Positions 1 through 64,000 are shown, numbered from the stretch's first letter. The stretch is 64,000 bases of DNA from Macrostomum lignano (GCA_002269645.1 NIVC01001190.1:248001-312000); one strand, 5' to 3'. A program made the numbers and translations. Notes: generated from the letters alone by a model not told the origin.

Positions 1-1649
1 TCATTTGACAAAAGACAGGAGATCGAAAGCAAAAACAAACAATTCTTTAATAATATCAAATTGCAATTTTATTCATCTTTGCGCGACATGTTTTGCCGAA
101 CAATCGGCATCTTCAGGCAATAATATAGATCATGCAGAGAGGATGTGGTAATTTTTTAGTAGCCTAGTAAGTCAACATGATGCAAGTATGGGTAGAAGAG
201 TTAGATGGCCCTAAATAAGAGGCAAGCGCATGGGGTCAGAACACCCTTAGATGGACACTGATCGCCCCTCTACCACCAAGTTGGATTGTTCATGGCGGGC
301 TTTAGCTGTTTAATGTACAACGCCTCAAGAATAGACAACTTCATACTCTGGCGGTTACAATCGATAATTTCAAATTTTTCAGCATGTCTAACTTCAGCGC
401 ATTGGTTGCACATCGATTCCTCCGAGTCAATAAATCATCTCCGACATCCTGCCAGAATCGGAGACCTGCTAGATTTAGACTTCGATCGCACAAAAGTCAT
501 GCGATATATGATGATGAATATCGGCTTCTCCAGCATGACGGAACGCGATCGAGTGCTGCTTAGCGCAGACCTGGGTCTGGTGGCAACACACTTGATGGCA
601 CCAATCAAAATGATAAAAGCGACAGTGCCTAAAAAGCAAGCACCGCCACCGGTCTGTAGCAGCTGCGAGAGTACTAACTCAATGCCGCTCATCAGTGCCA
701 CAGGCGCTCACAGCTGCACTCCAAAATCCGAGCCAAAAGCCGATGGAGACTCGGACCAATTTAAAAAAAAACAGCGTCTCAGGTGAGGGCTTAAGACTCA
801 AGCCTGCCGCCGGGCCACCCTGCTATGCCCTAACGCGTGAGCTGTCCTCAAATGAACCGAGTTGAACAGAGTCGATTGAAGAAGAGGCTGTTAAATCCTG
901 TTTGCAGAAGCTGATAGGCAAGTTAAAATTTGCGTCGGGAGAGTTTTCCTCCGAGCTCTAATCGACAATGTCAACGAACTTCATTGGCCTCATGACAGGG
1001 GGGTTCTTGTGAGCCGCTCTGTGTTTCACCACCTCTCCTGATGGCGAGACGAGACGGTGTGTTGGATTCTGAGGCGAGGTGTCTCCAAGATTCGCGACTG
1101 ATGTGGTTGCTGCAGTCTGCTGCGTTGCTCTGTCGTGCGTGTTGACGTTAAATTTAAGGTGTTTTACGTTCCTGGTGTCTATATATCACCAGGATTCTCT
1201 TTTCTGAATACCAGGTTCTCCTTAGTTGCTTAGTTTTGTTTTCTTTGCGTTTATGAATGACCCTCTGGAAATTTACCCCGCTGAGTTTTCGGATCATGCG
1301 TTTTCTACGCACACATAAACATATGCGAATATATACATGCATACATATGCGAAGAATCAAGAATAGTAAAAACGTTACATGCTAAACAATGGACTGACTA
1401 CTATTCAATTCTAACAAGATTGTTTTTGCATAAAATAGACAAAAATCAGTTTTTACTCATGCTCATGTAAAACCATAAGCCAAAGTAAGGTTCTCCAACA
1501 AAAAGGTGCGCAGTAATTTGGATTCGAACATGCTACTTCAACTCGACGATAACTCTTGACTGAAACTTTTGTCAAGAGACACAAAATGTATAACAACGAT
1601 CAGAGTGGATTCATGCGGGTACTACCAGGTAAGGCTACTACGAAAAGAT

Positions 1650-2000
1650 AAGTTTATAATAATAAAAATGATCGCAGGAGGGCTGCGGACAGTCTGGCGA
1701 TATCCGTGAGATCGTCTCACTACCAGGGCTGAGGCAATAGGCCCATTCCAATGACTCCTGACCACGTGCAAGCTTGCAGATACTGCGCGCAGGAACACAC
1801 TAACACATAAGCTCACACAGGTGGTACAGTGGCGATAAAATGTACTCGTCAGGCATGTGCACTCTTTCTGCCTTGGAGATTGGCCCTCATTGATGTGAAT
1901 CGCACGATCCGACCGCCCCGTGGTCCGAATTGTGGCCCGTGCACGGAATTGAACCGCGAACTGAGCTACACTCTAACAAGACAAGCAGCTACACTTAGTA
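1650..2000 (-). mobile_element. Possible tRNA-derived SINE
   Basis: Minus strand has a tRNA-like head (GTTAGAGTGT...GCGGTTCAATTCCG, B-box-like GGTTCAATTCC), a GC-rich body and a TTTTTATTATTAT tail. Boundaries approximate; no second copy seen in the window. Confidence 0.35.
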
Positions 2001-2187
2001 CGAGCTTACTTGCAATTTCGTCCCCAGGAATCTATAATGTGTATCCTTTAGACAGACGCATGAGTCGTTTCATGTCAGTTCCAGGATTTATTGTTTATTG
2101 AAAACCCAATTTAAAACCAAAAAGCAACTTGATTATTTCGCACAGAAAAACCTTTAAAGTACCAAGCTTGTAAGGAGCGAAATGATA

Positions 2188-3773
2188 TCAGGTGAGCATG
2201 AGAATCTCCAGCTGCTTGAAGCTGTAATAGAACCCGTCAGTAATGTTTTTGGGAGAATTTGAAGCCCAAATTATGCCCTTGGCTCGGTTTGCATCTCCAA
2301 CATCCAGCGCTGTCGGGTAGTTGAAGTACTTGCCGAACGGACCTGAGGCATGGCAGCATGTGTGCCAGTGAGGCTGCTCAAATTTAACTGCACAATTTAC
2401 TGAATTGACTGCACAACCGGACAATCCGTAATCTCGGGTGACGAACTGCCGGTTCAAGCCTGGGAACAGGCAGTCTCCAAGGCCTCCAGCAGGCTCAAAC
2501 GTGAATTCAGACACCGTGTAGTTGGTGCTCTCGGCCAGAATGAGCACGTTCAGGTAGTAGGCGTAGATGTAGGTGTCGTTCCAGTACAGCAGGTCGACGC
2601 GGAACCGGTTGCTGCTGGGCTGAGCGCTGGTCCGGGCGTGCAGCCACTCCAGGCCTGTTCGTAATTTTTTTCACGATAGGGCTGTCATTCTGACAACAAT
2701 CTGTTGTGCTGTTTCTGCAAGTCTACGGTGCTGTATAACTAAAGAAATTCCAGGAGTTACTATCCAATAAGGAAAAACTGACAATTAATGATGAGGTTAT
2801 GATCAATCAAAAATTTAAAACCGTTCATTCTATTCGATACTGATAATCTCTTCCTTCTTACCAGCAAACTCACCAACAAAGTAGTTGCCGTGATAAGTGC
2901 CGAAGCCGGTCTTGTACTCGGCCCAGAGCCGGTCGAAGCTCAGCGCGTCCGACACTCGCAGGTTGACGGTCTCGAAGCACTGCTGAGTGCCCACAGTGTG
3001 AAACTCCTGAGTTGGAAATTCAAACGATTTATTAGATCGGCTATCCATAAAAGTGCATAAATGATGTCAGAAATCCAGCACTGCTTCCCAACACTCACAT
3101 GGACCGCTAGCTCAGAGCTGTTCGAAGGCTGCTCGAACCAGCGGCACAGCGGGTAGTCGGTGAGCAGAGAGCAGTTGCTGGAGTTGAACACAATCCCACG
3201 ACAGGGCGGAACCTCGCTGCACTTGGCAACGCAGCCAATGAGCGATGAGACAGCCGGCTGGTGCTGAAGGAATGCGGCGAAGATCTTCACCGAGTTGTTG
3301 GGAACGTGGACCCGCTTGTGAGTCACGTTCTGAGCCACCAAGTACTCTGAAGTGTCAAGACTATGGAATCAACTTGTGCTAGAAAGTAAAAGTACGAGCT
3401 TAGTTGCGAATGGAACTCCGGTCTCACCAGTCCAGAAGCTGCTCAACCTGTCGCTGGAGGCCAGACCGGACTGTCCACCACATGACGAATTCCAGCCGAG
3501 CAGCGCGGTCTCCGCAGTGAACAGTCGGCACTCACCGAGCTGCTCGACGCCATCAGCGGTGCTGGCAGCATCCAAGGTCAGAGCTGCGCACCAGAACTGC
3601 TTGACGCAGAGCATCGCGCACTGCTGCTTGGTGACCGGCTGCAGAGACCGCCACCCGGAGCTGGGGTCCGCTGGGCAGCCGGGGAACCTCGTGAGCTTGA
3701 GCGACGGCTGCTGGCAGCCTGAGCTGTACGACAGAGCCACCAGGCTCAGAAACGTCAGAATTAAAAAATTCAT
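2188..3773 (-). CDS. Secreted PAN-PAN-FReD protein, family 1 copy 1; exons 3773-3428, 3346-3099, 3006-2874, 2654-2188 (1194 nt, 397 aa)
   Basis: Signal peptide MNFLILTFLSLVALSYSSG. PAN-type C-x3-C motifs QQCAMLC...WCAAL...ECRL and IGCVAKC...CRGIVFNSSNCSL. FReD motifs SFDRLWAEYKTGFG, GLEWLHART, FRVDLLYW, SFKQLEILM. GT-AG junctions keep the frame. Confidence 0.9.
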
Positions 3774-4323
3774 TTTCGACCTTAGCTATACGGTAGGGCA
3801 AAAACTTTTTGATGGTTTTTCCTGCAGTCAAAGCATCTGAATGCAAGGCAGTTCCAGCCGTTTTATTGGGTGAAAAAGTGCTCAGCTGCTGCTTGTTTGT
3901 GGGGTGAATTTTAATTGGCTAAATCAGAATCGAAGCGCTTACGCTACTGGATCCCATCTGCTCATTGGCCAAAAGGGAAAATGAAATATGAAAATTCATT
4001 CCACTCCGCTGCACAAAGTATGGAAAGGTAGACTTGCAAGGTAGTTTCTGATTCAGTAATTTTTTCGATTTGGAGCCAATTTTATCTAAATATAACAAAA
4101 TACTCGCGTCTAATAGTCTAGTGAAAATTTTCAATACTTTGCTCACCGATGATAAACAGACAGACGGCGGCATCCATAGAATACGAAAACGCCTGCTGGT
4201 TTTCATTATAAAATTATTTCAACTGTGAGCTGAGGAGGATAAATGGAAGGTTGTAAGGGAAATATTTCGCACCATTTTACCGTATTAAGCAGCTATATTT
4301 ACCTTTTGTTGATATCTTTGTAG

Positions 4324-4646
4324 GAGGTTGTAGCCTGCGGTTAGAGCGTCGTACTCACGACTTGAAGGTCGTGAGACAATTGAAGCAATCTGTGTCCTTC
4401 AGCAAGAAACGCAACTCTGCATTGCTTCAGTTCATTCATCAGTAAAATGGGTGTCAGCGTTAGCCAGCTGGGGTTATTGAGGGTGTGTGACTGTGTGAGT
4501 GTGGCGAACCCCCCCCCCCCCCCAGTCATTGGGCTGAACACTTAACAGCCGTACGCAACCTTCAGGTGGGCCGTGCAATGGCTTCGGCTGAGCTGTCGGT
4601 TGCACATCTAGCCCAATTGGGGCAGGCGTAATGTGTTATTATTATT
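4324..4646 (+). mobile_element. tRNA-derived CORE-type SINE, copy 1
   Basis: A-box-like TAGCCTGCGGTTAGAGC. The segment TGTGTCCTTCAGCAAG...TGCTTCAGTTCATTCATCAGTAAAATGGG resembles the MIR/CORE domain. (TTA)n tail. Homologous to 58212-58460. Confidence 0.7.
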
Positions 4647-6358
4647 AATATTTATGTTCAGAAAATTTCAAAGCGTCAACTTTAATAAATTAATAAGACA
4701 TGATTGATAACATCAAAATTTTAAATGCTTGTAGTTGGCTGATAGTAGTATGAGGCAACGCTGCTTACCCATTTATTGAGTCAATAAAAATGAATGAAGA
4801 ATTATAGGCGCAAGTACGAAAGTACATGAAGTTGATTCGACGCTTTACCAATCCATGCACGTGCCAATCAAACACATGCCATGTCAAGAAATTGCCTAGA
4901 ATGCAACGGCCGTTGAGAATTTGAGAAGACAATGTTTTGTACTTCCACCTTAACGATCCAAATATCGTGTTTAAAGCACGCTTAAGACATTCCAAAATAT
5001 CCTCGTCAGTCACCTGCACCGAAACACCCCACAGCCGCTGGATAACTTAATTTCTCAGATTAGAGTACTTTTTTAATTATTTTTACCACCCATGCAAGAC
5101 TTTCTTCCAAAGCATTGATCAGACTGAACTTTTCATGCAGGTAAATTCTTTTTTGTATAATTTTTTACATTAAATAATTATCAATATATACGAGCGTAAT
5201 AACGTGCAGCATTGTTCTGCTCAAGTGTACAAATCCGGTCTAATTCAGCCAATATAATTTGGCGCATTTTGGCGGAGTTTAACGTCACTTAAATCGTAGG
5301 GTGCGCGGTCACACCCAACGACGCCGAAGAGTAGCGAAAAACGACCAGAAGTCAACTTGCATCAACTTGTATTGTACAGCAGGTCTTAATGAAACTCACA
5401 AATCATATTTGAGAATATGAGAATGAATGCGAACATTTATTCTGTAGGTTGAATCTCATCTGGTTGAAAGCCAGCATTACCGTGCATGTACGAGCTAGCT
5501 AAAGCTCCAGGCTAATACATTTTACTAGCATCAAATGAACTTCACTGCTTCTAAAATTGGTCCGTTTAAGTGTACAGTGTGGCAGGTGTCTTTGTGTTAC
5601 GAATTTAGATCGATTATTTAATTAATAATGAACGATGTCGATGCAGCGCGTGCTGAGAGTTTATTTCAATCAAATCACAATTATAATAATCTACTCTTAA
5701 TATTATAGATAGCAACGAGCGTACCATAGTACTCGTAGTATTGCAATGAGAAAATGTGAGGGAAGGAGAGCGAGAGGGAGAATACGTTTTATATACTCCT
5801 AGATATTTTATGAATTATACGGTATAACAAAAAATACGTTAACGCTAAATAAGAAAGTAAGATTTAAGTATAATGTAGAAGGAGATTACGAATATTAAGC
5901 TGTACGATACAAAAAAAGAAAAAAGGTGAAATAAAGGAAGTGACATCGTTACATTTGTATCTGAGTAGCTTTTTCATGAGTGAATTTTATTTGGTAAGAA
6001 TCGACTGAAATGTATTGAAGAGCTTTTGTTTGATTCAAACGAAATATTCTGCCTTTCGGCTGACTGTTGCGAAGAAATTTACGATTCTTACAAAGTTACA
6101 TGTAGAAGATTAGAAGATCGAGAGACGCCAGTTCAGGTGCAGCAGAATTCAAAACGGGAATTATTAGGCAAAAATGAGTTAAAAAGAGAATTGAAAATAC
6201 AAAAGGAATAATAAAGTTATTCATGTAGGCCTTTGCGAAACAGTTTTAGCAGCAAGAAGCGCCAAAGAGGCTGCTTAGCGTTTGCTGATTGACTGGCGAA
6301 AAGGGGCTGCAGGTGGGTTGGGTCAGAGGAATATTGCGATGAAATCCTCAACTCATAT

Positions 6359-7152
6359 GAGTTTCCACGCTTCAAGGTGAGTGTTCGAAACCCAAATGAG
6401 TTTCCACGCTTCAAGGTGAGTGTTCGAAACCCAAATGAGTTTCCATGATTCAGGGTGAGTGTTCGAAACCCAAATGAGTTTCCATGATTCAGGGTGAGTG
6501 TTCGAAACCCAAATGAGTTTCCACGCTTCAAGGTGAGTGTTCGAAACCCAAATGAGTTTCCATGATTCAGGGTGAGTGTTCGAAACCCAAATGAGTTTCC
6601 ATGATTCAGGGTGAGTGTTCGAAACCCAAATGAGTTTCCATGATTCAGGGTGAGTGTTCGAAACCCAAATGAGTTTCCATGATTCAGGGTGAGTGTTCGA
6701 AACCCAAATGAGTTTCCATGATTCAGGGTGAGTGTTCGAAACCCAAATGAGTTTCCATGATTCAGGGTGAGTGTTCGAAACCCAAATGAGTTTCCATGAT
6801 TCAGGGTGAGTGTTCGAAACCCAAATGAGTTTCCATGATTCAGGGTGAGTGTTCGAAACCCAAATGAGTTTCCATGATTCAGGGTGAGTGTTCGAAACCC
6901 AAATGAGTTTCCATGATTCAGGGTGAGTGTTCGAAACCCAAATGAGTTTCCATGATTCAGGGTGAGTGTTCGAAACCCAAATGAGTTTCCATGATTCAGG
7001 GTGAGTGTTCGAAACCCAAATGAGTTTCCATGATTCAGGTGGAGTATCCGCAACCCAAATGAGTTTCCATGATTCAGGTTGAGTATCCGCAACCCAAATG
7101 AGTTTCCATGATTCAGATTGAGTATATTCGCAACCCCAATGAGTTTCCATGA
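6359..7152 (+). repeat. 39-bp minisatellite (GAGTTTCCATGATTCAGGGTGAGTGTTCGAAACCCAAAT), about 20 units
   Basis: Contiguous tandem units with no spacers; edge units diverged. Confidence 0.97.
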
Positions 7153-7644
7153 TTTAGAGTCTAGGAGGAAAACTCTTTTAAATAACAAAAAACGTCCGCT
7201 TTTTCATGTTTTTTAGCGTCATTCTGCCGCAAATTTCCAGTGCAAGAAGTATTGTTTTATGGCAGACTTGCTTGAGTGCAAACTTGTTTGAGTGCAGAAT
7301 GAGTGCAAAAGGACAACTTAAAACATGACAAGTTAAGGAAAACCTTGGTGCAGTTGCAACGTGGGGACAAACAGCTGAAAGCTATCAAATATCTTGTTTG
7401 ATTCAGGTAAACCAAAAACCTTGTTTGCGACTGAAAAGTCTGGAAAATTATTTACATTGCAAGGAATCGACGAGCAGCTCGATTAACGAGTAAAAAGCCA
7501 GGAGCGCTGCTAACACTGCAGAAATTGCCATTGAAGCCTACATGTGCACAGCCTTTCACCATACTGGTTCTGTGAGTTTACTCTCGTTCAATAAGATTTG
7601 AAGTCAGAGAACCCTCTGATCAGCAATTGAACCCAATACAAAAC

Positions 7645-9599
7645 TCAAGTCAGCATGAGAATCTCCAGTTGCTTGAAGCTGTAGTAGTGCCCATCAGTGA
7701 TGTTATTTGGAGCATTTGAAGCCCAAACGATGCCCCTGGCTCGGTCTGCAGCTGGCACATTCAGCGCTGTCGGGTAGTTGAAGTACTTGCCGAACGGACC
7801 GGAGTTGTGGCAGCATTTGTGCCACTGAGGCTGGTACCTTTGGGCACAGTTCAGTCCATTACTGCAGGTACTCAAGCCACGATCTCGAGTCTGAAACTGG
7901 AAGTTATTGCCGACGAACAAGTCCTGGTGAAGACCTCTAGCAGGCTCAAATGTGAATTCAGACACCGTGTAGTTGGTGCTCTCGGCCAGAATGAGCACGT
8001 TCAGGTAGTAGGCGTAGATGTAGGTGTCGTTCCAGTACAGCAGGTCGACGCGGAACCGGTTGCTGCTGGGCTGAGCGCTGGTCCGGGCGTGCAGCCACTC
8101 CAGGCCTGTTTGTGAGAAAATTTTACATGGCTTGCTTTAGAATTTCCCATTAGAATTAATAAGCATCGCCTGCTTGATTTTGATTTTGTTCCTATGTAAA
8201 CACAGTGTGTCCCCATTTATCTCATATAAACTGCCGAAGCAAAGCTTTTACACAGCTACTTAAGATGCACAAAGCAAACACATTTGGTCTTTGACAAACG
8301 AGAATATTTCATATTCTCGCTTGCCTCATCTTTATCAGATAAGTAGAGCTTTTAATATTCTAATATCCTATTTTAATATGGGAAGAGAAATCTAAAAGAT
8401 TTGAACATGCGGAGTACTTTTAGTGTAGCTTAGTGGAGTGTACTTTTACGAGTAGCTTTAAGTGCTGAAGTAGAATATGTAATAGTTGCTAAAACTTCAA
8501 AGTTTCTTCTTCAAATTTAGATAGACTGGATTTTCGAACAAAAAAGTTTCTTCAACCACACATCATATTTCTGAATTTCGAAAATAATAAAATTTGCCTA
8601 TGGTCTAAAAAGGTTAACTAAATAATTTTTTCTTATATCAAAAACACACTGCGCATACGACCATAAACTCAACTAAAAGAGCCCCTAGGAACTCACCAGC
8701 AAAGTAGTTGCCGTGATAAGTGCCGAAGCCGGTCTTGTACTCGGCCCAGAGCCGGTCAAAGCTCAGCGCGTCCGACACTCGCAGGTTGACGGTCTCGAAG
8801 CACTGCTGAGTGCCCACAGTGTGGAACTCCTGAGTTTGAAATTCAAACGATTTATTAGATCGGATATCAATAAAAGTGCCTAAATGATGTCAGCGATCCA
8901 GCACTGCTCTCCCAACACTCACATAAACGGCCAGCTCAGAGGTGTTCGGAGGCTGCTCGAACCAGCGGCACAGCGGGTAGTCGGTGAGCAGAGAGCAGTT
9001 GCTGGAGTTGAACACAATCCCGCGACAGGCCGGCAACTCACTGCACTTGGCAACGCAGCCAATGAGCGATGAGACAGTCGGCTGGTGCTGAAGGAATGCG
9101 GCGAAGATCTTCACCGAGTTGTTGGGAATGTGGACCCGCTTGTGAGTCACGTTTCGAGCCGCCAGGTACTCTGAAATGTCAAAAGACTATGGAATCAACT
9201 TGTGCTAGAAAGTACGAGCACAAGCTTATTTGCGAATGGCACTCCGGTCTCACCAGTCTGGAAGCTGCTCAGCCTGTCGCTGGACGCCAGACCGGACTGT
9301 CCAACACAGGACGAATTCCAGCCGAGTAGCGCGGTCTCCGCAGTGAACAGTCGGCACACACCGAGCTGCCCAATGCCATCAGCGGTGCTGGCAGCATCCA
9401 AGCTCAGAGCTGCGCACCAGGACTGCTTGGCGCAGAGCATCGCGCACTGCTGCTTGGTGACCGGCTGCAGAGACCGCCACCCGGAGCCCGGGTCGGCTGG
9501 GCAGCCGGGGAACCTCGTGAGCTTGAGCGACGGCTGCTGGCAGCCTGAGCCGTACGACAGAGCCACCAGGCTCAGAAACGTCAGAATCAGGAATTTCAT
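7645..9599 (-). CDS. Secreted PAN-PAN-FReD protein, family 1 copy 2; exons 9599-9254, 9170-8923, 8829-8697, 8105-7645
   Basis: Same exon sizes and phases as copy 1 (346/248/133) with a 461-nt last exon; open frame; signal peptide MKFLILTFLSLVALSYGSG. Confidence 0.9.
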
Positions 9600-10249
9600 T
9601 TTGGAGTTCAGCTAAAAACTTATGGCTTAAAAAAATATAAAAGTTTTTTGATAATTTGGTCTACTTCTGCAACTTCAGCCTGCAGTAAAAGCATCTGAAT
9701 GCAAGGCGGTTCTTACTGTTTTATCGGGTGAAAATGTGCTCAGCTGCTGCTTATGCTCGCATTAGTGTGGATTATTGTAATTGGCTGAATGAGCTACGAG
9801 GGGCTTGTGCGGCTGGAAACAATTAAATTTTCCTAAAAGTACTAAGTGCTGAGAACTCAGCAGCGAAATTCGTGTGCTTTAGCCGAAAGAGTTCTGAAAG
9901 TTGGTCACTGTACTGACGAATTAGTACACTATTCGCGTTTCCTATTACCATGCAAAATTTAGAAAACTGAGTGTCTGTATCAAGATTTTTGAGGCGTTTC
10001 GAGATCCGATATGCATCTTCAGGTTTACTTGCTGACCAAAGAGCACAATCCTAATAGCAGTAAATATAGCCTCGTTTGGCGGCTCTGGCAAAGCCCAATA
10101 TCTCTTGAGACCTCTCCAAGGCTGCTCCGAGTCTGAGGTTTCAGCTCGGATTTTTGCTTGCATTTATACACAATTTAAGTCGAACTTGAGCCCCAAACCG
10201 GTTTTGTTGACGAGGTCAAAAAATGGATTTTGTCCTTTGACCGGTGGGG

Positions 10250-12648
10250 TACTTACTTACTTACTACCGACGGGGGGCAGAGCGCCGCGAATAGGCCGCG
10301 AGGCCCCTATCGCAACCCCAAGCTAAAAACAGAAAGGCGTTAGCCTTGGGGCTGCGCCCACCCCTCGCCAGCAGCAGAAGAGCTCGCGAGAGTGGCGTCT
10401 GCGATCTTCATCCGCCCAGAATCCCGAACGAATGCACGTAGGTCACGGATCCGGTCGGGAGTGGTGAGCTCGTCAAGCCTTAGCGTGTGACCGAGGTGAC
10501 GCCTCCGCGCCTCTTTGAAGTGCGGGCAGAAAGTGACGTGGTGCGTCGAGGTTTCCTCCTCTAGATCACAGAATGGGCAGATAGGGGAGCAGCCACTTTG
10601 CAGTGAAATATGTCTCTGGAAGAAGCCATGGCCAGTAATGACCATGCACATCTACCTCAGGTCAATTTTACTTAAGGAGACTAGATATTCGGATACTTTC
10701 CGGTTTATGGCAGGCATAGCCTTTCGTGCTTGCCGGTATTCGGAGCAGCTGTCCCAGTGAGTCTGATGCTGGCGGTTCAGCCAATCTTGAATGGCGCAGT
10801 TGAGTGATGACTTCGGAGAAGGTAACTTGACTGAGCGCTGCGCCCCATCAGGGGTGCAACCCCGCTTGGCAAGCTGATCCACAAGCTCGTTGCCGAGGAT
10901 GTTGCTATGGCCTGGTGTCCAGATAACATTGATCCTGTTGAGAATCGCTAGGGTCTGCAAGCTTTTGAGGCAGTCTGAAACTGACTTGGTCGAGAGCTTG
11001 ATGGAAGACAAGGCCTTAATAGCGGCCTGGCTGTCAGAGTAAAAATAAATGTCAAAGCTGCTGATACCAGCTTTGTGCAAATGCTCAGCGCACTGGTTGA
11101 TGGCTACAACTTCGGATTGAAAAACCGAGACATTCTCACCAAGATGAAGACTCTCTTGTAAGATCGCTTCACCCTTGTGGAAAATGGCAATGCCCGCACC
11201 AGCGAGACCGTCACACAGGGATCCGTCAGTGAAGCAGTGAATACCCTGGCTTCTCCGGTTGATGCCCACGTCCAGTGGGTGACTCCCTCTCGGTGGAAGA
11301 GTACACTTGAAGCCCCTCCTGAGGATGAGAGTGGGGGATCTGCAGTCCACCTCGTCTAAATTGAGGTGGATGCGTTGAAGATCGCGACGGATATAGTCCA
11401 GATGTGGGAAAAGAGTCTTCTCAGGCATGAAGCCCGAGGGCGTGTTAGCAATAAATTTATCACAGATGAGACGCGTGGCGCCCTTCATCGCCTCAGCTCT
11501 AATGAACAAATGCAGCGGAGGCATGCTGAGGATGGTGTTGAGCCCCTCGTAAAGGGTGGATGGATACGCACCAGTGATGGCTCGGCAGATGTTACCCTGC
11601 AGTTGGTACAACCGGTCCCGAACAGTCTTCAACTCCAACGCACTGGACCAGATAACACACGCGTAGGTGATACTGGGCCGGATGATGACGGTTTAGATCC
11701 ATCTGACCGTCTTGGGAGAAAGACCCCAATTAGGGTCTCTCATTCGCGCTCTTCGCGCTCTCCTCACCTGCGCGAAGCAGCGCCTGGCGCGCCCGATGTC
11801 ATTGTCAGCGTGCTTGGTCCAACGCAGATCGTGGGTGAGCGTCACACCTAGATACTTAGTTTCCTTGACTAAGGGTATGTCCTTACCATAGATGGTGAGG
11901 TTCCGCATGCTCCACTTCCGCTTCCTGGTGAAGATAATGGCCACCGTCTTAGCGGTGCTAATGGTTAGGCCGTGCCGGGTAGCCCAGGCTTGCGCCTTAT
12001 CGGCGAACTGCTGCATTAAGCTTCGGAGGGTGCTGGTGTCAGGGCCACTGACAATAGCAGCGACATCATCAGCGTAGCCAGCCTTGACTATGCTGCTAGG
12101 GACGTCAGCCGTCAGGAGCTCGTCCATCACGAGATTCCAGAGCAGCAGGGTGAGCACTCCACCTTGGGCTCCGCCCTTAGTAACCGTATGAGTGCAGGTG
12201 GCATCTATGAGGGAGGAAGTCACCTTCCTGTTCCGGATCATAAAGTCGATCCAACGCACAATGCTGGGTCGGACCTTTTTCTGCAAAAGGGAGTCACTGA
12301 AGGAGCCAAATAAAACGTTATTGAAGGCCCCATCGATATCACAGAAAAGCCCACAGGCAATCTGCTTACTCAGGATAGCTTTCTCAATGGCTGAGGTAAT
12401 AACATGCAAAGCGTGCTCGGTGGTTTTACCTGGTTGGAAGGCGAATTGGTGCTTACTTATGGGTGCCGTCCTTAACTCGCAGTCGCGCAGCCTCCACAAG
12501 ATGAGTCTCTCCATCAGCTTAATGCAGAAGGATGTTAGGCTGATGGGGCGGAAAGATTTCACATTAGTATAGTCGCCTTTGGCAGGCTTGGGGATGAAGA
12601 CCACCCGAGCGGTCCTCCAGATAGTGGGAATGTACCCAGTGGTGAAAC
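10250..12648 (-). mobile_element. 5'-truncated non-LTR retrotransposon with RT, RNase H and C-terminal CCHC finger (LOA/R1-like)
   Basis: RT motifs [39 protein letters not shown]; RNase H FTDGS...QSEVVAI...YSDSQAA...GNELVD; zinc finger CPFC...[10 protein letters not shown]; 3' (TAAG)n tail at about 10250-10264. One frame broken by two in-frame stops (TAA at about 11693, TAG at about 10652). Confidence 0.92.
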
Positions 12649-12714
12649 TATTTTATTCAAAAGAAACTTGAAGTTACAAGCGTAGCCCAGAAATAATTTG
12701 AGCTGCTCAGAGTG

Positions 12715-13510
12715 TATCCATTTATTAGGACGCAGAGGAAAGAGCCTTTGCCGCACGCTGGCAGAACAGGCAGGAGGGACAGCAGCAGCAGCCTGAGGGG
12801 TCAGTGCAAGCGCCTGCAAGTCAGAGATGAGGCAGTCAGTCAAAGTGGCAGTGCGGGCCTGGCCGCGGTGCAATTGCTCGGTCGTCCCGTGCAGCAAAGC
12901 CAGATGAGCGTAATGCGGTCCAGGGTCCGTAGACAGTGGACCAGCAGCATCTGACGGCGCCGGCGCAAGGTATCGCTTAGGGGCGGAGCTACACATGGGC
13001 GGGTCATCACAGCGTTGGTCGGCAGGCGCTCCGGGTGGTGCACGTCCAGCGTGTAGCGCAGCAGCGATCGGCAGAGCGCGTCCAGGGCTCGCTCTCGCGT
13101 CTTGGTCTGCGGCACAGCCTCCATGCCGTACAGCAGGATCGGTTCTAGAGCGCACAGGCGCACCTGCGCACCTTCAGGTCGTCTCTGGCAGCTGGATTGA
13201 AGACGTACCTGAGGAAGTGCGCGGCACTCCAGGCCGGGTTCCTCCTGTCGGAGACAATGGCATCGGGCTTCATCACCAGGGCACCGAGGCACCGAAAGTC
13301 CTCGCACACCGTAATGCCGTCTCTGCACTGGGCAGAGTGAGAGTTTGGGTGGTATTTGGGCCCACGTGCAACGATTCCGTCTTGCGAGCGTGCACCAGCA
13401 GCTCAACACGGCGCCCTCGTTGCAGAGCCTTGTGAGAGCGCGCTGGACAGCAGCTGAATGTTGGGAGAACAGCGCGATGTCCTCAGCATACGCGAGATCG
13501 CAGGAAGCAA
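12715..13510 (-). mobile_element. RTE-like non-LTR retrotransposon, decayed RT C-terminal half
   Basis: Across frameshifts: DLAYAEDIALFS (degenerate YADD), VCEDFRCLGALV (cf. VEDFKYLGS), DDLKVR...EPILLYGMEA, LDALCRSLLRYTL, RRRRQMLLVHCLR. Confidence 0.85.
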
Positions 13511-14479
13511 AACAGCAGGGTGTAGGCAGACTGCCTTTATTATACAGTATTCAAAACTGAATTATTCAGTACCTGGCATCACTAGCAACTCACCCAGACT
13601 CCATCATCTCGCGACCCAGTTTACAGTAAGGCTGGCATTACAGCTAAAAGAATAGCAAAATAATGCGAAACCGTCAGCATGGACGGCCAGCAAAATCAGC
13701 CGAAACACACAAAGCCCGTTTTGAACTTGAATTTACGAGACACTGTAGGAAAATAGTAGAGAACTCTGCAGAGCTGAGTCACTTACTACAGCTTCAAATG
13801 GCACTAATTAACCGAAAAGTATTTCCTAGAAATTTCCAATCTAAAAGTAAGGCTCACCCTGTCACAGTTTGCCGGTAGATTAGGAAAGCATAAACTCGCC
13901 CGTGAAAAATGAGGACTGTGAGACCAAAGATCCCTTGCGAGAACAAGACCTGCCCAAAGTGTCATGTGGGGTAGAAAGGGAAGTTCACTTCCTGTTTAAG
14001 TGCGTTTGGAACTTTTATAGTGTTCCGTGTGATAAGTTGAGCAGGAAATCTTCAAAAGTTTTCAGGAAATTTTTTTTAATTTCAAAACATTACTGCAGAG
14101 GATATCGCAATCGCAATCGTAATCGTAATCGCATCTAAAGACTCGAGGAGATCAATTTAAGAGACTCAAGAAACTCAAGAGACATTTTATCACTCATGAC
14201 TCTATTCGACTAAAATTATGACTCAAGAGAAGGAAAATGGAACGGAATGAAGAGAATGGAAATTCTTGCAAATTTCATGAAAGACGGGCCACAAGAGAGA
14301 CTGCAACATCCTGAGGTTTAATAATTGTAAAAATGAACAAACACTTTTTGCTGATAATGATAGAATCCGAGACCCAATACACAATTCTAAAGCTTGAAAA
14401 CAGTTAAATAAGTTGATGATCGACGATCAAATTAACGACTTCAACCACTCGGTTAAGTTGAGTAGCTTCAGATATTTCC

Positions 14480-15630
14480 TACACCTTGATTTCAATCGTA
14501 GGCCACCCACAGCCAACACCCCATAGCTGCTGCATAACTGTGCGATCAGAGTAGGTCCGGGTGAGGTTGTCACGAGCGTCATTGGCAGCAGAACCATCGT
14601 GACCGAAACGGGCGATGTCTTTCAGCAGTCTCCTTGCCAGCTCCACATGTGGATCGGAGTCCCACATCGCCTTAGGCCAGAGTGGTCGGACGGAAGACAC
14701 TTGGGCCTAATGTTGATCACCCTCTTGGCCATGTGCTTTTTGTGCTTCGTGCAAAGCAGCCAGTCAAGGCGAGTGACAAGCCCGTTGGCACCATAAAAAG
14801 TGGGCAGCTTGGCAAAGGTCCTCCAGCTCCTCCGAGGTGATGAAGTCGGTCAGGAAAGAAGAGTTGGCATTCAGACGTCCACATCTGTTCTTGACCAACC
14901 GCGAGGGGAGCGTTGAAATTTCCCATAATGAAGAGAGCGTCGCAGGCCGGTAGAGAGCTGCAGATCTGTCTCAGAGTTCTGTAGAGATCGACGGTGGTCT
15001 CGCTGTCTCGCTGTCGCGCGGTCTATTCGGTCGTTGATGAAGCTGATGTCGAGAAGGGCAGCAACACCAGCGGGAGACCGATTCCCCCTCCTCCATGACG
15101 ATTGGCTGGAGTGGCCCATCCCGCTCAGACATCGGTTTCCTCGATGCTGACTCGGCGGTGCTACTGAACAGCGAGAACTGCGATACTGAGCGCCGACGCG
15201 AGCGCGCATAATTCGGCGACCCTCCACGAGTCTTTGAGAGTCCGTGCATTGAAGGTGTCGAGGCGCACGTGCTTGTGCATGCGGCCACCATCATTTTGAG
15301 AAGCGGACCCCGGTGGCAGAGGCAGATTAAGTGCTACTCCCTGGGGCTCTTAGGTGTGAATTCCGACTGCGAGCCTGGTAGAATCGAGTTGACCTGGCCT
15401 TGACCTCCGGCCGGGGAGGCTGCGAGGCCTTGCGGTCTAGGCGTGCTCGGCGAGCGAGTAGCCGAAGCTCCTTGCGCCTGGAGTTGTATCTGCGCCGTCG
15501 ACGCTCGGAAGCTTCAGGACTGCGCCGACCGCCATTTTAGCTGCTGCGCTTGCCAGAAGGCTGGCGGCACCAGTGACCCGTGGCCTTTACACCGCCGGAC
15601 GGAAGCACCCAATTTGCAGGCCAATGGCCG
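14480..15630 (-). mobile_element. RTE-like element 5' part: APE endonuclease remnant plus GC-rich 5' leader
   Basis: Frameshifted APE motifs TFNARTL, IAVLAVQ*HR, GGGGIG, IMGNFNA, TRLDWLL...SDH; same strand as the RT remnant at 12715-13510. Confidence 0.8.
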
Positions 15631-15644
15631 TGCAAATATAAGTC

Positions 15645-15858
15645 AACTGCAAATATTAGTCGACTGCAAATATAACTCAACTGCAAACATAACTCAACTG
15701 CAAACATAAGTCAACTGCAAACATAACTCAACTGCAAACATAACTCAACTGCAAACATAAGTCAACTGCAAACATAAGTCAACTGCAAACATAACTCAAC
15801 TGCAAACATAACTCAACTGCAAACATAAGTCAACTGCAAACATAAGTCAACTGCAAAT
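15645..15858 (+). repeat. 17-bp tandem repeat CAACTGCAAACATAA(C/G)T
   Basis: About 12 tandem units at the 5' edge of the RTE element. Confidence 0.95.
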
Positions 15859-15996
15859 TTTTGACGTAAAATTAGCCTTGAAGCAAAAAAGAGCTTTGAA
15901 CAGCCACAGTGATCAGCAGAGGAGCAGAAAAATGTTTAGGAATTTTATTATTGTTCAATAAAAGTGAGCTCACAAACCAATGAATCGAATTAGCAT

Positions 15997-17272
15997 TCAG
16001 GTCAACATGAGAATCTCCAGCTGCTTGAAGCTGTGGTACCATCCGTCAGTTCTTTGGAGCAAACGATGCCCTTGGCTCGGTCTGCAGCTGACACGTTCAG
16101 CGCTGTCGGGTAGTTGAAGTACTTGCCGAATGGACCTCAGGTATGGCAGCATGTGTGCCACTGAGGCTGGAACATTTGGGCACAGTTCTCTCCATTACTG
16201 CAGGTACTCAAGCCACGATCTCCAGTCTGAAAATGGATGTTCTTGCCGACGAACAAGTTCTGGTAAAGACCTCCACCCGGCTCAAACGTGAATTCAGACA
16301 CCGTGTAGTTGGTGCTCTCGGCCAGAATGAGCACGTTCAGGTAGTAGGCGTAGATGTAGGCGTCGTTCCAGTACAGCAGGTCGACGCGGAACCGGTTGCT
16401 GCTGGGCTGAGCGCTGGTCCGGGCGTGCAGCCACTCCAGGCCTATTTGTGAGAAAATTTTATGTGGCCAGAGACGGTCGAAGCTCAGCGCGTCCGACACT
16501 CGCAGGTTGACGGTCTCGAAGCACTGCTGAGTGCCCACAGTGTAGAACTCCTGAGTTTGAAATTCAAATGATTTATTCGATCGGCTATCCATAAAAGTGC
16601 CTAAAATGATTTCAGCGATCCAGCACTGCTTTCCCAACACTCACATAAACGGCCAGCTCAGAGCTGTTCGGGGCCTGCTCGAACCAGCGGCACAGCGGGT
16701 AGTCGGTGAGCAGAGAGCAGTTGCTGGAGTTGAACACAATCCCGCGACAGGGCGGAACCTCGCTGCACTTGGCAACGCAGCCAATGAGCGATGAGACAGC
16801 TTGCTGGTGCTGAAGGAATGCGGCGAAGATCTTCACCGAGTTGTTGGGAATGTGGACCCGCTTGTGAGTCACGTTTCGAGCCGCAAGGTACTTTGAAATA
16901 TCATGCGTCAAAGCGATAAAATTCTGGCATCAGCCATTAGCTGCTCAGCCTGTCGCTGGACGCCAGACCGGACTGTCCGCCACATGACGAATTCCAGTTG
17001 AGCAGTGCTGTCTCCGCAGTGAACAGTCGGCACTCACCGAGCTGCCCGGTGCCATCAGCGGTGCCAGCATCCAAGCTCAGAGCTGCGCACCAGGACTGCT
17101 TGGCGCAGAGCATCGCGCACTGCTGCTTGGTGACCGGCTGCAGAGACCGCCACCCGGAGCCCGGGTCCGCTGGGCAGCCGGGGAACCTCGTGAGCTTGAG
17201 CGACGGCTGCTGGCAGCCTGAGCCGTACGACAGAGCCACCAGGCCCAAAGATGTCACAATCAGAAATTTCAT
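15997..17272 (-). pseudogene. PAN-PAN-FReD family 1 copy 3, pseudogene
   Basis: Exon-1 donor deleted (SDRLSS then TAA). Exon-2 acceptor AG changed to AA. Deletion from mid-exon 3 (after FDRLW) to the end of intron 3. Premature TGA after CCHT at about 16137 and further small deletions before the terminal stop. Confidence 0.9.
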
Positions 17273-17309
17273 GCTGGGATAAATAATGCAATCGTTACTC
17301 TCTGAGTAA

Positions 17310-19080
17310 GGTGTGTTAGACGCGCCGGAGGGTGCCGATGTACATATCGCTGTACTTTTGCGGGGGGTTGAGCTGTGGGGGTGTTGGCCGCGCCGGCCAG
17401 GTTAAAGCCTCTACACCCGGCCCAGCTTGGCTCCGCCGCAATTTCTCAATTTTTTAGGCTTTGTGACCGCGCTTTGATGAGGAGTTTGCCATGGAGACTG
17501 ACAGCAGCCGGTCAGGCGCAGCCGCAGTCATCTGGGGTGCCGAGAGTTTCTGGAGTGCCATCGACTGGGAGCTGGACTGCGGTGGTGTGTTCAAAGATGT
17601 TCATATCAACTTCAAGGAGGCTCTGGCACCTTTGCTGACTATCCTGCACCGTCGCTCTCAGCTGAAAAACTGCAAGATTGTCATCTTCACTGACAGCACC
17701 GCAGTGGCTGGCATGATCAATCGGCTGAGCTGTCGTGACCCGCGTTCCTGCAGGTGTACCAGACTGTGGCTCTGCTGTGCATCAGGAACAGCATCAGTTT
17801 GGAGGCCTTTCACCTTACTGGTCGCATGCAGATTTTTGCTGATGCCGCCTCCCGCATGTTTGCCTCGCAGTCTGAGCTCATTAACTTTCGTTGCCGCTAC
17901 TACCGTACGCTCGTGATCTGCCCGCTTGAGTTCGCGTCGCACGCGCTCTCTGCCGCTTTCCGATCTCGCCTCCTTTTGCAGGTCGCCCTCGCCCTCCGGA
18001 GACGCCGCCCCACCCCCGCGCTGTGTCCGCCGGACACCTGTGCCGCCTCGGCCTGGCGGAGAACTCCTGGCGATCCTACCTCAGCCAGCTGCGCTCCTGG
18101 GAAGCCTTCTGTGCTAGCGCAGGCCGCCCTTCATCTCCAGCTGACGGTGACCTGCTCTGCCGCTACATTGCGCACCTGGTGAGCACCCGGCTCCGGTCCT
18201 TCTCCAGCCTCCGATCCTACGTCCATGCCGTCTCTTTTCTGCACCAAGCCACCAGCACCCCCGACCCAGCAAAAGACTTCACCGTGCAGCTGGCCCTTCG
18301 CGGCGCCAAACGTCATCTGGGCCTGCGATGCAAACAGGCGAAGCCGCTGACCATCGAGCACCTCAAGAGCATCCATCAGCAGCTCCCGCGCTCCATCTCA
18401 AGCGCAGATCTCAGGGCCGCCTTCTGGGCGGCTCTTCTGGTGGGCTGGTGGGGTATGTTGCGCCTTGGCGACTTCCTATCGACCCGCGGCAGCCGCTCTG
18501 TCTCGCGGGACTGCCTGTCGGCTTCATCTGGCTGCTGGAAGTTGGCCCTCCCTAAGTCCAAGACCAACCAGTTCGGGTCGACGCCGCATGTCGTTCTTCT
18601 GCCACCTGTTCAAGAGTCACTACTCTGCCCTGTGCGCGCTCTGCGGTCTCACCTGCACCTGTCACCAGCCAGCGACCCAAGGGCGCCACTCTTTGGCTAC
18701 GGCCTCGGAGGCGAGCTCTCAGCCAGCCAGCTCATCAGCTGTCTTCGTGCGTGTCTGGCTGCGTGCGGCCTTCCAGCTGCTGGTTTCTCCGGCCACAGCA
18801 TCCGGCGTGGGGGTGCCAGCTTCTGCCATCAAATCGGCTTGTCAGATTCGGACGTTCGGGCTCTTGGGGGCTGGAGGTCGGACGCTGTTCTCCGCTACTT
18901 TTCTGCCAGCTCTGCCCTGTCGCGCCGCCAGCGCTCTGCTTCTTTCATGGCTTCGCAGCTGCAGGCTGCGTCCACCTGACTGCCTTCCCGCTTTTACTCC
19001 TTCCCTTCGCCATCATTGGGGTTGGGATCCGCTTTCTCGGCCGCTGCCTGCTTTTCGCAACTGATTTGTCTCATTAGGCT
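17310..19080 (+). mobile_element. DIRS/Ngaro-type tyrosine-recombinase retrotransposon remnant (RT/RNase H fragment plus YR)
   Basis: RNase H-like HINFKEALAP...KIVIFTDSTAVAGMIN (17491-17916, then frameshifted), followed by the YR ORF. Terminal repeats not identified. Confidence 0.85.
18023..18979 (+). CDS. Tyrosine recombinase of the DIRS/Ngaro-type element (318 aa open frame)
   Basis: Catalytic set present: LRLGD (R), KSKTNQ (K), HSIRRGGAS (HxxR), GGWRS (W), VLRY (Y); N-terminal SAM-like region AENSWRSY...SLRSYVHAV. Confidence 0.92.
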   Translation: MSAGHLCRLGLAENSWRSYLSQLRSWEAFCASAGRPSSPADGDLLCRYIAHLVSTRLRSFSSLRSYVHAVSFLHQATSTPDPAKDFTVQLALRGAKRHLGLRCKQAKPLTIEHLKSIHQQLPRSISSADLRAAFWAALLVGWWGMLRLGDFLSTRGSRSVSRDCLSASSGCWKLALPKSKTNQFGSTPHVVLLPPVQESLLCPVRALRSHLHLSPASDPRAPLFGYGLGGELSASQLISCLRACLAACGLPAAGFSGHSIRRGGASFCHQIGLSDSDVRALGGWRSDAVLRYFSASSALSRRQRSASFMASQLQAAST

Positions 19081-20388
19081 CCTTCCGGCGTGTTTAACGA
19101 AAATTTTCATGTTTAACTTGAGCTGATTTTTGCGTTTATTTAAAAAAATGAAGTTTATGCGGAGAAAACGGGTTTATTGGGTAGAGAACATGTTAGCATG
19201 CAGCCCCCCACTAATTTTCAAGCACGAACTGATGATTTGCTGAATAAGACAAAAATCCTAATGTGGTTTCATGCTGTAAAATCTTCGTCAAGTCGGAGGT
19301 TTTAAGTTGATATAAGTGGCTGATATTGGAGTCAAAATCATTAAAATGATTGATCTGTGACGTTTATCAGTGTTACTTGATTTACTTGACTAGGCTGTAG
19401 GGGGGCTTCGGATACGCGAGGAGGAGTTCAGCGCCCACTCAATTTAAGCCCGGTGGGCCATGGCAGCTGGTGCTGCCGGTCCCGCAGGGAGCTCTGGTGT
19501 GCCTGTTTCCACAGCTCGGTCCCTCTTCGTAGAGTCCAGAGTCGCTCGTATGGTAGCCCCTAGGTAGCGGACGAGCTGTTAGAAATTCCTTGACCTAAAA
19601 ACATCGGAAAGGTCCGGGTTTGGGCCGAGGTAATTGAGAGCTTATTCTGAGTAAAGGTTGCAGATGAAGTGCTCTGCATTCTCAATACCTGAGAGGCAGA
19701 ATGGGCATTCCTAACAGCGGATTCTACCTTGGAGGTACGATGCTTGGCAAGACAGCCATTTATCCGAGTTATTAAATGACTCAAAATCTAACAGTTGATA
19801 TTAGAAAAAGTCTGCCGGTAACAGAATGGAAAATTATTCTGAAAAGTGAAGAAAACTACACAGCTTCCTTCAAGAACACCCGGCAACACCTCCCGCAGGC
19901 TTCTCCGCCATCCACTCGCTCAGACAGGGCGGCGCCACCCTCAGAGTGGAGATGAAGCTGTGGAAGGCAGGGTGGCTGTGTGCACCCTGGCGTACTTTAG
20001 GCGACATTTTTGCACTGCTGGCGAGAGGCATAACTGCCTATTCCGCCTACTTATTAAAGCAATAAACTGAAGAGACAAACTCATGTCAATAGAAATTGGT
20101 ATTTAAAATGAGTTTCATCATTTCGCTACGCACTCATCTTCATTCTGTATTCATATAGCAGTTCGAAAGAAAACTTTTTGAAGTATTTTCTCGTAAATAT
20201 CGTTGTACCTGTCAAATAAGCATAGGACTAATTGGTTGATACACTAAAGAAAAAACAGAAAATTGCTTAAGATTCAAAATCAACGCGTAACAATGAGCAG
20301 TGAGCGCCCTGGACAAAGGGTTTCCATGAGAAACTGGTTCGCATGCAGTTCCTTATAGGAATGCCTGTCCGCTCCTTTCTGATTTCAC

Positions 20389-20796
20389 TCATTCGTCACT
20401 CATCGCGTTCATCTCCTGCCATCCATAGCAGCCAACTCGACCCTTCTGCACCTTTGAGTCGCGAAGCATTCTTAAACCGGCCATCTGAGCAGCTGCCACC
20501 AGAGCGGTAAGCAGTAGGCACCAGATGGCCCTCGCGATATCCTCACGACCGAAAGCAGACGCACTGCCTCCGTCCTGAGCTGCTCTTCGGGAGTCCATCG
20601 TTTCCGTCCTGTCCCTTACAGAGTCGCTCATGATGATGAAAGAGTCCTCAAAGACGTCTGACACCGGCTGGACTGGCCGCTGACTGATCTGCTGCCTGAT
20701 GGCGGTGACGGCCAGCGCAGCAGTTGAAACTGCAGCCCAGATGAACAGGCAGATGCGGGCTTTGGTGGCGAACTGGCTGACCCGCCTATTCGTCAT
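20389..20796 (-). CDS. Hypothetical two-transmembrane protein (135 aa from the ATG of MTNRR)
   Basis: GC-rich open frame with two hydrophobic stretches (ICLFIWAAVSTAALAVTAI; IWCLLLTALVAAAQMAGL). No family recognised. Confidence 0.35.
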   Translation of the reverse strand: MTNRRVSQFATKARICLFIWAAVSTAALAVTAIRQQISQRPVQPVSDVFEDSFIIMSDSVRDRTETMDSRRAAQDGGSASAFGREDIARAIWCLLLTALVAAAQMAGLRMLRDSKVQKGRVGCYGWQEMNAMSDE

Positions 20797-22680
20797 ATTC
20801 GCAATGCCAGCGCGTTGCGGGGTTTGGAGGAATCTCGGCAATGCGAACTGGGCTTTCTGTCTTGGGAGCGGTGTTTTAAGCAGCTCTGGTGAGGCCTTGG
20901 CCGTGCCTGGCCTTGAGCACCGGCCAAGTTACTGCAACTGGGCGGGACGATGAAGCCGCTAGCGAACTGGAAGTTAGAGCAAGGCTTTCACATTTCATGC
21001 CTTTAGAATAGGCTTAGATTTTACGGACAAGAGTTTCCGAGCGCCTCATACATTTGCAGCTTTCTCAGGCCCTAAAGACTTTACGGCTGTCCCACTGAAA
21101 CTGTAAAATGCGAAAATTATTACCTCCAAGGCTCATGGTACCTGCTTATACGAGTGTATGTATGGATAAATATGATGTATGAGCTCAAGAGCAGATAAGC
21201 GGTAAAAGCGTCTTGACTAAACTCGCCACGACCCTTGGTTCTGCCATGAGTGAATCGGTGGCAACAGCTGAGTGGTGGCAGGGTAAACTTTCTATTACTG
21301 TCTGAGCAAGAGCGGACGCTTTATGCTCGTATCATTATTTAACGTGGTGTCAAAATTTAATTTTAGCCTACATACCATCTGGGAGTCCAAGATAAAATGG
21401 ATCTCCAGATGTTTCTAGTCGACTCGTCCAACAAGGTATCGATTACATTGCAGTCGGTTCGGCAGGGAGCGTTTGAGCTGACTGAGACGTAAAGCTGACA
21501 CCTGGCCGAGGATATCATCACGACGACGGGGGAGCACGAGATGTTCTCCGCAGGCAGATTTCCCGCGGCGAAGTTTTCCCACCGAGGTTTTGGCGCCCTT
21601 CTCGAGCCTAGAGAGAATCTGGAAGGAAAGACTTGCTGCGGGAGAACCTCAAGCAAGCAACTTCGGCAGCGGGGGAAACTTAAACATCCTTGTGAAGGGG
21701 GCGGAGGTGGATTCCCTGATCTTCGGGTGGCACCAGTGGCTGTGTTTTTGTGCCGCTATGGGTGCTGGACTGCGGCAGCCTCAAAAATGCGGCTAGCTGC
21801 TACTTCATCATCTGGGCTTGGCTCTCATCCACTGACTCCAGGCTAAATCATTCTGCCTCGCTTTTAGCTCTGCTGCAAACAGCACATACCTGCGACAGCC
21901 TCCCCCACATTGCTGATCCTCTGCCTCATCAGCTTCGGACTGCAGACCCTCTGAGAATGAGTCCCAACTCAAATACAGTGTACAATACAGAACGGTTAAT
22001 TCATTAAGTTTTAAAAGCGTTGAAAAACTGCAGCTAAAGTCTTATTAATTCATCTATATTTAAGGATAGAAAAAATTCAACTGCTGCGATGGCTGAAATG
22101 CCTATCAAATGAGCTGTATCCTAAGCTGTATTATTGATGGAGCCTGAGCAATGGATTCTGCATTGTTTTACGCATTTTGAATGCGTACACTCTTGCTCCT
22201 CTGCCCCTGGATTGATGCTGTGATGAAGAGTTGAGGCAGGGGGTAGAGAACTTAGCAGAGGGAATGGATAGAATTTAGATGTAGATTCAGTATTTTTCTA
22301 AAATCGATCACACACACACACACATACCGACAGACCATTTTTAGTATATGGATGGAATTCATCTATAACTTGTGTAGCGTGGAGTCATTTAAAGATGGAA
22401 AAAATATGGAAAATGAATATCTCCCCAACCCCGGCTTCCAACTCAACTTGAGTAGGGGATTCTAAGCCTCGCGAAGCCGTGTCCAGTAAAGGTGGGGCAG
22501 AGAAACGGGAGGGTGGGACGCTTCCGTTGCCTGACAACCGCTTATTTCCCAACTCTTAGGGGGTAGCAGATACCATACTTCAAAAGCCCCGTCCAGAGCT
22601 GAGTTTCCGTCACGGAACATCTCGCAACAGGAAAGTCAAACATCAATTGCAAATGTTTGCCTAAGTAACTCCCACCTGCA

Positions 22681-24875
22681 ATGAAACTGACAGCTAAGCA
22701 TTCCGAGCTGCTGCAGCTGCTTCTGTGGAAGCTGCTCACGGGTGAGTCGGTGTGAAAGCGGTACCAACTTGTTAGAGAGACTTTCCAAAGTGACACATAT
22801 GACAATATCACTCCATCACTCTATCCATTTCTTGATTGCTTGAAGAGTTTTCATTCATTTCCTAAATTTATGTCAGTACAATATCAATTAAATAAAACTC
22901 AAAACTCAAACTCAATAGTTGCTACTTACATATTTTTTAAAGCTATGTCCTTCGCCTACGGCTGCCAGCCACCAACGCTGAAGCTCACGAGGTTCCCCGG
23001 CTGCCCAGCCGACCCGGGCTCCGGGTGGCGGTCTCTGCAGCCGGTCACCGAGCAGCAGTGCGCGATGCTCTGCGCCAAGCAGTCCTGGTGCGCAGCTCTG
23101 AGCTTGGATGCTGCCAGCATCGCTGATGGCATCGGGCAGCTCGGTGAGTGCCGACTGTTCACTGCGGAGACCGCGCTGATCGGCTGGAATTCGTCCTGTG
23201 GCGGACAGTCCGGTCTGGCGTCCAGCGACAGGCTGAGCAGCTTCCAGACCGGTGAGACCGGAGTTCTGTTTTCAATTTTTTCGGGACTCGTGTTGATCAA
23301 ACTCACTTTGGCCTTTGCAGAGTACCTTGCGGCTCGAAACGTGACTGTGAAGCGGGTCCACATTCCCAACAACTCGGTAAAGATCTTCGCCGCATTCCTT
23401 CAGCACCAGCCGGCTGCCTCATCGCTCATTGGCTGCGTTGCCAAGTGCAGCGAGTTGCCGGCCTGTCGCGGGATTGTGTTCAACTCCAGCAACTGCTCTC
23501 TGCTCACCGACTACCCGCTGTGCCGCTGGTTCGAGCAGCCTCCGAACAGCTCTGAGCTGGCCGTCTATGTGAGTGATGGGAAAGCAGTGCTTGATTGCTG
23601 ACATCATTTAGACACTTTTATTGATAGCCGATCTAACAAATCGTTTGAATTTCCAACTCAGGAGTTCCACACTGTGGGCACTCAGCAGTGCTTCGAGACC
23701 GTCAACCTGCGAGTGTCGGACGCGCTGAGCTTCGACCGGCTCTGGGCCGAGTACAAGACCGGCTTCGGCACTTATCACGGCAACTACTTTGCTGGTGAGT
23801 TACCAGAGGCTCTTTTACTTGAGTTTCTGGTCGTATGCGTACTGTGTTTTTCATATAAGAAAAAAATGTTTATTTTTTAACCTTTTTAGACTATAGGTTA
23901 ATTTTAATATTTTCGAAATTCAGAAATATGATGTGTGGTTGAAGAAACTTTTTTGTTCGAAAATCCAGTCTATCTAAATTATAAAAAGAAACTTTGAATT
24001 TTTAGCGACTATTACATATTCTACTTCAGCACTTAAAGCTACTCTTAAAAGTACACTCCACTAAGCTACACTAAAAGTACTCTGCATGTTCAAAACTTTT
24101 AGATTTCTTTTCCTATATTAAAATAGGATATTTGAATATTAAAAGCTCTACTAATCTGATAAAGATGAGGCATGCGAGAACATGAAATATTCTCGTTTGT
24201 CAAAGACTAAATGTGTTTGCCTTGTGCAGCTCAAGTAGCTGTGTAAAAGCTTTGCTTCGTCAGTTTAGATGAAATAAATGGAGTCACACTGTATACTCGT
24301 ATTTGCTTAGGAACGAGATTAATAATGTTTGAAGTGCCTCAAAATCAAACAAGTGATGCTTATGAATTCTCATAAAAAGTTTTAGAAAAAGCCACTTAAA
24401 ATTCTCACAAACAGGCCTGGAGTGGCTGCACGCCCGGACCAGCGCTCAGCCCAGCAGCAACCGGTTCCGCGTCGACCTGCTGTACTGGAACGACACCTAC
24501 ATCTACGCCTACTACCTGAACGTGCTCATTCTGGCCGAGAGCACCAACTACACGGTGTCTGAATTCACGTTTGAGCCGGGTGGAGGTCTGCACCAGAACT
24601 TGTTCGTCGACAAAAACATCCAGTTTCAGACTCGAGACCGTGGCTTGAGTACCTGCAGTTATGGACAGAACTGTGCCCAAATGTTCCAGCCCCAGTGGCA
24701 CACATGCTGCCACAGCTCAGGTCCGTTCGGCAGGTACTTCAACTACCCGACAGCCCTGAATGTGTCAGCTGCAGACCGAGCCAAGGGCATCGTTTGGGCT
24801 TCAAATGCTCCAACAAACATTACTGACGGGCACTACTACAGCTTCAAGCAGCTGGAGATTCTCATGCTCACCTAA
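22681..24875 (+). CDS. Secreted PAN-PAN-FReD protein, family 1 copy 4 (inverted); exons 22681-22741, 22943-23251, 23321-23568, 23662-23794, 24415-24875
   Basis: Downstream exons match copies 1/2 in size and phase (248/133/461). The leader MKLTAKHSELLQLLLWKLLT ends in G|GTGAGT and splices in frame to TTTTTTAAAG|CT ATG TCC. The leader exon is inferred. Confidence 0.85.
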
Positions 24876-25364
24876 AAGTCTGCAATGTTACCAGCGTCCG
24901 AATATTGCATTGTCTTACGGAGCTTGTGTTTTGCGATACGGCTATGCTGAGACTGTTCCGACTTTGTTATCGAGTCGTCCAACTGCAGTTTAACTTGTAA
25001 TTGTTCTGAAAACTGCATGCGGCCTTCCTAATTCATTCCTACAAATCGCTGAAGTAACGGTGGCAAACCGATGTGCTGATGCGCAACGCCTTGCAGTCAC
25101 GCAACTTCTTCATCCCTAATTCGCTCCTGTCCCTTCATCTTCGATACCTTTTAATTGACTGCTAATTATCATCACATTGCGCCTCACTATTTCACCCCCA
25201 CACCTTTGTGATAATACCTTCTCTCTTCTTTTAAAACTCTTCTCTTAATCAAGAACTCAGAGCAACGCTTGAAAATGTTACTTTCTCTTGGAACTACTAA
25301 AAATATTACCAATTACACTCTCAAATTTCTTTTTAGCTTAAATTTTGATTTATTGAAGTTTTGC

Positions 25365-26658
25365 AGTGCTGTAGCTGTGTGCTGTAGCTGTGTGCTGTAG
25401 CTGTGTGCTGTAGCTGTGTGCTGTAGCTGTGTGCTGTAGCTGTGTGTGCTGTAGCTGTGTGCTGTAGCTGTGTGTGCTGTAGCTGTGTGTGCTGTAGCTG
25501 TGTGTGCTGTAGCTGTGTGTGCTGTAGCTGTGTGCTGTAGCTGTGTGCTGTAGCTGTGTGCTGTAGCTGTGTGCTGTAGCTGTGTGCTGTAGCTGTGTGC
25601 TGTAGCTGTGTGCTGTAGCTGTGTGCTGTAGCTGTGTGCTGTAGCTGTGTATGCTGTAGCTGTGTGCTGTAGCTGTGTGCTGTAGCTGTGTGCTGTAGCT
25701 GTGTGCTGTAGCTGTGTGTGCTGTAGCTGTGTGTGCTGTAGCTGTGTGTGCTGTAGCTGTGTGCTGTAGCTGTGTGTGCTGTAGCTGTGTGCTGTAGCTG
25801 TGTGTGCTGTAGCTGTGTGTGCTGTAGCTGTGTGCTGTAGCTGTGTGCTGTAGCTGTGTGCTGTAGCTGTGTGTGCTGTAGCTGTGTGCTGTAGCTGTGT
25901 GTGCTGTAGCTGTGTGCTGTAGCTGTGTGCTGTAGCTGTGTATGCTCTAGCTGTGTGCTGTAGCTGTGTGTGCTGTAGCTGTGTGCTGTAGCTGTGTGCT
26001 GTAGCTGTGTGTGCTGTAGCTGTGTGCTGTAGCTGTGTGTGCTGTAGCTGTGTGCTGTAGGTGTGTGTGCTGTAGCTGTGTGTGCTGTAGGTGTGTGTGC
26101 TGTAGCTGTGTGTGCTGTAGCTGTGTGTGCTGTAGGTGTGTGTGCTGTAGCTGTGTGTGCCGTAGCTGTGTGTGCTGTAGCTGTGTGTGCTGTAGCTGTG
26201 TGTGCTGTAGCTGTGTGCTGTAGCTGTGTGCTGTAGCTGTGTGTGCTGTAGCTGTGTGCTGTAGCTGTGTGTGCTGTAGCTGTGTGCTGTAGGTGTGTGT
26301 GCTGTAGTTTTGTGTGCTGTAGGTGTGTGTGCTGTAGCTGTGTGTGCTGTAGCTGTGTGTGCTGTAGGTGTGTGTGCTGTAGCTGTGTGTGCTGTAGCTG
26401 TGTGTGCTGTAGCTGTGTGCTGTAGCTGTGTGTGCTGTAGCTGTGTGCTGTAGGTGTGTGTGCTGTAGGTGTGTGTGCTGTAGTTGTGTGTGCTGTAGGT
26501 GTGTGTGCTGTAGCTGTGTGTGCTGTAGCTGTGTGTGCTGTAGGTGTGTGTGCTGTAGCTGTGTGTGCTGTAGCTGTGTGTGCTGTAGGTGTGTGTGCTG
26601 TAGCTGTGTGTGCTGTAGCTGTGTGTGCTGTAGGTGTGCTGTAGCTGTGTGTGCTGTA
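25365..26658 (+). repeat. Compound satellite of 13/15-bp units GCTGTAGCTGTGT(GT)
   Basis: About 1.3 kb uninterrupted array; variant GCTGTAGGTGTGTGT in the distal half. Confidence 0.97.
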
Positions 26659-27043
26659 GATAAATTACTGGTAAATTAAAGAACAAATGGTTTTGACACC
26701 TTCCTCACTACTGTTAAGAAGCCTAGTGGTCAGCAGTGATTTCCGACTCGGATGTGTATTCAGTGTTTGCTGTCTGCAGATTAGCGAGCGGCGGTCTTGA
26801 TAGCCGTAAAATTTTCATTTATCTGGACGTGTAATACAGCCAGCTTTTAGATGCACGTTAACGTTTTAATTTTAATATTTGTGAAATTTTCTTTTTGTTT
26901 ATAATTTTCCAAATGAGATGAGAAGATAAACTGCATAATCGTTTAAAATGCTTTTTTTGTCGTGGCAATAGAAAAAATATTCATGCAAGATAAATTTTGA
27001 GGTTTGGTTTTTTATTTAGAAAAATTTGTAGAAATATGTATAT

Positions 27044-27547
27044 TGCTCATGCTCATGCTCATGCTCATGCTCATGCTCATGCTCATGCTTAACGTCAATG
27101 CTCATGCTTAACGTCAATGCTCATGCTTAACGTCAATGCTCATGCTTATGTTCATGCTCATGATTATGCTCATACTCATGCTCATGCTTATGTTCATGCT
27201 CATGATTATGCTCATACTCATGCTCATGCTTATGTTCATGCTCATGATTATGCTCATACTCATGCTCATGCTTAACGTCAATGCTCATGCTCATGCTTAT
27301 GCTCATGCTCATGCTCATGTTTGTGCTCATGCTCATGCTCATGCTCATGCTCATGCTCATGCTCATGCTAACGTCAATGCTCATGCTCATGCTCATGCTC
27401 ATGCTAAAGTTAATGCTCATGCTCATGCTAACGTTAATGCTCATGCTCATGCTCATGCTCATGCTAAAGTTAATGCTCATGCTCATGCTAACGTTAATGC
27501 TCATGCTCATGCTCATGCTCATGCTAAAGTTAATGCTCATGCTCATG
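27044..27547 (+). repeat. (GCTCAT)n hexamer microsatellite with higher-order variants
   Basis: Direct reading; interspersed with recurring AACGTCAAT/AAAGTTAAT and TTATGTTCAT variants. Confidence 0.97.
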
Positions 27548-28984
27548 CACAATCGTGTGCGCAGGTAGGGTACTAAAATATCTTCATGCCTCATAAGTTA
27601 TAGTAATTCCACTGACATCAGAGGTCTGCTCAGCCGCCAGCTTACCGAGGCAAGCAGCAGGTAGCCAACAGCCAATACAATACTGCTGTTTTGCGAACGG
27701 CAGAACCCAGCGTGAGGTCCTCACCTTAGCCGAGAGCGTTTAATTAACACTGCAGTTTCTTGTCGCAAGCTGCCACTTCAGTCCGATCGGCAGGTTCTGT
27801 ATAGCGGCGCCCTTGGAGTTGGTAGTAGCCCACCCGCGGGGTCGTGAAATCTTTTAATTGTAGGATGTTGGTCAGCAACTACGAGAACTGCGAAATGCTA
27901 AATGCTATCCACTAATTATACCTGTAAAAGGATTAGTTTGCTGTAAAAGAACTAATCAGATTTGAATTGAATGTTTATGCAAAAATTCATGCATTGTTAT
28001 GTAAACTACAGTGTATAAAATGAATTTCGAAGCTAGCAACAACCTTCAATGAAAATGAGTCAACTCTATAGTTGTCGATGCCATTGCTAAATAGCATTTA
28101 TCGCCATATAGTAGAAACATTATTCTACAGAGTACAACTGTGCAGCCCCCATGCAGAAGCATTCTCAACTCAAGCAAAGTCACGTAACCGCATCGGGCGC
28201 CACCTGGCACCGCTGAGGCAGCCATGAGAAAGGCTGACCTACTGAGTGTGTTTACATTCACGCGCGGTCCCTTGACTTTCCTTGCTACTCTGCTGAGCTC
28301 TGGGACTCCCAGAATACGGCCGACGCCGGGGAGGGTTTTTAGAAAGACTTTCGCAGAAAGCCGAACAAATTAAAATAATGAGAAAAGAATATCTAGCTCA
28401 AGTAGAGGCGGCGCTGCAATTCAGAGCTTGAGAGTTTAACTGCTGGCTCGAGTAGGGACTGGTGGGTGACTGTCCGCCCCCTAACAATGCCTCTCGTCTC
28501 TGCAGCTTCTCAGGCTACATCTGCTACTCGCAGCGGGGGGGGGCAGCTCTGCTCTCTGCCTTTCTCGAGTCGGGGCCCCGCAAGATTTGTTTTTTCAAGC
28601 GGAATCTCAACCCTCTCGCCAGCACCAGCCGAGCTCCTCTACCCACTGCCGCCCGCCAATCGCTACTTTGCTTTGAAACTTTTTTGCGACTGCTCAAAAA
28701 ATGAAACAGAACAGAACGCAAAACCCCAAAATGCAGCAGCAGCCCAAATGTCGCCTCTAAACAGTAGCCGACTATTATAGTTGCAATAAAACTGCCTGTC
28801 TTCGAGGGGCCAGTCAGATGCGCAGCGGTGAGAAAGACAGAAAAAAGGGGCGAGTCAGAGAAGATTGACAGACCTATATTGCATTCCAAACTAAGGTGAG
28901 CTGCCTACAGGCGATTAAGCAGACAGAAGGCAGTGAAATCAATTGCGACAAACCTCTGCTGTTGAGACTGATGGCACGCTAGAC

Positions 28985-30196
28985 ATGGCCTCAGTTAGCA
29001 GCGGCCATGACGGCGGCAATGGCAGTGCCGAAATCAAGTACTACCTGAAGTTCGCCATCAACATACCCTACAGCGACGTGAAGCGCATGCTGGAAACTGA
29101 CACTCGCCTGCTGTACTCGCTCAAAGACTGCTCCAGAGCAGGCAGAGTGAACTGGAAGCTGAAGCTCTACCAGCACCAGGGCACCGATCAAAGCTACCTG
29201 GCGCTCTACCTGAAATTCGAGCCTCAGGTGTGCACAGACGGCGTCAGCTGCACCACGGAATTCTCCGTGCGTCTGACAGGTCCCGACAATCGCAGCGTGG
29301 AGCGCCAGAGCTCGAGCCCGCGGCAGTTCAGCAAGGCGGACGACAGCTGGGGCTGGTCGCAGTTCGCTGCCACCGATGAGCTCGGCAGCTTCGTCAGCGC
29401 GCCAGACGGATCGGAAGTGCTGCGACTTAGCGGCGTCATCAAGATCTACGAGTCCTCAAAGCTGCTCTACCCGAGAAGGAGGCACAATTTCACTCGGGCG
29501 CAGAACGGCGCGGACTTTCGCATCCAGGTCGGGCAGGTCACCTTCCATGTGCACCGAACTGTTCTGGTGCTCAACTCGGACTATTTTGCCGCCCTGTTCT
29601 CGCGTCAGGACTCCGAAGTGGCGCGCAGCGGCCTGATGACTCTGCTAGACGAGAAGGTTCAGGACGTCCACCTGATGCTGCAGTTCATGTACCCCGGCTA
29701 CAGTCGCGTCCTGGAGGAGTCCACTCTGCTGTCGCTGAGCTCCCTGGCATCGAAGTTTCAGTTGCACAGCCTGACCTGGTCCTGTCTGCAGTTCGTCGAT
29801 ACCCAGCTCAGTAGCGAATCAGTCGAGCCTGAGAAGGCCATGAAGTACTATTTTATCTGCATCCGCTGGCTGCGGTGCCCTGACCTCGCCGAGCAGTGCG
29901 TCCGCTCCGTGTCTGGACAGCCGTGGGCGCGCGTCAAGGCGGCACCGCATTTTCGCCAACTGGACGAGCCGGAGCGGGCCGCCTTTCTCGAGGCCTTTCT
30001 CGACTTCAAAGAGGACCGCCGCCGGGCGCCCTCCGCTGCTGCTCCTGCGGAGGCTGGGGGTGAAAACGGCGATTTCGATGGAGCCAGCGCGGAAACTGAA
30101 AGCGATGGAAAGACCGGTCAGGTGAAAATGAATGGAGTGCACGCGGATCACTCTGAGGACGAAGTGTTCCGGGATTCGGCTGATGAACGTAGCTGA
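28985..30196 (+). CDS. MATH-BTB domain protein (SPOP-like architecture), intronless CDS, 403 aa
   Basis: MATH motifs NWKLKLY, YLALYL, SWGWSQF; BTB motifs ADFRIQVGQVTFHVHRTVLVLNSDYFAALF and MLQFMY; acidic low-complexity tail. Confidence 0.92.
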   Translation: MASVSSGHDGGNGSAEIKYYLKFAINIPYSDVKRMLETDTRLLYSLKDCSRAGRVNWKLKLYQHQGTDQSYLALYLKFEPQVCTDGVSCTTEFSVRLTGPDNRSVERQSSSPRQFSKADDSWGWSQFAATDELGSFVSAPDGSEVLRLSGVIKIYESSKLLYPRRRHNFTRAQNGADFRIQVGQVTFHVHRTVLVLNSDYFAALFSRQDSEVARSGLMTLLDEKVQDVHLMLQFMYPGYSRVLEESTLLSLSSLASKFQLHSLTWSCLQFVDTQLSSESVEPEKAMKYYFICIRWLRCPDLAEQCVRSVSGQPWARVKAAPHFRQLDEPERAAFLEAFLDFKEDRRRAPSAAAPAEAGGENGDFDGASAETESDGKTGQVKMNGVHADHSEDEVFRDSADERS

Positions 30197-30324
30197 CTTG
30201 GTGGTGTAAATACGATTATTGTACTGATTTTGCGATCTTTCATCCCTACATAAAACTAGATTTATGCAGCCTTTTAACCTAATTTTTTCTTGTACATTTA
30301 TCTGTATACTTTTATTTGGCATTG

Positions 30325-31740
30325 CCAGCTGTATTACTGTGTCCGATACCTGCTGTATTACATGTACTGTGTCCAATGCCTGCTGTATTACTGTGTCCAA
30401 TGGCTGATGTATTACTGTGTCCGATGCCTGCTGTATTACTTTGTCCGATGTCTGCTGTATTACTGTGTCCGATGTCTGCTGTATTACTGTGTCCGATGTC
30501 TGCTGTATTACTGTGTCCGATGTCTGCTGTATTACTGTGTCCGATTCCTGCTGTATTACTGTGTCCGATGTCTGCTGTATTACTGTGTCCGATGCCTGCT
30601 GTATTACTGTGTCCAATGGCTGATGTATTACTGTGTCCGATGCCTGCTGTATTACTTTGTCCGATGTCTGCTGTATTACTGTGTCCGATGTCTGCTGTAT
30701 TACTGTGTCCGATGTCTGCTGTATTACTGTGTCCAATGCCTGCTGTATTACTGTGTCCGACTGCTGTATTACTGTGTCCGATGTCTGCTGTATTACTGTG
30801 TCCGATGTCTGCTGTATTACTGTGTCCGATGTCTGCTGTATTACTGTGTCCGATGTCTGCTGTATTACTGTGTCCGATGTCTGCTGTATTACTGTGTCCG
30901 ATGTCTGCTGTATTACTGTGTCCGATTCCTGATGTGTTGGTGTGTCAAATGTCTGCTGTATTACTTTGTCCGATGTTTGCTGTATTACTTTGTCCGATGT
31001 CTGCTGTATTACTTTGTCCGATGTCTGCTGTATTACTTTGTCCGATGTCTGCTGTATTACTGTGTCCGATTCCTGATGTGTTGCTGTGTCAAATGTCTGC
31101 TGTATTACTTTGTCCGATGTCTGCTGTATTACTGTGTCCGATTCCTGATGTGTTGCTGTGTCCAATGTCTGCTGTATTACTGTGTCCGACTGCTGTATTA
31201 CTGTGTCCGATGTCTGCTGTATTACTGTGTTCGATGTCTGCTGTATTACTGTGTCCGATGTCTGCTGTATTACTGTGTCCGATGTCTGCTGTATTACTTT
31301 GTCCAATGTCTGCTGTATTACTGTGTCCGATGTTTGCTGTATTACTTTGTCCGATGTCTGCTGTATTACTGTGTCCGATGTCTGTTGTATTACTGTGTCC
31401 GATGTCTGTTGTATTACTGTGTCCGATGTTTGCTGTATTACTTTGTCCGATGTCTGCTGTATTACTGTGTCCGATGTCTGCTGTATTACTTTGTCCGATG
31501 TCTGCTGTATTACTGTGTCCAATGTCTGCTGTATTACTGTGTCCGATGTTTGCTGTATTACTGTGTCCGATGTCTGTTGTATTACTGTGTCCGATGTTTG
31601 CTGTATTACTTTGTCCAATGTCTGCTGTATTACTGTGTCCGATGTTTGCTGTATTACTGTGTCCGATGTCTGCTGTATTACTGTGTCCGATTCCTGATGT
31701 ATTGCTGTGTCAAATGTCTGCTGTATTACTGTGTTACTGT
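30325..31740 (+). repeat. 24-bp minisatellite TGTCTGCTGTATTACTGTGTCCGA
   Basis: About 1.4 kb array starting about 130 bp after the MATH-BTB stop codon. Confidence 0.97.
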
Positions 31741-32212
31741 GTCGGCTGCAACCCCAATGGCCTCTGTAATATATGACCCAGCCAATCTTACCATTCAGAC
31801 TAGAGGCCAGTTCGTATCATTCAAGCCGTTTAAAACTAATCACAGTGACTGCATTTTAGATAATATAATACTACGAGTAAAAGTAATTTCGTTTTAAGTT
31901 GAGCTTGATACAAGATATTGGAAACTGTTAGAGCGCTATGTACACTCTCCTTCTCTAACAGTATTATTTTACTATTTTAAATTTTTAATTGAATTCATCA
32001 ATTTTATTATACATATAAAAATAACGAATACATATTCTGCTGGGCTACTTCCTGACTAATAGTCAGCATGGACTGTTGTTTGTGTGCAGCCTAATCCATC
32101 CTTTATAGAGAAGAGTCGTGATTGGCTACCGGCAACTTTGACCGCCACGTCCCCATCAGACAGATATTAAAACTCTTTATCGACTTGAAAAGCTTCCAAA
32201 TTTTCTATACAG

Positions 32213-36077
<3,865 letters not shown>

Positions 36078-36999
36078 CCAAGGCTATTTATGCCAGGCTT
36101 CAAGGCTCACAGCGGTAACTAATTGAAGCGGCAACAGTTGCTATACAGCAAATTTATGTTTAATATTTTCTCTACCCCGCCTCTCATTGTATAAAATTTC
36201 TCTTTCTAAGTAGTCTGCCCCCAGCTGCTCAAGTTAAAGTGGCAAGGATTAGTTTGAAAAAATGGCAAAGTTTGTTTACACATATATTGCGTTCTCAAGC
36301 ACGACAGCGGATAATTAATCTCGTCTGGAAGTTTCTTTTCTATGGTTGTTTGTTGCTAGAAAAGAGCTTTTAGTATCATCTTTATAGTTAGCTAAATTCA
36401 TGGAAAACTAGCTGCATGCAACTTTGCCATTAGTAATTTTCCATTGTGCATAGACTGTGCACCGAAATACACCTTTGCGTTCTTTCAAGACGAGAAAAAT
36501 GCTTGAGTAGCAATCTGCACACAAATTGTATTGTTGTTTCTGACATGGTTGCAAGAGCTGAATCAGCTCAAGTTTCTGGAGAGTTCGCCTCCACAGAAAA
36601 GTCAATCAAGTTATCCAACTGATAGTATAGTGTGTGTCAGTTTTGAAGTATGTTACTAACTAACCAAGTCACTCTGCGTCCAAAGAAAGAGCTCAAAAAG
36701 TTTCCGTGCAGGACCAGCATGACTTGATAAATTATTTAAGTGACACCTCCTACGAAGCACCTGTCTTGCTCTTGAATAATTAATTTGATTTTGAGGGACA
36801 GAGAACTGTAGCGTGTGGAATCATGTAGTTAGACGCACCTGTCTCGGCTTCCCGCCTACGCTCACACGCAAAAACGCGAGTCTTTTTTGTGCGGTATTCC
36901 TGAGCCAGTTGGATTTTTTGCAACGTCTTGACTTAGGTAATGTCAAACGCCTTCGTCCGAATGATTGACTTTTCCGAATGATTGTCATGGATATGTCTA

Positions 37000-38030
37000 T
37001 GACCAAGATTGTTTATCATGGATGTGTCTATGACCAAGATGAGCGCCATGGATTTGCTATGATCAAGAGTGATTGTCATGTATGTGTCTTTGACTGTCAT
37101 GTATGTGTCTTTGGCCAAGATGATTGCCATTGGTTGCGTATTTGGCCAAGATGATTGACATGGTCGTGTATTTGGCCAAGATGATTGCCATTGGTTGCGT
37201 ATTTGGCCAAGATGATTGCCATTGGTTGCGTATTTGGCCAAGATGATTGACATGGTCGTGTATTTGGCCAAGATGATTGACATGGTCGTGTATTTGGCCA
37301 AGATGATTGCCATTGGTTGCGTATTTGGCCAAGATGATTGACATGGTCGCGTATTTGGCCAAGATGATTGCCATTGGTTGCGTATTTGGCCAAGATGATT
37401 GACATGGTCGTGTATTTGGCCAAGATGATTGCCATTGGTTGCGTATTTGGCCAAGATGATTGACATGGTCGTGTATTTGGCCAAGATGATTGACATGGTC
37501 GTGTATTTGGCCAAGATGATTGCCATTGGTTGCGTATTTGGCCAAGATGATTGCCATTGGTTGCGTATTTGGCCAAGATGATTGACATGGTCGTGTATTT
37601 GGCCAAGATGATTGACATGGTCGTGTATTTGGCCAAGATGATTGCCATTGGTTGCGTATTTGGCCAAGATGATTGCCATTGGTTGCGTATTTGGCCAAGA
37701 TGATTGACATGGTCGTGTATTTGGCCAAGATGATTGACATGGTCGTGTATTTGGCCAAGATGATTGCCATTGGTTGCGTATTTGGCCAAGATGATTGACA
37801 TGGTTGTGTATTTGGCCAAGATGATTGCCATGGTTGTGTATTTGGCCAAGATGATTGCCATGGTTGTGTATTTGGCCAAGATGATTTCCATGGATGTTTC
37901 TATGGCCTAGATGATTGAAATGATTTTGTCTATGGCCAAGATGATTGTCAGGGATATGTATTTGGCCGAGATGATTGTCATAGATGTATGACCAAGATGA
38001 ATGTCATGGATGAGTCTATGACCAAGATGA
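37000..38030 (+). repeat. 30/31-bp two-variant minisatellite (TTGGCCAAGATGATTGACATGGTCGTGTAT / TTGGCCAAGATGATTGCCATTGGTTGCGTAT)
   Basis: Homogeneous core at 37110-37890 with degenerate units on both flanks. Confidence 0.96.
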
Positions 38031-39319
38031 TTTCTGTGGAGAGAACGCGAGATTTTTACCCAATAAAAAACTTTTTTATTCAGCGAGTAGACCCGCTACT
38101 GTTTGGGAAAACCTTCAAGCCTAAATTTCAACGAAAGCGTTTTAAAGGCCCAGAAAATGTGGCTCACTTATGCTACGACAAGTAAACAAACAGTTTTCAC
38201 TGTTCAATTTAGCACGCGATTTTTTCGGAGCCTGAGCCGCAACACAGGAAGCTCAAATCAATGGAATTGGTCAGCTGATGCAGCCGCTCAAACAAGGAAG
38301 TGGAAAAATAATTAACGAGCCACTCAGGACGCGAGGTCAAACGAACCGACAGAAGAAAGTGAGGGTCTCCTTTGATGCCCCTTAGCACCGAGTTCTTCTC
38401 TGGCGCTTAAAACCTCTCTTTGAGGCTGCTCCGGACACAGCGGGGCGGAAGAGCCGAAGTAGAAGCAGCGGTTGCAGCAGGTCTGAAGCAATTTTATAGG
38501 TTCTGAGTCTTGAAAAGATTTCAAGAACGAAAGAAACTTATAGAGAAGCACAGATGATTGTATTGAAAAAGCGCTCTGATCTATATATTCAGTATTTGGA
38601 GAAATTTATTTTTCATTAGCAACTAGCGATCACTTCTGATCGCTAAACAGCTGATTGCTAAACATACAAGCGCACCAATACTGTAGGCAGTCACGCACTC
38701 ATACAAACGCTCACACGGGATGTAAAGCTGCCTTGAATTTCTATAATTGTTAGTCTCAATAGCTTGCACCCGAATCGTGAGACGAAACTCGAAAATCATG
38801 CATCTTAGACGACTATTTGCTTCTCACATAGAGAAACCGAAATTGAAGGCCAGCGAAGTCAGTCGGAGGAACTGGAAAAATCGAAGATCATTTTCTAATC
38901 TCCGCAGTCTCCAGGGTGCAGTCGGGCCGGGTGGCTTCAGAAGCAGTAACTTTCTAAGAATGAAAGCTCATCAACTTTGCTGGGCCAATTTTTCGAGTCA
39001 GGCAGCAGTGCAGGGACTTCATAGAAGTGCAAGCTCGAGTACCGGGGACTTTAGCGAAGAACAACTGAAAAAGAAATCAATTTACTGGGATTTTGGTTTA
39101 GCACCGTTGTTTGTGAGTTGATTGCTTTATTATTTGATTTTTCTTTACAAGAAAGAACGCTAGTGCAAAAATATTGAGTGCTGCTCTAAGAAAATGGAGA
39201 AAAAGATACATTAATTTGATGAAGATTACTTAAATTCTCGGCGAAAGTAACTCGTCAATGAACCTGAGGTGTTTCCAGTTGGTCACATCAAGTCTGATCA
39301 AGCGAGACGCTGAGGTGTT

Positions 39320-39575
39320 TGATGTGTGACTAACTTGAAGACACTGGAGGGTTTGATGTGTGACTAACTGGAAGACACTGGGTGTTTGATGTGTGACTAA
39401 CTGGAAGACACTGGGTGTTTGATGTGTGACTAACTGGAAGACACTGGGTGTTTGATGTGTGACTAACTGGAAGACACTGGGGTGTTTGATGTGTGACTAA
39501 CTGGAAGACACTGGGTGTTTGATGTGTGACTAACTTGAAGACACTGGAGGGTTTGATTTGTGACTAACTTGAAGG
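39320..39575 (+). repeat. 33-bp minisatellite GGGTGTTTGATGTGTGACTAACTGGAAGACACT
   Basis: About 7 tandem units. Confidence 0.95.
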
Positions 39576-39889
39576 CACTGAAGTGTTACATAAACTCGAA
39601 ATTTCGCATTTAATTCCAAACTATCTACTAAATAGTAGGTGATTTTGTAGGCACCTTTACAGACAGCTGTGGCACACTTTTTGCCTCCGACTTTGAATAA
39701 ACTCCCTGATTATTCAAACAAGCGGAGCATCAATGCAGACTCTGATGCAGAGGTGCGGCTGTTTAGCCTAATTGGATTTCTGCATTGGATTGGCTTGCAG
39801 AAATTTATTCCATAGGCTTACATAGCTAGGCTCTTTTTGCGGAAGCGATCGATTTGGAAAATACAGAAATTGTTTTTTTTTCAACCTAA

Positions 39890-40500
39890 TGTCCCTTTCT
39901 CATCGCTTGCTAGCGCTCCTTTCTCATCGCTTACTGACGCCCCTTTCTCATCGCTTACTGACGCCCATTTCTCATCGCTTGCTGGCATCGCTTCCTGGCG
40001 CTCCTTTCTCATCTCTTACTGACGCCCATTCTAATCGCTTACTGACGCCCCTTTCTCATCGCTTGCTGGCGCTCCTTTCTCATCGCTTACTGACGCCCCT
40101 TTCTCATCGCTTACTGATGCCCCTTTCTAATCTCTTACTGACGCCCCTTTCTCATCGCTTACTGACGCCCCTTTCTCATCGCTTACTGACGCCCCTTTCT
40201 CAACGCTTGCTGGCGCTTCTTTCTCATCTCTTACTGACGCCCTTTCTAATCGCTTACTGACGCCCCTTTCTCATCGCTTGCTGGCGCTCCTTTCTCATCG
40301 CTTACTGACGCCCCTTTCTAATCGCTTACTGACGCCCCTTTCTAATCGCTTACTGACGCCCCTTTCTAATCGCTTACTGACGCCCCTTTCTCATCGCTTG
40401 CTGGCGCCCCTTTCTCATCGCTTACTGACGGCCAGTTCTCATCGCTTATTGGTGCTTATTTCTAAGTTTCTTGGTGCCCCTTTTTCATCGCTTACTGGCG
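39890..40500 (+). repeat. 24-bp minisatellite CTTACTGACGCCCCTTTCTCATCG
   Basis: About 25 tandem units with variants. Confidence 0.95.
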
Positions 40501-40949
40501 CCTACGCTCGTATGTCAAATATAAACTGAAATTTATACACGAGCATGCAATTCCCTCTTCTTTATGTTTTCACAGTTGCTGATAAAATAATTCAAAAGCA
40601 TGCATCTGCTATTGCTTCTATCTACACTGCTAATCGGAACTCAATGCAGCAATTCTGTGTGCTGACTGCTTACTTCCAGCGCGTGCTGGATGTTGACCGA
40701 AGGTAACATTTTTATTAAAATCCTGTCCCTTGCAGAGAGATCTGACAAAATAAATAAATTAATTCACAGTCACAGCTACGTAAATACAGACGAGCTACGG
40801 CGCGCGCTGGGGACAGTGGAGTGACTGTCCTGAGGGTCATTTTGGCAACGGTTAAGTCACACAGTTCTTTAATACCATCGCACAAATCACATGTCTTCAA
40901 CGTTTTAATAAATTTTCACACCACTCTTATACTGATATACATCCTACAT

Positions 40950-41300
40950 CAGCGGTCGGCAGACTTTTATTCCAAGCGCTAGATAGAGAATCTAGCTCAT
41001 GACTGCGGGTCAGAGGGGGAAAGACAGGAGAGAGGAAAGAGAGAAGATAGAAGGAGGAGAGAGAGACGAGAGTAGATGGGAGAAAGGAGAGTAGAGGAAA
41101 TAAAGTAGAAGAGAGGACACGAGAGAAAAGGAGAGGAGGGAGGAGCGAGGAGAGACAATTGGGGAGAGGAGATAAGAGAGGAGAGAGAGAGGAGAGAAGG
41201 GAGAGAAGAGAGAAGAGATTGCAGTCTTGACGTCTCAAAGGACCCCGAGGACCGGATAGAGAGGCTTCGTGGCTCGCGGGCCGGAGTGTGCCGACCCCTG
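40950..41300. mobile_element. hAT-type (Charlie-like) MITE with GA-rich interior
   Basis: TIRs CAGCGGTCGGCA... and ...TGCCGACCCCTG; perfect 8-bp TSD TCCTACAT at 40942-40949 and 41301-41308. Confidence 0.9.
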
Positions 41301-42649
41301 TCCTACATACGCTCGGAAACAAGTAAATACACTATACATACGCACGTACAGATTTATGTTGATGATTAAATAGAATCCATTTGCTATTTGCTATTTAGCG
41401 GTTTAGTTGGAGCATATGGCGAATGGCTGGTTGGACAGGAAAAGGTCATGTCCTATATGGTACACCGGGCTGCTTGCGATGGATGATCGCCCACCTTCGG
41501 TCTGGGGATTTCTTAATAACTATATGGCGATTACCACAGTTCTCATGATTTGTATGCAATGACTGTGGAGAGAGTAAGTATCTACTGAATGCCACCTACA
41601 TATGCCACCTACATAACGGAGGGTTCCCGAATGGTGGAAAACAACTGCGCCCTTGCTGGAATGCCCCGGGAATTCGGCTATTTGCGGCATAAGGACACAA
41701 GTGGACGATGGACTCCCCATGGACAATGTCGGTATGAATAACATTGAGATTAAATGCTGCCTAATGAGCTTATCAAGCAGCAAGCAAGGATGATATTGTG
41801 CCTTCTATTTATTAATGAACTATATTTACAATTTGGTCTTGACCAATGAATTATTTAATATGTGAACGGAAAAATACAAGATGAACTTAAGCTTATCATA
41901 ATAATGTTGATTTTTCATCCTCTTTTTCAGTATGAACTACTTAATCTCTGGTTTTAAGGCGTCTTTTCCCCTCGATTCTCTTTCAAAAGATATATTTTCG
42001 TCTTCTACTGTATACTTGGGTCGCTTTCATAGGATTGAAATTTCATAACGCCGAAAGACACCTGCCTTCACAAGACCGAAACTTTCGGAGTGAAGCGAAC
42101 AGAAATGCTTCCTTGGCTGATCTCTGTAAAGCTGCAGGGACATGCACGACCCTCGCTCCTCATTTTAAGTTTCGTGAAGTTTGCTTCAAGGACGACAAAA
42201 TGAATGCCCGCAGCGTCAAAATCAGTGGTAACAACAGCGATTTCCAGAATAAAATAGAATTTTTCGCTTAGAATTCATGGGTTTGTCTCCCCACCATCCA
42301 TACTAGAAAACTCCGCTGACAAGGTGAGGGCAGGTAAGGTATATTGTACTTTTATGCCACTATTCAGCCAAAAACGCCCACGGACTAAAGACGTTTGCAG
42401 CACAGCTTCTTGGCAGCTGCATCCATGCTAGCAGGTTCTTTAATTGGCTTCCAGTGATGGCAACTGTCGGCTCCTAATTATTGAGAAGAAAGGGGAACTC
42501 TCCTCACTTCCTCAAGCATCCACTAAAGCAGGCGACAGAATATAGTATTGGACAGCTTGGGTTTGGCAGGTCTCTTTTAAACCGAAAAAAACTGAGGTGG
42601 CAAGCTGGACAATAGTCCTGCCTCACTGCTGCTTGCTTCTAGCTGCAAC

Positions 42650-43752
42650 ATGTCCACTTGTCTCATCACCGTTTTCGCGCTCTTGAGCTGCGGGTCTCCG
42701 ATTGCGGCTGCCGTCAGCTCAAAATCTGGTGGGTGCGATTGGAAATTTAATTGCAGAAGACCCAAACTGAACAAAAATAATAGAGTATGAAAAAATCATT
42801 ATCGTATTTCAGAGTTTTCTACTGAGGAGGTTTCGCAAACCACGACGGCTCCGATGACGTCACAGCCTGGTCGCAGCGCTGCGGACTGCGCGCTGAAATG
42901 CGAGCCCCCAGTTATGCCATACTGCTCCGCTTTCGCCTTTGTTCCTGAAAAGAAGATCTGCCTGCTCTCGGAACTGCGGAATGCGGAATTCGCGTCCGTG
43001 GCTCCCAGCGGCCCTGTCTATCGAAAGAAGAGCGACAGTGAGTTTTTGGGCCAGGCGAGATATATGAGATGGAATTTAATATTAGCCCGCGTTCATCGTT
43101 TTTATTCTTTTAGAAAAGCTAGTCCAAATCAGCGGTCAATTATTCCAAGTGATCCAGCACAGATCGAAGGGCGAGCTCAGCTTTGCTCGCGGCTGGACTG
43201 AGTATGAGAACGGCTTTGAAGACGACACGGACTTCTGGATTGGTGAGGAGCGCATAAAATAGCTCGTAATTCTTTCGGACAGAATGCTTAGAGGGACAAA
43301 ATATGATATCAAATAAATTTTCAGGTCTCCGTAAAATGCACGAGCTGACCGGAAGCTCTCCGAAGCTTCTGCGAGTCGAGGCCGTCACCTGGTCAAATGA
43401 GCTGTACGTCTGCGAGTACTCCGGCTTCACGGTGGCCGATGCCAGCACGAACTACACCATGACTTACACTTCGTACCTGAGCGGCAGCTCCAACACGACC
43501 AGCAATTCGCTCGCTCATAACAATGGGATGCAGTTCTCCACCGTGGACCGAGACAATGATAAATATGGACCCGCCTGTTCCAGCGGCCGTGGAAACTCAG
43601 GTTGGTGGTTCCAAAGCTGTTCAAAGTCCAATCCGAACGGGATCTTTCACGACTCTGCTGTGAGCGGACATGCATACATGTATTGGTCAGGCGCTACCGC
43701 TGGAGGCCTAGTTGCCCTAAAGAGCATTCGACTGATGATCCATCTGGTCTGA
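42650..43752 (+). CDS. Secreted PAN-FReD protein, family 2 gene A; exons 42650-42728, 42813-43037, 43114-43242, 43325-43752
   Basis: Signal MSTCLITVFALLSCG; PAN DCALKC...YCSAFAFVPEKKICLL; FReD QVIQHR...FARGWTEYENGF...FWIG, GMQFSTVDRDND, GWWFQSC..SNPNG; all introns phase 1. Confidence 0.92.
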
Positions 43753-44159
43753 TGTCACGGGCATTGGATACACACTCAAGTGCAAAATTACTAAATGGAG
43801 TTCTCAGATAAGCTCTGTGATTCATTTGGGTACAAGAGTTAAGAAATGCACTGAAGATTTTTTCGCGAGGTTAATGTCGTGTTCAGATTTAACTTTTTAA
43901 GAAACTTGGAAATCTGTTAATTAACTTTAAATGAATAATTCAAACATTACTGATTGTCACTGATATCCAGCATAGCTGTGTCTGTTCGATGTTTCAACGA
44001 AAAATTGTCCATGAGTACTTAGAGAGAATACTTCAACTTTTTATGGTATTTTGTGGCTTATCACTAACTTTTTCTGCTGATTTCTAACTGATGTAGGAGT
44101 TGTGTCTCTTCAATTTTCTGACAATTCATACTTACATCTACAATAGAATCTACTGTCTC

Positions 44160-44732
44160 TAGGTGGGCACCCCTGCTGTCTCTTGGTGGACACCCCTGCT
44201 GTCTCTTGGTGGGCACCCCTGCTGTCTCTTGGTGGGCACCCCTGCTGTCTCTTGGTGGGCACCCCTGCTGTCTCTTGGTGGGCGCCCCTGCTGTCTCTTG
44301 GTGAGCGCCCCTGCTGTCTCTTGGTGGGCGCCCCTGCTGTCTCTTGGTGAGCGCCCCTGCTGTCTCTTGGTGGGCGCCCCTGCTGTCTCTTGGTGGACAT
44401 CCCTTCTGTCTCTTGGTGGACACCCCTACTGTCTTTTGGTGGACACCCCTACTGTCTCTTGGTGGACACCCCTTCTGTCTCTTGGTGGACACCCCTACTG
44501 TCTCTTGGTGGACACCCCTTCTGTCTCTTGGTGGACACCCCTACTGTCTCTTGGTGGACACCCCTACTGTCTCTTGGTGGACACCCCTACTGTCTCTTGG
44601 TGGACACCCCTACTGTCTCTTGGTGGACACCCCTACTGTCTCTTGGTGGACATCCCTTCTGTCTCTTGGTGGACACCCCTACTGTCTCTTGGTGGACACC
44701 CCTACTATCTCTTGGTGGATAACCCTACTGTC
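44160..44732 (+). repeat. 23-bp minisatellite CTGTCTCTTGGTGG(G/A)CACCCCT(G/A)
   Basis: About 25 tandem units with a polarity of variants along the array. Confidence 0.96.
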
Positions 44733-45727
44733 TATTAGACCCACATGAATAGAAGCCACAGATGCCACATTGAAGAGGTTGAAGGGTGCATAAGTTGAGC
44801 TCCTGTCTTTCGTGGAGCTTGTTTGACCTCCTGTAGTTTTCTAAATAGCGCAGTTTTTTCGGGGAGATTAAAAGAGGTTGTTGAAGCCCCCCCCATTTCC
44901 CCTTCTCCCTTTGATCGGTGCGAGCGTAGAAGTGATAAATTTTTACTTTCTTTTCTGCTTTGCTATCGTTAATTTTTTACGTCAACTTTCTTTTTTGTGT
45001 TCTATCGTGAAAATAAACAGGTATCTGCAGTTTTCTGTCTATTAGACAGCCGGTTTTTGTGACTTTGTGAATTTGTGACTTTGAGGCAATGAATGAATTA
45101 TTGACACACGTTCATCGAGTTGAATGATTTTGCACAGACTCAATAGGCTTTTAGGGATAGAACTCCTCATTAGGTGGAATTTCGTGCGTTTCAACACGCA
45201 AGGGCTGGTTGCAATTAGCAAAGCTCCATGACTTCTACAAGCTGATGAAGCGCTTAAATATGCTATGTGTAACAATGCCGCCACAAAACCCGGCAATGTG
45301 GAGCCTCCCATATTTTCAGTTTCGAGAGCTGCAGTTAGCGACGCTAGTTTAAGAAAAACCGGAAAACTGCATCCCAGATGCGCACACGCACTGCTGTACT
45401 GACAATGGGTTTGAAAAAGTCTTTACTGTTCAATGCGCCAACGCTCCGGTTAGACATAAGGCCCCAGAATCGATGAAACTTCCTTTAATTGGCTTCTATT
45501 CATTTGAAGCAGCTTGCGCGAAATTACCGTCCTTAAATGCAGCTGCGCCTTTGTTAATGAGGAGATTTTAGGAGGCCTGCTTTGGAAACGCATCGACTCA
45601 AGCAGTTCAATAGCAACAACAGGTGCTTTAGGGAGGTAAAAGCGTTGAGACAAAGCCAGCAACCAGAGACAGTCGGTTTTTAGGCGAGGCAACTAAAATC
45701 GAGCGGATTCATAACCTTGCCTGCAGC

Positions 45728-48700
45728 ATGTCCGCTTTTCTTGTCGCCGTTGCTGCGTGTCTAATCGACGGGACTCCGTTTTTGACTGGGGCTGGAGCAG
45801 AAGCCGGTAAGTTCCATTGTACATTATAGTTGACAGTTCAATATTTTTATCATTTTTACGCATATACTGAAGTATTAGCAATTCATGCCGTTTATTTTTT
45901 CTGAGCTCACTGCACGTATCCGATATGCTGTAGCGACGCCTAAAAGCTCCATCAACCCTGGGCCAGAAGAAAGTTCATTTCTACGTTTCAGTGTTTTCTA
46001 CCGACGAGATTTTGCAAACCACGACGGCTCCGATGACGTCACAGCCTGGACGCAGCGCTGTAGACTGCGCCTTTAAATGCGAGTTCTCGCCCGAAAGAGA
46101 CTGCTCCTCTGTCGTCTTTGTTCCTGAGACGAAGCTCTGCCTCCTTTCCGAGCTGCAGAATGCCGAATTCGCGGCTGTCGCTCCCACTGGTCTGGTCTAT
46201 CGAAAGAAACTGGACAGTAAGTTGAAGTTTATTCGACCTTATTGGAACAAACGACTTAAAATTATCAATAGATTGAGGCACTAGTACCTGCGAGCTCGTT
46301 GGTAACAAGGCTTTTTATTAGAGAATCTTCGGTTCGTTATTTTTAGAGGGGCCAATCCACATTGACGGCCGGACATTCCAAGTGATCCAGCACAGATCGA
46401 AGGGCGTGCTGAGCTTTGCTCGAGGCTGGACTCAGTATGAGGATGGCTTTGGAGACGATACGGACTTCTGGATTGGTGAGTGTCACGTTATTTGATGTTG
46501 GCCGTGACCCTTAAAAGGGCCGTTTTAGTCCCAAAATAAGTTGAAGTCAACTTAGGCGAAGTGAATGGTGTAGCGGAGCACTTGGCAATAAGGGCAGGAA
46601 ACTGCCGTAGTCGTTTTTATTATCAATATAAATAGTAAGTTTGGTTGTTACTGGCAAATAACAAACTATGGCTTTCTGGGCACTGGCGGCTGCAACAATG
46701 GTTTCTTTTTTGAAGATAAATTGGATGTGAGTTCAAGCGACAGACGAGTGATGTAATGGCGACGTAACGTGATGATCAATGGCAATGAGTACAGTGAAGG
46801 CAGTGAGACGTAGTAGGCAGGCAGATGAGCAGTGGCGAGGTTGGCGTCAGCCGTGGCGTGAGGTAAGGAGGCTCGAGGCAGCCAGACAGAGAGAAGGAAA
46901 ACACACACAAGGCCAAGGACAGACGGGGAGAGAGAGCGAGGGAGAGAGAGGAGAGTGGAGTGCCCGCCGCCAGGCGGGAGGGGGGGTTTAATAAAGGAGC
47001 GCAGAGGGGGGTAGCGCGAAGCACGAGTGGTTTTCATTGGCTGGCGAGAGAACTTAAAATTATCGATCGTGCCAATTTTATACGGTCGCGAGAGAGGATA
47101 GCAAAATATACAGTGAATTAGAAATTGCCACAAAATCGTTGGGCACTACTACAAGTAAACGTCGCAATAAACAAATGGAAAAGTTTAGTTGAAACGGTGA
47201 AACTGAAGGGTTGAAACTATAGAGAAACAGCAGTCCAACGGCCCTTTTCGGGACCACCTTAAACTGACAACGTCACAGTGAGCACTGAGTCACTCAAAAA
47301 GATGAGGCCAAGCGTCTTGTAATTTCATTTTGATTTTTTAATATCAGATTTTACTAAATGTAAAAAATTGAAAACTCTCTTTTAGTCTTTTTAGTGTTCA
47401 AAAATCGAAAACTAAAAAATCTTTAACTTGATCCTGTCGGTTTGTAACAGATTGCTCCACGAAATGAGCTCAAAATCAATATACGAGTATGCACGGAAAC
47501 TGTGATGCAATAAGGAACTTTAAAATTCAAAACAGTGTGCTCTATTTCGTCATATATGTTCTTAAAAAAATTAATATTGTAACGGAACTTTATGTCCGGC
47601 TCTCCTGTCTGTTTCTACGATCAAAGATGCTGGTGTCTTTCGTGCTGATTTTCTGAGCTGAGAGAGTGCGGAATAGTCAACGTAAATTACAATTTCGTGG
47701 CTGTCACTACCATATCACTCACTGTCGCACCTTTCCTAGATTACCTCTGGAGACAGTGAAGCAGCGAAATGTTAAAATTCCTCGGAATCAATTTGAAATC
47801 TGTTTTTGAACAGCAGTGGTAGGGTGGCTTACAGTAGTCCACGAAGTACTAAATTATGTTTACCTTCTCTTGTGTATCCGTCTAGTCTGAGGGAAAGTGG
47901 AATTTCCCGTAATTTCCCGAAGTAGCCTTTACTGTAGAAATCAGTTGTGATACCTTCAGTTGCAAGTGATACCTAATCGTCAATTATATGAGCAATTCAT
48001 ATCAAGAACAGTCAGCTCTGGTCTCAGAATGCCTCAGTATTTCTGTTAAAATGATGCAGAAGTATGTTCATGCTTGCGACATCATGATACGATGAGGAAT
48101 GCAAAAATAGTCTCACAATGCACAAGGTCTAAAAACGACCTCATATTCATATTAATAGTGAAACTTCCGCTAGATATCTTTTAAAGCATTTAGAGTTTCT
48201 GTTCCTTTTGAAATACTGAATCATTTTATTGTAACTGTAAGTAGTAAATTCGAATAGTTATTTAAAACAAGCTGCATGTAATAGCCAAGCAAACATATAG
48301 CTCGTATGGCCGATAACACTTAAAATTTTCAGGACTTCGCAAAATCCACGAGCTGACCGGAAGCTCGCCGAAGCTACTGCGAGTTGAAGCCGTCACCTGG
48401 TCGGATGAGCTGTACGTCTGCGAGTACTCCGGCTTCACGGTGGCCGATGCCAGCACGAACTACACCATGACCTACACTTCGTATCTGAGCGGCAGCTCCA
48501 ACACGACCAGCGACTCGCTTGCTGCCAACAAGGGGATGCAGTTCTCCACCATGGACCGCGACAACGACAACTATGGATCTTCTTGTTCCAACCGACGTGG
48601 AAATTCCGGTTTGTGGTATAATGGCTGCTCTAGGTCTAATCCCAACGGAGTTTATCGCTACTCAGCAGGGACTGATGAAGAATTCATGCACTGGGCAGGT

Positions 48701-48760
48701 GCTACATCTGAGAATTTTATCGCGCTAAAAAGTGTTCGCCTGATGCTCCAGTGGCCCTAA
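45728..48760 (+). CDS. Secreted PAN-FReD protein, family 2 gene B; exons 45728-45806, 45992-46216, 46347-46475, 48333-48760
   Basis: Exon sizes 79/225/129/428 match gene A; open frame; intron 3 enlarged to 1857 bp. Confidence 0.9.
46481..47277. mobile_element. Solo LTR (797 bp) in gene B intron 3
   Basis: TGT...ACA termini with imperfect inverted ends (AAAAGGGCCGTT / AACGGCCCTTTT); 5-bp TSD GTGAG at 46476-46480 and 47278-47282; TATAAAA and ATTAAA on the minus strand. Confidence 0.85.
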
Positions 48761-49359
48761 CTTTTTCAATGTTCAGTTTTGATGAATAAGTTTTGATTGA
48801 GAAACAGACTATCAAATTTTCACATCCAGACAGTTTCTATAAAAAACGGAGAAAAACTGAGTTATATATACACAATAATCTGCTGATCCCCATTAACTTT
48901 GAGAGCAAAACTCCTTCGTTCTTCGTAGCTTTTAAAGTACTCAATGAATTTTGATAATTTTGTGCGTTCAGCGCAAACAATGAATACAATTCTGACAAGC
49001 GGAATGAAAGCTTCATTGTGCCGCATATTTAGCATACCGCAATGCCTTTCTGCTTGCAGTTCCATATGGTCTCTCTGCCTCAAACTTCAATTATAACAAT
49101 GGGTGCCATGGGACTACTTGTATATGACAAATTGACATGCCAAATTATTGAAAATGCCTTAAGAATGGTATGCTTAGTCTTATTAAGAATATGGCTAAAA
49201 AATAAACAAAAAAATATAGACATACTGTATTCATCTAATCTCAATACATGTAGTGTAACTCTGTCTCACTCGGAGATCAATATTTCGGGCTAATTCCCTC
49301 CGTTCTCTCTGAAAAATGTACAAATTTCTCTTATATGAGAGAAGCTAAGCCGAGCCTGT

Positions 49360-49622
49360 CTAACTGGTAAACCTGCCTGTCTAACTGGTAAACCTTGCCT
49401 GTCTAACTGGTAAACCTGCCTGTCTAACTGGTAAACCAGCCTGTCTAACTGGTAAACCTGCCTGTCTAACTGGTAAACCAGCCTGTCTAACTGGTAAACC
49501 TGCCTGTCTAACTGGTAAACCAGCCTGTCTAACTGGTAAACCTGCCTGTCTAACTGTAAACCTGCCTGTCTAGCTGGTAAACCTGCCTGTCTAACTGGTA
49601 AACCAGCCTGTCTAACTGGTAA
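49360..49622 (+). repeat. 21-bp minisatellite CCTGTCTAACTGGTAAACCTG
   Basis: About 12 tandem units. Confidence 0.95.
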
Positions 49623-50452
49623 ATCTGCTGGCATTATAAATCCTCTGAATAAAGTTTTAGGCGCTAGTCCTCACTATTCAACTTGCTCAGCTTCGGTCAG
49701 GCAAGAGGCCACAGAAACGATAGATTTTCCCTTAATTGGCTTATGTTCATTTTGAGTAGATGTAGGGCAGAATTCCTATTTTTGAATGCAGCTTCGTCTT
49801 TGCTAAAAAAGTAATTTTGCATGTAGGTGGCCTGCCTTAGAAACACATCGACTCAAGCGCGGTTTGCTGTGCTGCAGAAAAAACAAATCACCAGTTCAAA
49901 CTCAATTGAAAGATCAGAATGCTTAAAGTTCAGATTTTACTTCAAAGGGTAACTGTTAAAATTAGGATACAACCTCACACATTTCTAATAAATAGGTTTA
50001 TATCGTTTGATTCAGTTCTTACAATTTGAGTTAGATATAATAGAGAATAATATTTTAAGGCTTAACCTAACACATTGTTAAAGTTCTTAGTGCTGAGGCA
50101 AATAAGCCCCATTGTCTAAAGATCTTGTCTAAAGCTAGAAATCAAGCAGCGTGCACCTTTCTAGAATTTTCTCCAGCTAAAAGCTGCTCGAATGCTTTTC
50201 GTGTGCACATGCTTAATTTGGCAATTTCTCGACAGTGCCGAGCTCCAGAAAGGGATGATGAAACTTGAGAAAGTTTCTCAAATCTGGTGCTTGCGTTTGA
50301 AGGGGAAAAAGAGGGATGGGGCAACAGGAGTGAAGCATCTGCGTATGCCGTCTTGTGAGTTATCTCCCGCCCACAAGGTAGCTACTACAATCAGAAGATC
50401 AAGTCGTTTGAGTCTGTAAAACATCTGGTTAATGGGCAAACTGAATCAAGCC

Positions 50453-51322
50453 CAGGCGCCTCGCCACCGGGGGGGGGATGGAACAGGGGAGACATGCCCC
50501 CCCCCCAGTAAAAGCTCTGGGGGGACATGCCAATTCTTTGTCCCCCCCACCCCACCTTGCGACTCGTCAAAAATAAATAATTTTTCTTCAGGGCGTCAAA
50601 ATATAGCGCCTTCGGCGCTAAAATGAGTGCCTGCGGCGCCAAAATGAGTGCCTGCGGCGCCAAAATGAGTGCCTGCGGCGCTAATAGGAATGCCTGCGGC
50701 GCCAAAATGAGTGCCTGCGGCGCCAAAATGAGTGCCTGCGGCGCCAAAATGAGTGCCTGCGGCGCCAAAATGAGTGCCTGCGGCGCTAATAGGAATGCCT
50801 GCGGCGCCAAAATGAGTGCCTGCGGCGCCAAAATGTGTGCCTGCGGTGCCAAAATGAGTGCCTGCGGCGCTAATAGGAATGCCTGCGGCGCCAAAATGAG
50901 TGCCTGCGGCGCCAAAATGAGTGCCTGCGGCGCCAAAATGAGTGCCTGCGGCGCTAATAGGAATGCCTGCGGCGCCAAAATGAGTGCCTGCGGCGCCAAA
51001 ATGAGTGCCTGCGGCGCCAAAATGAGTGCCTGCGGCGCCAAAATGAGTGCCTGCGGCGCTAATAGGAATGCCTGCGGCGCCAAAATGAGTGCCTGCGGCG
51101 CCAAAATGTGTGCCTGCGGTGCCAAAATGTGTGCCTGCGGCGACAAAATAAGTGCCGGCGGCGCCAAAATGAGTGCCTGCGGCGCCAAAATGAGTGCCTG
51201 CGGCGCCAAAATGAGTGCTGACAACACGATTCTCAAAATAATAGAAATGTACTAATTTAGTCATGTACATGTTGAATTCTTGACTTCGTCACCCCACCAT
51301 AAAGGCAATGGCGACGTCCCTG
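50453..51322 (+). mobile_element. hAT-type MITE (870 bp) carrying an internal 21-bp array GCCTGCGGCGCCAAAATGAGT
   Basis: Imperfect TIRs CAGGCGCCTCGCCA / TGGCGACGTCCCTG; perfect 8-bp TSD ATCAAGCC at 50445-50452 and 51323-51330. Confidence 0.9.
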
Positions 51323-52022
51323 ATCAAGCCGTTTCAATTTTAAGAAAAAATCTGCGTTCTGTCTTCTGTTTTCAATCAAAGACTTTTTCGAAGCCTTCTT
51401 AGTCCAATATTGATAATAAACAACAGAATTTCAGTATCCTAGGACTTGAGTCTCAAAACTCGAGATAGAATTTTTGTATCATGAAATTTTATATTTTTGG
51501 GTACTGCTGCACCGTCCACATTATTTTTGTCTTGTCGATCTGAAGGTCTCCTGTGCTGAATCTCGCTCTTTGGGGGCAGGTAGTCGAGAAGTTATAGGAC
51601 TACCCGACCATCAGTAGTTGCAATTCCCTTCATTACTTGTTATCGACAGGGCAGCACAGAGACTTCTACAGATAAAAAACGGAAACGCACATTTTGAAAT
51701 TGATGCGAAAAAATGCATTTCTATTCTTACGTTTCACTGCTAGATTTGCATTGTTAATGCAATGCTATACATTTACCTTAATCGATGCAAGATTTCAAGG
51801 AAACTGGCTTGCTAGAAAAATGTCTAGAAAGGTACCGGTATAACTGCAGTGACTTCCGCTGCGCTAGAAGCTTTAGTTTAAAAAAAGTTGAGCGATAGAC
51901 AAGAATAGGGAAGTAACCAAGTCTCGTTGGAGACATTCATTCTGTTTACTCAACCCAGAATGAATTAAAAAAAAGAGTTAAAAAAGTCAGCAGCTGACTA
52001 TCTATATAAGATCGACAGCGAT

Positions 52023-52113
52023 AGGGACTGGCTGACGGAGCTGTCTGCCCCTCCATCAGGTGCTGAGCACTCAGCATGCAATGAATCCTCATTGCCGTTG
52101 CTGTCGCTCTCTG
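52023..52113 (+). pseudogene. Relic duplicate of the gene C 5' region and leader exon
   Basis: Aligns with about 52495-52585 (GGACTGGCTGAC...CCATCAGGTGC...ATTGCCGTTGCTGTCGCTCTCTG), but codon 3 is TGA. Confidence 0.8.
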
Positions 52114-52547
52114 AAATTTCTTTGCAAAAAACAAAGTGCTCTCTAGTGCTCTTCATAGAAATCCGAAGTCAATTAATGCCCACCAATGGATGCGTGATAC
52201 ATACACATGACTTATTAACTGCAGACAGTAAGTGGACTAACTGCAGAAATAGAGCAGAATTTTCAGTTACAGAACTGGCCTTGTCTTCCGCTTTGCAAAC
52301 AAACTCTGTTTCAGAGCAGCACTGCTGGACAGTCCAGAACAATGGAAGAGAAAAAGTCTCATTGGCCAACAAGTCGGTGTTAACTCAGCCCCAGTTCACT
52401 TCTGTTGATTCCTCAATCCTAGGTATGCATTGGCAACATGTCAGTCAATATCTCCTGTTTTTTAGAATCTCTATAAAACAGGAACGAAAGCGATAAGGAC
52501 TGGCTGACAGCGCTGTCTGTGCCTCCATCAGGTGCAGAGCACTCGGC

Positions 52548-53743
52548 ATGACACCATTCCTTATTGCCGTTGCTGTCGCTCTCTGCAGCGGCTCAACTGT
52601 TTGGACTCTGGACAGTGCAGCATCTGGTAAGTCAAGCTTTTTGAATGAGTGTGGAAGTACTTCAGTAGTTGTTAAGAAGGTTTAAATTCATGCGATTTGC
52701 AGTGTTTTCTCAAGAGGAAGTTGCGCACACCACACCTGCTCCGATTCACCACGAGCCCGGTCGAAGCGTTGCTGACTGCGCACTGAAATGCGAGCAGCCC
52801 ATCGTGAAGTTCTGCTCCGCCTTCGCCTTCGTGCCAGAGAAGAAGCTCTGCCTGCTCTCCGAGATACCGACTGCCGATTTTGCACCTGTCGCTCCTGGTG
52901 AACTGGTTTATCGAAAGCTTATGGCTAGTAAGTTTTTATGTCGAGCCTGTGTTCACTAATAATAAAATGAATAGCTGTGAATTCTCAAAAATTGTGAAAA
53001 TAATAAGTCGCTAAACGGTAGCTAAAATCAATCGCTTTGATTAATAAATGAATTCACTAGTTCACGCACCGCTAGACACACTTAAACATTGTTTGCTTTT
53101 TTGATATATCAGAACGAATCGTCCAAATCAACGGACTAGAATTCCAAGTGATTCAGCACAGGTCGAAGGGCGAGCTGAGCTTTGCTCGCAGCTGGACTGA
53201 GTATGAGAACGGCTTTGGAGACGATACGGACTTCTGGATTGGTGAGCAGGACACTTTAGCTTTACCAAACACTAATCGAATCAATAAAGACTTATGGATA
53301 ATTTCATTTTTTTCATTTCAGGCCTTCAAAAAATCCACGAGCTGACCGGAAGCTCGCCGAAGCTTCTGCGAGTCGAGGCCGTCACCTGGTCGGATGAGCT
53401 GTACGTCTGCGAGTACTCCGGCTTCACGGTGGCCGATGCCAGCACGAACTACACCATGACTGGCATTTCGTACCTGAGCGGCAGCTCCAACACGACTGCC
53501 GATTCGTTCACTTTTAACAGGGGGATGCAGTTCTCCACCATGGACCGGGACAACGACCAATTTGGAAATCATTGTTCCAGCAGCTTTGGAAACTCCGGTT
53601 GGTGGTTCAAAAGCTGCTCGCATACCAACCCAAACGGTATCTATTATAGCACTGCTATGACTAAAACAAATGCAATGCACTGGGCTAGTGCTACATCCGG
53701 GAATGGTGTTGCACTGAAGAGCATTCGATTGATGATCCGTTAG
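52548..53743 (+). CDS. Secreted PAN-FReD protein, family 2 gene C; exons 52548-52626, 52703-52927, 53113-53241, 53322-53743
   Basis: Signal MTPFLIAVAVALCSG; exon sizes 79/225/129/422; FReD GMQFSTMDRDND, GWWFKSC. Confidence 0.92.
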
Positions 53744-54439
53744 GTTTGATGATAATTAGCAGTCACCTACCTACGTTGAGCTGGAGCCAACTATTTTAAT
53801 AACATCAAACTGGTATCTCACGTGGCAGTTGAGCAATCCAACTCACTCAAGACTATAACCGTACGAGAAAATAAGTGTAAGTGAGCTTTAGTAGGAAACA
53901 TTACCAAGGAGCTGTAATCCATTGATGCGAGCGTTGCGGTTTACGATCGTGAAACTTTTTTGACTCTTAATATTCAAGCTTAGGCAGTAACTCAGTACGT
54001 CAGTCTAATGAAAAATTACTGATAAAATGCATTCGTTTTTTGTTCAGAAAAAGTTGTCAAGTTTCTTAAAAACAATGTATTCCTGTCTATTTCTGTGTAT
54101 CTGTGAACCTCTACACTTTGTATGACAAACGTTCCTTCTCGCTTTCTCACTTTCTCAAAAAATCACAACTGCGGTACTCAAAAAACCTTTAACCTCATAC
54201 TGAAAAAAATCTAAAAATTTAAGCTTTTCAAAAAATCTTTTGATTATTGAAAAAATCATTTTCTAACCCGTGCGTTTCTAATTCATATTCATATTTTTGC
54301 TAACCGTCCAAGACTCCGAAGTCCATAAACTGAAACTAAGTTTTTCGTTATGTAAATTTCTCTTGTTCTTAGCCTAATGTATTCCACACTGTACCACTAA
54401 TCTACCCCGCAAGTGTTTTGGTAGCAGATAATCTCAGTA

Positions 54440-54880
54440 AGTATTCTCCGCTGCCATAGCAGCACTGTCCAGATTCCCCGCTACCATAGACAGCACTCTC
54501 CATATTTTCCCCGCTGCCATAGACAGCACTCTCCATATTCTCCCCGCTGCCATAGACAGCACTCTCCATATTCCCCGCTCCCATAGACAGCACTCTCCAT
54601 ATTCTCCCCGCCGCCATAGACAGCACTCTCCATATTCTCCCCGCTGCCATAGACAGCACTCTCCATATTCTCCCCGCTGCCATATACAGCACTCTCCATA
54701 TTCCCCGCTCCCATAGACAGCACTCTCCATATTCCGAGATGCCATAGACAGCACTCTCCATATTCCGAGATGCCATGGACAGCACTCTTCATATTCCGAG
54801 ATGCCATAGACAGCAATCTCCATATTCCGAGCTGCCATAGACAGCAATCTCCATATTCCGAGCTGCCATAGACAGCACTC
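54440..54880 (+). repeat. 31-33-bp minisatellite CTCCATATT(CT)CCCCGCTGCCATAGACAGCACT
   Basis: About 14 tandem units. Confidence 0.95.
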
Positions 54881-55479
54881 CAGTCCTGGCTTGCATGGAA
54901 TACATTTTATTGATACTATTCCACTGAATCAAGAAGAGTGTCTGTGCAGAATATTCGAGGCGAAAATAAAGGACATATATCCAAGGCAAGCTTAAATTTA
55001 CTCAACTCATTATATCCCTTTTATCTGTTTTAGCTGTTCTATCTATCTGTTTTAGCTGTTCTATCATCTCAACCTACTTGCCTATATTACGTTTTTATTA
55101 CCATTCACTTTTCTTGAATGCAAGACGTTCTATAAAAATAAACTGATAAAGTCTTTAAACTTGACCTATCAACGGCATAAGCAAAATGATCTACCATCAG
55201 AGCCAAAATCTGTTTGCTGTTTGATTATTACTGTTGAGTTCCTGGCGATCAAAGACTACGAATATTTCGACTATTACGTTGCAATACAGAACCATAAATT
55301 CCGGGGTAAATATATTCAACAGCTTAACCAACCCACCTCCAACTCACACTGTCACGCGGCAAAAAAGTTAAACAATGCATTTAATGCTAGTTCAGTATCG
55401 TGTGCAGGAACCACGAGTGACTCGTCGTTGGCTCGATGGGGTTTATTTCTAGAGAGACCTTGACTGTCATTGTGTGGCA

Positions 55480-56215
55480 CAGGGGCGTTGCCATGGATTT
55501 TATGTGTGGGGACGAAGCCAAGAATTCTACATGCACAGGATTTAATTCGTAAATGCGCATTGTTTTGAGAATCGGTATCGTTAGCGCTCATTTCGGCACC
55601 GTAGGCACTTGTATTGGCGCCGCAGGCAGGCACTCATTTTGGCGCCGCAGGGAGGCACTCATTTTGGCGCCGCAGGCAGGCACTCATTTTGGCGCCGCAG
55701 GGAGGCACTCATTTTGGCGCCGCAGGCAGGCACTCATTTTGGCGCCGCAGGGAGGCACTCATTTTGGCGCCGCAGGCAGGCACTCATTTTGGCGCCGCAG
55801 GCAGGCACTCATTTTGGCGCCACAGGCAGGCACTCATTTTGGCGCCGCAGGGAGGCACTCATATTGGCGCCGCAGGGAGGCACTCATTTTGGCGCCGCAG
55901 GCAGGCACTCATTTTGGCGCCGCAGGGAGGCACTCATTTTGGCGCCGCAGGGAGGCACTCATTTTGGCGCCGCAGGGAGGCACTCATTTTGGCGCCGCAG
56001 GCAGGCACTCATATTGGCGCCGCAGGGAGGCACTCATTTTGGCGCCGCAGGCAGGCACTCATATTGGCGCCGCAGGCAGGCACTCATTTTGGCGCCGCAG
56101 GGAGGCAATCGTTTTGGCGCCGCAGGGAGGCACTCATTTTGGCGCCGCAGGCAGGCAATCGTTTTGGCGCCGCAGGGAGGCGCTCATTTTGTAGTGGGGG
56201 GGGGGGGGTCGGTGT
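55480..56215 (-). mobile_element. Second, inverted and truncated member of the 50453-51322 MITE family, with a 25-bp internal array
   Basis: Terminus CAGGGGCGTTGCCAT. The next about 130 bp are homologous (reverse complement) to 51200-51322. Array unit ACTCATTTTGGCGCCGCAGG(C/G)AGGC. The other TIR and TSD were not found. Confidence 0.8.
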
Positions 56216-57722
56216 GTCCTTAATTTTTCAGCTGTTGATTCAGCAGAATTTGTCTAAATCCGCAACTGATCTATTTTTCTGCGAGTACTGCAACACGCTC
56301 GTAGTCCATCTAAGCAATCGCTGGACTAGTAGGCCTGGACTAGCGGAGTCGACCGCGGTTAGTACGCCTATGTACGCTGCAAATATACCTGTAGCGGTTA
56401 TTTAAAACTATTTAGAGAAGACAATGGAGTTAGTGCATGAACTTCTTTAACCATAGTCTAAAAAATAATCAGAGATTCATGCCGCATTGCGCTTTGTGAA
56501 GATATCATTGATACGTGGCAGGCTGGCAACCCGCACAGCAAGCAATCTGAAGCCTGCAATCCAATGATTACTCGTAAGATGTCCTCGGTCTTTCCTCTAT
56601 TGATCTGTAGAATATTTTAAAATGTTGCGATTGTACATGCATACCACTAAAGGAAAGACTAGATTTGATTTTGTTCCATGATTTTACGGAGGCTTAAACT
56701 TTATAGAGTTCTTTTAACAAAAACTGTTAAGCCAATTTGTAGTGTTCTGTTAGTTTTATTCTCTAAATTGTTAATCGGATTTCTCCGGTCATTTAAATAC
56801 AATTAAATGCGTAGAGATGCTACACATTCTTTACGAGTACATGCAGGCATTTCCCAGTCCTAACAATGAGTTTAACTGCTCCTTTGTAATCTAATCAAAG
56901 TCAAGCGACTTTGCCAACAAACAGTCTGCAGCTAAAATAGACTACCGAGGACGGCCAAGGCATCGAGAGCTGCCCGAGAAGAAGGCCCGCTGTGTCAGCT
57001 CAAGCCAAATGGTCTCAAAGTGAGATTTGATTAAACGACCAAGTCTGCAGGGGAGTCTCCCCCGAGCACAATGGTAGCAGACCTCGGTAACAGGTCAAGA
57101 AAGGCGGACGGACTAACTGATAGTTAATTATGAGTACACTGCAGCATGCGCACATGGAAATGGCACAGTTTCCTGGAAATGACAGACCGATAATAATTAG
57201 TTAATAAGAAGCCTATCGTTTGACGACCAATATTACTCAAAAACTGCAGAAACCATTTAAAACGAGAAAAAAACCAATTGATAAACAGGAAAAACTTGTT
57301 TAACAATTAGAATTCATAACTGAATATATATAGAGAACGTATTATTTGCTTTATTAACATGTTCATATATAAAATACTTTCAGTCTGGATTTTAATCATC
57401 CAAATATGAAAGCTAAATAAATAAACATTGATATTATTAACATTTGCTCAAAATAGTTTTTAAGCGCGGAGTCAATTAACAGCCAATAGCATTATTCGTT
57501 AAGCATAGCGATTCCCCCTACTTCAAGTAGCATAGATGACGTTTCATACGAAATTAGGATTATCAAAACAAAAATTACCTGGCAATCAGAAGCCATAGCG
57601 AATCAGTTCAGAAGACTTTTGGCCCAAATACTTAATTAGTCAAGACTTCAAACTTCCACTTTCCAGGGCTTGCTCCGCCCACCCAAAGAGTCGACAAGAC
57701 CCGAATTTGTTAAACTTTGCAG

Positions 57723-58148
57723 TCACCGCAACCGCGAACTGACATCCTGAAACTCCCTGTCCGCCTCCTTCTTCTTTTTAAGAAACTTCTCAGCCTTGCC
57801 CCTGTCCTTCTCCTGCAAAGCCGATTTGGCGTGCTGAGCATAGGTGGCCGACAACTGCTGCAGCACTGAGCAGTACTGCCGCTTCTCAGCCTCGCCACAG
57901 TTGGCCAGCAGCTGCTTGTGCTGGGCGAGGCGCTGCTCAAGGCCTCTGACTGCTTCGGCAGCTTTCGAGTTCGTGCCAGCGTGCGGCTTCAGCAGGCTGA
58001 TCTCGTACTGCAGCACGTAGGCGCTGCTCTCCGGCACTGAGCCCTGAGGATGGCCAGCCCGACTGCCGCCTGCTCTGCTGGCCGATGCCTGGCGGCTTGG
58101 CGGCAGCTCCTGGTTGGTGTGCTCAATTAGCAGCCACTGCTCACGGAC
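57723..58148 (-). CDS. CC2D1: Terminal exon of a probable CC2D1A/B (lethal giant discs) homolog
   Basis: Acceptor CTCTTCCTTCAG|GTC. VREQWLLIE resembles the ERWLVID that follows the C2 domain in CC2D1A, and the helical tail (S..VLQYE...EKRQY..L...YAQHAK...KAEKFLKKKKEADREF) resembles its C-terminus as I recall it. Upstream exons lie outside the window. Confidence 0.65.
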   Translation of the reverse strand, partial: VREQWLLIEHTNQELPPSRQASASRAGGSRAGHPQGSVPESSAYVLQYEISLLKPHAGTNSKAAEAVRGLEQRLAQHKQLLANCGEAEKRQYCSVLQQLSATYAQHAKSALQEKDRGKAEKFLKKKKEADREFQDVSSRLR

Positions 58149-58211
58149 CTGAAGGAAGAGGAGTGAGGGATGGCATAGATCTAGGGATTGTTGAGTGGCA
58201 CAATCCATGAC

Positions 58212-58460
58212 GGGGTTGTAGCCTAGTGGTTAGAGCGACTAAAAGGTTGGGAGTTCGATTCGCGACCAACTCGGAACAATCTGTGTCCTTGAGCAGTCAC
58301 TTAACTCTGCATTGCTTCAGTTCACCCAGCTGTAAAAAGTGTGTGTGGCGACCCCAGTCTTTTGGCTTTCAAAAGCGGTACGCAGCCTTCAGAAGCGCCG
58401 CGCAATAGCTGCGGCTGAGCTGTCGGTTGCACATTTGTCTATTAGGGCAGGTGTAGTCAA
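58212..58460 (+). mobile_element. tRNA-derived CORE-type SINE, copy 2 (3' tail cut off)
   Basis: A box TAGCCTAGTGGTTAGAGC, B box GAGTTCGATTC, CORE-like TGTGTCCTTGAGCAGTCACTTAACTC...CAGCTGTAAAA; shares the 3' body GGCTGAGCTGTCGGTTGCACAT with 4324-4646. Confidence 0.75.
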
Positions 58461-58499
58461 AGTAGAAGGCATGAGGGGGCTTTTGGGACAAAATTTTTC

Positions 58500-58730
58500 A
58501 CATCCTCCATAATTCCATTAAATCCATCTATATTATCCCCGACAGAATCAGAAAAAAAGGAGGGTCGCACTCGCTCACAAAACGTCCTCCATAATCCCAT
58601 TAAATCCATCCATATTATCCCTGACAGAATCAGAGCATAACAGGTGTCCTACTTGTTCCGAAAACTTCAAACATAATCCCATTATAATCCACTGACATCC
58701 ACCCATAGCATCTTCGAAACAATCAGAAAA
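58500..58730 (+). repeat. Subterminal direct repeats of the Polinton end (TCCTCCATAATYCCATTAAATCCATCYATATTATCCCYGACAGAATCAGA)
   Basis: Two clear copies (about 58501 and 58583) and a third degenerate one. Confidence 0.85.
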
Positions 58731-58972
58731 TAATCTGCATTCTTCTCCCCACATTCAATCCGCAACGTGCTACCACATCCCTAAAACTTTAAATCCCCTA
58801 ACCCAGGGTCCTTACCCATTGAAAAAAAAAATAATTTTATTATTCATTAGTAAGAATTATATATTTATTAACGGTTGCACAGCTGATAGGATATGTATTA
58901 ACTATTACAAGATTATCAAAAATGGTAGAAAAAACAGACACTATGTAGGATCTGTGTTAGAATTCTTCAACA

Positions 58973-59410
58973 ACATACAGAGCCAGCCTAGCGTTCCTTT
59001 GAGCCAGCAGCTAGATTCTCTAACGCCGTTAGAATTTTCTATGTGAAAATTTGGTGTGCCCAAGCTTATCATGCGGGAAGCTTTTCACATAGAAAATTCT
59101 AACGGCGTTAGAAAATTTCTACCCCCCCCCCTCTATTTAACCATACAGAGCCAGCCTAGCGTTCCTTTGAGCCAGCAGCTAGATTCTCTAACGCGTTAGA
59201 ATTTTCTATGTGAAAATTTGGTGTGCCCAAGCTTATCTTGCGGGAAACTTTTCACATAGAAATTTCTAACAGCGTTAGAATTTAAAACCCACCGACTGAG
59301 TTGCACACAGTACTGAGAAAATTGCTACCCTCCTCTACTTAACCAATCGGCTGTCTCCAGTTGTTGAATCTTCTCTTTGAACTTCTAACGCGTTAGAAAA
59401 ATTCTAAATG
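58973..59410. repeat. Duplicated ~170-bp unit containing nested inverted repeats
   Basis: Perfect 30-bp arms at 59020-59049 and 59082-59111; second, imperfect copy at about 59145-59285; a third TTCTAACGCGTTAGAA palindrome at about 59383. Confidence 0.9.
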
Positions 59411-59425
59411 AACTGAATTTAAAAA

Positions 59426-60103
59426 TTACACAACTTTCCACGCAGGATCACTGGCCAAAATTTCTTCTAGAAACTTCATCTTAGAGTTTAGTTCCCTAAT
59501 TGGCATTGACACCTGTCTCAAGCCTGGGTAGGTAACAGACAGTTTGTACAGACGAATGTACAAATAGCCAGTTGATTCCTGGATGTTTACATTTTTACAC
59601 AAATGGGCGAACCGCACTTTAACATCTTGTCCAAAGTTCTCGGTGCGATAAGTTTTTAGCAGCCGCCCAACTTCGAGAATCCAATGTAGACCTCCAATTT
59701 GAGTCTTCTTGTATTTTGCTAGAGCCGCCTTCACCCTAGTGATGATGTTCTGCTCGCCAGATGGAAGCTGGTGATCAACAGCGTCCATCAGCTGATCAGC
59801 TAGTGTTACGCGGGATGCGTACAACTTCTCCCTGAATATCTGCAGATCCGCCATCTTCTTCTGCAGAGCCGCCGCCTTCTTCTCTTCGCTACTCACATTT
59901 TGCGCTTCATTCGCTGCGGCGATATCATCAGGGGCCATGGCGAAAAACTCGATTGGTAGGTCGCCAGTTTCTAGACCGAAAAAGGTGGTTAGTTCCTCTC
60001 TTCTTCTTGCTTGTAGATGTGACGGAATATCCTGTAAAACTCTTTGTAGCATGGCACAAAGGCCTTGCTTATCTGTCAAATGAAGATTCCACTCGACTTC
60101 CAT
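59426..60103 (-). CDS. Polinton-associated hypothetical protein (225 aa)
   Basis: Clean ATG-to-stop ORF with an AAAATG start context, inside the element; coiled-coil middle and helical C-terminus. Confidence 0.75.
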   Translation of the reverse strand: MEVEWNLHLTDKQGLCAMLQRVLQDIPSHLQARRREELTTFFGLETGDLPIEFFAMAPDDIAAANEAQNVSSEEKKAAALQKKMADLQIFREKLYASRVTLADQLMDAVDHQLPSGEQNIITRVKAALAKYKKTQIGGLHWILEVGRLLKTYRTENFGQDVKVRFAHLCKNVNIQESTGYLYIRLYKLSVTYPGLRQVSMPIRELNSKMKFLEEILASDPAWKVV

Positions 60104-60974
60104 TTTCTAAATCTTCTTGTCTTCTAATCTTCTAGTTTGGCGGACAATTTCTTAGATCACTTTCAGCGTGCTAAGTTCCTGCAGTCGTCGTTTCTCAGTC
60201 GCAGTTGATGGCATATGCGGGGAGAATCAACCCGAGTGTTTCTGCATTTGCTTAAATACAGCTATACAGCTAGAAAATTCCAGAAAATTCTAGACTGTAC
60301 AATCTTGGAGTCAAGCAGGGAAAAAATAATCGATATAGCTCAGTGAACGATAGAACATGAGGCGTGTGAATGTGAGGGTGAGCGATCGATTCCCTCCACC
60401 CGCTTGAAGTCCCCATACATTTCCTTGGTTGATTGGGTTTGTCAAAGCGGAAAGGAAAGCACGCGTGGAACTTGTACATTCGCAAAATCGATTAGAGGGC
60501 TGCGCTCCCTCAGCAAATAGCAGTTACCCCACCCCCCTTCTGCTTCTACTTTTCAAAATGCAGCTGTTGCGCTTGGTTAGGGCTGAGAATAATAGTTAAC
60601 CCTTTTTCCGACTCAAGCGCCTCTCTCTACCCCGCCCCATATCTTCATACCGTAGAGACCAACTAGGCGGGCCACATTCCGAGGCCAAATCGGCGGGCCG
60701 AGGCCAACTCGGCGGGCCAACTGGCCTCGCAATTTGGCCAATAATCAATATCAATCAAGGAGGGAATCTCAATATACACAGTCCATGCATGCTAATGGCG
60801 GCGAAGCGGTTGACTTTTTATTTTCTGCTCTTAGCTCTCTGGAGAATGAGAATCTCTCTTGTGCGCAACTCTTTAGGGAATAAAAAACTGTACTTACTCA
60901 AATCAACACTTGCTCATGCCCTTCCCGATTCAAGCGCCCCTTTCTACCCCCAGCTCTTTCAGCAGTCTTCCCAA

Positions 60975-61430
60975 TTAATTGTTAGGAGCGCACAAAATAA
61001 ACTCTGCTCCCGTGCGTTCGCCCTCTCTCCCCGTGCACTCGCCCTCTCTCCCCAAACACCCGCCCTCGGCGTACACCCCCAACCCCAGTTTTGTCTTACT
61101 AAAAATAACAGCTTTAACTAGCTTCCGAGCGATCGACTCACGAAATCCGCTTGAAATCCCCATATTGTCGAGTCTCCTGAGCATTTCTTTGTCCCAGCGA
61201 TTCTTCTCCTCAGGAAAATCTCTATATTTAACGTCATGCCACATGCAGACAGAGTCTAGCTCGTTCACAGGCTCATGCCCAGGATGTGGATTATTGTTTT
61301 TATCTAACTGTATTTCAAGTGGATTCAAAGGCCCGCAATATTTATAGCCGGGAAGTGTCCAGCCTTTGTTTGGATGAGGAAGCTTTTCTATCAGTCCATG
61401 TGAATCTATTTTACCACCAGAGCGCTGCAT
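60975..61430 (-). CDS. Parvovirus-like phospholipase A2 (adintovirus PLA2-type), 151 aa from MQRSGG
   Basis: Ca-binding loop PGYKYCGP, catalytic LDSVCMWHDVKY and later DKEML...KLGLG, as in parvoviral VP1u PLA2. Confidence 0.9.
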   Translation of the reverse strand: MQRSGGKIDSHGLIEKLPHPNKGWTLPGYKYCGPLNPLEIQLDKNNNPHPGHEPVNELDSVCMWHDVKYRDFPEEKNRWDKEMLRRLDNMGISSGFRESIARKLVKAVIFSKTKLGLGVYAEGGCLGREGECTGREGERTGAEFILCAPNN

Positions 61431-61460
61431 TATTTTATTTAAAATTTTCTTTTTAAATAA

Positions 61461-62498
61461 ATGACAGATCAGAAACTTAAAAAACTCTACTACAGCGACA
61501 AAGGATTCTTTGTAGGCAAAAATGCCGTTAGTAAACTCATGGAGCTGAGTAAGGAGCCAAAAGCTACAGTAGAAAAATGGCTCTCTAAGCAGGCTGTCTT
61601 TCAAGTCTATTTCCCACCAGTAAAATTTGAAAGGCCCCATTTCAGTATTTATAAACCTAATGAAGCGCACCAAGCAGATCTTTTGTTTCTCCCCAACGAC
61701 TCAGGCTACAAGTATGCTCTTACAATTATTGACATTGCTTCCAGATATAAGGAAGCTCGCCCACTCAAGACGAAGAAGTCAGAGGTTGTTGCCAGCGCAC
61801 TGCAAGATATTTATAAAAACTCTCCGCTCACATACCCCCAAATCTTTATGACCGACCCGGGTAAGGAATTCATGGGTGTAGTGAAATCCCTTATGGAAAA
61901 GAAAAACACAGAGATTCGCTATGGCAGAACAAACTTGCACAGAGACCAGGCTTTTGTGGAAAGATTCAATCTAACTCTAGCCAAGAGACTATTCACTAAG
62001 CAGACAGCGCAAGAACTCAAACTGAGTGCGGGGCAGTACTATACCAAGTGGACAGAAAGACTCCCCACTGTTATAGAGCAACTGAACAATGAAGTCACAC
62101 GCATGACTGGATTGAAACCGTCCCATGCAATTAAACAAGACACTGTCGAACTTAAGGCATCTCATAGAACAGACAACAACACGACAACCCCACACAACAC
62201 ACACAACACAAAACACACCTCGAACTACCCTAAGCTTCCAGGAGTTGAATCACCATACATACTGACAAACTCTGAGTTTCTACGCTTTTTATATCTACCT
62301 GGAGAGCTAGAGAAAGACACCAAAAGAAGAGCTACAGATCCATACTTCAGCCTTGATGTGCATAAAATAGACAGACATTTTACCTCCGACTCCGGTGACT
62401 ATTACTTTTTATCTCAAGCCTTTAACCCTAAATCCCCCACGCGGTCATTCACTAGAGCTGAACTCCTAGTGATACCAGCTGACACAGAAATTAATTAA
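61461..62498 (+). CDS. Retroviral-like DDE integrase of Polinton type (345 aa)
   Basis: HQADL...LTIIDIASRY, TDPGKEF and VERFNLTL give the D-D-E triad; open frame. Confidence 0.93.
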   Translation: MTDQKLKKLYYSDKGFFVGKNAVSKLMELSKEPKATVEKWLSKQAVFQVYFPPVKFERPHFSIYKPNEAHQADLLFLPNDSGYKYALTIIDIASRYKEARPLKTKKSEVVASALQDIYKNSPLTYPQIFMTDPGKEFMGVVKSLMEKKNTEIRYGRTNLHRDQAFVERFNLTLAKRLFTKQTAQELKLSAGQYYTKWTERLPTVIEQLNNEVTRMTGLKPSHAIKQDTVELKASHRTDNNTTTPHNTHNTKHTSNYPKLPGVESPYILTNSEFLRFLYLPGELEKDTKRRATDPYFSLDVHKIDRHFTSDSGDYYFLSQAFNPKSPTRSFTRAELLVIPADTEIN

Positions 62499-62514
62499 AA
62501 TATTAAAATAAAAA

Positions 62515-62922
62515 ATGACAAAGATTGAAACCAGAACCATCAATAAACTCAATAAAATCATTGAATCAAAGAAACCAGGTCTTATATCAATTAAAGGTGC
62601 CAAAGTAAAAGTCGATCCCGTGCAGCAAATAGTTCAGTGTAATGAGCAAAGACACAGCATCACAGATGAAAAGTCAGGAGGAATCCTACCATTAGCAGCT
62701 CTTATCCCAATCATTGCAGGCGCTGTAAGTGCCGCAGGTGGTGTAGCTGGAGGTGTAGCAACTGCTGTTAAAGCTGGGAATGATAGGGCTCACCAGCTAG
62801 AATTGCAAAAGATTGCAAGAGACAAAGGTATAACAATTAAGGCAGGAGAGGGCTGCCCCGATCGTGATGATTGTGAGAATGAAAATTCTATAAGCAAGTC
62901 TGACATTGTCAAAGCATCATGA
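62515..62922 (+). CDS. Adenovirus pX-like core/membrane protein
   Basis: GGILPLAALIPIIAGAVSAAGGVAGGVATAV resembles the adenovirus pX C-terminus GGILPLLIPLIAAAIGAVPGIASVA. Confidence 0.7.
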   Translation: MTKIETRTINKLNKIIESKKPGLISIKGAKVKVDPVQQIVQCNEQRHSITDEKSGGILPLAALIPIIAGAVSAAGGVAGGVATAVKAGNDRAHQLELQKIARDKGITIKAGEGCPDRDDCENENSISKSDIVKAS

Positions 62923-63083
62923 CACTGCACAATGCTGGGTTTACAATAATGCGCATGTGATGAGGTTTAAAACCCCACTTTATCCAGCTTCATAAACCTA
63001 GCGCTACTTATAGGATGTAGAAACAGTTCAACTTTTCTATCAGGGTGGTCACCCTCAAAAATTTTTTTATTTTAGAGAAAAAA

Positions 63084-64000
63084 ATGCCAAAAGCTAATCC
63101 AGCAAAAGATTTAGTCAACAAACATTTTTCAAAAGGCGTCTCATTTCAAGACAAAAGTAATTTACTAAGAGAAGCATGTAAACAAAAGTTTAACACCGAC
63201 CCTGGTCACCTGGGAAGCTATGAAAAACAGTTGGAAATCATCAATCAATTAGAATCCAACCAGTATGCGCCTATAAAAATCCTGCAAAGGAACACCAAGA
63301 GAGGAGTCGCAACTTAGTTAACAAATACGAAACTCTCACTGGTGAAAAAGCAAAGTACCCACAAAATAAGCAGGAACAAGAGAAATTAGAGCAATTAATC
63401 CATTTAAAAGAGTCGGAGCTTGCCACTGAAGAGATTAATTTTGCACAGAGGAAGTTTACAGAACATTACATAGAGTACACAATCCCAATTAACGGCACCA
63501 ACGGCACCACCGCAAACATCTACGACTATAAAGACAGCATCCAATCAGTTGTTGATCACACACTCAAAACACGCAAGACTTTAAACTACAGATATCATTC
63601 AAGATTGCGTTTTATATGCCTGCAAAACCCACTGAGCATCTCGAGTATTACATGACAACAAAGGCAAAGCCATTCACCCCTACAGACACACTGGATCCTT
63701 TCCTTCAAGATGTCACTAAGAAAATTGAAGCGTTTACATCCAGAGGTTCCGGATGGGTCGTGGAGGGATTCAAAGAGCGACTGTCATGGTCATGAAATAT
63801 GACCCACTTAAAGCCTCCTCTTATATAGAGCTCCCGCATAAGCTAGCCGGTAAAAAAGCTTGCATAAATGTTAAAAATAAAGACAATTGCTGTGCTCTAT
63901 GGGCAGTTCTTTCTGCACTTCTTCATGATAGTGTACCTCACCACCCCGAAAGAACCTCAAATTATCAAAATTATTTCAACTACTATCTCATCGAATGCGA
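63084..64000 (+). pseudogene. N-terminal region of protein-primed DNA polymerase B, frameshifted and incomplete
   Basis: FTSRGSGWVVE, then in another frame YDPLKASSYIELP...KKACINVKNKDNCCALWAVLS, typical of the Polinton pPolB N-terminus. Disrupted by stops/frameshifts (could also be assembly indels). Confidence 0.85.

Follow-up and report, generated by a model that had tools for sequence, protein, structure and literature searches.

The window analysed here, 64,000 nucleotides of the Macrostomum lignano contig NIVC01001190.1 (Mlig_3_7 assembly), raises the question of whether a cluster of genes for fibrinogen-related domain (FReD) proteins represents a diversified recognition system or, if its function is reproductive or structural, an ordinary lineage-specific expansion. 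Free-living flatworms are models of regeneration and stem-cell biology in which recognition receptors are almost unknown, and a 2024 review of worm immunity gives no FReD receptor for them. Our full-text literature searches, which included the gene ID Mlig022000, turned up no published work on the genes. Because M. lignano is transparent and open to transgenesis and RNAi, it would allow a direct test of whether the array is used in defence, in dealing with the microbiota or in reproduction.

Seven fibrinogen-related genes of two types

A preliminary description of the window proposed seven genes of two subfamilies, four of one type (A) and three of the other (B). A tblastn search between positions 2188 and 53743 identified exactly four A-type and three B-type copies, and no additional fragments in that interval. 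Open spliced frames with GT-AG introns were recovered for six of the seven copies, A3 being a pseudogene, and all seven matched the Fibrinogen_C profile, in agreement with the proposed gene count (Table 1). The MATH-BTB and LamG genes described between the two groups are also present, the Laminin_G_2 match of the latter appearing once its exons are joined.

Table 1. Features of the window. Positions are counted from its first letter; aa, amino acids.
Feature	Position	Strand	Properties
A1 gene, 397 aa	2188-3773	-	GT-AG model in frame; Fibrinogen_C 61.3 bits, PAN_1 22.7 bits
A1 exons	3773-3428, 3346-3099, 3006-2874, 2654-2188	-	Spliced model
A1 hypervariable block, old divergent type	2350-2494	-	Exon 4, nt 161-305
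A2 gene, 395 aa	7645-9599	-	Model equals NCBI PAA70997.1 (BOX15_Mlig016986g1), residue for residue
A2 exons	9599-9254, 9170-8923, 8829-8697, 8105-7645	-	Spliced model
A2 hypervariable block	7801-7945	-	88% nt identity to A4; 12 non-synonymous and 3 synonymous changes
Retroelement remnant in the A2-A3 interval, with RT and RNase H ORFs	10655-13550	-	RVT_1 93 bits, RNase_H 42 bits
A3 pseudogene	15996-17272	-	Broken splice sites (intron-1 donor deleted, acceptor AG>AA); deletion (17 codons at the end of exon 3, and intron 3); in-frame stop (TGA after CHT); indel at 3' end
A4 gene, 403 aa, opposite in orientation to A1-A3	22681-24875	+	Translation equals PAA70998.1 (BOX15_Mlig022000g1)
A4 exons (5; introns all GT-AG)	22681-22741, 22943-23251, 23321-23568, 23662-23794, 24415-24875	+	Spliced model
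A4 hypervariable block	24575-24719	+	Exon 5 of model
MATH-BTB gene, single exon, 403 aa	28985-30196	+	BTB 68.7 bits, MATH 32.1 bits; annotated in NCBI record
LamG-domain gene, limits approximate	32213-36074	+	Three joined exons: Laminin_G_2 30.2 bits, profile positions 6-126
LamG exons within	33874-34173, 35233-35433, 35937-36074	+	Introns minisatellite-filled
B1 gene, 286 aa	42650-43752	+	In-frame model; Fibrinogen_C 119.4 bits; PAN_1 17.2 bits, under cut-off
B1 exons	42650-42728, 42813-43037, 43114-43242, 43325-43752	+	Spliced model
B2 gene, 286 aa	45728-48760	+	Fibrinogen_C 129.9 bits; PAN_1 23.7 bits
B2 exons; intron 3 is 1.86 kb	45728-45806, 45992-46216, 46347-46475, 48333-48760	+	Spliced model
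B3 gene, 284 aa	52548-53743	+	In-frame model; Fibrinogen_C 130 bits
B3 exons	52548-52626, 52703-52927, 53113-53241, 53322-53743	+	Spliced model

A2 and A4 are transcribed: their translations exactly match the proteins of the NCBI annotation, which is RNA-seq guided. The match for A2 also confirms a 92/93-nt intron 2 ending in ACTCAG for the A-type genes; a 58-nt intron with the acceptor GGATAG was rejected as out of frame. For A1, B1, B2 and B3, public collections contained no matching transcript-based protein, and the exact A1 protein was absent as well. Residues 1-171 of B3 are identical to UniRef A0A1I8... P0005 over three junctions.

Assembly haplotypes had been named as a possible trivial source of the copies. 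Orientation, introns and flanks vary among the seven copies, which are therefore not haplotype artefacts of one contig; transposon sequence and minisatellites lie between them. The stretch from A3 through A4 and the MATH-BTB gene to the LamG gene has a second, collinear copy on another contig, and genome-wide counts from Mlig_3_7 will therefore be inflated. Blocks duplicated at ≥95% identity amount to 180 Mb of the M. lignano assembly (PMC5730564). Because the genome is neopolyploid with much recent duplication, clustering alone means little. Arrays were also found at other loci, namely L002, with two tandem B copies, and chimeric UniProt models with 5 and 3 A-like units.

Fibrinogen-related heads and borderline PAN modules

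The assignment of the C-terminal heads to the FReD superfamily was upheld. Fibrinogen_C (PF00147; Pfam gathering cut-off 22 bits) scored about 61 bits in A (60.7 in A2) and 119-130 bits in B, with matches beginning 38-48 positions into the 221-position profile. PDB sequence alignments likewise link the heads to ficolins and angiopoietins. Between the final PAN-like cysteine and the "QxR" strand lie 34-36 residues, a spacing that fits a FReD A subdomain, as do the strands predicted in an AF2 model of the B-type database paralog P0008; the canonical cysteine pair is missing. The P0008 model (pLDDT 81) had L-/M-ficolin and ANGPTL2 as its top Foldseek matches (E 1e-15 to 1e-14; TM 0.70-0.76, target-normalised), and at the level of predicted structure a FReD fold is found for B only. 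An A-type AF2 model from a 5-sequence alignment had a pLDDT of 30, and our readings of the A fold and of module 1 make no use of it.

The two types differ at the predicted ligand site. B-type heads carry an invariant DRDND at the DxDxD calcium loop and, because this site is kept, are probably Ca2+-dependent and lectin-like. All A-type paralogs have TRDRG or TRDYG in place of the DxDxD ligands, and have gained extra cysteines. The pocket cysteine pair aligns in A and B, with an invariant CCH in A; in B, the second cysteine is followed by Ser or Ala and then by a variable His, Lys, Arg or Gln. Acetyl-binding FReD lectins such as tachylectin 5A and FIBCD1 have a His directly after the second pocket cysteine.

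The PAN/apple identity (PF00024, PF14295) of the N-terminal modules is borderline. PAN_1 exceeded its gathering cut-off of 21.4 bits only in module 2 of A1 and in B2; A2 (18.4), B3 (18.1), P0008 (20.4) and B1 fell below it, and module 1 of A had no Pfam match even at E≤10. All three module types contain a C-x3-C-x5-9-C-x10-19-C pattern. Comparisons by hhalign among module 1, module 2 and the B module registered on these cysteines but were weak (E 0.005-0.08). Residues 41-97 of the P0008 model form strands and one helix at pLDDT 80-90, and one B-type fragment is named "Apple domain-containing" in UniProt. Of the proposed PAN modules, A1 module 2 and B2 score just above the cut-off; with hhalign matches this weak, a "PAN-PAN" layout of A is no more than a suggestion.

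Stalk sequences of other kinds were absent: we found no Pfam collagen match, no Gly-X-Y run in the gene models, no Ig-family match at E≤1, and no coiled-coil or other oligomerising stalk in the models by Pfam. The description of the stalk as PAN, and not IgSF or collagen, therefore holds for the two exclusions and is borderline for PAN itself. Hydrophobic N-termini, read by eye, are consistent with the proposed secretion, and in A1 a predicted signal peptide precedes Cys module 1, the PAN-like module 2 and the FReD. The N-terminus of A4 comes from an exon of its own, which is only doubtfully a signal peptide.

A variable segment at the predicted pocket, beside sequence homogenised by gene conversion

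We compared identity along the paralogs. A-type copies are 90-99% identical in exons 1-3, 99-100% identical over the first 160 nt of exon 4 and 63-88% identical over the next 145 nt, the core being 98-100% identical; identity falls from 100% to 63% at about nt 160 of exon 4. The A1 block is 63-67% identical to those of A2 and A4, with 99-100% identity directly upstream. Among ~10 A-type paralogs, including those at other loci, protein identity is 75-98% in the scaffold and 44-81% in the block. In B, the PAN exon has dN of 0.18-0.33 and dS of 0.5-1.0, and near-identity is confined to one 46-codon FReD block. The earlier picture of a near-identical scaffold with a variable distal FReD thus describes A and holds only in part for B.

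The variable segment aligns with the Ca2+ loop and ligand pocket of ficolins, and variability peaks in the pocket region among ~10 A-type and ~12 B-type paralogs. Within each family one block is invariant, yet this block differs between A and B. Such a block could be a partner interface, as expected if the proteins bind endogenous ligands, whether as components of matrix, mucus or rhabdites or as signals of the angiopoietin or tenascin kind, with paralogs specialised by tissue and not by foreign target. The best PDB sequence matches of the B heads (angiopoietin-related protein 2, angiopoietin-1 and tenascin-R, besides ficolins) point the same way, and PAN/apple modules commonly make protein-protein contacts. 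However, a single partner leaves the variability of the pocket across the paralogs unexplained, and an oligomerising stalk such as the coiled coil of angiopoietins is missing. We consider an endogenous ligand quite unlikely as the explanation.

Silent sites distinguish the homogenised from the divergent sequence. In A, dS is 0.03-0.06 in the core and >1.4 in the A1 block, where dN against the other copies is 0.46; GC3 is 0.95-1.0 in the homogenised blocks and 0.35-0.55 past the break. For the core block of B, copies in the array of the window show dS of 0.11-0.29, the L002 pair 0.27 and copies from different loci 0.53-0.79, and low dS occurs among linked copies only. This confinement of low dS, together with the high GC3, indicates local gene conversion, which is limited to linked copies and accompanied by a mosaic pattern of identity. 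The process suggested beforehand, birth and death with conversion, is supported by the pseudogene, the inverted copy, the retroelement insertions, the sharp break in exon 4, GC3 and the linkage-limited dS. The locus is a compact case in which conversion affects one portion of a gene and leaves the neighbouring block old, and it could help to tell selection apart from biased gene conversion where a genome is neopolyploid.

In the variable part, dN/dS was 0.24-0.42 for B, ~0.3 between A1 and the other copies, and 0.92 for A2-A4 (15 changes), all as region averages, the 3-4 sequences per family being too few for site tests. No region average exceeded 1.

These values bear on an account without adaptive diversification, in which old duplicates were repeatedly homogenised by conversion in their 5' part and core, the 3' block became too diverged to convert, surface loops are weakly constrained, and copy number reflects a repeat-rich neopolyploid genome. 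Consistent with such an account, dS and dN are both high in the A1 block with omega well below 1, B omega is low, large duplicated blocks are found genome-wide (PMC5730564), the A3-to-LamG stretch exists twice, and one of the seven gene copies, A3, is dead. By contrast, omega between A2 and A4 is ~0.9 in the block and 0-0.4 elsewhere; the block's changes compare with 17 non-synonymous and 22 synonymous changes elsewhere (Fisher p=0.03). Six of seven frames are intact, and loop decay is unlike the A pattern because variable positions interleave with strictly invariant Cys, TRDRG, NCA and WHxCCH in all paralogs. We regard purely non-adaptive divergence as rather unlikely, to about the same degree as an endogenous ligand.

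Expression and the prostate-limited FReD transcripts

Our expression readings cover Mlig001043.g1, a near-identical duplicate of A4, which in positional RNA-seq is classed as "Non-Specific" (counts 14/12/27/22) and which has very low expression and is not socially responsive (PMC7336406). The window gene IDs were not found in supplements of three M. lignano expression papers, the rows covered in PMC7336406 ending ahead of Mlig016986 and Mlig022000.

FReD-type transcripts, annotated as ficolin, angiopoietin, MFAP4 or FIBCD1-like, make up at least seven of the 76 that are prostate-limited and socially plastic in M. lignano (PMC5977470 Table S1). These transcripts map to Mlig005727.g3, Mlig019353.g1 and Mlig019538.g3 (PMC7336406 Table S11). 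Mlig-pro7, 13, 25 and 39, with mRNAs of ~1.1-1.4 kb, share with A and B the species, the domain superfamily and a small product that is secreted or, in A and B, predicted to be so. The A and B genes might likewise encode seminal-fluid or reproductive-tract secretions, with a pocket varied by sexual selection or conflict and not by immunity, and reproduction-related genes evolve fast in Macrostomum (PMC7336406). However, none of eight in situ hybridisation primers for the prostate transcripts matched the window or loci L001-L004 at ≤4 mismatches, so that the window genes and the published transcripts are different genes. One primer pair encodes the canonical FReD motifs YWMGRE and ADCREY, carried by at least Mlig-pro25 and absent from A and B. 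The "Non-Specific" class and social unresponsiveness of the A4 duplicate also argue against a reproductive function, which we judge unlikely, slightly more so than the two accounts above.

Candidate function and relationship to known systems

We favour a tandem array of two related, lineage-expanded families of small, putatively secreted proteins with diversified extracellular ligand recognition. The structural and evolutionary description taken alone is highly probable; the statement as a whole has, in our view, slightly less than an even chance of being right. Weighing against it are the region averages of dN/dS below 1, the loss of the Ca2+ ligands in A and of the pocket His in B, the very low, region-unspecific expression of the A4 duplicate, and the absence from public collections of transcript-based proteins matching A1 and B1-B3. 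Each protein has a predicted signal peptide, one (B) or two (A) short disulfide-rich modules, of which one or more resemble PAN/apple domains, and a fibrinogen-related globular head at the C-terminus. The array has grown and decayed by duplication, inversion, transposon insertion and pseudogenisation (A3), and conversion among linked copies has kept the core of the head alike, silent sites included. A segment of ~50 residues, predicted to lie at the ficolin Ca2+ loop and ligand pocket, has escaped homogenisation. The N-terminal modules may serve anchoring or oligomerisation. Secretion and ligand binding are inferences from the sequences, as is what the diversity is for; the most likely function would be extracellular ligand recognition through a pocket that differs from paralog to paralog. 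The pattern fits a diversified binding-protein family in which an immune role is only a candidate, and recognition of microbes or other non-self is the leading guess that, on its own, is possible with the balance somewhat against it.

Expanded invertebrate FReD families, including the FReDs and FREPs of molluscs, the FBN/FREP proteins of Anopheles and those of amphioxus and cnidarians, are secreted, have a C-terminal fibrinogen-related head, form lineage-specific tandem expansions and concentrate variability in the ligand-binding P subdomain. The A and B families resemble them in the head, predicted secretion, tandem expansion and pocket-region variability. They differ in having one or two short N-terminal Cys modules in place of an IgSF, collagen or coiled-coil stalk (the one or two IgSF domains of Biomphalaria-type FREPs being absent), in having germline paralog diversity only, and in their free-living flatworm host.

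L-, M- and H-ficolins and tachylectin 5A are the best structural and sequence matches of the head. B keeps the DxDxD motif and the P-domain cysteine pair of these lectins, although its second cysteine is followed by Ser or Ala where they have His, and A keeps the Cys-His but lacks the Ca2+ ligands. Unlike ficolins, the A and B proteins have no collagen-like region, and in them the canonical first ~40 FReD residues, disulfide included, have diverged or been replaced.

A more far-reaching reading, in which an old spiralian PAN-FReD family of flatworms and gastropods became a germline-diversified recognition repertoire in Macrostomum, with an exchangeable hypervariable pocket cassette in conversion-homogenised arrays and a family-conserved face coupling to a common effector, is on the unlikely side. 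If true, it would give Platyhelminthes their first candidate for a diversified pattern-recognition system, and in an animal with working transgenesis and RNAi. The PAN-plus-FReD layout is not unique to M. lignano, being present in a gastropod predicted protein, KAG5713876.1 of Batillaria attramentaria. This protein has two tandem units, with PAN_1 (38.8 bits) immediately ahead of a Fibrinogen_C that starts at profile position ~31, and each unit aligns collinearly with the B-family HMM over the span between PAN cysteines and P domain (62 and 60 bits). It is a predicted model only, probably of two fused tandem genes, and similarity is low; the likeness could reflect common spiralian descent or convergence.

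Seven FReD genes in two subfamilies

We searched the window by tblastn with one A-type protein (two N-terminal modules followed by a fibrinogen-related domain, FReD) and one B-type protein (one module and a FReD) as queries. Consistent with the preliminary description of a seven-gene cluster with two subfamilies, we found four A-type and three B-type copies and no others. GT-AG introns were placed by paralog alignment. The modelled A2 and five-exon A4 proteins match NCBI PAA70997.1 (BOX15_Mlig016986g1) and PAA70998.1 (BOX15_Mlig022000g1), respectively, with no differences. The NCBI annotation of both derives from a genome-guided RNA-seq assembly (PMC5730564), indicating that both genes are transcribed, with splicing as modelled. 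Residues 1–171 of B3, which cross three junctions, are identical to a UniRef model; no public protein set contains an exact match to A1, B1, B2 or full-length B3. A3 is a pseudogene: the donor of intron 1 is deleted and its acceptor mutated, a deletion removes the end of exon 3 together with intron 3, a TGA follows "CCHT", and there is an indel near the 3' end. The MATH-BTB and LamG genes reported between the two arrays were both confirmed by Pfam domain scores, the former as a single-exon gene and the latter as three joined exons with a score of 30 bits across the full Laminin_G_2 profile.

In A4 the first exon is a separate one, at 22681–22741 (MKLTAKHSELLQLLLWKLLT). This exon also starts A-type genes with a different module 1 at other loci (database protein P0003, and units of P0042 and P0043), and A1–A3 differ from A4 in that the signal peptide is contiguous with module 1. 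These sequence arrangements suggest that the 5' exon or module 1 has been shuffled between arrays.

Features of the window
Feature	Position	Strand	Basis or remark
A1	2188-3773	minus	GT-AG model / tblastn
A2	7645-9599	minus	GT-AG model / tblastn
Retroelement remnant, between A2 and A3	10655-13550 and 14700-15350	minus	RVT_1 and RNase H ORFs
A3	15996-17272	minus	pseudogene
ORF of 349 aa	17930-18976	plus	in GC-rich 16-20 kb region; no Pfam match
A4	22681-24875	plus	five-exon model
B1	42650-43752	plus	GT-AG model / tblastn
B2	45728-48760	plus	GT-AG model / tblastn
B3	52548-53743	plus	GT-AG model / tblastn
ORF with integrase core domain, then more ORFs to window end	61461-63998	plus	rve, 34.7 bits
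Long minisatellite arrays (1)	6350-7154, 25366-26659, 30328-31734, 32430-33328, 34146-35232
Long minisatellite arrays (2)	36978-38032, 39893-40501, 44150-44733, 50592-51218, 55603-56191

A fibrinogen-related head on PAN-like modules

All models matched Pfam Fibrinogen_C (~61 bits for A, 119–130 bits for B), with the match beginning at profile position 38–48 in both types. In sequence alignments with solved structures, ficolin-2 and ficolin-1 ranked first for the A type, and ANGPTL2, angiopoietin-1, ficolin-2 and tenascin-R were at the top for the B type. Foldseek with the AlphaFold model of a B-type paralog (P0008; pLDDT 81) retrieved ficolins and ANGPTL2 at E ~1e-15. The B type retains the DRDND calcium motif, a GGWW-like motif and NPNG; the A type has an invariant TRDRG where the calcium loop would be, together with additional cysteines and an invariant CCH. 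Between the final cysteine of the PAN-like module and the first conserved FReD strand, the distance is the same as in a canonical A subdomain, and it is precisely at this cysteine that the alignment of several canonical FReDs to the A profile begins. The head may therefore be a full-length FReD that has diverged, instead of one that is truncated.

The N-terminal modules of both types are short and rich in cysteine. Only A1 module 2 and B2 scored above the PAN_1 cut-off, with other copies just under it, and A module 1 had no Pfam match whatever. Profile-profile comparison aligned the three module types on a common C-x3-C...C...C core, with weak statistical significance. Given these borderline scores and the weak comparison, we refer to the modules as PAN-like. 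The FReD part of the proposed PAN-PAN-FReD and PAN-FReD layouts holds for all models; the PAN part is borderline, and "PAN-PAN" is unproven as a name for the A modules.

Probable gene conversion of a core that spares the variable block

Identity among the A genes is 90–96% over exons 1–2 and introns 1–2 (only 70–78% for intron 1 versus A4), 98–99% over exon 3 and 99–100% over the opening 160 nt of exon 4. The following 145 nt, which we term the block, are 63–67% identical between A1 and A2/A4 and 88% identical between A2 and A4; identity over the remainder of exon 4 is 87–92%. The flanks of the A genes are unrelated to each other, and intron 3 of A1 (219 nt) is unalignable with its A2 and A4 counterparts (591 and 620 nt). 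On either side of this intron, A1 (2654–3006) is 98–100% identical to A2 (8105–8829) or A4 (23662–24575) in exon 3 and in the initial 160 nt of exon 4. Among ~10 A-type units (the window copies, a duplicate of A4, and UniProt models P0002, P0003, P0042 and P0043 from other loci), protein identity is 75–98% in the scaffold and 44–81% in the 56-column block. Variable positions in the block are interleaved with Cys, TRDRG, NCA and WHxCCH positions that are strictly invariant. In alignment, the block corresponds to the part of ficolins extending from the strand preceding the Ca2+ loop as far as the pocket cysteine. The three B copies are old, with dS of 0.4–1.0 over the PAN exon, exon 3 and the greater part of exon 4; only a 46-codon block opening exon 4 is lower (dS 0.11–0.29, dN 0.01–0.03). 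Thus, the description of a near-identical scaffold with a variable distal FReD fits the A type well, and the B type only in part, since low dS is confined to that block.

Three lines of evidence favour gene conversion between linked copies. Near-identity of the A core covers silent sites (dS 0.03–0.06) and, in exons 1–2, reaches into the introns. GC3 is 0.95–1.0 in the homogenised blocks and 0.35–0.55 past the break, as expected under GC-biased conversion, and codon selection could contribute. In the B core block, the linked genes of the window show dS of 0.11–0.29 and two tandem copies on NIVC01001037.1 a dS of 0.27, as against 0.53–0.79 between unlinked loci; silent-site constraint would not follow linkage, so low dS in linked copies only points to conversion. 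Together with the pseudogene, the dS, GC3 and linkage patterns support and sharpen the earlier proposal of birth-and-death evolution with conversion.

As regional averages over three or four sequences per family, dN/dS exceeds 1 nowhere. Values were 0.24–0.42 for the B P domain and ~0.3 for A1 versus A2 and A4, a comparison with saturated dS. A2 versus A4 gave 0.92 in the block (12 N, 3 S, as compared with 17 N and 22 S over the remainder of the gene; Fisher p=0.03), a contrast that we take to show heterogeneity, not positive selection.

Related genes at other loci and in other species

Protein searches with the spliced models gave high-scoring matches from Macrostomum lignano only. A 22-kb piece of contig NIVC01001190.1 (GCA_002269645.1, Mlig_3_7 assembly) matches window 12681–34875 at 100% identity, which puts the window at about 248,001–312,000 of this contig. 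An exhaustive HMM search using the A-type profile gave only seven proteins below 1e-30; all six that were source-checked come from M. lignano, the seventh is an ENA entry (P0044), and the remaining matches covered the FReD part only. P0044, from a 687-bp contig, is a 150-aa A-type FReD fragment that is 51% identical to A2 and retains TRDRG and WHTCCH as well as the C-terminal motif YYSFKQLEML, suggesting that a different organism, or a divergent Macrostomum relative, also has the A type. The B profile matched ~21 M. lignano clusters at >190 bits, the next being generic FReDs at ≤132 bits. A model from the gastropod Batillaria attramentaria (KAG5713876.1) has two PAN_1+Fibrinogen_C units collinear with the B profile, indicating that this layout is not unique to Macrostomum.

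The tandem B-type genes on NIVC01001037.1 lie at 8124–9095 and 10188–11126, the upstream one apparently frameshifted, with a stray PAN-like fragment at 13550–13720; B-type arrays with decaying members therefore exist elsewhere too. The stretch from A3 through A4, MATH-BTB and LamG (window 12673–35736) recurs, collinear, on NIVC01002176.1:129880–151935, with 99.4% identity over 9 kb (12673–21687) and then, abruptly, ~93%; the A4 duplicate there differs from A4 at 20 of 403 residues. This second stretch could reflect a homeolog/allele mosaic, large-scale conversion or an assembly chimera.

Candidate functions

Expanded invertebrate FReD families are a known theme, of which this array is a variant that differs in its PAN-like stalk, in having a converted core and an unconverted pocket block, and in its flatworm host. 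The preliminary description was largely right in what it observed, and its immune interpretation is a plausible conjecture with credible rivals; the literature search found no study of these window genes. A reproductive role is a live rival for FReD proteins of this species, given that FReD-type transcripts account for at least 7 of 76 prostate-limited putative seminal-fluid transcripts in M. lignano (Weber et al., 2018; PMC5977470 Table S1). However, these transcripts, listed as Mlig-pro7, 13, 25, 39 and others (PMC5977470 Table S1; PMC7336406 Table S11), are assigned to three other genes in the table that gives their in situ hybridization primers (Brand et al., 2020; PMC7336406 Table S11), and none of the primers matches the window or the other loci compared. 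The A4 duplicate (Mlig001043.g1) is entered in the re-analysis in PMC7336406 with counts of 14/12/27/22 across positional fragments, as "Non-Specific", in the lowest expression bin and with no effect of social treatment. The little evidence available for this family thus indicates low, constitutive rather than tail- or prostate-limited expression, a pattern equally compatible with inducible or rare-cell expression.

Mobile elements and repeats

M. lignano, a free-living flatworm, has a repeat-rich, neopolyploid genome (PMC5730564). The ORFs at the window end are probably another mobile element in addition to the retroelement remnant. Minisatellites occupy much of the intergenic and intronic DNA, in arrays with a period of 4–39 bp and 20–225 copies. 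Several fill the introns of the LamG gene, and one begins ~130 bp past the MATH-BTB stop. The units of the two arrays at 50592–51218 and 55603–56191 look mutually related, in inverse orientation.
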